From contig PS015219.1 of the NCBI GenBank assembly GCA_048213135.1, positions 1-58,790 on the forward strand: 58,790 bases of DNA. The letters run 5' to 3'. The notes below the pieces were generated by a model. That model was not told the origin of the DNA and did not search any database. It worked only from the letters and a program-made list of their open reading frames with translations. The stretch is from Reclinomonas americana ATCC 50394. Taxonomy: Eukaryota. Positions 1 through 58,790 of this stretch are shown here, in pieces (within the stretch, counting starts at the first letter, position 1; each line of letters starts with the position of its first letter). A program made the translations under genes and the position numbers.

Positions 1-4
1 ACAG

Positions 5-63
5 GCAAGTCACTGATGCACTCGATGTACGAGAACGTCGGCAACATGATGACGCGCGGCTGA
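5..63 (+). CDS. Probable last exon of a gene entering from the left (…GKSLMHSMYENVGNMMTRG*)
   Basis: CAG acceptor at 2-4, open frame to TGA at 61-63, followed by an A-rich 3' region; no family recognised. Confidence 0.4.
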
Positions 64-278
64 GTCGAGGAGAAGATATTCCGAGCGACCTCGTGGGGGT
101 CCATCATCCGCCTCACCTCAATGAAAAAATCAACAAAAAAGACGGCACTGAGGGGGTAAAGAGGGGAATACAAGCAAGCAAGAAAACACCACAAAGACGA
201 CCAGGTGTTACACTACGTACGCACATATAGAAAAGCAACGTGCGTGACAACTCTCTCTTTCTCACTCTCATCGTCTCT

Positions 279-1025
279 TTAACGGGCGCCCGGTGCGCCG
301 CCACCCGTGGCCATGAAAAAGTCATCGTCGGCCACCACACCTGCTAGTGAGGCCGAGGCACCGCCACTGCCGCTCCCTGAGCCCCCCGGCAGACCCGTGG
401 CATCCTCAAACGACCCCGCGTTGATCAGCAGTGCCTCGCCCGTCTCGTGCGACTCGGCGTGCTCCTTCATCTTTTGCTCACCAAATGCCGTGCTCAAGCT
501 CGACAGCTGCGTGTGTGTGTGTGAGAGAGAGTGTGTGTTGGTGATGGCGCGTAACAGCACTCTCTTCGCTCTTGTGTGTGCGCGCGTGTACAGTGAGAGA
601 CAATAGATGCGTGTGGCTGAGTGACAGGTGTGTGTATAGAGAGTGTGTGTGAATGTGCGTATGAGATGCGTGCCAAAATGAGTGAGTGCACCAGTTGCTC
701 AAACGAAACCACACACTCACGCGCGCGCGTGTTCTGCGTCTCTCTGTGTGTGTATAGTGTAGACGAACCTGTCCCATGGGTGTGCCACCTGGGCCAAGGC
801 TCGTTCCAGTCAGATCCATCTCTGCGCGCGTTTTTGACAACTGAGATCACAACAATCAACTCCGGGACACCAATCAACACCAACCTGTCCCGCTCTTCGC
901 TGTGTTGTGCACTGGGTTGCCCAGCAGTCCTATTGTGTGGCTGATGCAAAAGTGGGAGGAGATACGAGAAGCGGGAAAGCGGCCGCGAGGAGCTTGAACA
1001 TGATATCGACGTCGACGTCGTGCAT
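279..1025 (-). CDS. Hypothetical small multi-exon protein
   Basis: Exon-like segments (MHDVDVDIMFKLLAAAFPLL, HTIGLLGNPVH, EMDLTGTSLGPGG, MKEHAESHETGE…) separated by microsatellite-rich introns; exact splicing and 3' end are ambiguous. Confidence 0.35.
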
Positions 1026-1244
1026 GCCCGCGCGCGGACCGCGCTTGCCCACAAAAACGCAACGCAGCAAGCTCACCCACTCATCCACTGTCACAACGGA
1101 CACACAATGGCAATCAGCTGCAGAGAGAAAGCACTCGGACATCATTGCGCGTCCTGTGACGCGACTTTGACTGTGCTTGCGTGTGTTTCTCTCCCTCCCT
1201 CTCCAGCCTCTCTCTATCCATCTCTCCTACCTGCACATTCCACC

Positions 1245-3951
1245 ATGTTCTCTTACCGTCCGCCCGCTGTGCTGGGCGGAGTGGAGGCAGCCGCCGCGCC
1301 TCCGGCCATTGCGCGCCACGCACAGCAAGCACACGGCAATGGAACAGGAGCAGCAGGAACAGGAGGACGCACACACACTCGTTCCGTGTCCGCCGGACCC
1401 ACCGTTCCCGTCACAGAACCCACGATTCCCGCCCCGGTTCATCACAATGCGAGCAGCGATGAGTTGCTGCCGCCCGAACACACACCGCCGCGCGCGGTGC
1501 AGTCCACCACTGCCGCCAACCGCTCCACTCCACCACCGAGGTCGTCGGCCAGACAGAAGCGCCATGGCAGCTTCCATAAGCGCACTGAGATCTCTGGAAC
1601 ATCGCCCCCCGAGCTGTTTGGTGAGTGACGCAGACAGAAGGAGAGTGTGTGTTGCCAGAGAGTGGCTCATTGAGTGCTGCGCGTGTAGACTTGGAGGTGT
1701 TCAAGATGGAGGAACTGCGCACGAGGGACCTGCGCATTCCGCGGCACGATCCGGCATTGCGCAGCTCTGTGGGCTCCTCGTCGAGTCACGCCACGGGCGA
1801 CGAGCAGCGTGATGGTGACACGCAGCATCAGTTCTCGTCTAGTTCGTCGTCGACGCTGTCGGGTGATTTGGGATCGTCGTCGGGTATGTGCCTGCTGCTG
1901 TTGCTTTTGAGGCACGTCTTTTTTTGCTGCTCATCTCTCTTGTCAGAGCTGCAAACGGCCTCGATTGCCGCTGATGTGGCCACGCATGTGCCGGTGTTGC
2001 CGTCGCGCCGCGCCACACTCACCACCAGGCCTCGCAGTGCCTCGAAACTCACCACGCTGCTGCGCAACTCGGTGAGGGAGACAGATCGACACGCGACGCT
2101 TTCTTGTATCTCGGTACTGATGTGTGTGTGCATGCATGCAGAGTGTTCGCGTGTCCATTTTCCTCCAGTTCGGCTCGGCAGCCGTGCCGATTGCGACCAC
2201 GGCCGGGGCCGCCGCAGCGGTGTCATTGTCCGGCAGCATGGGGTCGCCGCTGCATATACAACCGCCACCAGCGTCCACCACCACAACGACAACCACCACC
2301 ACCACCACCACCGCGGCGGCGCCACCATCAGGAATCGATGGGCTTCCCGAGATCCCACCTCACATTTTGGCCATGATGCAACGTGCGGCACCGCGGAATC
2401 AAAAGGCCGCCTCCAAGCCCAACGTCAAGGTCGATGTGAGTGCCAACACCACGGTGGAGATGTTGATTCAGGAGGCGCTGCGGGAGTGCGTACGGCGGTC
2501 GATTCCACACCCCACCTTCTCGTCGTACAAGGCATACCTGCTGCGAATGGCCGACGACGAGGGCGAAGCAGAGGAGGAATTCGATCCGTTTGACTACACG
2601 CGCGTCGTGTCGAGGCTGGGCGTCAAGACATTCGTGCTGTGCATGAACCCCAAGTATGTCCCCGAACCAGGTACCGTGCTGAGCTTGCGTCTGTGCACCG
2701 GAATGTGTGTGTGTACGACAAGTGTTTCACCCTCGCTATCCAATCCACAGAACCCGTCCCCGACCTGGCCATCGAAGACGACGACGCGCATTCGTCGACC
2801 TTCAAGGCCAGGTGTACGTACGGCCTCGGCGACATTTGTATTTTTGTACATATCTTCACAGGTTTGTGCACTGAAGAGAGTGTGTGTGCGTCACTTGTCA
2901 CCCCCTTACACTCCCATCTCGCCCCTCCGCAGGCAACTCGGACCATCCGAGCGACCGCAAGCGCATGTTTGTACCACCGGATCTATTGATGAAAAACCTG
3001 CTGGATTTCCTGGCCTCCAACCTTGGCGTCGATCCGGCACGGTGTACGCTGGCTGAATGGCAGCCGGAGCCTCTTCCACGACCAGCATCGCCTGGTGGTG
3101 CACTGGGTTCACGCTCAGCTCCGGCCTCCACCACGGCCGCGCTGGACACAGCGTCGAGGAGGTTTGTGGGGCGCGCCGTCGACATTCCGCCCACCGACAT
3201 GGAGAAAACCATGCGGCAAATCAGTGCCGGCGAGTTCAAGCTCGTCACACAAGACGGTACCATGCTTTGTCTGCGAGAGAGAGGAGCTGTTGGGTTGCTG
3301 ACGGCTTGCGTGTGCTCAGCGTTGCCGTCGGAGGAGATTGACATTCAGGGCGCGTTGCAGTCGTACTTCTTCTCCGAGTTCAGCGCCAGCCAGTACACGG
3401 ATTACACGCTGGTCAAGATCAACAAGTACGGCATGCGACAGGAGCGTGTACTGGGCATTGATCGCGACAAGATCTACAACGATGTGCCGAGTGCCGACAA
3501 GACTTTTGTGTCGAGGAAAAAGACGAAGAAGGTGTGTGTGTGTGTGTGGTCGGTCCCTCGTTGTTGTCGCCACCTGTTGTCTCACCATGCCACAGCCGGA
3601 GCGCCTCATCCGCGACATTGTCGACGTGTACATTGTTGACGAGAAGCCGCGATACTTTGTAATGACACTGCGCCAGTCGAACAGCACCAAGGAGCAGATG
3701 TTGTTGTACGAGACGCACGGCGAGGCAGAATGCGGTTGCGTTTTGCATCGGCGGTGCATGCCCACTCGCGCACAGCAAGCTCACTCTCTCTCTCTCTCTC
3801 TGTCTTTGTTCTTGTGTGCACAGCCGAAGTCGTGGCCAAGCTGAGATACCTGATGGGCGTGCACACACCACACTTGCGGCTACAAGCGTCGGCCGGTCTT
3901 CCCCGAAAAAAGGCACAAGGCCGAATCGCCTCACTGATCGCCAAACCGTGA
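1245..3951 (+). CDS. SIN1: TORC2 subunit SIN1/Avo1/RipA-like protein (CRIM + PH domains), multi-exon
   Basis: CRIM-like VKVDVSANTTVEMLIQEAL…AYLLRMADDEGEAEEEFDPFD…GVKTFVLC; SIN1-PH-like YTLVKINKYGMRQERVLGIDRDKIYN…AEVVAKLRYLM. Confidence 0.85.
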
Positions 3952-4170
3952 CGAAGCGACAGCTTTGAAAACCGTGGTGCGGTGTGCGGTGCAACGCGAG
4001 AGTGCAAGCGCAAGCGCAAGGGGAGTGAAAAACGAATTGTATCACAAGTCCTGCATCGCATTGCATTAGCAACCACCTCCTCCTCTCACACGCACGCGCG
4101 CGAACCGTCGCTGCTCTCCACCTTCTCACTCTGTACTGTGTGCTGGGGGGTGGCACCCTGACCATCAGCG

Positions 4171-6894
4171 ATGCTGAAGCCATGGGAGTGGTTCAGACCG
4201 TTTGATTGGCTGGTTCTTGGTCAAGTGGTGCGCTCGCTGATCAACACACACAAGCGCGCACACACACACACACACACTTACCTTCCACATGCACACGCAC
4301 ACGCACGCAGGTCTACAGCGCTGTGACACTGGCCTCGTGGAGAGATGGACTGGGTGAGTTGGAAGCGCACACACCATTGGCGGCCACCTGATGAGTGTCT
4401 GACCTCATACGTGTCTGTGTGCATGCGCAGGAGGAGTTGGTGTTGGTTTGCTCGCTCTCAGCTTTGTCGGTGTGTTTGTGGCCTTCAAGGCGCGTCAGGC
4501 CTCGCGAGGACGCGCACTTGAGTTTCCACTAGAGAAGGCGCTGGTGAAATCGTTTCGTGTGTACAGGGAGAATCGATCGTGTGTATGCGTGCGTGTGTGA
4601 TGCTAATGGTTGCTGCGAGTAGGCATCTAGCATGCGTCGTTCTCAGTCTGTTCCTGGCCGGCATTGCGCTGCTGATGTCGGCGGCGTTTGTGGCCAAGTG
4701 TCACTCGCATAATGAGCACAGTGATGAGGTCTCTCTCTCTCCTCCTCTCGCTTTCTGCTTCCAAATAGGGCTTCACTGACTCTCCACTGCGCACAGAGTA
4801 CTGCGTTTTCGGTGCAAGTGTTGCACATGGACTACGCGGTGCGATTGCAAATGATGCAGTTTGTTGTGTGGTTGACTTGTCTGCTGACTGGCTTGGTATC
4901 TGCAGTGCGGCGCCTTTGAGGGTGGATTCGAGTACTTTGAGGTCATCTGGGCCTGTATCGGCATTGGATGGATGGTGCGCTGCGCACGGAGTGAATGCTG
5001 TTGTCGTCAAGAGAGGACTGACAGCGTGAATGCTGCTGCTGCTGCTGCTGCAGATTGTTTCGCTAATCTTCAACATCTTTTATCTGCGGCAAGTGCAAGC
5101 AGGTGCGCGGGCTGTGCGATCGAAAGTGTGTCGTGCAGTCGCTGACACGCAGTTGCAGATATCGACAGTGGTGCGACCCGAGCGCACCCGTTCCAGCTGT
5201 CGAGCAGTCGTGCGAAAGTGGTGATTCGAGAGAAATCACACGCGCTGCTGATCGTCGCCGTGGCACACACGGTGTGTACGTGACCTCTCGGCGAAAATGA
5301 TGCACCGCATGGTTTCTCACTTGCGCTGTGACAGTTCTTTGGTGTGCTGTGTTCGCTCGATTGGCAGAGCGGTTATGCACCAGCCGGGTTCGCGCTGGTG
5401 TTGTTCGGCCTCATCGGCATCTACGCGTGTCGAGTGTCGACCACGGGCGACATTGCCGAGTCGCGCGGCTACATCAATGTGTTGCGTGGGCACCACTGCT
5501 TGTCATTTGTTGACCTCCTACCCAGCTGGCTCATCATGTTGACTGATGCAGCTATTTTGTATGCTGCGTGACCACGCTGTTCGTGGTGCTCGTCATGTCA
5601 CCGACCACACTGATGCGCTGGCGAGTGTGCCAAGACTTTGCCGAGGCCAAACTCACGTCCGACGTGCCGCCGGGCTCGGAAAGCAGCACGCCAGTCGAGG
5701 GACACAGCATCAGTACTCCTGCCTCGTCCAGTTCCCGACGACGCCCTGCGCCTCGCGGTGGCGGAGGCGGAGGTGGATCCGAATTAGATATACCCGAAGT
5801 GGAACACAACGGGTACGCCAATGTGCTCGGCCGTCCGCTCGACTGCAGGCACAGTACGCGTGTGCTGGACGCCCTCAGTGCCGTGTCGGCATTCGTTCTC
5901 GTGTTTGTGATGGTGTGTGATACTGCTGTGTGCACCGANNNNNNNNNNNNNNNNNNNNNNNNNNNNNNNNNNNNNNNNNNNNNNNNNNNNNNNNNNNNNN
6001 NNNNNNNNNNNNNNNNNNNNNNNNNNNNNNNNNNNNNNNNNNNNNNNNNNNNNNNNNNNNNNNNNNNNNNNNNNNNNNNNNNNNNNNNNNNNNNNNNNNN
6101 NNNNNNNNNNNNNNNNNNNNNNNNNNNNNNNNNNNNNNNNNNNNNNNNNNNNNNNNNNNNNNNNNNNNNNNNNNNNNNNNNNNNNNNNNNNNNNNNNNNN
6201 NNNNNNNNNNNNNNNNNNNNNNNNNNNNNNNNNNNNNNNNNNNNNNNNNNNNNNNNNNNNNNNNNNNNNNNNNNNNNNNNNNNNNNNNNNNNNNNNNNNN
6301 NNNNNNNNNNNNNNNNNNNNNNNNNNNNNNNNNNNNNNNNNNNNNNNNNNNNNNNNNNNNNNNNNNNNNNNNNNNNNNNNNNNNNNNNNNNNNNNNNNNN
6401 NNNNNNNNNNNNNNNNNNNNNNNNNNNNNNNNNNNNNNNNNNNNNNNNNNNNNNNNNNNNNNNNNNNNNNNNNNNNNNNNNNNNNNNNNNNNNNNNNNNN
6501 NNNNNNNNNNNNNNNNNNNNNNNNNNNNNNNNNNNNNNNNNNNNNNNNNNNNNNNNNNNNNNNNNNNNNNNNNNNNNNNNNNNNNNNNNNNNNNNNNNNN
6601 NNNNNNNNNNNNNNNNNNNNNNNNNNNNNNNNNNNNNNNNNNNNNNNNNNNNNNNNNNNNNNNNNNNNCAAATCGTGCCTCTCTTCTTTACTCACTGCGC
6701 TGCAGATCTTGTGCTTTGTGGCAGCCAATGCGCTGCTTGTCAAGCTCGTGTTGGCGCACGAGCACCCGAACGATTTTGAAATGTTCCGCTCCAGTGCCGC
6801 CGCTCCCGAGAGGCGGCGTGCGCTGCAGGATCCGTTGGAATTCGACGAGGAGGACGAGGTGTCAGAAATAGTAGAACATGATGAATGGGATTAG
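4171..6894 (+). CDS. Uncharacterised polytopic membrane protein (~8 TM, apparent 2 x 4-TM duplication); spans an N-gap inside an intron
   Basis: Spliced exons give alternating hydrophobic helices; acidic C-tail ends HDEWD* at 6894. Confidence 0.6.
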
Positions 6895-6952
6895 TGGCGT
6901 GCGAAAAATGAATGTAACAAAATGTTTGTGCAGACATGAATACATTCCGAAT

Positions 6953-9900
6953 TCACGGCGAGTCGGCGCCCCACTCCTCCACTCGACCCTCAAACGCCTC
7001 CGCATGCCGTTCAGAATCAGCATCCGACATGAGAGGCGAGGCAGGCGAGGCGCCTGCCTCCACGCCCGCATGCTGATGATGATGGTCATCGCCGACGAAA
7101 CCCTCTGGCTCGCCCTCGCTGGCCTCCACCCCATCGTGGGTCACCTGCAAGAAGTCGTGGCTGGCGCGATTGGCCTCGCCATTGTCGTACAGGACCTCGT
7201 CGTCGTCACCCGGTGCTGCGGCCGTGGGCGGTGGCGACATGCGCGCCGAGTGCTTGGCCGATTGCGCTCGCACTTGCGAACCGCCGGCATCGCTGGCCAG
7301 ACGCGGAGTCGCCGGTGCAGACGGTGGACGGTCTCGCGTTGNNNNNNNNNNNNNNNNNNNNNNNNNNNNNNNNNNNNNNNNNNNNNNNNNNNNNNNNNNN
7401 NNNNNNNNNNNNNNNNNNNNNNNNNNNNNNNNNNNNNNNNNNNNNNNNNNNNNNNNNNNNNNNNNNNNNNNNNNNNNNNNNNNNNNNNNNNNNNNNNNNN
7501 NNNNNNNNNNNNNNNNNNNNNNNNNNNNNNNNNNNNNNNNNNNNNNNNNNNNNNNNNNNNNNNNNNNNNNNNNNNNNNNNNNNNNNNNNNNNNNNNNNNN
7601 NNNNNNNNNNNNNNNNNNNNNNNNNNNNNNNNNNNNNNNNNNNNNNNNNNNNNNNNNNNNNNNNNNNNNNNNNNNNNNNNNNNNNNNNNNNNNNNNNNNN
7701 NNNNNNNNNNNNNNNNNNNNNNNNNNNNNNNNNNNNNNNNNNNNNNNNNNNNNNNNNNNNNNNNNNNNNNNNNNNNNNNNNNNNNNNNNNNNNNNNNNNN
7801 NNNNNNNNNNNNNNNNNNNNNNNNNNNNNNNNNNNNNNNNNNNNNNNNNNNNNNNNNNNNNNNNNNNNNNNNNNNNNNNNNNNNNNNNNNNNNNNNNNNN
7901 NNNNNNNNNNNNNNNNNNNNNNNNNNNNNNNNNNNNNNNNNNNNNNNNNNNNNNNNNNNNNNNNNNNNNNNNNNNNNNNNNNNNNNNNNNNNNNNNNNNN
8001 NNNNNNNNNNNNNNNNNNNNNNNNNNNNNNNNNNNNNNNNNNNNNNNNNNNNNNNNNNNNNNNNNNNNNNNNNNNNNNNNNNNNNNNNNNNNNNNNNNNN
8101 NNNNNNNNNNNNNNNNNNNNNNNNNNNNNNNNNNNNNNNNNNNNNNNNNNNNNNNNNNNNNNNNNNNNNNNNNNNNNNNNNNNNNNNNNNNNNNNNNNNN
8201 NNNNNNNNNNACCCGGAGCGAGATCGCGTGCCGGACGATGGGCGCACAGGTTCATCACTTGCCTGCGGCGCGGGCACTTCAAGATCCTGCGCTGCCTCGC
8301 CCTCATGCTCAGTGACAAACTCTTCGACGCCCTGCTGCTGGTGCTGCTGCTCGTCGACTTCTGGCATAGCAGCTTCCTGTGCCTCCACAGGCTCCACATC
8401 GGGCTGCGGTGGCATGGCGGCAATGTCGTACACAGACGAGCCGCCACCGCCCATGTCGACTGAAACATCGGAGAAGGACGAGGAGCCGCCGCCGCCACCA
8501 CCACCAGCCTGCTCGAGTGACACAAAGGGAAACAGGCGCTCGGCCAGCGACTGTACAGTAAAGTTCGGCGCCCGCACATATGTCAGGAACTCGGAAAACA
8601 ACTGCGAAGCAGCGAGGCTCGTGAGTCCTTGTCAAGCAGGCGCTGCTTGTGAGCACAAAAAAACAGTGAACGCACCAGGAACTTGCGATTGTCGACGTGT
8701 GTCCATCCGAGTGCTCCGTTTGTTCTTCTCTCCGCAAACTGCCACGAGAGCCGCGTGAGCAGGGAATAGTGACACGACAATCGAGAGCGCCAACGCACAA
8801 GCATGCCCAAGTAGGAGAGCAGAGCCAAATCTTGCTCTCCAGACAATGCCGTACCGCTCTCCGCCAGCGCCACCAGCGCCTCTATATCTCTCCGAATGCT
8901 GCGCACGAGGCCGGGTGAATGATGCTGCTCGCCGGCAGGGCATTAGGATGCATGCGGTGAAGAAACGCACCTGTCCACCAGTGGATGTGCGGCCAGAGGA
9001 TGCGAGGAAAGGTAGGAGATGCGATCGCGAAGAACGGCCTTGGTTTGTTCGGGTGTCCACACGCCACCGGTGGCCAGCTGCGTAATGGAAGACTGAGGGG
9101 CATGATGTGTGATTACACGAAAAGAGGGAAATGCAAACGCACCTCGCCCAACAGTGCCGACAACTCCATACGGCAGTACAGAGCCTGTGCATCCTGGTTG
9201 GCCTGCGACATGGGCGACGGCCAGATCGGGTGTGTGCCGACCCACTTGTACGACGAGGTCTCGCACGTGTACACATTGTAGTACTGCAGCGCGATCTGTA
9301 CTCTCATCTGGTGATCCTCCGACTGCTGGAAGCCACCGAAACGCTCCTCCAATACGGCCTCTGCAGCATCAAGTGAGCGAGTGTGCGCGTGAGTGTTGAA
9401 GCCGACGGAAACATTGCCACTCACTCACCATCGAGTGCAAACACCACATCCTTGGGCTGCGGGAGGCGAGGAGGTTACGGAAACGCCGCTGCAACAACGA
9501 CAACAATGTGCTGCTGCCTCACCTCATTGACACCGACGTCGCCGATCGAGACACGGAATGTGTCCTCACCAATCTTGTGCACGGGGTAGCTCGTCCACAC
9601 TTGCTTCACATGGAAGTTCGACAGACCCTGCAGCGTGCATTGTCAGCATCCGGGAGAGCACGTACGACATGACGCCTTCCGTACGCCACCTTGACGATAA
9701 TCGTAGCGCCTCGGGCAAGAATGTCCACACAGTCGCACAGACAATCCAAAAACGGCAGTGGGAAGTCTGCGCGTGTGAACAATCACGAGTCAGCACAGAG
9801 AAAACAACAGCAGACACGGGTATGTGCGTGCCCAACCTGAGTTGACGTCGAGGGTATGATACAATCGACCTCCCATTCGCTTCGTGAGCGATCTGCAGCG

Positions 9901-11360
9901 ATACACAATCATGAGAAGAATGCAGTCGCCATCTGTTCTGCGCTCCTCCTCGCACCTCAAAAAGGCAACATCCACATTGTTGCCCAGGGCACAAGCGTGC
10001 AGCGAAAAGAATCGCCGACAGCCCGACAGTGCCTTTTGCACCTCATCAAACATCAGTTGCCTGAAAGCGTCACATGTGCGTGAGTGAAGCGAAAAGTCAA
10101 CAACTCGACGATTCCTGCTCTCACTTTTCCTGCGCCGACAGCACTTGCGGTCCGCTGGTGATCACAATAATGTTGGAGACGGCTCCAGCTAATCTGCGGG
10201 TCCACAACACTCACTCAGTCGTCATCTACCGACGAGCGGGAATGAGCACATTTCCATCACACACCCGCCATGCTCCTGCATCTCAAAAATGGCCTTGCTG
10301 ATTCCATCCCAGAAGCGCCTGCTGTACTTGGCCTGCAGTGCATTGATAGACTTCATCAAGCTTGCCTGCGCGCAAAGCACCTCAGCCCTGAGAGAGAGAG
10401 AGATCGCTGCGATGAGGAGATCGAAAATCACGCACCCTGCACGATCCAACCGCAGCCATCGGCTGCAGCATCTCCACAGTGCTCCCAAACGACAGCAACG
10501 CCACACGATCTTCATCGCGCAGCGTGCTCACAGTGAAGCGCAGCCACTGCTTGGCCAGCTCCATGTGCCGTCCCTCCATGCCTTGCGATCGATCTGTCGT
10601 CATCGCAACGACTGAGGCGCAAGAGAAAGAAAACACGCCAGTGGATGTGATAAACGAACGCACCAACAGCAAACACAAACTCTTGCGGCGGCGGCTCAAT
10701 CAGCTCCGAGATCACCGCCCGCACACTGCACGTGTACACGCCCTGCCCCGAGTACCCATACGCGCTCATCTGCGGCATACTGACCGGATCGACCTCACCA
10801 ACGTGCGGCGCCAGGTTGAGCCCTCCGTTCGACATCACCGTCGACGGCGTACCCGCCGAGTGCGTACTGAACGGCCGACTCGCCGCCGACTTGCTCTTCT
10901 TCTTGCGCTGCGACCATCACATCGAACTCAAAATCAATCACTGTTGTTGCACACACACACAGAGAGCGAGAGACAAAGACAGAGAGAGACTGACCACATG
11001 CCCAGCAGACATGGAGGCGCGCGGCTGGCGGTCGTCTGGCTGCGGCACCGACATGAAACCGCCGGCTGGCACTGTCAAGGGCGGTGGTGCGCCTGGCGCG
11101 CCACTCACTGGTCTGTACAGCTTGGGAGGCACATGGAAGCCGCCTCCGACAAACACACGGCGCACATGCACAGCGGTCTCGGGATCAAAGTACTGCGGGA
11201 ACGAACTGCCTCCGTTGCTGACAGTGGCACTGCCGGCGCGTGGCGGCGAGGCTCCTCCTCCTGTGGATGAGGCAGCACCTCCACTGCCGGCGCGACGATG
11301 GGTCCCTGCGCCTGCTGAGGACTGGCGCTGCGGGCTGCCACCTCGTGACACTGTCGACAT
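6953..11360 (-). CDS. von Willebrand factor A domain protein with low-complexity termini, multi-exon
   Basis: MIDAS-like FVFAV-DRSQGM…MELAKQWLRFTVSTLRDEDRVALLSF, NIIVITSG, LHACALGNNVDVAFLRSLTKRMGGRLY; acidic tail continues in frame across the gap to the stop at 6953. Confidence 0.75.
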
Positions 11361-11486
11361 TGCGTGGATCGAACGTTTTGCTTGCGTGCTCGCGTGTGTG
11401 ATTACAGAAACGCGCGTTATGTATTTCTTCTTTTTTTCTTCTTGGTTGTTCATCGGCCTGTTTGCGTGCCTCTCGCTCCTATTCTC

Positions 11487-13057
11487 TCACGGCTCCCAGT
11501 TGTGCTGTCGCGCCACTCGCTCGAACGCCTGTTGCGCCTCGGCCAGTGTGTACGGTGTCGTCATGTTTTGTCGGTCAAGTCGCCCGTTGCCCTGTGTGCG
11601 TGTCGACGCGTGTGGTGAGCTGCTTGTGCGTACTGTGTGCCAGCTGACGTGAAATTGATGACGAACCTCGACAATCTGTGTGCGGATGGAGATCAGAATG
11701 GACTCGATATCGTTGGTCGGCATCCATCCGGTCGTCGTCAGCAACTCCATGCTGCGAGGAAGTGAGTGCGAGAGAAAGAGGAGCGCATTCCCCACAATAC
11801 TGGCGCACCAAATGGAGCCACCAATAGTCACGTGGCCCGTGTGGAAGGCCATGCGCGGCTCCACGACGCGGATGAATGGTGGCTTGAACGGGTACTCGTG
11901 CGGGAACGTCATCTCCATGGTGATGTAGTCCTGCGGCGCACAAAGGAGTCAGTGTGGTGCACGAGGAGTCAATCATTATCAACAACTGGCGAGAGACCTT
12001 GCCCGTTCGCCGCTTGTACTCCTGCAGGTCCTGATGCAGTCCGCTGGAGCTGTCAAAGCCAAACAGCCGCACCTCCCACCGGAACAAGTCGTCTTCAATG
12101 GGTGTCGCACTGAAGCCCTGTCACAACCGCATGAGACCGACACGCGCGCGTATACGAGAACAAGGAGACGGTGGGAGGGGACGCAACAAATTCCTGCGTG
12201 CCGGTCTTCTCCATGTTGATGAGATCCGCCATGATGCGCTCCTCCGCCGGACGTGCACCCCTGGCCACGCCGAAGCGGTCGCGCAGCTGATCCTCCTTGG
12301 ACGGGCCCGTTCTGCACACCCCCAATGAGCACGGCAAACACCCTGGCACTCACAAGTGTCGTGAAAGGCATGCACGCAACGGACGAGGTGGCGGAGCCGC
12401 GGCCGACGAGGAACCACCCGCCTCCTCATCGTCGTCATCCAACTCCAGCTCCAGCTCCTCTGGCTGTCGCCCCATGCCCTCGCCAGTGAGCAGTGAGGAC
12501 GACAAAAGAGAGCACAGAGGAGAGAGTACACAAACCTCCGAGTCATCCCCATCCTCATCGTCCTCATCGTCGTCATCGTCGCCCGCATCGCGCGTCTTCA
12601 AGAACCCGCGCGTGATGAACTCCATGAACTTGATCAGCGAGTCGTACTGCAGATCGTTGGCGTCGTTGATCACATGCGAGTACTTCTCGTCCTCGATGAA
12701 GAAGAACTGCACGGAATGTAAGGTGAGGCTATTTTCGACTGGATGTGCTTGTGAATGAAGAATAGAAGGACGCAACAAAGCCATCGTCGCACGACACGTG
12801 GAAGGTGGGGCCGTGCGCAAAGCCCAGCTGGAAGGTGGAGTCCACCTGACAACAACAACAACATTCGTAATCAACTTTTCGGAACTCTCGCCACATGCAG
12901 TCACGCAGCAAAAGACAGAGGGGATAGAGAGAGGGAGGGGAGAGAGAGAGAGAAAGAGCAAGCACACCTCGTTGACCATCTGAATGTGAATGTCAGCCTC
13001 GTTGGCAGGCGACGCCAGCCACGTTCTCAGTTGCGCCGCAATCGATGCAAAGCTCAT
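11487..13057 (-). CDS. UBE2Q: Ubiquitin-conjugating enzyme E2 Q-like
   Basis: MEMTFPHEYPFKPPFIRVVEPR…GHVTIGGSIC|MELLTTTGW (catalytic Cys codon split by an intron); C-terminal YTLAEAQQAFERVARQHNW; acidic N-terminal extension. Confidence 0.9.
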
Positions 13058-13329
13058 GGCGAAACACCGTACAGCAAGGGAAGAAGAGACAGAGAGGGAG
13101 AGGGAGAGGAGGGAAGGTAAAGGTGCACTCGCAGCAAAGAAGCGCACACAGGGTGAGAGAGACAATTCGATGCGAGTCTCCGTCACTGTCACAGTCGCCA
13201 CCATCTCCGTCCATCCTCCTCGCGTGTGTTGAGTGGAGGGAAAGCATGAGAGAATGCGTGCTGTTTGGCGTGTTCTGTGAGAAGGATGGTCCGCGGCCAT
13301 TGTTCTGCACGCAGGCACTGGGTCGTGGC

Positions 13330-16300
13330 ATGGACGAAGGTGCGCACCTTGCTCATTCACACTCCACCTGTTTTCTCTCTCTCTCTCTTCCTCTGCGCGC
13401 ACGCTCTCTCTCATACACACACTCACACATACGTACGCACACACGCACACAGAGGTGTACATTGAGGATGTGGAGTACATTACGTCGCATCCGGGCTCGG
13501 TGACCTCGCACACCGTGACACCTCCTCCGCCGGCTGCTGCTTCATCACCACTGCAGTCGCCTCCTGCGTCCTCTGCGGTATCCTCCTCCTCCTCCTCTAC
13601 AACAACAGCAACGACAGTGGCAGTGGCGGTGCCGAACGCACCTGTCGTTCCGCGCGGCCGACGACGCGCCTACTCTCCTGTGCTCGAAGACGGCTCGCCC
13701 ACCAACACACCCTGCACACCGCCCTCTCCTGCTCCGCTGGCACCAACGACCGCAGCCGCAGTCGTCTCGCCGACCAAAGCAGGTGGCGCGACGGCAGTTG
13801 CGGCGGCCGATGCGCTGCGGCCTCTTGTCACTCCACGCAGATTAGAAGATGGTGATGACGAGGATGGCTATAGTCGTGGTGGTGGTGGTGGTGGTAGTGG
13901 TACAGCAAACGGGCACGTGAAGCAGGCGTCTTCGTCGGCGGCGGCGGGGGATGATGATCGGTTTCAGCATCCACTGCATGCCGCTGCCACGGCGGCACTG
14001 CAGCAGCGCAAGCTGCGACCGCCCAACTACTTTGTGTCGGGGCACACCATCTCCACGCACTACAACTCCGACGCCGCCAGTCTGTGCATGAGGAGTCTGT
14101 CGGGTGAGGAAGGGATTCGAGGGTGCCGTGAATCGATGATTAGATCCCCTGACGATTTTGGTGTAGTGGAGCACGTGGGACCAGGCAAGGAGGGTCCGGT
14201 GCTCTTTGGCAACTCCAATCCCGACTTGCCGCAGTACGCACTGGCCTACGTGTTCAAACTGCGTGACGTGCAAGCTCGTGGCTTCCAGCGGTGGTTTGCG
14301 CTCATGGTGGTGGACGACAACTTTTCGAAACTGAGTTTTGCCTTCAAGCACATTGGAGGGTTGGTGTTTCTCTTTCTCTCTCACTTCCATTCTATATTTT
14401 TGCGCGAGAGTGCATTGTGGTAACCCCGAGAGCACAGCTATCTTGGTGAACTCGTCGGCGACATGAAGGAGCGCGCCAAGCACATTTTCCTCACGGAACA
14501 AGCGGGAGAGCAGGCACCTGCGGTGTACCAATCGTTCACGGCTGTTTCGTCTCTTGTGCTGGCTTGTGGTGTGGCGCTTCAGGTAAGCCATGAAACTCAC
14601 ATGCTTTCCGTGCAGGCCGCACGGCAGGAGATGCGTGACCAGCTGGCGTCGACAAAAGCGAGCGAGATGAATGGAACACACACACGCAATTCTTCACTGT
14701 TTGAAGGCGTGATTCCTCCATCGGTGCGTTCCCTCCCTCTCCCATGCCTTCTCTCTGCCTCGCACTCCGGTTGACTGCTGACGCGCGCGGCGCAGAGTCC
14801 ACGTGGACCGGACGAAGGCACTGCACCACCGCCCGTGCCACTCACGGCCAGCACCGGTAACCGCGGCTCCGAAACCGCCCGCCTGTCCACACAAGCGGTG
14901 CGCTCACAGCACGTGATGCGCGCTGCGGCACCCATCTCTGCTCGTTGCGTTTCATTCCGTCTTTCGAGAAGCACAGCGAATGGTGGTGGTGATGCAAGTA
15001 GGGCTGACGCGTGTGTGACCGGCCAACGTAGGTTCGTTTCACCGGTCGCGCTCGGTCGAGGCATTGAGACCACTCCCCAAGTTGCTGCGATTACCGGTGA
15101 GCGCGCGCAAAGTGTGACACAAGGAGGGTGGGAAGGGGAATTGCATGCAAGTGTATCTCACTGGTTGGCATGATGCGTGCACAGGACTTCTTCGCTCAGC
15201 TGCACGCGCGCCTGTCGTGGATTCTCCGTGTGTACATGGAGAGTGTGCTGCCTGCCGAGCTCTCTGTGGTCGATCAGGAGGATGAGGTTTGTCGCAGTGC
15301 AGTTTTTGTTGCGCCTGTGCTGTCAGTGGTTGAAACCATGGTGATGGTGGTGTTGGTGGCAGGTCGGCACATTCGAAAGAAGGATACCGCTGTGGAAACT
15401 GCGTCGATTCGTCAAGGAAGCCGATTTGCGAGTGATTTTGTACAATCTCGTGGTCGGCAAGCAGATCGTGGTGCGATGCAACAATCCGAGATTTGCCGAC
15501 ACGTTGGTGTCACTCTTCAAGGTGACACAGCCGCGCGTTCGCTGCCCAGCCGCCACTCACTCCTGACATGTGTCCGCTCACTGGTAGGTGATGATACCGG
15601 CGGCTTGCGCTCGAACCGGCACCTACACCGAGAAGTACCTGCCGCCATCCGAATGCAATCTGCTGTGCATCTCACACGACATTTCTGTCCCGCCGTCAAT
15701 GGTGGACAGCGGTGCGGCCGTGGTCATTGGTGAGCAGCTCCGACAGTGTGTATGTCGTGCACGAGTGTTTACTTCGCTACTCACCGTGAATGGCAGACGT
15801 CACGTCGCCGGAGGATGGGGAGGCTGCGGAGGACTTCCTGGTGATGCATCAGACTACGGTGCAAGATTGTCGACTGCTTACGCAGCTGCTCAAAGTGGCA
15901 GAGTTCTTTTGCAAAAAGTCACACGAACTGCGTTTGTTGTCGTGCATTCGCCGCGAGTGGCAGCAGTTGCGTCTTGTCAGTGCTGCAGTTGAGGCGGTGG
16001 CAGTTGCGGGCGGGTAGGCAACTGAGTGGTGCATTGCAGCAATGGACGGCGCTTCGTCGATCAAACAAGGTACCGAAAACGCTTGGGCGTGCCGGATCCA
16101 GAAACCGCCGCTGCCGAGTTCCTGCGTGTCGGCGCACAAGACGTGCCGGTGCTCAAGTTCTTTNNNNNNNNNNNNNNNNNNNNNNNNNNNNNNNNNNNNN
16201 NNNNNNNNNNNNNNNNNNNNNNNNNNNNNNNNNNNNNNNNNNNNNNNNNNNNNNNNNNNNNNNNNNNNNNNNNNNNNNNNNNNNNNNNNNNNNNNNNNNN

Positions 16301-16520
16301 NNNNNNNNNNNNNNNNNNNNNNNNNNNNNNNNNNNNNNNNNNNNNNNNNNNNNNNNNNNNNNNNNNNNNNNNNNNNNNNNNNNNNNNNNNNNNNNNNNNN
16401 NNNNNNNNNNNNNNNNNNNNNNNNNNNNNNNNNNNNNNNNNNNNNNNNNNNNNNNNNNNNNNNNNNNNNNNNNNNNNNNNNNNNNNNNNNNNNNNNNNNN
16501 NNGCCGCCCAGTGGAGATAG
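13330..16520 (+). CDS. FLCN: Folliculin (longin + DENN-like), multi-exon
   Basis: CMRSLSGE…PGKEGPVLFG…AYVFKLRDVQARGFQRWFALMVV and FFAQLHARLSWIL match folliculin motifs; ends …VLKFF/AAQWR* across the gap. Confidence 0.88.
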
Positions 16521-16729
16521 TGGCAGGAGTCAGTCACCGAGAGGAAGAGTGCAGATAAATGTGAGACTGAGGTCGTGTTTTGCAAAGCAGCAGTGCACGC
16601 ACAAACAGTTGAGTTCATTGTGGTACAGATTCGAGTGGATTGGTAGAGGCAGACAGAAAAAGAAGACAGATTGTTGCTACACATGCGAACAGGCAGAGTG
16701 AGATATTCGTGGGTTGGAGGATGTGAGAG

Positions 16730-18920
16730 CTACACATCGTCATCGCTCCAGGAGCGCGGCTTGCTCGCCGATTCAGAACTGTCGGGGCACCACGGCGTGC
16801 CGAAACCCGCCGGATCATTCTCCAGCTCTTCCACAGTGGGGCAGAACTGGGGTTGAGCAAATGGNNNNNNNNNNNNNNNNNNNNATCTCCATTACACGAA
16901 CGGAGCACGAACGATGATGGTGAGGGCGGCGGCGGCAGCAGTGCGACAGGTGGATCATCCACGATCTCCTGCTGGCGAAAGCTCGATACCGTCGGTGCGG
17001 CAGCACCACGGCGACGTGGCCGACTGCGAGTTTGGCGCTGCGCAACGGGTTCCTCTGCCGTTCTCGGTCTGGCCATTCGCTGTCTCCTACGCAATCCTGC
17101 ATAGCGGGGGTGCGTGTCCGGCAGATCCCTCTCGGCCTCCTGCGTGCAGCACCTCACACGTGTCAGCTGCATGCACACTATTGTCAGCGCAGCGTGCCAG
17201 CTCACCTCAATGGCATCAAAGTAGCGACTGCGCAGCTGCGCTTCCCATCGCACTCGCAGCATTGCGGCGATCGCTGCACGTTCGTGTGAATCGGCTGGCG
17301 AGCCGCATGCAGGTCGACGACATCGAATCGTGGCACTCACCCTTCGTTGCATTCAGGCGCTCTCCGGACCTGGCAAAGCCAACTTTCTCGTGGTTGGCCA
17401 GCTCGTTGAGGAGATTGTACAGCAAATTGCGGGGGACCTTTTCCATGGCACCCTGCGCACTGACATGTCTCAGCAGCGTTGCCTCACTACGAATTCACGG
17501 CGACGAGGAGGACAGAAGAAATATCGTCTGCCGGAAAGCATGGCAAAAAAGCAGAAACGACGGCGGGTGGCACGAGCAGACGACAGAAAAGAGTGTGTTT
17601 TTGACAGCATTTTGACGCAGAGTGTGTGACACATAAGCAGCAGAAGAATGAGCGAGAGCCAGCGCAGCAACAGCGAGAGTCGTGATCACAAACGAAAGGA
17701 GAAGCGACGACAGAGAGAAACTGCGACAGCGCAAGCTCCGTTCGTGTCCAATCCAGTGCCACACAAGCACAGCGGTGAGTGTCCAGGCAACAGCACAGGA
17801 GACCAGGAAGTGAGGACCGAGCCACAGTACCTCTCGGTACATGTGTCCGCTCAGCCAGCAGCACAGGCAGCAGCACCCCGGCAGAGACGATAGGAAAAGA
17901 TGACGAGTTTGGTGGACGACATGGCTCCCCAACGGTAAGAAGGAGGCCACCACACAGAGGCACGTGAAAGAAAGGAGTATGCATGCTGCTGTGCTGCCCG
18001 AGACCATAGATGCATAGAGTAGAGCCCAATTGGATCAGAGATAGACTCGAGGTGGGTGAGACATGGCATGTCCAAGTGCAGCGCCACGGTTCTCGCGCTC
18101 CGTGTGGTGAGGCACTTGGGTGTAGAGCACAGGGTGGGGAGAGGGGAGGCAATAGAGTGCGGGAGAATGCAGGGCAGCGGAGATACCGGGAAAAAAGAGT
18201 TGACGGCGACATGGCCACTACTAACAACTCACCCGTACGTGGCTGTACTTGGCGCCGTCGGACGTGACATTGAAAGTGCTGCAGCAGTAGAGAGGGGAGC
18301 AGTCAGGTCGCAGGGCTTCTCGGGGGCGGAGGGGCGGGCACATGAGCGAGCGAGCGAGGAGTGCGCGAGATCATGGTTGGCGATGTCGCACGCTCACTTG
18401 CGGAACACACGACACTCAGACAACGGCACAAAGCACACTAACCTAGTGAAGAGCAGCGTCCTCTCCAGGTCGCACGTCAGCGACTCGTAGAACAAGTCGG
18501 CCTGCGAGAGAGAACGAGAGAAACCAAAAGAGGGTGTTGCTGGATGAGAGGCCGAAAATCAATCACGGCACCACACCCCATACAGACAACAACGCTGACC
18601 TTCTCCACGTCGGTCTTTGCGGTGAAGCGCCTCACGACATACCCCAACGCATACGACTCAAACCAATGCTGAAAGTCGGGGTCGGTGGGCTGCACCTCTC
18701 GCACACGCGTACCGTCCACTGTGTCGGAGTCTGTGTCGGCCACCGCTGGCACTCTGTGTTGCAGAAGGAGGCCAGTCAGCAGGAGACGCTTCGCACGCGA
18801 ACATGCCCCACGCCCTGCCACCCCGCAGCCGCCACGAGCACGGGGGGAATACCGCTGCGCGTGTGAGTGAGTGGGTGTGCAAGTTATTGAATGGTACCTT
18901 GCGCGTGATGTCCGCGACAT
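16730..18920 (-). CDS. Hypothetical multi-exon protein
   Basis: Coding-like exons (DPDFQHWFESYALGYVVRRFTAK; ADLFYESLTCDLERTLLF; EKVPRNLLYNLLNELANHEK; …SWSDDDV*); middle exons unresolved, could be two genes. Confidence 0.45.
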
Positions 18921-19540
18921 TTTCCGCCCACTAGAGTTGCTGCGCTCCACTAATGCAAAGAGACAGACAAGAGAGACACACAAAGGGAGCGCGAGCGAGT
19001 CGTCCTCGCGCACGACGCGTCCCCCACACCAAAAAACATTCCGAAAAAGGAAAACGTGCAATGTCACCGAACACGGACACCGGATATCTGCGGCTTTGAT
19101 GTGCATCACGTGCTGGCTGCGGTGCAGAGTGGACGGTGGCTGGTGAACAGCAGTGCGCAGTACAACACACACCGCGCGCATGGTTCGTAAATGTTGTCCA
19201 ACAGTGTCCTGTTTCGCCCGTATTTGGCACGATTTAACGCGCGCGCAGCTGGCTGTCCATCGTGGTGGAGTCGATTGCACACCGGTACCAGACTTGCCAG
19301 TCACGAATCCAGGTCGTAGACTCGCGGAGGGCAAAGGTCACACGACACGCACCCTGATTTGATGTCGATATCACCTTGGCCAGTATGCATGGTGACCAAC
19401 TTCCGACGTCCTCAACCCTCACTGGCACACACCTGTGCATGCCACACAAGTGGTGCATTGCTCTTGTTGCTGCTCGCACCATGTAAGGAATGCATTGCAT
19501 TGTCCTCCAGGCTTGGCATCACCTTCAATCAAATCGCAAA

Positions 19541-22080
19541 ATGCGCGCCTTCCTCTGCCTCACTGTGTGTGTGGTGCTCGCCGTGGCCATTGCCACCGGT
19601 AACCTGTCCATGGCCGCCGCTCCGGGTGCTCGTGTAACAGTGCGTGTGTCCGTGTGTGTGTGTGTGTGCGAGAATGTGGTTCTTCCGTCCAACTCTCTCA
19701 CACATCCGCGGCTGTCCTCGTTCGCTTGCGCAGGTCACTGGCGCCGGCGTCAATCATGTGCTCTCGGTGTGTGTTTTCTTAAAGGGAGAGAGTGTGTGTG
19801 CGTGTAAAATCACTCACATTGTGGGTTCGGAGAATATAGGAGAGTCTTCCGGTGCTGCTCAAGCAGCTGCAGGTGTGTGTGTGTGTGTGTGTGTGTTGAG
19901 GTGTATGTGAGAGCGCGCGTTGTTGACAGACTCGTGCGCAGGACATTACCATTCCTGATGTGCACGGCAAGGCGGTGAGTGTGTGTGTGCGCGTGTGAGC
20001 GAGACGATGTGTGTTACTCATTCTCCTCCTGCTCTCTCTCTAACGCAGAACGTGGTCATTGGTGTGTATGTGCGCGCGCGCATGTGTGCTTGAGAATGCG
20101 CGGATTGATCACTTTCTTCCTCCAGGCGACATTTCGTACGACTTGACGCAGATTACGCTGCGAAACTTGCAGCTGCAGGCTGTCAGCGTCGGTCTCTCGG
20201 CGCCCAACAACATTCAGCTCGGCATCTCGGGACTGAGCTTGGAGGGAGACTTCCACTGGTAGAATGAGAGGTCGGAGAGACGTGAGAGAGCGCCACCCGC
20301 TGCTAATCCCCCGCATGTGTGCACAGGCATTACAGCACGTGGTTCGCCAGCGACAGCGGCACAGGTGCGTAGAACAAAGCCTCCTCTCTCTTTTCCTCCC
20401 GCCGCCACTGACTGTGCGCGTTGGTGTGTAGGCAAGCTGAACACCGACGGCTCCACCATGAGCTTCAACGTGGTCCTCGGCGCGGCCAATGGCGAGCCGA
20501 CGGTGCAGTGCACGGGCGGCAGCGTGTCGCTCAACGACTTCCACGTGAGCCTCTCCGGCGGCGCCTCGTGGCTCTACAACTTTATCGTCGGCCTCGTGCA
20601 GGGCGACATTAAGAACTCGGCGCAGGATGGTATCCGCGGCGCCGTGCAGCAGGTGATTTTGTTGGGTACCTTCTGTGTGCGTGCGTGTTGCTGACACTTT
20701 GGTGCTGCAGGCCATCAACTCGAACCTGGAGCACACCCTGAGCCAGCTGAGTCTCATTGCCAAGCTCGATCCGCATTGCAGCCTCGGTGACGTGCAGCTG
20801 AACATGCGCAAGTGATTGTGGATTGGCACTGAACGCGACCTCTCCCTTCTTTTCTACAGATTTCTCGATCCCCGCTGCCCCCGAGGTCAACAGTGTCTTT
20901 TGTTTCGTCTTCCAGCTGCTTTGTCTGCTCTTGGTCATGTTTTGCTCACATTGCGTGCATTACAGTCTCACTGCCGGCGCTTGGCGAATTCTTCGTCAAC
21001 GGCAACCGCACGCCGAGCCCCGGCACCCCCGGCGCTCTCCCCGACAGCCTGGGCACGCGCATGGCGCAGGTGTTCCTCTCCGAGTGGTGAGTGTTTTCAT
21101 AACTTCTCCCTGCGTCGTTGCATCTCATTCACAAGCGATATTGCAGGGTCGCCGACTCGGCTGGCTACGCGTACACCGAGGCCGGAGTGCTGGAGTACAC
21201 GCTGACGCAGCACGACATTCCCAGCAATATCCCCATTCAACTCAACACCACCACTTTCAAGGATCTGTTGCCGCCGTTCTACGAGATGTTCCCCAACCGC
21301 ACGTTTGAGATTGCGATCTCGGTGGATCCGAGCAACTTGCCGTTTGCCCACTTTACGCCAGCTGGTGAGTTCGCGAAGCTCTCGCTGTGTTCGTGCACAC
21401 GTGCACTCACCGTCATTCCCACAGGTGCCAATGTGACCGTGCAGGCGCTGCTGGACATTCGCCCCTTCAACGCGGACGGCAGCACCGTGTCGGCGTTTGT
21501 GCTGGGTGCGGAACTGGGTCTGGCCGGCTCGGCCACCATCAATGGGCAGATTATCCTGCCGGAGCTCACCTTTGGCACGCTGGCACTCACGCTCAAGGTA
21601 ATCGTATGCGGTTCGGTGTATATCTTGCACGCTTGACCTCACATTCTTGCTTGCAGTCGAGCATCATTGGCATCTTTGACGTGTCGAAGCTGTCGCACGT
21701 GGTGGGCCTCCTCTTCACCAACGTCGTCATTCCGTTTGTCAACCTGAAGGTCCGTTTTTCGCGTTACATGCGTGTGTGGAATCGCTGTCTGCTCACTAAC
21801 TTGCTTCCGCCACACACGCAGCTCAAGGAGGGCGTGCCGATCCCCATGGTCAACGGTTTGGCGCTTTCCCTCGACACTTACCTCGCCGAAGAAACTCACC
21901 CCCTCATCTATCTATGTGACAGGAGTGGCGTTCGTGAACCCATCCGTGACCTTTGGCACCGGCTACGTGGTCGTGGAGACCGATCTCAACTACGTGCCGT
22001 CGTCGTCGCCGGCCAAGGAGCTGGAAACTGTGCATGTGACGAACGAGCCGCTCCTGCAGAACAACCAGTGGCGCATGTGA
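19541..22080 (+). CDS. Secreted LBP/BPI/CETP (TULIP) family lipid-binding protein
   Basis: Signal peptide; DITIPDVHG, FHVSLSGGASWLYNF, SLDFSIPAAPEV, GEFF, RMAQVFLSEWVADSAGYAYTEAGVL, KEGVPIPMVNGVAFVNPSVTFGTGYVVVETD are typical BPI1/BPI2 motifs. Confidence 0.9.
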
Positions 22081-22274
22081 GACAAGAGAAACGTGCAGCC
22101 TTTGCGTTGGTGCCGAGGCGTCGCAGCTGACGGCGACGCCCGCGCACCCCGAGTTCCATCTGTTGTAGTTTTCCCGCAATGCATTGAACAACATTTGCAT
22201 TACGTCCTCCTCCGAACCCGCTCCGAGATTGACAGCGAGCGCAAGACAGCTTTCGTGTCTCCGCGTGCAATCCC

Positions 22275-23676
22275 ATGGGCAACTTTGTCTCCAAGTTTAT
22301 CGCCGACTGGGCACTGAGTTGAATCCCTCGTGCACGTGCAACTCAACTTCTGCACTCTTCACTTGCCACTCACTCTCACACTCTCTCTCTCGTAGTCACT
22401 CGCACGGACCCTGCTGCTCTCGGCGTGTTGGACAGACTCTTTTGCTACCCTGGACTGGTGCGTGCATGTGTGAAAGAGAGAGAGAGAGAGCGCGTGCGAG
22501 AGTATATATCAGTGCTGCAGTCAATCTCATTGCTGTTGCTGCTGCAGTGGGCGGTGTGGTGCCACCGAGTGATCCATGTCTTGTGGGAGATGGGATTGCG
22601 CTTCCTTCCACGCGTGCTCTCCACCCTCGTGCGCTTCTTCACCAACATTGAGGTACGGAGTGTGAGAGATTGAAAGAATGGGAGATCGCTTAGTGCGCTG
22701 CAGNNNNNNNNNNNNNNNNNNNNATCCATCCCGGAGCCAAGCTGGAGGGCGGAGTGTTCATTGATCACGGCAGTGGAGTGGTGATTGGTGAGACGGTGGA
22801 GATCGGCCAAGGATGCATCATCTATCAGGGCGTCACGCTCGGCGGTCTGTCTGTCTCTTCGTCTCTCTCTCTCTCTCCTCCATCGCCTTCCCCCCTCGCT
22901 GACTGGCTCTCGGGCGCAGGCACTGGCAAGGCCGGGCGTGGCAGGAAGCGCCATCCGACCCTCGGCAACAATGTGTTTATCGGGTCCGGAGCACGCTGCC
23001 TCGGCGATATCTTCATTCGCGACAATGTGCGCATTGGAGCCAACAGTGTCGTGATCAACGATGTCCCCGAAGGTTGTGGGGATGGGNNNNNNNNNNNNNN
23101 NNNNNNCGGGAGCAAAGAGGGAGAAGGGAAGAAGAGAGAGAGACAGAAAGGGAAAGGCTATCATCGATCCTGTCACTGTTTTGTCTTCTTGAGAAGGGCT
23201 CATTATAGCTATCTCTGTGTAGGATGCACGGTGGTCGGCATTCCGGGCCGAGCCATTCACCCGAAGCCACGAGAAACGGCTGTTGCGCTGACGGCGCCAC
23301 AGGCGGAGTCAGCGGCTTCACCGTCGACTGCCGTTGATGGAAGCGGCTCGGCGAAATCCGTGTCGCCTGCTCCGCCGCTGTCACCACCACAGCCGGCGAC
23401 TCGTGCCAAGTGCGACACTGATTATCCGGACATTGACCGACTGGCCATATCGAGATTAGCCGCCAGGGAAAGCGTTGCGTCTTTTTATGCACAAGCGTAG
23501 CGGGCCTGTGGGAGATGGCTGACTCTGTGTGTGTGCATCAGGACTTGCGTCGCGAGGTACTGGAGCTGAAGAGCGCACTGGGATATCGCGTGTCACTGCA
23601 ACCGCCCGAGTCCATCTCCATGCTGTTCAAGGAGGTGCACGACGACTCGCTTTTGATCGATGGCAGTGGGATCTGA
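22275..23676 (+). CDS. cysE: Serine O-acetyltransferase, bacterial CysE type, multi-exon
   Basis: DPAA…CYPGL, TNIEIHPGAKL…[13 protein letters not shown]…[11 protein letters not shown]…KRHPTLG…IGANSVV…TVVGIPGR; C-terminus …LIDGSGI*. Confidence 0.93.
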
Positions 23677-23737
23677 CGTGGCGCTACCATTGAAGCGAGC
23701 GCTGTGTGATGAGTTGGTGGTTGGTTGATTGCTGGTG

Positions 23738-25172
23738 TTACACTGAGGCGTCGCTCGAGTTGGCCTCCTCGTATGCCTTGGCCTTTTTTGGTGGCTTTCG
23801 AGGGATGCGCGCGGTGCTGGTCCCTGACGCGGACGGTGCGCCGACACCCGCGGCAAAGTTGGCGGCCACCTCAGCTGCTGAGGGTTTCTTCTTGGTGGTC
23901 GCTTTCTGCCGCACAGGTGTGAGAGACCTCGTCCAGCAACATAGAGAGAGGGAGAAAGGGGGGAGAGACGCACCTTGGGTTTCGTTGGGTTGCCCGAGAA
24001 CCAGTCGCGAGACAAGGCGTCGCAGTCGACTGCAAACTGGTTGATAATGTCGGAGGCCTCATCCCACGACAGCTTTTGCATGTTGAGGGTGAAGAACTGT
24101 GCGTGGGTGTCAGCACCAGCCGTACACGACGAGATGAGAGAGCACACGCACATTCCAGCACACGGGCACCGTGGAGAGCGGATCGTGTGGCACAGGCAGA
24201 CCGATCTTGACGCGCAAAATGTCTTGCTCCACTGCACGCACGCTCACAATAAGAACTCGCCTTCGACTGCACCACCACGAGTGCCACGCACAGTCTTCCC
24301 AGGCCTGGAAAAAGTTGCGCACGAGCGCCCCAAACGAGGAGTACGCCAGCGACTTGTACATGAGCGTCGGCCGACGACTCAGCCCGAGTGCGCCCCACGT
24401 ATCGTCGTGCCTCACCGCCAGCACAATGTGCCTGCACGAGCCTAGCTGTGTGAGAGAGGGAGAGGGGGAGAAGGCATCGCCCGCCTGCTGTGTCCTCACC
24501 GATACACCTGGCGACTGGCACGGATGCGCGTTTTGAACTTGAGTGGGATGCGACAGAGACCATCGAGGCCCTGCGTCAAGTAGCTGATCGCATGCACACA
24601 CACGCACGCGTCAACAACACGCCAGAGAGACAGAGAGTGTGACCACACAGACGCAACATGCCGAGGAACACCGCGTCGAGGCAGCGAATGGGCAAGCACT
24701 CGCGCACCATCTCCTTGGCCGTGTCAATGACGCGACTCAGTGGGCGATCGCGCTTGCGCAGCACATACCAGTTCTGCCCATCAATGTAGTTGTACTACAT
24801 CAACGCAGTCAGAGAGAGTGGAGAGAGAGAGAGAGAGTGGAGGGCAGAGAGTGAGACAACAAAACCTCCAGACTGCTAATGTACTTTTGCACCAGGCGCA
24901 GCTTATCGGCTGTCTTCCCGCGGCATCGCTCCAGATCGGGCAGCACAGGGCGTGGAGGCTAGGCACGCACACACAAGCGATCAAAAACACACGCCACGGA
25001 GAGAGAGAGCGAGCGCGCGAAAGGCATCACACACACAAACCGACGGGAAACGGTCGATCGCGGCCGTGATAAAGGGCGGGATGCACTCCCACACCAGTGT
25101 GCGTGGCTTCCCATTGCGCTTGTTCAGCTGCGTCAGCGTGCTCACACCATCGCCACGATACCCGCTTGCCAT
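23738..25172 (-). CDS. VASH: Vasohibin-family tubulin carboxypeptidase (detyrosinase)
   Basis: VQKYISSLEYNY, RPLSRVIDTAKEMVRECLPIRCLDAVFLGIYLT (catalytic Cys), YRHIVLAV (His), WGALGLSRR, VKIGLPVPHD. Confidence 0.92.
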
Positions 25173-25277
25173 CTCTGTAAAAACGAGCGGACGACGGGGT
25201 CGATGTCGACCTGCGATAATTTGCGCACACCCACACAATTGTTTTGATTGCAGAGAGAGCAAGTGCGCTGAGAGAGA

Positions 25278-25927
25278 ATGTTGATGTTGGAGTTCCCTGA
25301 CAGCGTGTCCATCTCGCTGATTGCTGCGCTGATTGGCGTGCTGTCCAACTTTATCGTCGGCAATGTGCGTGTGTGCAAAAAAACAAAGAGAGAAAGAGAG
25401 GCGCGTGCGCATTCACACTTACTCTCTCTCTCACACACACAGGTGTGGTACATGACATGGTCCACGCCGTTCCAGGAGAGCGCACAGCGCCTGCACAAGG
25501 TCTCCATGAAGGAGATCATGAAGACGTCCAACATGGGGTGCGTTTTTTGCGTGTGCATTCTTCCGCAGCTCGCTCGCACTCACTCTTACTCATTGCACGC
25601 AGTCTTGCCATGGGCTCTGCATCGCTGTTCGGCGCCATCATGTGCATCTGCCTCAACATGCTCTTCCAGCTCACCGAGCCCACCAACCTGTGCCAGTACA
25701 TGAGCATCGCCTTCCTTGTTGCGTCTCACTCTCTCTCCGCTCGCACTCGCTCGCGAGACTGACTCGCTGTTTCCCAGGCGTTTGCCGGCTTCAAGCTGTC
25801 CAACTTCCCGCACTACGCGTTTGTGCAGGTGCCGCTGCAAATGTACTTTATCGACATGGGTCACGAGTTGCTGCAGAGCCAGCTGATGGCCGTCGGTCTC
25901 TTCATGGCTCGAGCCTACATGGCTTGA
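25278..25927 (+). CDS. Small 4-TM protein, DUF1761-like
   Basis: AALIGVLSNFIVGNVWY…PF and HYAFVQVPLQMYFIDMGHELL resemble DUF1761 patterns. Confidence 0.7.
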
Positions 25928-26043
25928 TTCCTCTTTCCTTTCTTTCCTCCCTCCTCCTCTTCCTTCACTGCTCGTTTCTCTTTCTCGAGCACGCAATGAA
26001 CTATGCAAGAAGAAGTCACTGTCGTCCTGCTGTTGTTGTCGTG

Positions 26044-27170
26044 ATGAATGCCGGCGAGTGGGTGCGTTCTCTCTCTCTCCCTCTCTTGACTGAGAGGCGA
26101 TGCTCATGCGACGTCTGCGCGTAGGGCACTCGGTTGCTGTCGTGGGTGGTCGGGCCTGGCGTGGTGCTGACCTCGGTGCTGGCGCTTGTCAACTTGTATG
26201 CGCACGACAATGCATGCATGCAAAGAATGCGCGTGTGTGACTCCTTTATGTGTGCGTGTGACTCTGTGCACAGGACGCAGCGTGGACGCGAGGGTGGCGA
26301 TGATGCGCCTGCTGCTGCGGCGGTGAGTGATGATGCAGGCAATGTGACGCGACGTGCATCGATCGCCGATGCAGGCGACAGCAGCAGCAGCGATCCGTCG
26401 TCGCGCTTGTTGGGTGCACTGGGAGGTCTGTTGGCATGTCGGCGAAAGCTGTCTGCGATCGCGCTTGTTTTTGGCTCAGCAGCGTGGGGGCAGAACCACC
26501 GGAGCGGCATGTTCTCGTGCGAGAATCGATGCCACAAGCGCAAGTCGAGCGTGTCCGGCCGCCCGGTGGCTATCTGGATCGCGACATTGGTGTGTTGCTA
26601 TTGTGTTGTGGCTGGATGCTCTCGCTAATGCATACCGCAGCCTTCGTCAGCGGGGAGACCGACATGCCGCTGTCGGTGTACGAGAGTCCGCTCATGCACG
26701 CGTTTCGCCGCTTCAAGCGCATGAAGCAGGTGGATCGACGCGACAGCTACTACGTGGTGTGGCGGCAACGGCGGTCGTGGTTGGCGAGAAGACGGCAGCC
26801 GTCGCAGTTGTCGTCGTCGTCGGGAAGCAGCTTGCCGGCCACGGCGGCGGCACACGATCGGTGCGAGTGACACCAATGTGACACAAAGCGACTCTCTGTT
26901 CTCATGCCCCTCCCTCCTCGCGATAGGTCGTCGTACAAGAGCGTATTGCCGCCAGCGAGATCGACTGCCGGTGAGGATGACGGTGAGGACGACGACAGCG
27001 ACGACGATGAGCAGGAGGTTTGGTTGATGTACGGACGCGGACCGGTGTTCATGCCGCACGAGGCGCAGCAGCAGCGATCGGCAGACGGGAGAGCTGTCGA
27101 TATGCGATGGAGGCCACTGGATACGGAGATTGATGACGACGACGACGACGACGACGGTGGTGTTGGGTGA
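26044..27170 (+). CDS. Hypothetical protein with N-terminal TM segment and acidic tail
   Basis: Phase-consistent exons ending …DDDDGGVG* at 27170; no family recognised. Confidence 0.55.
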
Positions 27171-27199
27171 AGGAGTTCCTCGTTTCTGTTTCATCATCA

Positions 27200-28095
27200 T
27201 CATCGCACTCTCAAATCCGCTCTCACCACCTCCACCATGGCCGGCGGCAATTCCGCCACATGCGAGTACCGCGGATGACGACACACCACCCGCACCGACT
27301 GCGTGCGCTTCGCATCCAGAAACTCCTCGCGCAACTCCGGCGTGCGGAACTCAAACGACAAGAAATGCACGGCCGAGGTCCGCACCGCCGACCGCGGATC
27401 CTCAAAGTCACTCTTCAACGGCCTCGCCACCAGCTCGTTCCACGGCTTCTGTCCTCCCCCGAACTGCAGCGCAAAGTGCTCCTCCACGCCGACCAACGAG
27501 CGCAACAACACATCGCGCTTGTCCTTGTCGGCCTCCTGGAACATCCACGTCACCACTGTGGAGAAGGAGGGGTGAGAGGACTGCTGCTGGATGAGTACAA
27601 TGGCACAGGCAACATACCGAGATTGTTCCCGCCCGGCACCATCTCGCTGTACGTGGCCAGCTCGTCGCGCAGCTGCTCCACGCCGCCCTTCTCAATGTGC
27701 ACCATTTCGTGCACCTGGAACCACATTAGATCGTAGCTGCACAGCATCTCGTTGAGAAGCCTGCGGCGGGCGGTGGGGAGGGGGTGAGGAGAGGCACAGA
27801 CCACTCAAAGGCCGCCGAGGCCACCGGACCGACGCGGACTTGTCGCGACTGTCGCAATCCGATCCGCATGCGCAGAAACTCGCCACGCCGGTGCTTGGCG
27901 TACTCCTCCATCGCCATGCAGTCCTGTTCAGTCGTCAGCACCAGGCGAGGAGAGAGAGAGGGAAAGAACGTCCGAGTCGCTGACCGATTCCAACAATCGA
28001 CTGGTCGTGCTGGCGAGCGTGGAGGGCAGTCGAGGGCCACCGTTCACCATCGTCATCACGCGACGAATGCCACTGCGTACCAACGAAGCCAACAT
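27200..28095 (-). CDS. DUF3501-family protein with mitochondrial presequence-like N-terminus
   Basis: DCMAMEEYAKHR…RQVRVGPVASAAFE, WFQVHEMVHIEKGG…ELATYSEMVPGGNNL, LRSLVGVE, RTSAVHFLSFEF follow the prokaryotic DUF3501 pattern; N-terminus MLASLVRSGIRRVMT…. Confidence 0.8.
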
Positions 28096-28156
28096 TTTAT
28101 GTTTCCGCAGGACACGCGCTGTCCTCTTGGTCATCGTCGATCATTACATCGCAACC

Positions 28157-28798
28157 ATGAGCACTCGTGCAGCCTCACAGCAGTGGTGCGTTTTGACTCT
28201 CCTACACGCATGCATGTGTGTGTGCATCCATCCCGCACGCTCTCGTTTCTCTCTCTGCTGTGTCGTGTGAAGTTTTTTTGCTCGTGCACATGCACATGCG
28301 CTCCCCCCACTCACCCTCCCACCACGCAGCGTCTTTTGCGCCGAGTGCAACAACCTGCTGCGCTTCTCACTCGGCAGAGCCGGCTTTGTCGAATGCACCG
28401 TGTGTGGCCACGAGACACCGGTCGCTGGTGAGTCACTCTCACTTCTTTCACCCTCTCTCCCGGCCTCTCAATCGGTGCTGGTGGAGAGCGCAGAGTTTGA
28501 GCGACTGGTGATTGTCACGCGCTCGGCCAAGAACGAGCTGCCGTACTGGGCGCGTGAGGACTATGGCGAGGTGACGGCCGAGCAGCGCAAGTCGGAGCTC
28601 GCGCAGGTGGACGAGCCGTGCCCCGAGTGCGGCAATCCCACGCTGCTCTACTGGACCATGCAGCTGCGCAGTGCCGATGAGGGCTCCACTGTCTTTTATC
28701 AGTGCCCCGCTTGCAAGTTGCGTTCGACGTCGCTTCTTCATATCTCAGTCGCATGCTCACTCTCGCCATACAGTCACAAGTTTTCGCAAAACAACTGA
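28157..28798 (+). CDS. RPA12: RNA polymerase I subunit RPA12 (TFIIS-like Zn ribbons)
   Basis: FCAECNNLL…CTVC; CPECGN…TMQLRSADEGSTVFYQCPACNHKFSQNN*. The SADEG motif and terminal NN favour RPA12 over RPC11. Confidence 0.9.
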
Positions 28799-29033
28799 GG
28801 AGGAGAAGCAGGAGAAGAGACAGAGGTGCCCCCGCTTGCGGTCAGCGCAACACACACACACAAACGCCACGAGAACGAAGAAGATGTCGATTGTTGCCGA
28901 TCAAGCAGGGTGGCGACAGGGCAGCGCTTCATCGCGTGCGCTGGCTGGCTGGCGTAGAGCAAGACAGTCACGTCGTCGTCGCAGTAAACAACGAACGAAC
29001 GACGCTGGCAGGACGCTGCACTGTTGATCAATA

Positions 29034-29937
29034 ATGTCGGAGAAATCGCTGTTGTTGGTCTCCACCCTCCTCCTCGCGCTCTTCCTCTCCGCGTGCATTG
29101 TCGTTGCCACTGGCGACACCACCTGCTGCTACCCACCGCAGCATCGATACACACAACTCGAACAGCGCAACGTTGTGACGAGACCCTCACACTCGTCGAC
29201 TGTCTCTCTTCGCTGACTGCCTTGTGCGTGCGACAGGGAGTGCTTGGTGTGGCAGCCAAGGGCTCGTGCGAGCTCGATGCGCCCACGACCACCCCGTGCA
29301 TCATCCGCGCCGACTACAAGGCCATGCGTGTGCTGAGTGAGTGCCGACACGTCGAGGCCAAGGATGCCGAGTTCGTGTTGCATTATCTGCTCAGTGCCAC
29401 ACAGGTGCGACTCTCTCCCTCTCTTCCCCCCTGTCCCTCCAGTGCACTGACCTCGTGCGCTCTTGTTTTCAGGGTGTGCGATACCAGTACAACTCGACCG
29501 TGTGCACATGCATCACGGTGGAGGCTGATGATCCGATCTTTACGGTGCCGTGCACCTCCGTCGGTTCGCAGTCGCCGCTGCTGGTCGCTCCGCCCAGCAC
29601 ACGTGGATACCTCGTCCAGAAGTCGTCGGTGGATCCCGGCTTTCTCGAGTCGTCGTCGACGCGAATCTTGGCGCTGCTCGATGAGGCACAGCACTGTGCT
29701 CCACTCTCTGCCTTCCTGCAGGAGCACTGTTGCGTGTGTTCACACAGCGTCGCTATGCTCACTCTCTCATGCACTCACCGCCTGCGCACAGACTTGTACC
29801 CGAAAATGACCGTGGCCTCCTCCACCAGCCTGGTGTACACGGATTTTGCCAGCACCCTCACCCCGGACGACCAGCACGCGCTCAACACGCTGCCGTCGAC
29901 GTGTCCAGCACCCAGCAAGTGTCAGTCGCCCGCATGA
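29034..29937 (+). CDS. Secreted ependymin-related (EPDR-like) protein
   Basis: Signal peptide then CCYPPQ, RADYKAMRV, GVRYQYNSTVCTC, HCAPLS, VYTDF, terminal LPSTC; Cys/Pro spacing typical of ependymin-like proteins. Confidence 0.65.
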
Positions 29938-29985
29938 GAATATGCAATGCAGCTCATACACAGGCATTCATTGGCAGCTGCTGCA

Positions 29986-32900
29986 TTAGTACAGTCGAGA
30001 CAAGCGGTAGGCAAACTCCATGAGCCTTCCGCGAGTGGCCACAATGTGCACCTTGTCGCGCACCAATGCCTCTTCGTGCCCGCCCTCGGCAGCCAGACGC
30101 TGTCGCTCGGTGAGCCCAAGCAGCGCATTGACGTCGTCACGCAAGTGAGCCTGCTCGTTGTGCAGTTGTGCCGTGACCTTGTGTACTGCGGGGAACTGGC
30201 TCCAGTCGGAGAGCAGCACAAAGGCAATATGACGGAGAATGGCGTGGTGAGCGTCGCCGAATGCCTTGTCCGACGGATGCAGGTGCAGAGGCGATCCCGT
30301 CAGCGTCATGGTCTTTACACGCAGCAAATGCGCTCGCCACTGTCACAGCACGGGAGAGTGAGTTGCGCAGTGAAGAAAAGGAGGTGGGTGACTCGCACAA
30401 CAATTTTCGCCACCTCCATGGTCTCCTCATGCCAGCTCTCGACAATCGAATTGACCTTGTCGAGATGGAGACCGGCGGCCTCCAAGAAGTGGTCGGGATG
30501 GTCGGGAACCACGCGAAGTGCCGGATTGGTGACAAACTCGACCACCCTGCATGCAAGCAAGCAATCAATGACAATGATCTCTCGCATTAGAGGCTCAGTC
30601 AACGAAACTGTGAGAGGCCGTATCCACCGGAACCACGATGTGCCCAAGCCACACCACCAAACAACCGTACACGCGTATCAGCGTCGGGGTCGGCACCAAT
30701 ACGCGCCAGAACCTGCATTCGAAGAGTGAGTGCGCCATTGCAAACAGGAGTCGTGCCATGCAAATCACGCAACATCAGCGACCGAGCGCATGAGCTCAAT
30801 GAGGTCGACCGTGTCGTAATTTCCGCGACGAATCTCAAAGCCAAAGCTGCGTGCACCCACACGTGAGACGCGCAGACACACCACGCTCATAGGGAGACAC
30901 ACACATACCGATTCTTGGTACAGTAAATGTCGGACCCATGGAGACCAATGTGCTTTTGCTGGAAGCGTGCAGAGGCGAGAGGCCGCGGGCCCCGACTCGG
31001 CTTCGTCGCCAGTGCATCAATGGCATCGAGGCTGTCGGCAGCGGCAGCAAACAGCGCATCCACATCCGAGTGCGTCCACAGCGTGTTGATGTCGTCGACA
31101 ATGTTCTTCTCAAATAACCGCAGGAAGCAGTAGTCGTCCAGATGCACGAGGAAGGCCATCACTTGTTGCACGATCTCTCGCGGCGCAGCCTCCAGCGGGA
31201 ACGAAACGTAACCGTTGAATCCCGAGTCCACGATGCGGTCGCCACACGACACAGTGGCATCTTCCGCCTGCATAAAAAACACAACAGTCGTGAGCGCGCA
31301 CAACTTGGGACTGCGGAAACAAACAACCTCTCCAGAAGAGCACACACACCGACAGCATCTCACTGCCGACCTCGTCCAAGTCCACCGAGTTGCCAGACCT
31401 GTCACATCCACAAAGCAGTGTCAGGAAACAGAAATGCAAAACAGCAGCTGCTGCTGCTCTCCCCTGCCCCCACACGCAACGCTGCCATCCACGCCAGATC
31501 CGAGTCTTCGCTCTTCATTTGCCGCGACATCCACGGGAAGGCGGCTTCATCGATGCGTCGCTTCAGCAGCATCCACTTTTTCTCCACGCGAGAGAAGCGT
31601 TCTTCCAACGGCAACTTGGCCAACTCCTCAGCAGCTTCGGCCGCATCCGAGACATTGGTGAACCCCAGCATATGCTGCGACTCGCTCTCCACGGCAAACG
31701 CAAACGTCATCGCATCACTGCAATCGGCAGCCGGTGTGCTGAGCATCAACCAGCCGGGGCGAATGGCTCGCGACGGGTCGCCAGCAATGGTGGTGTCGGC
31801 GCAGGCCAGCTCTTTCCGTCGCTGCCACATAATGAGATGGTCCAGGATGCCTGCTCACGTATGAATGAGCAGAGAGGGCGAGCATAGCACCGCCGCAGCT
31901 GCTGTTCTCCTCACCTATTTCGGCAGCCGGTCCAATCAGCTCGTGCCAGTTGCCGCCCCACTCTTCCAGCGTGCGTCCATCGTCTGCCTCACATCGACGC
32001 AGCACCTCCACCAGGTTTTCGTGCCATGCAGTGCCCTCCAGCAGCTCGTGATCAGGTACGTCGAACCGCGAGAACCACGTGTCATCGCTGGCCTCCAGCA
32101 GTGGAACCCACAATCGCGGAAGCGATGGCTGGCACCCAACACACATGAGACGAGTGAAGAAGGGCGAAAACGCGAGTGACACACGCTCTACCTGGTCAAT
32201 TACAGACGCAGCGGTCTCGTCGACCAAGCGGAACTCAAACGCATGGCCCGGTTCGGAGAGGGCGGGCATGTCGCTCGCAAACAAATGGCCTGGTGCGCCC
32301 TCCGATGCCTGGAACGGATTCAACTGCGTGGCACAAGTGTCAGCGACTCGACACCAACCGAACAGAGAAATGCGGACTTACCTCCACCACATACCACTTG
32401 GCGGTGGGCACTGTCAACAAGCAGCCGGACAAGTAGGTGAGGAAGCATAAAAAATGACAACAGGTCGATGATAGCGCACCATGATAGTACAAGTCGCATG
32501 TGTACTTGCTGCACTCCGCACTCAACGTGCACAGACGATCACGCAGGTTGTCTCGGAAGAATGCACGAGCGCCCTCCGCCAACTCCTCCTTCATGTTCTG
32601 CACTTGCGGGTACGCCACCGGACCGATACCCATCGTGGCCTGCACGTACGTGTTGGTGCGACAAGCCGGCGAACAAGCAAGGGAAACTAGCGCACATACC
32701 AACTGCGACAGGCCAACCATCTCGCCGTCGACAATGAACGCACGAAACTCGAATGCCGGATCCAGGTCCACCCACTCTCGCAGAATGATACTGACCGGTA
32801 CCGGGCTCGTGCACACCTCCAGCTTGCGCTCCAACTCGGCCGCCTGCATCAACGTGTGCGTGAGAAATGAAAACGGAACATAACACATTCGAGAAAAAGC

Positions 32901-33811
32901 GCCACGGGCGAACCACTGCGACACATTCCACAGGTGTTAGTCTACGTGACTCGGCACGACGCAAGCGATAAGCCAGAAACACACACACACAAACCTCGCT
33001 CGCTCTTGCACAACAGGTGAATTACTTCGGCGCCGCTGCGGCACACCATCAGCTGCGTCTTGGCCCAGATGAGCGCCTGCAGATGCGTGTTGTTCCAACC
33101 AAACGACGCCGTCTGTCGCACACGAGTGCGGTACTGATCGAGGAAGCGCTCGTGCAGCTTGCCAGAGCGGTCGTCGCCACCCTGCACCGCATCTTTGGGG
33201 CTAAAGTCGGTCAACTTTGCAAAGCAGATCTTGCGCGGTGCAAAATGCGTGCGCAGCGCCTCGTCGATACGTGCCGCCACCTTGCGCAGCATGGCATGAT
33301 GCTCCAGAGTGGCCGCAGGCGCCTCAGGCACACGCCGCCGATGCCGATTGACTTGCAACAGTGCCGCAGCCTCCTCGGTCGACAGCGGGATCTCCACCGT
33401 GCTGCATGCGCAGTGGCGTGAGACACGTGCAAACACACGCACACCTCTCTCTCTCTGTCTGTTACACAACTCAAAAGTAAAGTCGTGGATGAGCGGCACA
33501 AAGGCGGCAGTGGAGACGCGCGAGAAGGCAGAGTTGAGCTCATCGACGGCGCCGGCGTCGAAGCGCATGGAGGAGCTTCGTGGCCGCGACAGTGACGTCA
33601 GCGAACCCGAGCTGCCTGCGCTCTTCATCACAGCGGCTGGAGGCAGAGGAGGAGGGCGGTGGTGGAGGTGCTGCACAGCGCCCAACACCGGCTCAGAGGC
33701 CGCTGGTTGCAGCAGTGCGTCGTCATCTCTCGCGGCAGTGACAGTGGCAGTGGGAGCAGCAGATGCCGCGCTGAGTGTCGCACTCAGGTCGTCCCGTGCG
33801 TGTGAGCTCAT
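29986..33811 (-). CDS. CDC123/R2K-like ATP-grasp protein with a long uncharacterised C-terminal region
   Basis: CFAKLTDFSPKDA, EVIHLLCKSER, IILREWVDLDPAFEFRAFIVDGEMVGLSQ, YTCD, WYVVE|LNPF…GHLF, FEFRL; further exons continue to the stop at 29986. Confidence 0.8.
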
Positions 33812-33855
33812 GATGCGCGTGTGTGATCGACGATGAGTCACTTCCCTTATCTTGC

Positions 33856-34519
33856 ATGAGGTTTGTGTGTGCACTGAGGCACCCTCTCCCTCCTCTCCCT
33901 TCCCTGCGTGTTCGCTAACAATCGGGGGGCGAGTTGCAGTGGCGCGGGAGGCTCCACGCGAAGAGAGCGTGTGATTGGTGTGGAGTTCACCGAGTTCCAC
34001 CCGGACGATGCGAGTGTGCCAGTGGAGGCCGTGATCACTCGCGTGGTGGACGACACGAGCAGCACCGCCACTGTGCGGCTGTTTGTGGTGGCCAGGGAGC
34101 AGGAGGGAGAGGAGGTGTTGAGTTTGGACAAGGAGGCACTTGATCGCGTCAGTGCTGCGTATTTTGAGTTGGCCAGCACGGTGAGTGTATGTGGGCCTCT
34201 CTCTCTCTCTCTACCTGGTGCTCATGCCTGACGTCTGTGTGATGTGAGTGCAGGTGGAGCGATGTGCGCGATCGCCTGATGATTTGGCGGCGGTGGTGAT
34301 GCTGGCCGACATGCTGTCGCCGCTGTGGGAGCTGGCGCATGCTGCGGAAGAAGAGGATGGGGGAGAGGATGACGAGGGTGCTGCTGCAGAGGCGGAGACA
34401 ATAACNNNNNNNNNNNNNNNNNNNNGACAACGACAACGACGACAAGAGGAGGAGGAGGAGGCTCCGCGAGCGATGGCGGTGGCGGCGGCTCACAGCGAGC
34501 CGCTGATTATAAATGGTAA
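33856..34519 (+). CDS. Hypothetical acidic protein
   Basis: Three phase-consistent exons; the end coordinate assumes the 20-N gap has zero length. Confidence 0.5.
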
Positions 34520-35262
34520 TAACGTGCCCTGTGTACTTGGTGTATGACGAGAGGCGGTGCGTGCTGCATGCGAGATAGGAGCCCGCTGCGACAGCTGCAG
34601 TGCCTGTGGCCATCGGAACGCATGCGCATATTCGAACACATGCACATTTATGGGCAAACCAAGGAACAACTGACGCCGCGTGCCGGGTACTTGCACGCCG
34701 CCCACATCCACGCCCCATGCACCGCAGAAGGCACGCGGAGGCTGTGTACTCGCAAGGCGTCCGATGATGGACGAAACCGAAAATGAGTGAGTCATTTCTC
34801 CATGTGCATGGCCACCTCCCACCAGCACGAATGCTGCTTCGCTGATATTATCTCCCCCAGAAGGGAGGAGGGGACAAGGCGATGCACGCGACATGGAGTG
34901 CTGTTCGTGGCAAAAGACCCCGATTATTGGACGGCAAAACAAATCCGAACACACACCAATCCTCGCCCAACCAGGGAGGCGCCTTTCAGCAAGGCGGATG
35001 TGACACGCCATGAACGCTACAGCACACGACACATACCCGTCGCCGAGACGAGGCACGAGAGCGAGCGATCAGGAAACTATCAATACCACGGAGTCGATTT
35101 CTGCATTTGGCAAAGAATCCCGTATTCAAGATGCGATCTGTGATCGAAAGCAAGCGTTTGCGACACCGGGTGAGCGGAGACAGTGTCAGTCGTGACCACG
35201 AGGGAAAGCAGCACACAGCAGCAAACACATTTTTGACACACATCAACTGACATTCAACCACA

Positions 35263-35745
35263 ATGGCCTCACGAATCACATTGGTGAGTGAATGTGTGAG
35301 CGAGTGCTGCAGTGCTTTCTGTGAGGCTGAATAAGAAGTGTCGTTCTCACACACACTACACAACAGCCCGTCTTCTCCGCTGCTATCTCATGCACCGCGC
35401 TGTGCTTCCAAGTCGGAGTCCTCTACCCATGGGTGAGCGCGTGAGAAGACAACACTATCTCTCTGTCTCTGATGACGCACTCACTCTCTCAGACACGCGC
35501 AGCACGAGGAGCTGAGCGAGGACTTTGAGCGACTGGAGAAGACACTGGTGGCGCGCAATCAGCACCTGGAAGAACGCCTCCTCTCCATTAGCCGTGTGGC
35601 GTTTTCTGGCAACTCCTCCTCTCCTTCCTCACACACCTCCACGGTCACCTCTGCGGCCGCTGCTGCTGGCGTGCACCATCATCACCTCAGCGCTGCTGCA
35701 GCTGCTAACTCAGCAAATGCCGCCACAGCTGCGCATGCCAAGTGA
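35263..35745 (+). CDS. Small single-TM + coiled-coil protein of the 'FQxxVLYPWH' family
   Basis: Three exons splice to MASRITLPVFSAAISCTALCFQVGVLYPWHEELSEDFERLEKTL…; the N-terminal half is missing from the ORF track. Confidence 0.75.
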
Positions 35746-35945
35746 CCAGCAGCAATGTGAGAGAAAGTGTACAGCAAAAAACGTCAGCGCGTTCAGGTTG
35801 TGAGCTTGTGTATGTGTGTGTGGTGTGTGTTTTTGAACAAGTGAAGCAAACGTGCTTGGTGTGCGACAATGTGCGTGGCGGGCAGAGGGTGATGCGTGCT
35901 CGAGCGTGCGCACATATGCATACATAGCACTGTCAATTCACAAAG

Positions 35946-36824
35946 ATGGACGCCGAGGAAGAGCAGCTGCCTGTGGCCGTGCAGTCGCTGGTGCGTCTAC
36001 TACACAATGAGTGCTGCGACTGGTGCTCACCCCCCACAGCACCGCACAGACGGGCGGCATTGTTATGGTTCCGTGGTCGGTTGTGCCGCACGTGGGGCTT
36101 CTCCGCGCTCAACTCGTGGACGGTGTGTCTGTGTTATGCGTTGTGTGTGCTTTGTGTGGTTTATCACACACGCGCGCGCGCAGAGCCCAACGCGCGGTAC
36201 TGTGCGAGACGGGAGTTGCATTGTGCGCGACACGCAATGCGCGCACTGGAGAGCGAGGGTGATGAGCAAGGCGAGGAGTCTCTCGCGCGCTTTGTCATGC
36301 GATGCTTCCTGGTGGCCGACGCCGAGGTGCTGCTGTGGCGCTGCTGTCAGCACTGTGATGACATGATGGCGGCGGCGGCTGATGTGCTGCTGGACGATGA
36401 ACCGCTGCTGACGGCGGAGAATTTGGAACTCGTTGTGCAGTTTGTCAGGCATCATCTCGATGAGCCGGTGGTGGTGCTGGAGAAGCCGCTGCGAGGGCCG
36501 TTCGAGGAGCTGGTGGCGCCGTGGGATGTGCAGTTTCTGAATCGTCCGCACGCCGATGTGATGCTGCTGGTGGTGGTGCGCTGATTATGAAGGCGCAGCG
36601 AGACAGCTGTGCGTCTTCTAAACTTGGCTGTGCCACGCAGGTGGCGAATCGTATGCAGGTCCCCACGCTGTTGGACTACGGTTCGGCCAAGATAGCGTCG
36701 TTGATGCGAGGTGTGGATTATTTTCGTGTGGGAGTGTTGTCATTCCTCCTCGCCTCACACGCGCTGTGCAGGCCAGACACCGGACCAGATACGTGCCATG
36801 TTCAACATATGCGCCGATCCGTAA
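35946..36824 (+). CDS. SKP1-like protein with Cys-rich insertion
   Basis: LELVVQFVRHH…EKPL…VAPWDVQFL…VANRMQVPTLLDYGSAKIASLMRGQTPDQIRAMFNI matches the SKP1 C-terminal domain. Confidence 0.85.
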
Positions 36825-37300
36825 TCGAGGCCTAGGGGGTAGGAGGAAGGGAGGGGAGAGAATGGAGGCGAAGTGGTGGTGCACTTGGTTGCACTTTCGA
36901 CACCGGCGCGCATGCGCACGTGTTTTCCCCCGTCGCTGTAAGAGAGCAAGAGGTGTGGCATGGTCAGTATCACTGCCTGTAATCGTGTAATTATCTGCCA
37001 ACCACCTTTATCGCTTTCGTGCCAGCTTCTTCGGCACCGTAAAAACGAGTGTGTGCGCTGTTTCCGAATATCACATTTGACCGCGACATCTTCCTCAACA
37101 GCGTCTGAGATCACTATCACCGCTATGAGTGAAGCACCAGACCGCTGGCAGCGACAGCACGATTGGCACGACTCTGATTCATCGCGATCGGAAGAAGCGA
37201 AATCATCCGATCCGCGGTGATATGATCTTCCTGCGTTTCGTACGTGTTTCTCGTGTTGCTTTTTTGTGCTTCTCGGTGGAGAACTGAAAGTCCCTTTCGA

Positions 37301-39454
37301 ATGGCACTCTCTGTTACTAGTCTCCTCGCTGCTGCGGCTCTTGTCGTCTGCTTGCTTGCGTGCTCTGTCCATGCTGGCGGACCAGCACATGGTTTGTTCG
37401 CTATCGCTTCGTGTGTACTCGTCGGCATTGTTGCTCACCGCAGCCCGTCACAGGTCGACCAGACCCACATCATGACTCGAACCTTCCAGTTGGAGGCGGC
37501 CGCTGCTCAGCGGACTCTGATTGCAACTACAACAACGGAAGTTGCGCGCGCCCCACATCACGCAGTGTGCACCGACTTGTCTCGAGCTCGTACTGATCGC
37601 CCACACTCCCCGTGCAGCTTGTGTCCGTGGCCACTGTGCATGCGGCAACGGAATGATTGTCGGTCAGTGGTGCCAGGTGAGTGTACCCATCGTGCGCTTG
37701 GTGTAGTTCTCCTGCCTAACGCATGTCGATCGATGGTTGGCAAACACAGTGCCGACCGACTCAGACCGACGGCGTGTGCAAAGAAATGCCGAAGATGTAC
37801 CTCGTCCACAACGTGTGTGTCAGTGCCGAACTGTGTGTGACGGTGACGGAGAATGAGCGACGCGGATTCCTGTCTGGAGGACAGCTGGTTTCCGACTGGA
37901 ATGAGGAAGCGTTGCGTGTCACTGATGAGAGCTTCAAGTTATTTTTCATGTATATTTCTCACCAGGCGTACAGCATGCTCTGCGTCAAATCGTCGACCAT
38001 GGGTCCGCCAGACGCTGCTCGTATGCTTGGCATGTTGCACTTGGCCATGCACGACGCCATTCAGAACGTGCCGGGTGGACAAGTTGAGTCTCGCTCACGC
38101 GTGCGATGCTCGAAGCACTCACTCACTCTTTCCTCCTCAGTACAAGAAATACAAGTACTCGCTGTCGTCTCGCGTGCCTCACGACGCCTCTCGCGAAGCT
38201 GCTTGTGCAAAGGCGGCGCGCGACTTGCTGTACCACGCATTCCCCGATCGCCAGTCGTTCCTCGATGATCGCCTCACCAAGCACCTCAGCGCATTGCGCC
38301 AGTCGGGAGCCAGCAAGGTACAATCGATGTGTGATGCTGTTTCTTCTTTCCCAGAAAACTCACCCCATGCGACAGTCGGCTGGAGTGTCTATCGGCGCAC
38401 AGATTGCCGCCACAGTCATTGCCGATCGCGCAAATGACGGCGCTTCGCTCAAGCCGCTGCCGTACGTCGTGCATCCGGAGGTGGGCTTCTACAAGCTCAC
38501 ACCGCCGGGATTCCTGCAGCCGGCGGCGCAGCAGTACGCTCACGTGCTGCCGTTCACCATGACGGCGACGGACATGTTCCGGTTGACGCCGGACTCGCCG
38601 TTCTACTCGGACGAGCTGAAGAAGCAAGCACCCTTCAATCCGACTGAATTCGTCAAGAGTGCCGCGTACACCAGCGCGTGGCAGGAAGTCAGTGCTTACG
38701 GTGGCCAAAGCAGCTCCGTGCGCACCGCCGACCAGGGGAACAGTGCGCTCTTTTGGCGCGTGGATCCGACTCCCGATCATGGCGTCATCACGCCTCCGGG
38801 TCTGCACAATGTGCAAGCGCAGCAGTTTGTGGTGGCCCACAACTGCGACCTGCAGGTACGGACAACTCTTTGCAGTTTTTTACCGCGCGAGACTTGTTTT
38901 AGCTCAGACACCCTTACTGATGCACACGCGCACAGAAAGCGGCTCGTATCTTTGCCCTGTTGAATATGGGGCTGCTCGATGGGGCCGTCATGGCGTGGGA
39001 CATGAAGGTTTGTAACATGCAGCTTGTCCTTTGTTCCTAAAAGTGTCTGAGCGCAGCGCCGTGTGCGTAGATCTACTTCAACTTTTGGCGCCCGGTGACT
39101 GGCATTCAACTGGCCAACACGGACAGCAACTCGGACACCTCGCCCGACTCCTCGTGGCAGTCGTACATTGTGACACCGAACCACGAGTCGACGCCCTCCG
39201 GTCACTCGACGTTTGCCGGCGTGGGCGCCACCGTTCTCGGCCGTTTCTTCGATGACGCGACGCCCTTCACGCAGGAGGCTGACGAATTCCCCGGCATGTG
39301 GCGTCGGTGGGGCTCACTGAACGAGGCCGCGGAGGAGGATGGCCAGTCGCGCATCTTGGGCGGTGTGCACTGGCAGTTCGACAACCAGATCGGTCTTACG
39401 TCGGGCCGTCTGCTGGCCAACTACGTCTGCGATAATTACCTGACACCGAACTGA
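37301..39454 (+). CDS. Secreted vanadium-dependent haloperoxidase-like (PAP2 superfamily) protein with Cys-rich N-domain, copy 1
   Basis: Signal peptide; CSADSDCNYNNGTCVRGHCACG; WN…PPDAAR…AMHDA; K-x6-RP (MKIYFNFWRP); TPNHESTPSGH; SRILGGVHW. Confidence 0.9.
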
Positions 39455-39469
39455 GCATGCAGCAGTATG

Positions 39470-39768
39470 CAACCTGTTTCTCTCTTTGTTTTTCCATTGA
39501 ACGAAAAAGACCTTCTTCCACCGTCTTGTGGATTGCTGAATGCGCTCGGGGTCGGTCTCCTCGGCGTGTGCTCGAAAGTTCTCTGCACAGCGCATGCACA
39601 CGCACACACGCGCGCGCGCGCGCGCGCTCCAAGAAGATGCCGCACACACCTTCATTGTACTACCCTCGCGCCGATGTCGGCACTTTCGTGTTCGCCGCAT
39701 GCAGTGCGTAGCGGTACAGCGAACGTGCTTCACAAGAGCGGTGCAGGCACTGCCACTCGGCTTGCCAT
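39470..39768 (-). pseudogene. LYR-motif (LYRM9-like) pseudogene
   Basis: SLYRYALHAANTKVPTSARG*YNEGVC|ENFRAHAEETDPERIQQ; in-frame TAG at 39660-39662, ATG at 39768 out of frame, second apparent frameshift after RIQQ. Confidence 0.7.
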
Positions 39769-40505
39769 TGCACGACGTACAAACAGAATGTCCGTCCGTC
39801 CCTTGTCTCTTCTCACGCGCCACCATGTGCAGAGGAGAATGCACGCGACGCCGTTCCACTGCTGACACATCGCGAGGCAGATGATGGAGTCATTCACGAC
39901 GATGCAGAGCGGTAGTGTGCGTTGCGCTCGTTGTTCCGATCCCTCTCCCACTCTCTTCTTGACACACACGCGTGGCCACACAGAGACTTTTACCGTGTGC
40001 GTGCGGCTCGGCGCATGCGTCGTCGACTGCCGTGACGTGTGTCTCTTCTTGGCTGTCTGCGGCGCGCGCCGTCATGTTGGTGATGGGTGTTGTGTGGTGG
40101 ACGCGTGAGGATGCCAGCTGGGAGGATCGCAGCGGCAGTTGCGCAGCGCTGCGTGGTGTCATCTGTCTTCTGTTGTTGTGTTGATTCGAGCCCGCACACA
40201 GTATGTGTTTTGCCGGGATTCTATGCTGTGTTTGTGCTGGTGATGTGGTGGCGAATGACGGCAAGGCTTCTCCATTCGTCGCGCGCTGCCGCAGTGGCGA
40301 GTTTGGAGACCAGATCCGATGATCGCTGTCCCACCCGCGTACGCCCAGAACTCGCACTGCCTTTGGGCCGAGATGCGTGGCCTCTCCCACGAAGCGCGTA
40401 GAGGCGCAAAGAAGTTTTCTGTACGGTGATTTTTCGCGCGCATTTCTTCCTCGTAACAGCTTTCTGTCCTTTTTTCCTCGGCGCGAGAGATAGTGCAAGT
40501 GTGTA

Positions 40506-43500
40506 ATGCGATTAACACAGTTGCTGGTTGCAGTGACACTGCTGTTGACGGTTTTGCTCGTCACCTTCACGTTGACGAATGCTGGTGAGTCGCCTCGCGC
40601 TGATGTGGCCATGGTGTTTTGTTGCCTGTCATGTTTTCGCGCGCACCAGTGTGGCGCGTGCAATCTCGTTCTCGTGCTCACCCCTGTGTGATTCTCTTGT
40701 GCTTCTGCTGTGATCTCCCAGACACGGATGTGGAGACGGATGGTGAGAGACACGCACAAAGTTGGTGGTGTATTGTGTGTGGGTCTCGTTTTGTTCACTT
40801 CTCCGCGGGAAATCAATGATTCGCCTATGCACACGCATGCACGTGCACACAGTGGTGCCTCCTGTGCACTGTTTTCTGACTCTCTGGCGCATAGCAGTGA
40901 CCGAAGCAGCGGAGGACTTTGGTGAGCTGGAGGATGATAGTGGGCTTACTGAAGTCGACGATGCAAGATTGCCGGTGAGACTGATCATGAACCCTGCTTC
41001 TCGTCTGTTTGTTTATCAGTGTGATCTCTCACGCGCGATTTCCAGCGTGGTCCGCCCGGCGATGACGGCAAGCCTGGCAAAGACGGCAAGGTTTGGAGAC
41101 ACATGCACACATGCACACATCGCAGTGACCGTCAGTCAATGATAACTGTGTCGCAGGCTGGTCCTCGTGGCTCCGCCGGTTCCCCAGGAAAGCCAGGCAA
41201 ACATGGCAAGGTGCAGTCGCTCGACTCCGTGCACGGTACAACTCGATTGATGCCGCTGCTGCTGACACGCACTCTCCACACACAGCGCGGCAAATCTGGC
41301 GCGCGTGGCAAACCAGGCAAGGTGTGGTGGTAGTGGTGGTGTTGTTTACGCATGGCTGAGGTAGGTGGCATGCTGACTTGAATGCATCGAGTCGTAGGGT
41401 GGTCGCAGACCGCCTGGAAAAAACGGCAAGGGTGGACCGGTTTGTGTTGCCTGGCGCTTGTCCTCCTCGGCTCGTTTGCCCCCACTCACTCATGCATCTT
41501 GCGCGTGCAGCACGGAGCTCCTGGTCCGCACGGATCATCAGGTGACGACCGGAAGGTGAGGACGGCGATCTTGTGTGTCTGACTGCTTGCCGGATGTTGC
41601 TCGATCTCTCACACTGCGCCTTCCTCAGCCCGGCAGGAATGGCAACGACGGCAAGGCTGGACGGGTTTGTCCTTCCTCGTGTACATGCCACGTTGATGAT
41701 TTACTGTGGTACTCACTGTGCGCACATGTAGCCGAGACCTGCCGGTCTTCGTGGCCCTTCCGGCCACCGCGGCAAGCGCGGCAAGGTGAGTGTGTCAGTA
41801 GCATCGCATGCTGCGCTCTGTGGTGTTCATGCATGCTCCTCAGCGTGGACATCCCAGCTGCAGTCGCGATAGCAAGGATGGTGAAAATGGATTGCTATGT
41901 GTTAGTGTGCCAGACGACACTCATGCTGACCGTTGACTTTCTTTGCAGTCGGGCAAGGACGGCACAGACGACGCTCCCGGCAAGGTACACCTTCCCCTGC
42001 CTGTTATCTGTGCATATTGCGACACAGTAGCACTCGTTCACAACAGTTGATCTAGTCATGTAGCGCACATCCTCGCATCTGCACGTTTTTTTGTTTTCTA
42101 ACGGTCTTTACTCTGCGCAGACTCACACTACTTCGATCCCAGCATCCCCAAAGGTGGTGGCGCCTGCAGCACCAAGGCCAACTGCAACAACAATGGCTGT
42201 TGCGTTCATTTCGTCGCGCGTCGTGTGGATGATTCTGTCTTATCGGGTGACAAACTCTGTGCACAGCATGCGTGGCCGGCAAGTGTGTGTGCGGCAAGGG
42301 CATGATCGCCGGCCTCTGGTGCCAGGTGCCTATCTCTCTCTCGGCGATGCAAGTGACTGTGCTGGAGACTCACCGCTCCTGTATTTATGTGATGCAGTGC
42401 CGTCCGACGCAGACCGACGGCGTGTGCCGCTTGCGGGAAAAAATGTACCTCGTGCACAATGTGTGCGTGGCCGCCGACGTGTGTGTGGCCACCACGCAAG
42501 CGGAGCGCGCCAGCACGCTCACGGGCGCACAGCTGGTCTCGCAGTGGAATGATGCAGCGTTGCGCAGCGCCCTGTTGTTGTCTTTGTTTCCGCACGCTTT
42601 TTCTGTTGTTTTGACGCGGGCATGCAGCATGAAATCGATCAAGGCGAACCAGATGCCGCCGCCCGACGCGGCGCGTATGTTGGCCATTATGCACCTAGCC
42701 ATGCACGATGCCATCCAGAACGTCCCTGGCGGTCGGGTGCGCGCGCGTTTATTTCTCTTCGGTCACCAACGGTCACTGTGGCGATCGTCGGTGTTTATCT
42801 TCAATCGCTCACCACACCCTCTCTCCTCTCTCCAACCACGCAGTACAAGAAGTACAAGTACGTAGCCACGCAGTGCAAGAAGTACGTAACCACGAAGTAC
42901 AAGAAGCGCAAGCACGTGACCGGCAGCACTCCGGCTGCCAACACATCCCGTGAGGCTGCCGCCGCTCAGGCCGCCCATGACGCTCTCTGCTTCTTCTTCG
43001 CCGCCCGCACGCCATTGTTGGATGCTCTGTTGGCAAAGCACCTGGCGACGATCGCCGACGGCGCATCCAAGGTTTGCGACACTCTCTTAGTCTTCCCCTT
43101 CGCTCACCTCACTCGCGCCGCGCAGACCCAGGGCATCGCGCTCGGATCCACCATTGCCGCCATGATTCTGGCCGATCGTGCTACCGATGGCGTGTCGAAC
43201 CCAGCGCCACCGTACGTTGTGAATCCCGCCGTCGGCTACTACAAGCTGACGCCGCCCAGCTTTGGCCAGCCGGTGGCGCAACAGTACCCGTTTGTGCGAC
43301 CGTTCGCCATGCTCACGCAGGGCATGTTCCGCATCACACCGTCGTCGCCGTTGTACTCGGACTACATCAAGTCCACAACGCCGTTCAACCCGACCACCTT
43401 TGTCACGACAGCGGCCTACACCACTGCCTTCCAGGAGGCAAAGGACTATGGAAGTGCGAACAGCACCAAGCGCACCGCTGATCAGGCGCAGACTGCTCTC

Positions 43501-44193
43501 TTTTGGCGCGTCGATCCAGTCGGCACCGCCCAAGTCATCACACCGCCGGGCCTGCACAACACTCAGACACAGCAGTTTGTGCTGGCGCACAACCGCGACT
43601 TGCAAGACGCGGCACGCATCTTTGCGCTGCTGAACATGTCGCTGGCCGACGCGGCCATCATGTGCTGGGACATGAAGGTTTGTTGCTGGCCCTCCTCCCG
43701 CAGCTGCGAGCAAATGCCTCACACAATCGTGTGACTTCGTGCAGGTGAACCTGAACTTCTGGCGCCCGGTGACTGGCATCAACAATGCCGACATTGACAA
43801 CAACTCGTCGACCGCCAAGGACGCTTCGTGGAGCTCGTACATCACCACGCCGCCGCACCAGTCCACGCCGTCGGGACACTCGACTTTTGCTGGCGCTGGT
43901 GCCACCGTCTTGGCAGCGTTCTTCGACGAGGAGACTCCGTTGCGTCGATCGCAGACGAGAATCAGAGAGAGGTTGTCGCTCACGAGTATAACTTCGATAG
44001 GTGGACGCAAGAGGCCGACGAGTTTGTCGGCATGTGGCGCCGCTGGGGATCGCTGTGGGAGGCGGCGGCCGAAGACGGCCAGTCGCGCGTCTATGGCGGT
44101 GTGCACTGGCAGTTCGACAACCTTATTGGTCTGACGTCGGGCCGCCTGCTGGGCAAGTACGTTGTCAACAACTACCTCACCCCCAATGCGTAA
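40506..44193 (+). CDS. Secreted collagen-like + Cys-rich + vanadium haloperoxidase-like fusion protein, copy 2
   Basis: Signal peptide, acidic linker, nine Gly-X-Y micro-exons (41046-41984), Cys-rich domain paralogous to copy 1, then MKVNLNFWRP, TPPHQSTPSGH, SRVYGGVHW. One junction (42081) needs a GC donor or an alternative acceptor. Confidence 0.8.
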
Positions 44194-44313
44194 TATGCAA
44201 CGGAGAGGAGTACAAGGCGGGGGTTAAGTGTTGCAATGAGAGAGCGACTGTGAAGGGAATGAAACGTCGCATACTGTCGGTCCTCATCTCCTAGGCCTCA
44301 TCTAGTGATCGTA

Positions 44314-45722
44314 ATGTGGGCGCGAGTGCGACACACTCTCACTGCTCCACAGCGCTTTGCGTCGTTCGTGGTGAACGAAAGCGCAGGTCGTCTGTGGCGA
44401 CTGTTGTGGAGACCAGCGACATATCTCCGCGTCGCCCTCCACTTGTGTGTGTTGGCCGTGGTGGCGTCGGTGGTGTGCATCATCGCCCTCGCCGTGACAG
44501 TGATGATGTATCGCTCGGTGCCCGAGTCGGTGATCGACCGCGAGCTGCACTTTGACTTTCGCGAGTTGCGCGCGGGCGATTGCAGGAACTCCTTCCACAC
44601 TCGCTCTCTCACACACACGAGTGCAGATCATCGCCGATCGCCTACAGCACATTCGATGGCAGCGAGCTGTGGAAGAACACGGCCTACGATGTGTACGTGG
44701 AGCTGGACATTCCACGATCGCCGGAGAATGAACGCGTTGGTGAGTGCATCATCATCTACGACCCGGCTTCCGCTTCTTCTTCTTCACTGACTCGCACCGC
44801 GTGCGCAGGCTCGATCGTCATTGTACTGTCGCTGCAGGATGAGCGAGGCGCAGTGCTGGAGCGAGCGGTGCGCACAGTCGCCCTCAAGTATCGCAACTGG
44901 TTGGTCTCCACGGTGACCACGGTGCTGTGGGCGCCCCTGACACTGCTGGGAATGACCGACGGCGACGAGTCGCACATCTCCACACTGATGGTGCGCGGGT
45001 ACGTGGATCGTCACGCGCTGGTCAACCGCACCACGCTGTCCACGATGATGGTGACACTTTCGTCGTCGAGCATTCGTCTGTACGGCGCGCGACTGCGACT
45101 GGAATCGAGACTGGGGTGGCTCGGGTGAGACGTGTTGTGCACGCCGGCACTGTTGTGGTTGGTTTCTCATCGCTCTGTTTGCAGAGGACTGCTGCAACTG
45201 TCGCCTCTTGTGTTTGCCACCACGGCCGGCATCGGCACCTTCGTCGCCCTCATGTGCCCGTACATGTGTTACTTGTGCTTCGCGGCGGCCCGTGCGCTGC
45301 TTTGGCACAGCCCCGAGGTCGACAGCGACGTCGACGACAATTACAGTGGATCGCCGAGTCCGCGCAGGTCACCGCCGAGCCCACGCAGTGCCCGACTCGC
45401 CTCCGCACCGAGTCGACGCTCTCGTGTGACCATTTCGTCGACGAGTACGTCGACCACTGCCGTCGTGGCGGCCGCGGCTCGAGCGGTACAACTCGATAGC
45501 TCTGACGATGACGAGCAGCACCACCACCACCACCACCAGGGTGATGTTGGGGCCGACGATGCAGACGATCTGGACGACGACGCGTCGGCATCGGCCCTAT
45601 TTCACCGAGTGACCGAAACCGAAGTCGTGCAACAGCGAACTGTCGAACGAGTGAGCTCGGTGCGGCGAAGAAAAGCAGCTGCCGCTGCCGTTGGCAGTGG
45701 AAGTGGCAGCAGAAAGAGATAG
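44314..45722 (+). CDS. BSCL2: Seipin (lipid droplet biogenesis)
   Basis: TM, RELHFDF, YDVYVELDIPRSPENERVG, LKYRNWLVSTVTTVLWAPLTLLG, IRLYGARLRLESRLGWLGGLL, second TM. Confidence 0.9.
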
Positions 45723-45804
45723 CTCTTCGTAAACTTGTGTATGTCCTGTGCGATCACAGCTGATCACTTCGTCGTTGTCTTGCGGGAAGCGACTGCAGTG
45801 GCGG

Positions 45805-48226
45805 ATGCTCTCCGATGAAGATCGGCAGGCGCTAACAGTCCACGTGTGTCCTCTACACCGCAACGTTGCGTGCTTCTCCACCCGCGCATTCCTCCGATCC
45901 TTCTTCTCACTCTACACTCCCACTCCACAGACCGATGCGGCTCCGCTCCGTGTCTTCTTCGAATCACTGGGCGCAGTGGCCGACTTTCTACTGATTCGCA
46001 AGGACCGCTACGCATTCGCGCTGGTTCAGTTCAGCGACATTATCGGTTGCCACAATGCTCTCTCTCTCTCGGGCACCAACATCAATGCCGGCTCCGTTGT
46101 CTCCAATCGGTGAGCTCTCTCTCTCACATACACCTGTGACATGTGCATACTACACACACGCGCGCGCGTGTACACGTACATTCGTGGTGCTGACGGAGCA
46201 GACAACTCGCGTCCTTCCCAGCGTCAACATTCGTCAATCACAGCAGCCGATTGTTCATCGCTCGGCTCCACCACCACCTGACGTAACGTCGCAGTCGCCT
46301 GCCAAGCCGCGGATGAATGGCGGTGGACACTCGCAGTATCGCCAGCACGCACCTCCGGCATCATCGCCGCCACCATTACTGCTTCAATCGGCTCCACCGC
46401 TGCCCTCTGCTGCTCCTGCGCCACCACCACCGCCACCACCGCCGCCACTGTACAATCATGCTCTGTATATCCATCCCCAACTTCATCACCACCCGCATCC
46501 GCACCACTTCCACAATGGGCATCATCCACATCACCACGCAATGCCGATGCAGTTTCATCCCCATCCCCCTCATCCTCATCATCATCATCTTCCGCAGCAT
46601 CACCTCGGTGGCCACACGCCGCAACCACTTCCACCTCCGCAGAGCAGTATCCTGTCGCTGCCGCCAGGTCTGCTGCCGTTCCCGATGCATACGGCCGGAC
46701 CTCTGCTGCCGTCGGCGCCGCCCCTGGTTGCTTCAGCGCCACTGCTGCCGCTGGTTTCGTCACCGCCACCGCCGCCGCCGCCACCGCCACCGCCACCACC
46801 GCCATCGGTGGTATCGGCGATGTGGCCAATGCCGCCGGCAGTGACCACCACGCCTCAAATGGTAGGTGTACCGCTGTCGCAGCAGCCACCACCGCTATTG
46901 TCAGCATCGCTGGCACAGCCGCCTCCTCTGGTGCAGCCGAGTGCACTGGTTCTGTCGCCGTACGGATCCGGGCCAGCTCTCGCTCTTTCCGCAGCTCCGC
47001 ATGTGCCGTTCCCGTCGTATGCACCGATGCCCGAGAAAGTGCCGCTGTCGGACGAGTTGTACGACAGCGGAGTGCCGACAGTGAGTGGTGCGCTGCCGGA
47101 ACCCGACGTACCCAACACGGTGGTGGTGAAGAATGTGGCAAATGTTGCGTCTCCTGTTGTGTGTGCATTCCCTGTCGCGGCTGCCTTATTGATCGCTTTT
47201 TCCGTAGATTCCACGCACCGAGGTGGTTCGTTTCTTTGCCGACTGTGGACCCATCATCTCATCGTCGCACAAGACCGACGAGCGGCCCTTCTGCATCATT
47301 GGTTTCGGCTCACGACACGCCTACGAGGCGGCGTTCGAGAAGACCTCGTTGGAGATTCGCGGCCAGCAGATCACGTTGCGTGGTCGTCTGCAGCTGTGCT
47401 GTGCTGTGACAAAGTCTCTCACACTATACGTCTCTGCAGTGTGCTGCCGTACCGCAAATCGGAGCGGCAGCGAGCGCGTGAGGCAGAGAAGGAGCGCATC
47501 AAGGCACTGAAAGCGTCGCTGCTGTTGCGCTATCGCGACACGCAGGAGTCTGCCGCCGTCCACAAACCCGACTCGGAGGTCAGTGAGCACTGGTAGCCGT
47601 GATGTCTTGTTTCTGACTACTAACTTTTCGGGAAGCAGTCGAGCCACTCACGCCAGCTGGAGGTGGACTCGCTGCGCATGGCGTTGGAGATGCAGGCGGT
47701 CGAGATGGGTGGCGACTTTCAGGGTACGTGCTGCCACTAGTTTAGCATGTGAGCCCGATGCACTCGGTGGTGACGGTGTGCGCGCACAGGTCCGGATGGC
47801 AGCCTGCTGCGGGAAATGTTGGCGCGCGTCTCGATGGACGAGGATCCAGTGAGCATTCCCGACACCGACGCCGACGACGTCATGTTGCGCCGGCTCCGCT
47901 GCTGTCGCTCTCTGTTGCACCGGAGCCTAACTGTTCTCTACTCTCTGTCTCGCAGCTGCTCAATCTGCTATGACTTCCTGGCGGCGCAGCCGTGTCGCAC
48001 GCTTCATTGCGGACATGAATTCCACGACGGCTGCATCCAGGCGTGGCACACCCGCGAATGCGAAAACCTGTCGGCGGCGCACACCTGCCCACTGTGCCGT
48101 GCACCCTACATGCTGCCGAACACCGAAGCGTCGGCCGCCGCCACAGCAGCTGCCATGGCCGCCGCAGCAGCTGGACCGTCGCGACCTCCGTCCTCCCCTT
48201 CCTGTTGCTCCAAGTTCAGCTTCTGA
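45805..48226 (+). CDS. RRM - Pro/His-rich region - RRM - RING-H2 protein (putative RNA-binding E3 ligase)
   Basis: RYAFALVQF and NTVVVKNV…RPFCIIGF RRM motifs; CSIC…CGHEFHDGC…CPLCR RING-H2. Confidence 0.8.
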
Positions 48227-48396
48227 GCTGTTTACAACGTGGCAGCGTGTACATCAGGAGACGCAAGGGGGCTTGCCAGGGAATCAATGAAGAATGAGGT
48301 TGTTTACGGGGAAACGTCGCCACCGATGGATGGTCCTGTCAGCGAGCTAGGCGGGCCCAAGCACTCACGAAAGCACACTTGCGAACTCCATCGCCG

Positions 48397-51300
48397 ATGG
48401 CTGACCGACTGGGGCGACTCTCCGACCTCGACGCGGCGATCGTGCGCGAGTTGGCATACTCTGATGCCGTCTCACTGGAGGACGATGAAACGCGAGTGCT
48501 CAGCTTTCGCAATCTGTTGCGCTCTCACACGCACACTCTCTTTCTCTCTCCCATTCTTCACGACACTCACTGTGGCACCAGAGGGCCGCACTTTGTGGGC
48601 ACCAGTCCCACTGTCTCACAGCGAATCAAGACGCTCTTTCTCGATCACAACTGCATACGATCGGTTTGTGCGAGTCCCTTGCTTCGTCGCTCTCACACAC
48701 TCTCACACACACTCTCTCTCTGTGTGTGTGTGCGTGTGCAGGTGCAACTACCAAACGGAACAGAAGTCACCGACTTGTACCTCGATCACAATGCGCTGGA
48801 GGTGTTGGATGGCGAAAGCCTCGGATGTGCGCATCGGCTGGTGTCGCTGAATGTGTCGTGCAATCGGATTCGTGAACTGCGCCATGTCGATGGTGAGGCG
48901 CGACACAGAGAGAGAAAGGGGGCGGACTGAGCGATCCCTCACACANNNNNNNNNNNNNNNNNNNNNNNNNNNNNNNNNNNNNNNNNNNNNNNNNNNNNNN
49001 NNNNNNNNNNNNNNNNNNNNNNNNNNNNNNNNNNNNNNNNNNNNNNNNNNNNNNNNNNNNNNNNNNNNNNNNNNNNNNNNNNNNNNNNNNNNNNNNNNNN
49101 NNNNNNNNNNNNNNNNNNNNNNNNNNNNNNNNNNNNNNNNNNNNNNNNNNNNNNNNNNNNNNNNNNNNNNNNNNNNNNNNNNNNNNNNNNNNNNNNNNNN
49201 NNNNNNNNNNNNNNNNNNNNNNNNNNNNNNNNNNNNNNNNNNNNNNNNNNNNNNNNNNNNNNNNNNNNNNNNNNNNNNNNNNNNNNNNNNNNNNNNNNNN
49301 NNNNNNNNNNNNNNNNNNNNNNNNNNNNNNNNNNNNNNNNNNNNNNNNNNNNNNNNNNNNNNNNNNNNNNNNNNNNNNNNNNNNNNNNNNNNNNNNNNNN
49401 NNNNNNNNNNNNNNNNNNNNNNNNNNNNNNNNNNNNNNNNNNNNNNNNNNNNNNNNNNNNNNNNNNNNNAGGACCACTTGAGACGACGAGGCGATTTCGC
49501 ACAGGTCGGCAAGCGCTGCATCGACGAAGTCATGAGCTGAGCACACACACAGACACACAACACAGTGCACGCAATGACCCCACCAGTCATAACGCGGCCA
49601 CCAGAACCGCGCACGGCGTCAAAGGGCGACTCGTCGGGCACGGCTTGACCGTTCACCGTGTCGGCGCCCGGCACCAACACCGAAAGCACCTTGCGCACCT
49701 GCGGACCGTCGCCGAGCGGATTGCCGCGGAGATCGAGTACGCGCAACGCGGCCAGGTGAGCGAGCTGCACCACATCGCGGAAGTGAGCGATGCGGTTGCC
49801 GGAGAGCACGAGCGTCTTCAGTGTGCCACACAGGGCGCAGTCGGCGGGAACGCGAAACGCGGCCAGCTCGTTGTTCGCCAGCAGGAGTGTCTCCAGCGAC
49901 AGGAACGCTGCGTGTGCGCGACGCANNNNNNNNNNNNNNNNNNNNNNNNNNNNNNNNNNNNNNNNNNNNNNNNNNNNNNNNNNNNNNNNNNNNNNNNNNN
50001 NNNNNNNNNNNNNNNNNNNNNNNNNNNNNNNNNNNNNNNNNNNNNNNNNNNNNNNNNNNNNNNNNNNNNNNNNNNNNNNNNNNNNNNNNNNNNNNNNNNN
50101 NNNNNNNNNNNNNNNNNNNNNNNNNNNNNNNNNNNNNNNNNNNNNNNNNNNNNNNNNNNNNNNNNNNNNNNNNNNNNNNNNNNNNNNNNNNNNNNNNNNN
50201 NNNNNNNNNNNNNNNNNNNNNNNNNNNNNNNNNNNNNNNNNNNNNNNNNNNNNNNNNNNNNNNNNNNNNNNNNNNNNNNNNNNNNNNNNNNNNNNNNNNN
50301 NNNNNNNNNNNNNNNNNNNNNNNNNNNNNNNNNNNNNNNNNNNNNNNNNNNNNNNNNNNNNNNNNNNNNNNNNNNNNNNNNNNNNNNNNNNNNNNNNNNN
50401 NNNNNNNNNNNNNNNNNNNNNNNNNNNNNNNNNNNNNNNNNNNNNNNNNNNNNNNNNNNNNNNNGGACCTGGCCGTCTCGCTGTGTCACACGCCCGCCGG
50501 CCGCGCCGAGTTCGTCCGTCTGGCTCAAATGGCACGCGAGCAGGAGGGACTGCCACAGCCGCCGTCAATCTTGTTGCGTCGACCTGTGGGAAGTTTCGCA
50601 CACACCGCAACTGCTGAACTCGCCTCAATCGCTGCAGTCAATCATCACTCGGTCTGCTGCTTGCCGTCGGCAGCGATCCAGGATTCGAGCTCGGCGACAT
50701 GACACGCAACGAGGTGCATCGCTACGTTGAGGGGCCCACGTCGCTGCTCTCCACCAAACCGCCATCATTGCCGCCCACGCTGCCGGTGCCATCGTTCTCG
50801 CTCTTTGGTTGAGTTTGCTCGTGTGCATGAGGGCGTTTCCTATCTCCTGCGACTTAACTCGCAAGTGCTGCTGCTCCAGGTACACCACCAAAGACACCCG
50901 ATGTGCCGTACGACATGCTGGCCACCGACGACGGTATGAGCGCGTCGTCCACGGGCTCACGGCGACAGCACGACACCTTGCATTCATCACCACCGTCTCC
51001 TGGTGCCTCGACCGCCGACCACTCGCTCCAGCACACTACCACCGATCCGCACTACCAGGCGGAGGCGCACGAAGACGTGGTGGTGGTTGTCACGGATCAC
51101 GACCCACCGGTTCCACAGCCGCCACGCGCCACGGCTGTGCGCAATGCAGCGACCCCGCCACCACCATCATCTGCACCCGCACCTGCATCTCGTGGACCTC
51201 GACCACTGGCCGTGACTGCCAAGCCACCGCCACCTGCGCCACGGGGAGCAGCACCATCAGCACAACAACAACAGCGGTCTGAGGAGACAAGGAAGCCGTC

Positions 51301-52358
51301 TGGTGGAGAGGCTGGTAAGTCGTCGGTTGTCTGTTCTGATTGCACGCACACACACTTACTCATGCAATTCTTAATAGTCGGTGGTGGTACCACGCAAACG
51401 GTGAGAGTGGATGCGCCGGCCTATGCGAGTCCGGCCGACGCACCCAAGTCCAACGATGAACTCTTCCAGCTGTACAAGCGACTGAAGAACCTGAAGCAGG
51501 AGGCCGAACGGATGAAGCGTCGCGAAGCTGATTTGAGGCGGACGCAGGAAATGGCGGCCGCCGCGTTGCCTCGCCGCCAGGAACCGCACCCGAAATCCGG
51601 GCCACCGACTCCCCCACCCGATCTTTTCGACTCGGGCTCGTTGCGTGGACCGACCATTCATACGCACACATTTTGTCGTTCACTCTAAACTCACAACAAC
51701 TCCTCTCTCACACGCAGTGAATTGCCGCCGGCCTGGAGTCGTCCGCCAACGCTATCGCCCCTGAACATTGAGATCGCCGTACCCGAGGTGGCGCCGCGCT
51801 CCGAATCCGAATCCAAGTTCCGCACCAACGCCAAGCGATTCGTGGCGCCAAGTGCCTTCTCGCAACCGTTCGCCCCAGCCCACGGCTCGCCTCCACGATC
51901 GCGGACATCGCCGGGGCGAGGCCGAAGGACTCCGACGTCCACGCGACCCGCCAGCAAGGTGAGCGTTGTGGTGAGCAGAATGATCACCGCTGTCGTGCCC
52001 AATTGTTGCTGACTCCCTTCCACAGGCACCCTCACCGCACCAGCGGTCGCAACCGTCGCCGACCACGGCAATGCAAGCGCGACTGCGACAGCCGACGCCA
52101 CCAGGTGTGTGTGTGTGTGAGTGTGCCAGGTCCAACAACTACAACAACACGAAAGTCTCGCTAATCACCCCCCCAGGCGCACGTGACCGGCGTTCCATGT
52201 CGCCGGAAGATGTGTTGCGGCCACCAGCACATCCCTACGACGCGGCGCTGTCGTACAAGGTGGCGCTGCCGCCAGGTCCCGTGCGCAGCGACGCCGAGGC
52301 CCTGGAGCGAGCACGCTTGTTGTATTTGCATGCTCGCCGCGCGCGAGATCCGCGATGA
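48397..52358 (+). CDS. Leucine-rich repeat (SDS22-like) protein with low-complexity tail; internal segment 49470-49925 assembled inverted
   Basis: LxxLxLxxN repeats (IKTLFLDHN, VTDLYLDHN, LVSLNVSCN; on the flipped segment LETLLLANN, LKTLVLSGN, LRVLDLRGNP). Confidence 0.75.
49470..49925 (-). other. Contig in inverted orientation between two N-gaps
   Basis: Its reverse complement supplies the missing LRR exons with matching intron phase and codon continuity at both ends. Confidence 0.85.
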
Positions 52359-52401
52359 GGAGTGAACGAACCCCAATAATATTTCGCGCGCGCATGCACG
52401 C

Positions 52402-53622
52402 TCACGAGCAGACGTCGAGCACGACATGCGCCGCCGCGAAACAGCACGACCCCGGGTGCGAGATGAGGGCACGTTGCTCCAGGTGCGGGTCGCGAATCGA
52501 TTGCAGCGCAAACGGGAAACCATCCACCGGCGGCGCGCTCGGCGCCAAGCCCAACAGCGGAGCCAGGCGTTCACGATACTGAAAGTAAGGCGGCGGCATT
52601 CCCCAGTCCGTCATGCGTCGCGTGAAACAGTGATCGCAGTCGCCTTCGCCTGGCGACGCATCACAAAAGCCACACTCGCCAGAGTACGTCGTGTTGAGGT
52701 GCACCGCCAGCTCCTGCAGCAACACGTGCGCCAGTGCCGCCTGGTCGTACGGGTGCTTGGTAAAGTGACCGGTGAGTCCCTCTTGCCACACCCGTGAGAG
52801 AACGCGTCGAGTCCACTCGCTGCGACGCCAGCCCATGATGCCTGCATTGAGCCACTGCCCGTCCTGCAGCACCGCGCTGACTGGTGGTGCATCCGTGCCA
52901 CCAAACAGACCATCCAGTGCATACGTGCAGCTGTTGCGAGTGAAAAAGGCGTCGAGATCCACGTAAAAAGCGCGCGCGTGACGCTGCAACACCGCCTGCA
53001 AGGCGCGCGTCTTTTGAAACATGGGATGCACCAGCGAGACCTCGTCAGCCGCCGGCACATACAAGTACACCTCGCCACCGTGGTGCTGCGCGTAGGAGAG
53101 CCAGGTGGCCAGCGAGCGGCCATAGTCGGCGGCAAACTGCAGCGACGGCACCGACACCGACACAATCGGTGCCACACGGCATCGCATGGGCGGAAGGAGA
53201 GTCTGTGCACGACGTGTCTCTCCCAGCAGCACACGGAACAGCGTGCAACCGGGTGCCTCCTGCAAGAAGGGCGCCCACAGCGCCGTCTCCGGCGACAGCG
53301 TTGGTGTGCTGGCCAGGAACTCAACACCGTCGGGCTCCCACGTGTCGCCGGCGGCATTGGGGTCGTCACGCGACGGTGTGAGGAACACGACGCAGCGAGT
53401 GTCGACGGCCATCTCCTTGTCGTCCTCCTCTGCATCTGTGCAGTGCGTGAAGGAAATGCGAGTTGTCGTCGATGATGCATCCAGCGATGACGTGCTGCTG
53501 CTGCTGCTGCTGCTATGGAATAAGCGGAGAAGGAGAGAGGGTGCGGAGAGGATGGCCAGCACGAATACAATGACGATGACCGAGGCGGTGGTGAGGAGGG
53601 CACGGCGCGCCGACTGCAACAT
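52402..53622 (-). CDS. Intronless type II membrane glycosyltransferase (GT34-like)
   Basis: N-terminal TM; SYAQHHG, FQKTRAL, FYVDLDA (DxD), LNAGIMGWRRSEW, YDQAAL. Confidence 0.75.
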   Translation of the reverse strand: MLQSARRALLTTASVIVIVFVLAILSAPSLLLRLFHSSSSSSSTSSLDASSTTTRISFTHCTDAEEDDKEMAVDTRCVVFLTPSRDDPNAAGDTWEPDGVEFLASTPTLSPETALWAPFLQEAPGCTLFRVLLGETRRAQTLLPPMRCRVAPIVSVSVPSLQFAADYGRSLATWLSYAQHHGGEVYLYVPAADEVSLVHPMFQKTRALQAVLQRHARAFYVDLDAFFTRNSCTYALDGLFGGTDAPPVSAVLQDGQWLNAGIMGWRRSEWTRRVLSRVWQEGLTGHFTKHPYDQAALAHVLLQELAVHLNTTYSGECGFCDASPGEGDCDHCFTRRMTDWGMPPPYFQYRERLAPLLGLAPSAPPVDGFPFALQSIRDPHLEQRALISHPGSCCFAAAHVVLDVCS

Positions 53623-54812
53623 GATGGGGTGATTCCGTCGACCACGCGGATTGTCGACTTTGCGAAGCTTCTTATTGGCGCCAGTCGGTGTGCAGTACGT
53701 GTTGCTGGTGGCATCCAAGTTCAACGATTGTGTTCGCACGGGGACCAGTGACAGGGGGGATAGCAGCTGATGGTGTCGGACTGATTTCGATATCGGAAAT
53801 CAACGTCGACTTTTTTTCGGATCCACGGCCTATCCCGTGGCGCTTTTCCGAGGCGATCACCTAGGTAGTATAGCATACAAGTTGGTTGGACAGCTGGTAG
53901 AGAATAATGGCATAGAAACGGTTGAACTTGGTCATCCTTTTGCCTGCTTCACGGATCCGGACCCGGCTTTGNNNNNNNNNNNNNNNNNNNNNNNNNNNNN
54001 NNNNNNNNNNNNNNNNNNNNNNNNNNNNNNNNNNNNNNNNNNNNNNNNNNNNNNNNNNNNNNNNNNNNNNNNNNNNNNNNNNNNNNNNNNNNNNNNNNNN
54101 NNNNNNNNNNNNNNNNNNNNNNNNNNNNNNNNNNNNNNNNNNNNNNNNNNNNNNNNNNNNNNNNNNNNNNNNNNNNNNNNNNNNNNNNNNNNNNNNNNNN
54201 NNNNNNNNNNNNNNNNNNNNNNNNNNNNNNNNNNNNNNNNNNNNNNNNNNNNNNNNNNNNNNNNNNNNNNNNNNNNNNNNNNNNNNNNNNNNNNNNNNNN
54301 NNNNNNNNNNNNNNNNNNNNNNNNNNNNNNNNNNNNNNNNNNNNNNNNNNNNNNNNNNNNNNNNNNNNNNNNNNNNNNNNNNNNNNNNNNNNNNNNNNNN
54401 NNNNNNNNNNNNNNNNNNNNNNNNNNNNNNNNNNNNNNNNNNNNNNNNNNNNNNNNNNNNNNNNNNNNNNNNNNNNNNNNNNNNNNNNNNNNNNNNNNNN
54501 NNNNNNNNNNNNNNNNNNNNNNNNNNNNNNNNNNNNNNNNNNNNNNNNNNNNNNNNNNNNNNNNNNNNNNNNNNNNNNNNNNNNNNNNGTTGGTGAATGA
54601 ATTGTTGTTGGAATCGACAGCGGGGATTCCATCGAAAACTGATCGAACCCAGTTTGATTTTTTACGCAATCCTTGTTCGTGTTTGACATTTGTAGTTATG
54701 AAGACAGCTATTTTGCTTCTTTGTAGTTTGTGTGTCGTTGCTATTTTGTTGCAGTTTCTTGTACATTCAGCTTTCCACGAACACACCGTGCCTTCTCCAC
54801 ACAAATCAACGA

Positions 54813-55746
54813 TCACAGGCTCAACGGCTTCACCTGCATCCCCCACCCCATCACTCACACGTGAGCGAGCGAGCGAGCCAACCAACCAACCACCCACTCA
54901 GTCACAAACCTTTGGCAGCACAATCTTGTCCGGATCACGCAGCAGTGCCCACACCTCCACCGTGTACACACTGAACCGATCACTGCGCTTCGTGGGACTG
55001 AGCAGACACTCATTGTCGTAGGTCTCCGAGCGATGCGAGATGCCGTGACGCAGACGCGAGTCCACAAAGAAGGCCGGTCCGTCACCACTGTTCGCCCATC
55101 ACATGATCAGTCCGTTGCCTTTTTCAAACAAGAGTCCACCCCACTCACCCGCCACCCATGCCAAAGCCCTCCTCATTTGCAAACATGTAATGTTGATTTC
55201 GGCGAGAGGAGCGATATGCCCGGAACGACGGAGCGCAGCTGAACACGAAGCAGTCGCCGCGACCAAAGAACTTGGGCGTCGGCTTCCAAATGTCGGTGGC
55301 GAAGCCGCCAAAGATCTCGCCAGTGCTCGCCTGCACGACGACAACCGACGGCACATTGAACTGTTCCCTTCGCAGGCAATACTCGAGCTCCGTCCATTGT
55401 CGGTACATGGTCTGTGTGTCGAGGACTGTGTGAGCAACAGTGACCACAAAATCCTTCTCTTTTCGTGCACACAGTGCACCTGTGACGAGATGCCGTGCTC
55501 CAGCGTCGAGTACACGAGGAAGGGCTGCAATCTCTGCGAGGCCATCGGCAGCATGCTGTGGATGTGTGCAAAGTCGAGCGGCGACATGACTGAGCCGGGA
55601 TCGCGCTCCGTGCCCCACAGCCGGACCAGCCTGCACGGGAGGGAATGTGAGCACACACAGATAACACACCCACACCCGCACACGCACACATACACACACA
55701 CACACTCACACACGCATACACACACATTGTAAGCAATCCACCCTGC

Positions 55747-55780
<34 letters not shown>

Positions 55781-57594
55781 TTCCCGCACCCCCCTCCCCG
55801 TGACACACACCCGTTGACGCTCGGCGTGTGCATCAACTCTGAACCACTTGGTGCCTCCGAGGCCACCGGTGTCGGCTCCTCAAAGCTACGACGCCGCTCG
55901 TGCCCGCCGGCATCCGCATCGGTTCGCCGTGGCGACACGGGATTGCTGCGTGATGCCACCGACGCCGATGATGCCGCACTCAACAATCCAGCCGCTCCAG
56001 CTGCCGCTGTTGCTGCTGTTGGGGGGAATGAAGAAAAAGGCAGTGAGTACGCATCACCTACAACAATGCGTGCCGTCACACGTACGCGTACCGGCTACAG
56101 TTGTCGGTCCACTACCGCGCGGCTTGTGAACCGTCCTCGCATGCAATTCCATCAGGTCCGGTCTGACCAGCACCACCACCGTCTGCGCGCACACAGAAGC
56201 ATGCGTGAGCAGTGACTGTGCGGAACTCACATCCTCGCGCATTTACGAAACCGCATTATCAGGCAAGTAGTCGTCGTCGTCCAGATCAGCAAGGAACGGA
56301 TTCAGTTCCCGGAAATCGTCCGACTTCATGCGATACATGCTGGTAATGACTCGAATCGACTCCTCCGGTGCCACCACGTGCTCCACATACATGGCTGCGC
56401 CACACACGTGGGTCGCCACACACAGAGAAAAAGAGATGACAGTGATGAGAACGTACGAGTTGGAGCCTCCTCCGGCGGCAACATGGCAGCCGCGGCGGCC
56501 ACCGCGCGACGCGGCGACGACTGCAGGGTGGCAGATGGTGCATCGGCTGCACCACCCATCGACAGAGCAGGTACCGATGGCATGGAACCACTTGCCCCTG
56601 CCTCGGCGGCCGAGTCACCACCGTCGCCACCGCTGCTACGTTGGAGGGGGCAGGTCAGCACGTGAACGAAATGGAAAACCATGGCGAGAATCGGCGACGG
56701 CGGCACGCAACAGACGCGCCGAGCGCTGGAATCGCTTTCGCTTAGGCTCCGCGGCTGGAGTGGCACTTGGCGCGCTGCTCCCACACGCACAAGAGTGAGA
56801 CAAGGGATGCGAATCTAACGAGAGAGCAGACGCAACGCTACATCCTTCTCCGGCGGTGCAAACACGCGCAGCACCTGGCGATTTCACACATCAGCATGTG
56901 ACCAATACAAGACGGGCACCACTCCCAGATACGCGCGCGCACACACGCACGCACGCAACTTCACCCTCGTAGATCACACCACCGCGGTGCACTTTGCTCG
57001 GATTCAAGCGCTTCAGCTGCGCCACCGACATGTCATACAGCACCGCCACTCCCTCCAGTGTATCATACGGCGAGACAATGTGGTCCACCACGGGACGCGA
57101 CGGTGCTGCCGCGACAGCGGCCGCCGCCGACGATTCGTCACGAACAGGTGAAGATCCTGTTGTCGCACTGCCCTCACCAGCAGCAACAGAAGGAGGAGCA
57201 GCAGGTGGAGGCGAAGAAGGAGCATCACCACCACCCGCACCACCAGAAGCCTCGCCTTCCTCCTCCTCCAGCAGCTCCACAGCGCCCACGTCTTGCAACT
57301 CCTCCACACTTCGCATCATCATCATCATCATCAAACAATCAGTCAATCAATGCACACACACACACATACATACGCAAGATCACGCACCCCAGTGCCTCGC
57401 CCGGCACAGCACCAGCCGCTGGCTTTGGCGGCGCCACTCCAAGCACCTCAATCACCCCTTGCAGAATGTTACCAAACCAGGCCCCGACTCCATGACCACG
57501 CTGCACCTCCTCCAGGCTGTCACCCTATATACACACACAGAACAGCAGTCAAGACACGCACAGACACAGAGGCACACACACACAGACTCACCAT
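54813..57594 (-). CDS. LysM x2 + TLDc protein (OXR1/NCOA7-like)
   Basis: LysM HIVSPYDTLEGVAVLYDMSVAQLKRLN; second LysM-like HVVAPEESIRVITSMYRMKSDDFRELN; TLDc LVYSTLEHGIS…GEIFGGF…FFGRGDCFVF…GMGGG…SETYDN…VEVW. First coding exon is ATG only. Confidence 0.88.
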
Positions 57595-57682
57595 GCGCGT
57601 GTGACGAGTGTGTGTGTGTTGCGTAAGAAGAGGACGCGAGCTCGAGTTGTCCTTCTCCTTTGTTTGTTTGCTGTCACTTCCG

Positions 57683-58790
57683 ATGAGCGTCCGTGGTGTT
57701 GTGATGATTGGCGGGCCGTCCAAGGGCACCCGCTTCCGCCCACTCTCACTCGACGTGCCAAAGCCGCTGTTCCCAGTCGCCGGATTGCCCATGATTGAGG
57801 TCTGTGTGTGCGTGTGCGCGTGTGAGACAAGCGATGTCTCTCCTCCGCGCAACCACACACACACACACCACTCTCTGTCTGTGTGTGCGTGTGTGTGCGC
57901 GAGGTGTACCTCCGACATGCCTCTCTTGTGTCTGTGCGCGCGCGTGTGTGTGCGTGTGTGGAGGGAGAGATGGTGCTGATGACGCTCTCTCTCACTCTCT
58001 TCGTCCTCTGCCATGCAGCATCACATCCGTGCACTGACCAAACTGGGAGCGGAACTGGCGGAGATTGTGTTGATCGGCTTTTATGAGGAGAGCGCCATGG
58101 AGTCCTTCATCTACGCCATGTATGATCGCTATCGTACGCGCATTCGGTGTGTGACTCCTCCTTCTCTCTCTCGCTCTCTCTCTGTCTGCCTGACATCCAG
58201 ACGCACAGTTACTTGAAGGAAAGTGGCGAAGTCGGCAGCGCCGGTGCGCTGTATTCCTTCCGCGAGGAGCTGCTGGCGGACGACGTCAAGCAGCTGCTGG
58301 TGTTGCATGGCGACATTTGCTGCACGTTCCCCGTGTGTGAGCTCGTGGAGTGTCATCAGTCCAACCCGAAGGGTGCTATTGGTACGCTGGCCACCACAAG
58401 AGTCGCCAGTGACGAGCGCCGATATGGATGTGTGGTCACGCGACCGGGATCGCGCGAGGTGGTGCACTACGCCGAGAAGCCCGAGTCGTTTGTCAGTGAT
58501 GTGATCAACACGGGCATGTACTGCTTCGAGGCGGCGGCGTTTGTTGAATACCTCACCGCAGTTGCGTGGGGTACACTTCGGGCTCCTCGTGGACACTCTT
58601 CCTCGCTCTCACTTGTCTGTCGCCCTTGTCTCTCGCTCTTGTCTCTCTCCCCTCGTCACTCCCCCCTCGTCACTCCCCCCTCGTCTCTCCCCCCTCGTCA
58701 CTCCCCCCTCGTCACTCCCTCCTCGTCACTCCCCCTCGTCACTCCCCTCGTCACTCCCCTCGTCACTCCCCTCGTCACTCTCCCTCGTCA
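57683..58790 (+). CDS. GMPPA: Mannose-1-phosphate guanylyltransferase alpha (5' part; runs off the window)
   Basis: [77 protein letters not shown]. Confidence 0.93.
58649..58790 (+). repeat. Intronic minisatellite, ~13-15 nt unit C(n)TCGTCACT
   Basis: About ten tandem copies with a variable C-run, inside a GMPPA intron. Confidence 0.9.

Follow-up and report, generated by a model that had tools for sequence, protein, structure and literature searches.

A frequent second class of 5' splice sites, GTTGCG after non-G exon ends, in a stretch of Reclinomonas americana DNA

Results

A second donor class in the window

We analyzed the introns of a 58,790-nt stretch of DNA from Reclinomonas americana ATCC 50394 (contig PS015219.1, hereafter the window) and confirmed that donors carrying the ordinary motif displaced by one base form a genuine, discrete and frequent second class of 5' splice sites in this stretch. 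Since approximately a quarter of the introns began with GTTGCG, almost exclusively after exons not ending in G, this word is a routine second signal here. Our curated set comprised 112 introns, of which 29 belonged to the shifted class, 47 to the ordinary class and 36 to neither; many of the latter are probably misplaced. A literature search yielded no published description of a GTTGCG donor class.

A preliminary description of the window had listed 25 such donors, and all 25 were found to start with GTTG on the strand given. The word proposed there, GTTGCGT or GTTGAGT, suited 24 of them and fitted poorly at 22318. About 17 sites read GTTGCGT, 5 GTTGCGC, 2 GTTGAGT (38083 and 50808), 1 GTTGAAT (22318) and 1 GTTGTGT (33470, minus strand). 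As had been stated, the exon ended in a base other than G at 23 of the 25, the two exceptions being 3735 and 50808. Absence of an excess of the GTTG word and of a link to non-G exon ends had been named as evidence against the class; when checked in the window, GTTGCGT was present at about twice its shuffled count (29 occurrences on both strands versus 13.85 ± 3.49 expected, with none of 100 dinucleotide shuffles reaching 29) and the non-G link was strong (see below). Curated intron starts accounted for 20 of the 29 occurrences. Nine members of the class had been missed: 12776, 12380, 12187, 31480, 30773, 30401, 56836 and 56711 on the minus strand, and 29172 on the plus strand.

Introns were modelled with a home-made and crude GT..AG Viterbi gene finder, in which pass 2 was donor-agnostic and pass 3 used a learned two-class donor model. 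GTTGCG was the commonest donor hexamer picked when the program knew only GT and AG; in this donor-agnostic pass it was used as a donor at 13 of 64 occurrences, whereas GT sites as a whole were used at 143 of 7508 (p=2.3e-10). The donor-agnostic pass recovered 11 of the 25 listed sites and the two-class pass 15 (16 in union), the latter misplacing the junction at the other 10. Some support was obtained for 22 of the 25, the remaining three being 5481, 23474 and 58561.

Junctions fixed by homology

Gapless homology or paralogy fixed six of the listed junctions (24657 on the minus strand, 28717, 37911, 42559, 43939 and 38083) and also the new junction at 12187 on the minus strand. No rival GT..AG pair of equal length was found within ±45 nt at the six listed junctions; the sole GC..AG pair of the same length, at 28717 with a shift of +38 nt, falls within the intron. 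Sites in the vasohibin, RPA12 and UBC-like genes are given here, with the last exon bases in lower case and the evidence in parentheses.

24584..24657, minus strand: vasohibin intron, cat/GTTGCGT, 74 nt, phase 2 (homology; donor-agnostic pass)
28717..28773, plus strand: RPA12 intron, caa/GTTGCGT, 57 nt, in frame and stop-free (tail length of homologues)
12118..12187, minus strand: new site, UBC-like gene, ttt/GTTGCGT, 70 nt (gapless alignment)
12312..12380, minus strand: new site, UBC-like gene, tcc/GTTGCGT, 69 nt (both passes)
12707..12776, minus strand: new site, UBC-like gene, ttt/GTTGCGT, 70 nt (both passes; alignment poor there)

The preliminary description had regarded the vasohibin and RPA12 junctions as fixed by protein homology, and our analysis bore this out. 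In vasohibin, the upstream exon ends in ..AVFLG plus AT and the next begins with C plus YLTQG, aligned with ..LEAVILGIYLT of the human VASH2 chain 6j4o_A. The Pfam Vasohibin profile covered positions 77-119 in the upstream exon and 145-218 two exons on, leaving a gap of 25 positions for an intervening exon of 25-26 residues. The spliced RPA12 tail, NHKFSQNN, extends 8 residues past the last zinc-ribbon Cys before the stop, and 8 residues also follow the same Cys in the solved chains 7aoc_I (111 of 119), 4c2m_I (117 of 125) and 7ob9_I (118 of 126); read-through of the intron would give 27. The junction at 12187 (MEKTGTQEF/GFSATPIEDD) aligned without gaps to all four homologues (P0151-P0154), and a search for a GT-AG rival of equal length found none. 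Homology was uninformative at 12380 because of a low-complexity stretch.

Haloperoxidase-like paralogues

Two haloperoxidase-like paralogues, A and B, are 64% identical (324 of 504 aligned residues) and have six intron positions in common.

37541..37617, plus strand: paralogue A intron, gaa/GTTGCGC, 77 nt (column 32, phase 1, common with 42199)
37911..37973, plus strand: paralogue A intron, agc/GTTGCGT, 63 nt (gapless homology; no equal-length rival)
38083..38140, plus strand: paralogue A intron, caa/GTTGAGT, 58 nt (paralogue, column 142; donor-agnostic pass)
42199..42266, plus strand: paralogue B intron, gct/GTTGCGT, 68 nt (donor-agnostic pass; position common with 37541)
42559..42627, plus strand: paralogue B intron, agc/GTTGCGC, 69 nt (gapless alignment as for 37911)
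42737..42843, plus strand: paralogue B ordinary donor, cgg/GTGCGCG (homologous to 38083; column 142, equal phase)
43939..44000, plus strand: paralogue B intron, tcc/GTTGCGT, 62 nt, missing from A (paralogue; donor-agnostic pass)

Two donors had been described as conserved between the paralogues, and the pairs 37541/42199 and 37911/42559 indeed occupied the same columns and phases. The junction at 37911 (WNEEA/MLCVKSSTMGPPDAARML) was gapless against at least 22 homologues over the stretch between WN and the PP.A.R..A..H motif, and no in-frame GT-AG rival was found within ±12 nt of its counterpart at 42559. Splicing at 37541 gave an open frame across a Cys-rich module; no homologue outside the paralogue pair covered this position. 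The VHPO junction at 43939, said to be fixed by an intronless paralogue, held as well: FFDEETP/WTQEADEF in B corresponds to FFDDATPFTQEADEF in A, encoded by uninterrupted DNA at 39200-39300. At column 142 the donor class switched together with the base at -1, from caa/GTTGAGT in A to cgg/GTGCGCG in B, and all 12 donors at the six common positions obeyed the -1 rule. The GTTGCG donor word was kept in both paralogues, and the intron interiors had diverged past recognition.

Other sites of the class

3735..3823, plus strand: Sin1 gene intron, gcg/GTTGCGT, 89 nt, G at -1 (pass 3 only)
25718..25777, plus strand: intron, ctt/GTTGCGT, 60 nt (both passes)
29729..29791, plus strand: intron, act/GTTGCGT, 63 nt (pass 3; pass 2 took a GT 33 nt upstream)
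44565..44626, plus strand: Seipin gene intron, cga/GTTGCGC, 62 nt (both passes; Seipin profile begins just past the acceptor)
45865..45930, plus strand: RRM gene intron, aac/GTTGCGT, 66 nt (RRM domain limits and intron length)
47144..47207, plus strand: RRM gene intron, aat/GTTGCGT, 64 nt (both passes; RRM_1 profile 14-69 in the next exon)
47375..47439, plus strand: RRM gene intron, cac/GTTGCGT, 65 nt (RRM domain limits and intron length; homology undeciding)
47884..47955, plus strand: RING gene intron, cat/GTTGCGC, 72 nt (both passes; RING profile from the first residue past the acceptor)
48516..48581, plus strand: LRR gene intron, tct/GTTGCGC, 66 nt (pass 3 only)
50808..50879, plus strand: intron, ttg/GTTGAGT, 72 nt, G at -1 (both passes; no homology found)
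51640..51717, plus strand: intron, ctc/GTTGCGT, 78 nt (both passes)
56875..56959, minus strand: LysM-TLDc gene intron, gaa/GTTGCGT, 85 nt (pass 3; LysM domain across the junction)
56775..56836, minus strand: new site, agc/GTTGCGT, 62 nt (pass 3)
56636..56711, minus strand: new site, tct/GTTGCGT, 76 nt (pass 3)
31399..31480, minus strand: new site, agc/GTTGCGT, 82 nt (both passes)
30713..30773, minus strand: new site, gat/GTTGCGT, 61 nt (both passes)
33402..33470, minus strand: D123 gene intron, tga/GTTGTGT, 69 nt, ambiguous (pass 3)
22318..22395, plus strand: listed intron, tga/GTTGAAT, 78 nt, weak (pass 2 only; no G at +6)
5481..5551, plus strand: putative donor, tgt/GTTGCGT (acceptor-like sites 45 and 71 nt downstream; predicted by neither pass)
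23474..23541, plus strand: putative donor, agc/GTTGCGT (122 open codons upstream, acceptor-like site at 68 nt; unpredicted)
58561..58790, plus strand: putative donor, gca/GTTGCGT, GMPPA-like gene (acceptor either outside the window or within a 14-nt repeat)

At several of these sites the gene finder chose another GT. For example, pass 2 took a GT 5 nt downstream of 3735, after which the protein ends within 6 codons. In the RRM genes, an in-frame GT 21 nt upstream was taken instead of 45865, and in place of 47375 a GT 21 nt downstream, a poor donor that leaves an intron of 44 nt. The exon downstream of 45865 begins at approximately position 10 of the RRM_1 profile, and only this donor keeps VHVCPL, which we take to be an RNP2-like motif, in front of it. 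Similarly, the LysM profile (1-31) stops 8 residues short of the junction at 56959, and the spliced ..IYEGE/VLRVFAP presumably continues the LysM domain. At 33470, pass 2 used a competing in-frame GT lying 3 nt further downstream, and PDB searches with both flanking exons gave no match. Homology was sought at 22318 and none was found. Both 5481 and 23474 look like introns; a sequence gap starts at 5939, downstream of the former. Homology of the GMPPA-like gene to 7d72_A stops 6-7 residues before 58561, and a 14-nt tandem repeat occupies 58623-58790.

Exon-end rule, extra base and word shape

G at -1 was found in 2 of 29 shifted donors versus 36 of 47 ordinary donors in the curated set (p=2e-9); for the donors picked by the donor-agnostic pass, the counts were 1 of 18 and 27 of 43 (p=3.8e-5). 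Viewed from the exon, non-G ends were followed by 27 shifted and 11 ordinary donors, and G ends by 2 and 36, respectively. The -1 bases of the shifted class (T11 C10 A6 G2) were richer in pyrimidines than the -2 bases of the ordinary class (A16 G11 T11 C9) by Fisher's test (p=0.017; four-base chi-square 0.07). Neither a preference for A at -1 nor one for C at -2, bases that could pair in a shifted register, was seen among the 29 shifted donors.

The extra base was T only: GTTG[CA]G[TC] was used at 15 of 69 occurrences versus 1 of 149 for GT[ACG]G[CA]G[TC] (p=1.2e-7). The 3' positions of the word moved along with it, T being found at shifted +7 in 23 of 29 donors versus ordinary +6 in 38 of 47. 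The shifted class was narrower, with C at +5 in 24 of 29 compared with C at +4 in 19 of 47 ordinary donors (p=3e-4), in which T was nearly as frequent at +4 (17 of 47). GTTGCG[TC] accounted for 24 of the 29 shifted donors and GTTGAG for only 2. At the 3' end the two classes were alike: branch-like CTCAC or CTGAC lay in both at a median distance of 17 nt from the intron end, acceptors were CAG in 26 of 29 shifted and 42 of 47 ordinary introns, median lengths were 68 and 67 nt (range 57-89 nt in the shifted class), and composition was the same, which speaks for one spliceosome handling both.

Discussion

A possible reading mechanism

We propose that one word serves two cut positions, with the reading of shifted donors offset by one base from the cut, and give this model about an even chance of being correct. 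The introns would be of the U2 type, bounded by GT and AG, and carry a second kind of donor. Ordinary donors, G/GT(G/A/T)NGT and mostly G/GTGCGT, and second donors, H/GTTGCG(T/C), may both represent one seven-letter word, G-x-T-G-C-G-T, whose second letter is T and not G in the shifted kind. With T there, the only GT of the word lies one base earlier, so that the cut would be made before the first G and not after it. Intron G+1 would replace the exon-final G and T+3 would replace T+2, a substitution that fits both the scarcity of G at -1 and the T-only extra base; the latter is also consistent with pairing of U+3 to U1 A7. By analogy with human shifted-register sites, the factor reading the word would be the 5' end of U1, and U6, U5 and Prp8 would set the cut later on GU, tolerating one extra base between U+2 and GCGU. 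The last base of the exon, which is under coding constraint, would dictate the donor class. We infer U1 as the reader, the canonical nature of its 5' end and the hand-over to U6; the available part of PMC4856993 offers precedent for a shifted register and for a cut set after U1 has left.

The preliminary description had suggested shifted pairing as a routine second donor class, or else a variant U1 or U6. The class, its frequency and its link to non-G exon ends stood, whereas the duplex with canonical U1 was predicted to be unfavourable and the word was narrower than a shift predicts. In a nearest-neighbour model assuming a canonical U1 5' end, from which the host's own U1 may differ, predicted energies were -6.9 kcal/mol for G/GUGCGU, -3.0 for U/GUGCGU and -1.4 for U/GUUGCGU. 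The last duplex was confined to the site's 3' portion; after a non-G base, forcing the shifted register cost +1.6 kcal/mol and forcing a +3 bulge +2.4, and the shifted duplex was not more stable than the canonical one. Given these energies, U1 pairing leaves the excess of GTTG over ordinary donors after non-G unexplained. GTTGAG, with A, would pair best with canonical U1, yet is rare in the shifted class. An Rfam search detected no snRNA gene in the window, whether the gathering threshold or E<=1 was applied.

Alternative explanations

It is very improbable that the class arose from faulty gene models, with splicing in truth using nearby GT sites and GTTGCG being frequent for other reasons. 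Such a view could appeal to the putative donors at 5481, 23474 and 58561 and to the in-frame rival GTs at 33470, 45865 and 47375, but it is refuted for the seven homology-fixed junctions, which have no GT-AG rival, and GTTGCG emerged without a donor model, with GTTGCGT at twice the shuffled expectation. Uniform donors and narrow lengths (57-89 nt) might suggest young introner-like introns of one mobile family that retain an element end. However, all-against-all blastn of the 112 introns returned only low-complexity CT/GT matches, across classes, and the two GTTGCG introns common to the paralogues, themselves only 64% identical, have unrelated interiors, so that this origin is exceedingly improbable. 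U12-type introns, which have an RTATCCTT donor and a TCCTTAAC branch site, were also considered and rejected: neither element was present and the 3' signals were those of the main class.

Two further explanations concern how the donor is read. U1 might pair G+1 and U+2 in the normal register with U+3 (or U+2) bulged; human GUU donors of this kind have been predicted (68 sites, 54 after curation; PMC4856993, Table 3), and a bulge is required at the U6 stage anyway. But such a register keeps the pair between exon G-1 and U1 C9 and so predicts G at -1 at the ordinary-donor frequency (36 of 47), against 2 of 29 observed; the identity of the bulge should be free, but non-T bases were used at 1 of 149 sites versus 15 of 69 for T; and the forced bulge cost +2.4 kcal/mol after non-G. 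Both the rarity of G at -1 and the restriction of the extra base to T contradict this model, which we hold to be improbable. A stronger contender, although still unlikely, is a dedicated reader of GUUGCGU, such as a second U1 (for example, with A for C opposite U+2), another small RNA or a protein, implying two codes and two factors rather than one factor in two registers. The near-fixed word (GTTGCG[TC] in 24 of 29; +5 C in 24 of 29 versus 19 of 47), the poor predicted pairing of canonical U1 with GUUGCGU in every register, the retention of the donor word between paralogues with diverged intron interiors, and the co-evolved U1 5' ends of Entamoeba and Mastigamoeba described in the available part of 10.1101/2022.06.08.495308 all favor it. 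On the other hand, Rfam found no snRNA gene in the window, 3' signals are alike in both classes, and for Thecamonas trahens, which prefers C at +4, the same portion of that work reports just one U1 candidate, whose pairing sequence is standard. The specific form in which two donor codes exist side by side, chosen by the exon end, with GUUGCGU read by a dedicated partner (for example, a U1 variant opposite U+2), appears rather doubtful. If true, the major spliceosome would have its own counterpart of the U2/U12 split, in use at a quarter of introns.

Comparison with known systems

Human 5' splice sites at which U1 pairs in a +1 shifted register were reportedly described by Roca and Krainer in 2009. 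Non-canonical reading of 5' splice sites in human genes is a rarity, proven singly by suppressor U1s; new here is the occurrence of this human oddity as a routine second donor class, in about one intron in four and with a simple exon-end rule. Like U12-type introns, the class has its own, more rigid donor word. Gene finders trained on G/GTRNGT will misplace shifted junctions. In addition, the paralogue pair shows the classes interconverting while the intron stays in place, a point of relevance to the co-evolution of donors and coding sequence.

Our shifted donors resemble the human shifted-register sites covered in the available part of PMC4856993 in that GU is followed by the ordinary +2..+6 signal one base in, and the cut is at GU. 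In the human sites G+1 can pair in place of exon G-1; here G at -1 is dispensable in a statistical sense only. The word also differs, GUUGCGU here and GUUAAGU-like in human, and unfavourable energies are predicted for its pairing with canonical U1. All validated human non-canonical registers together account for 3119 of 201,541 sites (1.5%; PMC4856993), compared with 29 of 112 modelled introns here. The human bulge +2/+3 sites in Table 3 of that paper likewise begin with GUU and have the rest displaced by one, but they keep the exon-side pairs, whereas G at -1 is nearly excluded here.

Among protists, T. trahens is one of the species with many introns scored as non-canonical by weight matrices (available part of PMC11347168). 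In both T. trahens and Mamiellales a standard U1 goes together with a preference for C at +4 (available part of 10.1101/2022.06.08.495308); similarly, the ordinary class here has C or T at +4. The GTTGCG class and the -1 rule, present here, are not described in those parts of either paper. This class would be scored as non-canonical in weight-matrix surveys, which would explain such introns in some protists. A donor word altered genome-wide in one lineage, be it through U at +3 or through C at +4, is shared with Entamoeba (GUUUGU donors, co-evolved U1 AACAAAC) and Mastigamoeba (GUGCGC donors, U1 ACGUAC), as given in the available part of bioRxiv 10.1101/2022.06.08.495308. However, each of these has one class, in the normal register and with a changed U1, whereas here two classes coexist and the exon-final base selects between them.

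Gene content and intron modelling

The window is eukaryotic nuclear DNA with a G+C content of about 58%, ten N gaps, many short introns and high gene density. Gene names were taken from a Pfam run on open frames and modelled exons, and the evidence for all junctions discussed below consists of DNA and protein comparison. The following genes were recognized.

Sin1, folliculin, BPI-like protein, vasohibin, DUF3501 protein, RPA12 and D123 (Pfam)
PAP2/vanadium-haloperoxidase-like paralogues, two in tandem (Pfam)
Seipin, RRM protein, RING protein, LRR proteins, glycosyltransferase, LysM-TLDc protein and GMPPA-like nucleotidyl transferase (Pfam)

A search of the window against Rfam gave no match at the gathering threshold; at E<=1 the three matches (mir-3149, SCARNA2 and Hsp83 3'UTR) were all sub-threshold and none was a spliceosomal snRNA.

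Introns were modelled with a small purpose-written Viterbi gene finder, which used a three-periodic coding model, allowed GT..AG introns of 35-450 nt, and learned the acceptor matrix and intron composition on the fly. A first pass with the coding model alone was too noisy for use. In the donor-agnostic pass the program was given only GT at the donor, and 143 introns were called. The final gene models still fuse adjacent genes, and 10 of the 25 GTTG donors listed in the preliminary description were missed or misplaced in them. A curated set was limited to introns no longer than 160 nt, from genes with a CDS of 450 nt or more (which dropped the donor at 48516); in it four model introns were replaced, six were added from homology or paralogy, and one GAG^GTTCGT intron was included (caret, exon end).

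A second donor class after non-G exon ends

All 25 donors of the preliminary description begin with GTTG on the strand assigned to them (17 GTTGCGT, 5 GTTGCGC, 2 GTTGAGT, 1 GTTGAAT, 1 GTTGTGT). Its count of exon ends also held: G precedes only 2 of the 25, the exon ending in another base in 23. The motif exceeds chance, with GTTGCGT found 29 times against 13.85 +/- 3.49 expected from shuffles (0 of 100 shuffles reached 29). The same class emerged from the donor-agnostic pass, in which GTTGCG was the top donor hexamer. Its usage, 13 of 64 occurrences, was 10.7-fold that of all GT sites (143/7508, p=2.3e-10), and GTGCGT came second (11/90). In this pass G stood at -1 in 1/18 GTTG[ACT]G donors versus 27/43 GTRNGY donors (p=3.8e-5), and 11 of the 25 listed sites were recovered. 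A learned two-component donor mixture, which resolved into G^GT(G/A)NGT and non-G^GTTG(C/T)GT, recovered 15.

The 112 curated introns comprised 47 with ordinary donors (GT[AGT]NG[TC]), 29 with shifted donors (GTTG[ACT]G; 20 from the preliminary description and 9 new) and 36 with neither, many of which were probably misplaced by the crude gene models. The shifted class thus makes up 26% of modelled introns and 38% of classifiable ones. G was present at -1 in 36/47 ordinary but only 2/29 shifted donors (Fisher p=2e-9), and after non-G exon ends shifted donors outnumbered ordinary ones by 27:11. Ordinary donors without G at -1 were preceded solely by T or C; A at -1 occurred in none of the 47 ordinary and 6 of the 29 shifted donors.

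Junctions fixed by protein comparison

Several junctions had been said to be fixed by protein homology, and this was borne out. In vasohibin, an exon ending in ..CLDAVFLG plus AT is followed by one giving C and then YLTQG; at the corresponding position the structure-derived chain of human VASH2 has ..CLEAVILGIYLT. In RPA12, splicing at 28717 leaves 8 residues (NHKFSQNN) past the last zinc-ribbon cysteine, the same number as in the solved fission-yeast, budding-yeast and human RPA12 chains. The gene finder had read through this 57-nt intron because it is in frame and stop-free. The junction at 43939 splits FFDEETP^WTQEADEF in haloperoxidase-like paralogue B; the DNA of paralogue A is uninterrupted here and encodes FFDDATPFTQEADEF. 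Both paralogues have clean frames with the junctions first proposed and align without gaps to at least 22 fetched representatives, from WN through the PP.A.R..A..H..DA motif, which fixes 37911 and 42559. All four homologues compared fix a new site at 12187 (-) in a UBC-like gene. Two in-frame introns were noted in these genes.

28717-28773 (+), RPA12 intron: length a multiple of three, no stop; retention would add 19 residues within the C-terminal zinc ribbon and keep the frame
11579-11653 (-), intron of the UBC-like gene: 75 nt, in frame and stop-free, GAG^GTTCGT...CACAG, missed by the gene finder

Within 45 nt, none of the seven fixed junctions had an equally long GT..AG rival, and in-frame alternatives within 12 nt gained or lost residues relative to the gapless alignments. 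A cut one base later (G^TTGCG...) would leave the mRNA unchanged at 43939 and 12187, and at 37911 and 42559 the codon would change only synonymously. In vasohibin the later cut would yield Met, whereas the GT-AG reading yields Ile, as in human VASH2; this difference weakly favours the GT-AG reading.

Support for individual sites

Some support was obtained for 22 of the 25 introns of the preliminary description, all except 5481, 23474 and 58561. The support came from the gene finder for 16, from homology for 28717, 37911 and 42559, from the paralogue for 37541, and from domain limits and intron length for 45865 and 47375. The introns at 5481 and 23474 look intron-like in appearance only. For 58561 the acceptor is absent from the window, and the GMPPA-like alignment ends 6-7 residues short of the donor. 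Two supported sites are doubtful: 33470, where a competing GT lies in frame three bases downstream and a homology search with both flanking D123 exons gave no matches, and 22318 (GTTGAAT), a poor member of the class, around which the open frame gave only a chance match (E=0.63). The 25-residue vasohibin exon queried alone found no homologues, and searches with the Sin1 and BPI exons gave 0 matches each. Sites 12380 and 12776 lie in low-complexity parts of the UBC-like gene, where homology does not discriminate.

The intron at 11579-11653 appears as a 25-residue insertion relative to four homologues, and is an example of T at +3 in the ordinary register, after G. GTTTCGT was modelled as a donor at 20902 (+) after t, 56251 (-) after g and 30608 (-) after a; these donors may represent a shifted counterpart of GTTCGT and so a minor variant of the class, with T for G at +4 (n=3). 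Two further features were observed.

14944 (+), GTTGCGT after ctc, past the modelled end of the folliculin gene, preceded by 56 open codons and followed at a distance of 88 nt by an acceptor-like site; may be a further donor of the class
58623-58790 (+), about 12 tandem copies of a 14-nt unit (CCCTCGTCACTCC), running to the window end and occupying the presumed intron downstream of 58561

Donors in the tandem paralogues

37302-39454 (+), paralogue A: N-terminal Cys-rich module fused to a PAP2/vanadium-haloperoxidase-like domain
41808-44193 (+), paralogue B: the same two parts

The two proteins are 64% identical (324/504 aligned residues); their nearest relatives in the representative library are unnamed and 32-48% identical. 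Six intron positions are common to both, with column and phase matching at every one, and all 12 donors obey the -1 rule: GT(G/A/T).. follows G and GTTG.. follows any other base. In alignment column 142 the donor is caa^GTTGAGT in A and cgg^GTGCGCG in B, so the class changed jointly with the last exon base. As the shared introns have unrelated interiors, the donor word is kept by selection. The introns at 38856 (only in A) and 43939 (only in B) indicate gain or loss after the duplication; one of these two is of the GTTGCG class.

Intron type and mode of recognition

Shifted and ordinary introns share branch-like CTCAC/CTGAC motifs (median 17 nt from the 3' end), CAG acceptors (26/29 and 42/47), median length (68 and 67 nt) and base composition, and all-against-all blastn of the introns returned only low-complexity matches spanning both classes. 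Shifted introns are thus ordinary U2-type introns. A U12 type was rejected on the shared branch motif, acceptors and lengths, and a mobile (introner) family on the blastn result. An artefact of gene modelling was rejected as well, given seven fixed junctions with no same-length GT..AG rival.

Both classes carry one word, G-x-T-G-C-G-T, in which x is G in G^GTGCGT and T in H^GTTGCGT; the cut is at the sole GT of the word. The reader would dock on this word in a constant register and only the cut would change position. A shifted register of this kind is described for rare human sites (PMC4856993). The extra base is T only (15/69 versus 1/149 for other bases, p=1.2e-7), which fits a pair with A7 of U1. 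This restriction and the near-exclusion of G at -1 speak for single-register docking with a moving cut. Pairing in the normal register with a bulged U would retain the exon-side G and was rejected, as G at -1 is nearly excluded.

The preliminary description had proposed shifted pairing as a routine second donor class, or a variant U1/U6. The class and its link to -1 stand, but a plain standard U1 read one base out of step is at odds with three results. By a nearest-neighbour model in which U1 is assumed canonical, the shifted duplex is unfavourable (+1.6 kcal/mol), and U^GUGCGU (-3.0) is better than U^GUUGCGU (-1.4 kcal/mol). On the exon side the shifted class prefers neither A at -1 nor C at -2, and -1 is pyrimidine-rich. 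The class is also far more uniform, with C at +5 in 24/29 versus 19/47 at the matching position of ordinary donors (p=3e-4), and few donors read GTTGAG, even though A would be the best partner of a standard U1. These energies, exon-side bases and uniformity give considerable scope for a factor dedicated to the shifted word, such as a variant U1.

Comparison with known systems

Full-text searching of the main texts of papers open without subscription found neither a GTTGCG donor class nor the -1 rule described. A survey of 263 species places the flagellate Thecamonas trahens among those rich in 'non-canonical' introns (PMC11347168), and its Supplementary Table S4 may be relevant to the novelty of the class. 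New here are the donor-agnostic test, the T requirement at +3, the class switch between paralogues and the uniqueness check of fixed junctions, as well as evidence that the class is more restricted, and harder to account for energetically, than a shifted register would imply. Thecamonas trahens, as a lead only, is described as having a standard U1 and a preference for C at +4, and co-evolution of donors and U1 is documented in Entamoeba and Mastigamoeba (10.1101/2022.06.08.495308).

Follow-up and report, generated by a model that had tools for sequence, protein, structure and literature searches.

Organisation of the locus

The window analysed here is a 58,790-nt stretch of the genome of Reclinomonas americana ATCC 50394 (contig PS015219.1). 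Sequence analysis of positions 40506–44193 on the forward strand revealed, in this order, a signal peptide, an acidic linker, a collagen-like stalk, Cys-rich modules and a domain of the vanadium haloperoxidase (VHPO) type. Joined in one reading frame, these parts give a gene model of about 20 exons encoding about 706 residues. Whether 40506–44193 is indeed one gene for a secreted, collagen-stalked VHPO-like enzyme is, on the sequence, an evenly balanced question. We infer that splicing joins all the exons in frame in a single mRNA, by means of either a 4-nt microexon or a last collagen exon longer than its obvious donor would give. A sequence-only reading had proposed such a fusion; every part that it listed is present, but the frame across the joint between the collagen and enzyme parts is not open with the obvious splice sites. 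The host genome is that of an intron-rich protist. The window is draft sequence and contains 10 N gaps, none of which lies within 40506–44193.

Immediately relevant to the gene model is a tandem paralogue at 37301–39454 on the same strand. It has nine exons and encodes 544 residues, comprising a signal peptide, EGF-like/Cys-rich modules and a VHPO-like domain, and it has no collagen part, as had been remarked earlier. The two products share 64% identity over 514 positions, and five of the later intron positions are exactly common to both genes, which favours the single-gene reading. The second exon of the paralogue starts near the start of the EGF-like exon in the alignment, at a position that is not exactly common to the two. 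Introns in the pair span 48–163 nt.

Signal peptide and acidic linker

Exon 1 (40506–40584) opens with an ATG and encodes a 26-residue hydrophobic N-terminus, in agreement with the signal peptide previously placed here. Its best 15-residue Kyte–Doolittle window scores 2.87, that of the signal exon of the paralogue 2.73. The exon terminates at the donor CTG/gtgagt in phase 1, as in the paralogue, and this matches the phase 1 at which the EGF-like exon begins, a point in favour of the fusion. So too is the observation that exon 1 is the sole strong signal exon, on which the collagen and enzyme parts both rely: the collagen block contains neither a Met nor a signal peptide of its own, and the enzyme part likewise offers no good start.

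The acidic linker is encoded by exon 2 (40722–40742), which at 21 nt is a multiple of three and optional, and exon 3 (40895–40974; 80 nt), which takes the frame from phase 1 to phase 0 and has a NAGNAG acceptor at 40893–40897. Together the two exons specify 34 residues, 14 of them Asp or Glu, with a net charge of −13, in keeping with the acidic linker noted earlier. A search of the long introns for hidden exons gave two candidates in 40585–40721 and two in 41786–41948, and none in 40743–40894 or 42737–42843.

The collagen-like stalk

The stalk is encoded by eight consecutive exons of 45, 54, 36, 42, 45, 36, 54 and 36 nt, each a multiple of three in length and in phase 0, with proper AG/GT flanks and without a stop codon. 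The first seven (41046–41090, 41157–41210, 41286–41321, 41398–41439, 41511–41555, 41629–41664 and 41732–41785, all on the forward strand) are separated by introns of 66–76 nt. This is the usual intron size in both genes and, with the AG/GT flanks, leads us to expect exon-by-exon inclusion. The eighth exon occupies 41949–41984. Three peptides quoted in the sequence-only reading correspond exactly to exons 41046–41090, 41157–41210 and 41286–41321.

The 116 residues of the stalk (residues 61–176 of the model) are rich in Lys and Arg and strongly basic. They include 34 Gly-X-Y triplets arranged in runs of 16, 7, 4 and 7; the repeat is interrupted four times and degenerates in its last exons. When the stalk residues were shuffled 10,000 times, the longest Gly-X-Y run obtained was 10, compared with the 16 observed. 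The Pfam Collagen profile (PF01391) matches the open reading frame 41025–41333, which covers only three of the eight exons, with 28.1 bits (E = 1.7e-6; cut-off 27.2). This is a real collagen-type repeat. The earlier estimate of some 135 Gly-X-Y codons is too high for the secure exons, which supply 116; the larger figure requires an uncertain, optional 57-nt exon at 41844–41900 in the 163-nt intron, which starts with Arg-Gly, contains two Cys and has G or C in third positions (GC3) in 7 of its first 18 codons (41844–41897). GC3 in the collagen exons is 69/116, set against 146/185 in the large enzyme exon, a difference that speaks against the fusion. Tandem Repeats Finder gave no repeat of exon-plus-intron size, and the collagen exons are therefore not recent DNA duplicates. 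No trimerisation or nucleation domain and no known trimerising neck was recognised in the model.

Cys-rich modules and the enzyme domain

Beyond the joint, two exons (42121–42198, starting in phase 1, and 42267–42325) encode an EGF-like module, whose intron has the same position and phase as in the paralogue. The six Cys, with spacings of 5, 5, 4, 1 and 9, are kept in the paralogue. Pfam gave no match to the intron-split pieces, and the EGF-like label derives from the Cys spacing alone. The exon 42398–42573 contains a second, four-Cys module, for which Pfam likewise gave no match (piece 42398–42571), and the beginning of the enzyme domain; positions 19–74 of a profile hidden Markov model (HMM; 456 positions, built from 66 homologues) map to 42491–42727.

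The enzyme domain, from about residue 263 of the model, is complete, spanning HMM positions 19–421. Its first helical bundle is VHPO-like and is encoded by 42628–42736, 42844–43071 and 43126–43677 (VCPO_N 23.1 bits; HMM 214 bits), with an alignment to PDB entry 1vnc; it carries an insertion of 18 residues, rich in Lys and Tyr, that the paralogue lacks and that corresponds to 2.1 copies of a 24-nt tandem repeat at 42856–42906. The codon for Lys578 (43675–43677) closes the last of these exons. The catalytic half follows in 43745–43938 and 44001–44193 (PAP2 25.0 and 22.2 bits; HMM 78.9 and 65.3 bits) and ends with the stop codon TAA at 44191–44193; PDB entries 4cit, 1qi9 and 1vnc align to it. With exons scanned singly, the Pfam scores fall below the cut-offs of 27.2 for PAP2 and 29.3 for VCPO_N; the undivided last exon of the paralogue passes with a PAP2 score of 38.5 bits. 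The vanadate motifs named in the sequence-only reading are found at residues 578–586 (K-x6-RP), 620–623 (PSGH) and 671–682 (SR-x5-H-x3-D) of the model. All seven vanadate-site residues of the Curvularia chloroperoxidase VCPO, given in the excerpt of PMC10278073 as K353, R360, S402, G403, H404, R490 and H496, are aligned, and VCPO, VIPO and VBPO chains match at the motifs.

Pieces of the window compared directly with PDB chains gave weak matches (best E = 3.8e-4). The family profile matched 4cit with E = 2.5e-66 and 1vnc with E = 3e-45, 21 of its 22 PDB matches being to VHPOs, and the acid phosphatase 1d2t with E = 8e-3 over 35 positions. The earlier identification as VHPO-like is thus upheld, in that the profile fits solved VHPO structures far better than it fits an acid phosphatase, and placement of the enzyme part within the PAP2 superfamily, on its vanadium-haloperoxidase branch, is supported at the sequence level. 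A class A non-specific acid phosphatase, a single-bundle protein of about 230 residues, was considered and rejected because the domain here has about 444 residues with a VCPO_N-type first bundle. An animal heme peroxidase or peroxidasin was also rejected, there being no heme-peroxidase Pfam match in any exon or open reading frame scanned.

Whatever the splicing, the catalytic domain may not be a haloperoxidase but a secreted phosphatase, or have some other PAP2-type activity, a reading that we regard as unlikely but deserving of attention. The three motifs form a general PAP2 signature common to acid phosphatases; the homologues owe their names ('vanadium-dependent haloperoxidase', 'PAP2 superfamily', 'membrane-associated phospholipid phosphatase') to automatic annotation; and apo-VCPO itself possesses phosphatase activity. 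Against these considerations stands the full-length match of the profile to VHPO structures, with the very different E-values for 4cit and 1d2t quoted above. Moreover, a Trp three residues N-terminal of the Lys is kept here, as in 148 of 153 homologues, and the residue five before the Ser-Gly-His is a His, aligned with the His of algal bromoperoxidases. In the homologues this residue is Phe in 130 of 153 and His in 18.

Homologues and literature

The closest relatives, among the best 150 of 1926 matches, are uncharacterised bacterial VHPO or PAP2 + VCPO_2nd proteins, with identities of 32–48%. Domain architecture was surveyed in 271 proteins, drawn from these best 150, three matches of 976–2785 residues and 120 of 249 matches of 155–975 residues. 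All three vanadate motifs are present in 153 of the 271 proteins. None of the 271 has a Gly-X-Y run of at least six triplets, which counts against the fusion, and they yielded neither an orthologue nor a second example of it. A metagenome scan with exon 43126–43677 returned no relative. The literature matches listed for vanadium haloperoxidase and collagen, among them PMC8307928 and PMC9952816 as excerpted, contain no such fusion. Searches combining VHPO with choanoflagellate, or collagen-like with haloperoxidase and domain architecture, found nothing, and no VHPO paired with Acanthamoeba, Plasmodiophora or Thecamonas appears among the literature matches listed. The earlier remark that no description of this architecture was known agrees with the homologues examined and the literature found.

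The joint between the collagen and enzyme parts

The single-gene reading turns on the 136-nt intron that separates the eighth collagen exon from the EGF-like exon. With the donor that fits the other collagen exons, AAG/gt at 41984/41985, and removal of this intron whole, the frame breaks, a point against the fusion. The earlier statement that the parts are not separated by a stop fails for these obvious splice sites, the frame being off by one and a stop being reached after 214 residues. The frame is open across the joint only if a 4-nt microexon is included or if the donor follows 42045 or 42009, extending the eighth collagen exon to either of these alternative ends. The candidate microexon (42056–42059, forward strand) restores the frame and divides the intron into 71 and 61 nt. 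It is the sole 3n + 1 candidate found, and one such candidate is about what chance would supply. If the donor follows 42045, the intron shortens to 75 nt. In-frame joints with introns of typical size are available by either route, which favours the fusion. Between 41786 and 42120 there are 15 one-exon and 145 two-exon in-frame paths, so that an open path is in itself weak evidence. Because its frame depends on an exon of 4 nt or on a donor of unusual kind, the gene is well suited to testing gene-prediction methods on this genome.

Skipping every collagen exon likewise keeps the frame and gives a product of 555 residues, a further point against the fusion. It is also the basis of an alternative that we consider unlikely but deserving of attention, namely that a shared pre-mRNA is read in separate frames. 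On this account the 136-nt intron is removed whole from collagen-containing mRNAs, which either decay or give a secreted collagen of 214 residues ending in a 38-residue out-of-frame tail, and the enzyme is made from mRNAs that skip exons 2–11. Both of these products have open frames, the AAG/gtacac donor at 41984/41985 resembles all the other collagen exon ends as well as the GTAC donors of the paralogue, and splicing of exon 1 to the EGF-like exon yields the paralogue's architecture. Such skipping, however, needs a 1536-nt intron where those of the gene pair measure 48–163 nt, and eight intact phase-0 exons would have been kept for a truncated product. The frame of the tail across 42121–42198 is also without sign of coding, GC3 by hand count being about 10/26 compared with about 21/26 in the frame that encodes the Cys.

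Two separate genes are a most improbable arrangement. Here a small collagen gene would read on from 41949 to the stop at 42046–42048, and the enzyme gene would start at the exon 41878–41947. Read-through gives an open frame of 197 residues before the stop. The exon has an initial ATG and a phase-1 end, from which the EGF-like exon follows in frame to give 552 residues. Its presence also qualifies the earlier statement that no second signal peptide intervenes: an ATG followed by a hydrophobic segment does exist, but it is a weak one, with a hydrophobicity of 1.73 as against 2.87 and 2.73 for the two signal exons. Furthermore, the donor of this exon coincides in part with the eighth collagen exon's acceptor and is unlike the donor types of the gene pair, and a promoter would be required within the collagen gene. 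We consider it very unlikely that what we take for collagen exons are remnants in decay, or open reading frames arisen by chance, in a long first intron, or that the frame is off by one base through faulty assembly. The draft state of the window with its N gaps, the four interruptions of the repeat, the degenerate last exons and the lower GC3 of the collagen exons relative to the enzyme exons would suit such an explanation; the eight consecutive stop-free exons, all multiples of three with AG/GT flanks, the 16-triplet run far above that in the shuffles and the lack of any N between 40506 and 44193 would not.

Proposed origin and function

For the collagen-stalked enzyme encoded by a single gene, we envisage as ancestor a tandem duplicate of a simpler signal–EGF–VHPO gene, into whose first, phase-1 intron the collagen exon block would have come to lie. 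The stalk may form a trimer, bind acidic cell-coat polymers, or both, and the enzyme would bind vanadate and oxidise halide with H2O2 at the cell surface. A surface enzyme of this kind would mirror bacterial relatives that carry other surface-anchoring modules. If the fusion is genuine, it would be the first VHPO-type enzyme on a collagen stalk and a rare direct enzyme–collagen fusion, in which an enzyme of bacterial type had acquired extracellular-matrix modules by shuffling outside the animals; protist matrix chemistry based on halogens would also gain a candidate that can be tested.

A fuller picture, which is clearly improbable as it stands, is that of a homotrimeric collagen-stalked VHPO deposited in a cyst wall or cell coat, where the basic stalk would grip acidic polymers and the three heads would make hypohalous acid on site, cross-linking or sterilising the matrix. 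Were it correct, evolution would have arrived separately, and with vanadium, at an equivalent of peroxidasin and collagen IV; exon shuffling into a phase-1 intron would have built it, within a protist, from an enzyme of bacterial type. A cross-linking role, or convergence with peroxidasin, is at present speculation by analogy.

Comparison with known systems

The enzyme part resembles Zobellia VIPO (4cit) and Curvularia VCPO (1vnc) in its collinear two-bundle domain, as reflected in the profile matches, and the Lys, Arg, Ser-Gly-His, Arg and His of the vanadate site align. In contrast to these enzymes, it is a putative enzyme encoded by a eukaryotic, intron-rich gene with N-terminal collagen, EGF-like and Cys-rich modules. 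Bacterial VHPO/PAP2 proteins, from Planctomycetota, Gemmatimonadaceae, actinomycete and other metagenome-assembled genomes, are secreted and often fused to surface-anchoring modules. Their anchors are, however, PEP-CTERM, dockerin, RTX, FG-GAP, Big and T9SS modules, with collagen in 0 of 271, and most have the Phe rather than the His before Ser-Gly-His.

Brown-algal VBPO, an extracellular VHPO, has been proposed to act in oxidative cross-linking of wall polymers (Salgado et al. 2009, as cited in the excerpt of PMC8307928), and to this extent offers a parallel. The enzyme part here lies outside the algal VBPO clade, which the family profile matches with an E-value of only 6e-08, and the algal substrates are phenolics and alginate, with no collagen module in the enzyme.

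The likeness to peroxidasin would be one of logic only, that of a secreted halide-oxidising enzyme beside collagen; the fold and cofactor differ and peroxidasin is not collagenous. Peroxidasin is an animal heme peroxidase that generates HOBr to cross-link collagen IV. In collectins, C1q and ficolins, a collagen stalk lies N-terminal to lectin or C1q heads, and in ColQ a basic stalk binds polyanions, acetylcholinesterase being a separate chain attached to ColQ and not fused with it. The protein proposed here would differ from all of these in that the enzyme would be fused directly to the stalk, with no recognised trimerising neck. It would share with them a short, interrupted, charged collagen stalk placed N-terminal to a globular head, and by analogy with ColQ its basic stalk could bind polyanions.

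The collagen block and its leading exons

Exon borders of the collagen-tailed vanadium haloperoxidase (VHPO)-like gene (gene A; 40506–44193, + strand) and of its tandem collagen-less paralog were placed by coordinate, and all flanks were inspected. Exon 1 of gene A (40506–40584, +) opens with ATG, encodes 26 hydrophobic residues and ends in phase 1; its best 15-residue Kyte–Doolittle mean is 2.87, compared with 2.73 for the signal exon of the paralog. Exons at 40722–40742 and 40895–40974 (+) encode a 34-residue acidic segment of net charge −13, with 14 Asp or Glu residues. The latter exon starts at a NAGNAG acceptor (40893–40897), whose two AGs, 3 nt apart, would permit in-frame products of two lengths, one residue apart.

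The eight collagen exons, of 45, 54, 36, 42, 45, 36, 54 and 36 nt, are all of length 3n and all in phase 0, and the introns between the first seven measure 66–76 nt. Together they encode 116 residues containing 34 Gly-X-Y triplets in runs of 16, 7, 4 and 7, with four interruptions, 30 Lys and Arg residues and a net charge of +21. The longest run in 10,000 shuffles of these residues was 10, against 16 observed, and the Pfam Collagen model scores 28.1 bits (E = 1.7e-6; cut-off, 27.2) on the ORF at 41025–41333, which spans just three of the eight exons. The introns between collagen exons 1–3 (41091–41156, 66 nt; 41211–41285, 75 nt) are in frame and lack stops, so that this ORF would stay open even upon their retention. 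The sequence-only reading had counted about 135 collagen codons; the Gly-X-Y array is indeed present, at 116 codons, and 135 is reached only by including an optional 57-nt exon (41844–41900, +) inside a 163-nt intron. Gene A has four long introns of 107–163 nt (40585–40721, 40743–40894, 41786–41948 and 42737–42843), the others being 54–76 nt; two of the four contain possible small in-frame exons, and further hidden exons may lie in these introns. A tandem repeat of exon-plus-intron size was sought across the collagen array and was absent, from which we conclude that no recent DNA duplication produced the array.

The enzyme half

A hidden Markov model built from 66 homologues (456 positions) matches the gene A exons collinearly over positions 19–421, with scores of 26, 214, 79 and 65 bits, and maps onto the paralog in like manner. 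Scanned one by one against Pfam, single gene A exons give 25.0 and 22.2 bits for PAP2, the superfamily shared with acid phosphatases, and 23.1 bits for VCPO_N; the undivided last exon of the paralog passes for PAP2 at 38.5 bits. The best solved relatives of all three enzyme pieces are VHPOs, and the pieces lie collinearly on the chloroperoxidase (VCPO) at residues 244–352, 356–419 and 474–501.

Counterparts of all the VCPO vanadate-site residues named in PMC10278073 are found in the gene A model, as Lys578, Arg585, Ser621-Gly-His623, Arg672 and His678. The Trp three residues N-terminal to the Lys is also present, as it is in 148 of the 153 homologues. Both paralogs carry His at the fifth position ahead of Ser-Gly-His, a residue found in 18 homologues against Phe in 130; the algal bromoperoxidases have His there in alignments, and this position may have functional meaning. 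A 24-nt tandem repeat in gene A at 42856–42906 (2.1 copies, 88% match) encodes an 18-residue Lys/Tyr-rich insertion, absent from the paralog.

Genomic setting and the paralog

The window of 58,790 bases has a G+C content of 58.7% and ten N gaps, none within 40506–44193. Its ORF pieces match the eukaryotic families Sin1, folliculin, BPI/LBP, RPB9/TFIIS, D123, seipin, TLDc and nucleotidyl transferase, and its genes are interrupted by numerous short introns; the source is therefore an intron-dense eukaryote. The seipin homologue (44556–45125, +; Pfam 77.9 bits) shares the strand of gene A, and its first good ORF piece begins about 360 nt past the gene A stop, so that intergenic spacing is tight. 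An open frame of 533 codons at 45995–47593 (+), with extreme Pro and His runs, has no Pfam match.

The paralog (37301–39454, +; nine exons, 544 residues) is ordered as signal peptide, EGF-like/Cys-rich modules and enzyme, lacks collagen, and is 64% identical to gene A over 514 positions. It has an intron at 38856–38935 where gene A is continuous, and is itself continuous at the position of a 62-nt gene A intron (43939–44000, GTTGCG donor); comparison of the two sequences points to introns having been gained or lost after the genes duplicated.

The joint and the single-chain model

The EGF-like exon, preceded by a strong acceptor, begins at 42121 and requires entry in phase 1, whereas the collagen exons leave phase 0. 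If the AAG|gt donor at 41984/41985, which has the pattern of the other collagen exons, is used and the whole 136-nt intron removed, the frame breaks and a stop follows after 214 residues. The earlier observation is thus real except for its claim that no stop separates the collagen and enzyme parts, which fails at this donor. Three options keep the frame: a 4-nt microexon, a donor after 42045 and a donor after 42009. The candidate microexon (42056–42059, +) is the sole 3n + 1 candidate and divides the intron into pieces of 71 and 61 nt, the usual size. The donor after 42045, which extends the last collagen exon, leaves a 75-nt intron with a GTTG-type donor and a non-G exon end. GTTGCG donors after non-G exon ends occur in the gene models at 42199 and 43939 (gene A) and 37541 (paralog); leaving out the GTAGCG donor of the candidate microexon, five of six non-G exon ends in the two models together precede GTTG, the sole exception being 37918 (GTCACT). 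There are 15 one-exon and 145 two-exon in-frame open paths across the joint, so that any open path alone is weak evidence.

Skipping exons 2–11 would also keep the frame, giving 555 residues without collagen, and a candidate alternative first exon at 41878–41947 joins in frame but is poorly hydrophobic (1.73). Introns in both genes are 48–163 nt, however, and a 1536-nt skip would therefore be exceptional. The collagen block brings neither a Met nor a signal peptide, a convincing separate start is missing from the enzyme half, and the two lie only 136 nt apart. Exon 1 ends in phase 1 in both genes, phase-1 entry is common to the EGF exon of gene A and exon 2 of the paralog (at neighbouring, not identical, aligned positions), and five later intron positions are identical. 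Because of these missing starts, the short gap, the matching phases and the exceptional skip, we lean modestly towards one gene encoding a single-chain collagen–VHPO-like protein. Counting the candidate microexon, the inserted block is 453 nt, and would then sit in the first intron of the ancestral gene as a symmetrical phase 1-1 cassette.

Proposed function and relatives

The domain order, residues and family of the gene A product are observed features on which a mechanism can be sketched. The protein is probably secreted; its basic, interrupted stalk may trimerise and/or bind acidic coat polymers, and may be masked by the adjoining acidic segment. The head would bind vanadate and, close to the cell surface, use H2O2 to oxidise halide. 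Phosphatase activity instead of halide oxidation is a live alternative; a profile of the enzyme piece and 28 homologues matches acid phosphatase 1d2t at only 8e-3, compared with 2.5e-66 for the Zobellia iodoperoxidase 4cit, over nearly its whole length, and 3e-45 for the Curvularia VCPO, VHPOs making up 21 of its 22 matches among solved structures. Cross-linking of the peroxidasin kind, suggested by analogy, is compatible with the product but draws no support from these results.

Exhaustive search returned 1926 relatives of the enzyme; among the best 150, identity never exceeds 48% and E is never below 1e-30. The architecture survey covered those 150 and 120 of 249 matches from a second search. 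A Gly-X-Y run of at least 6 was sought in the 271 relatives retrieved and not found (maximum, 4), PF01391 was absent from the 120 + 3 + 1 relatives listed, and no description of a collagen–VHPO fusion was found in the literature searched. The relatives with names come from bacterial MAGs and bear the label 'vanadium-dependent haloperoxidase' or PAP2, and atlas clusters are 75–100% bacterial. Many relatives have modules for attachment to the surface (PEP-CTERM, dockerin, RTX, FG-GAP, Big domains, a T9SS tail), and the surface placement proposed for the gene A enzyme would parallel that of these anchored bacterial proteins.
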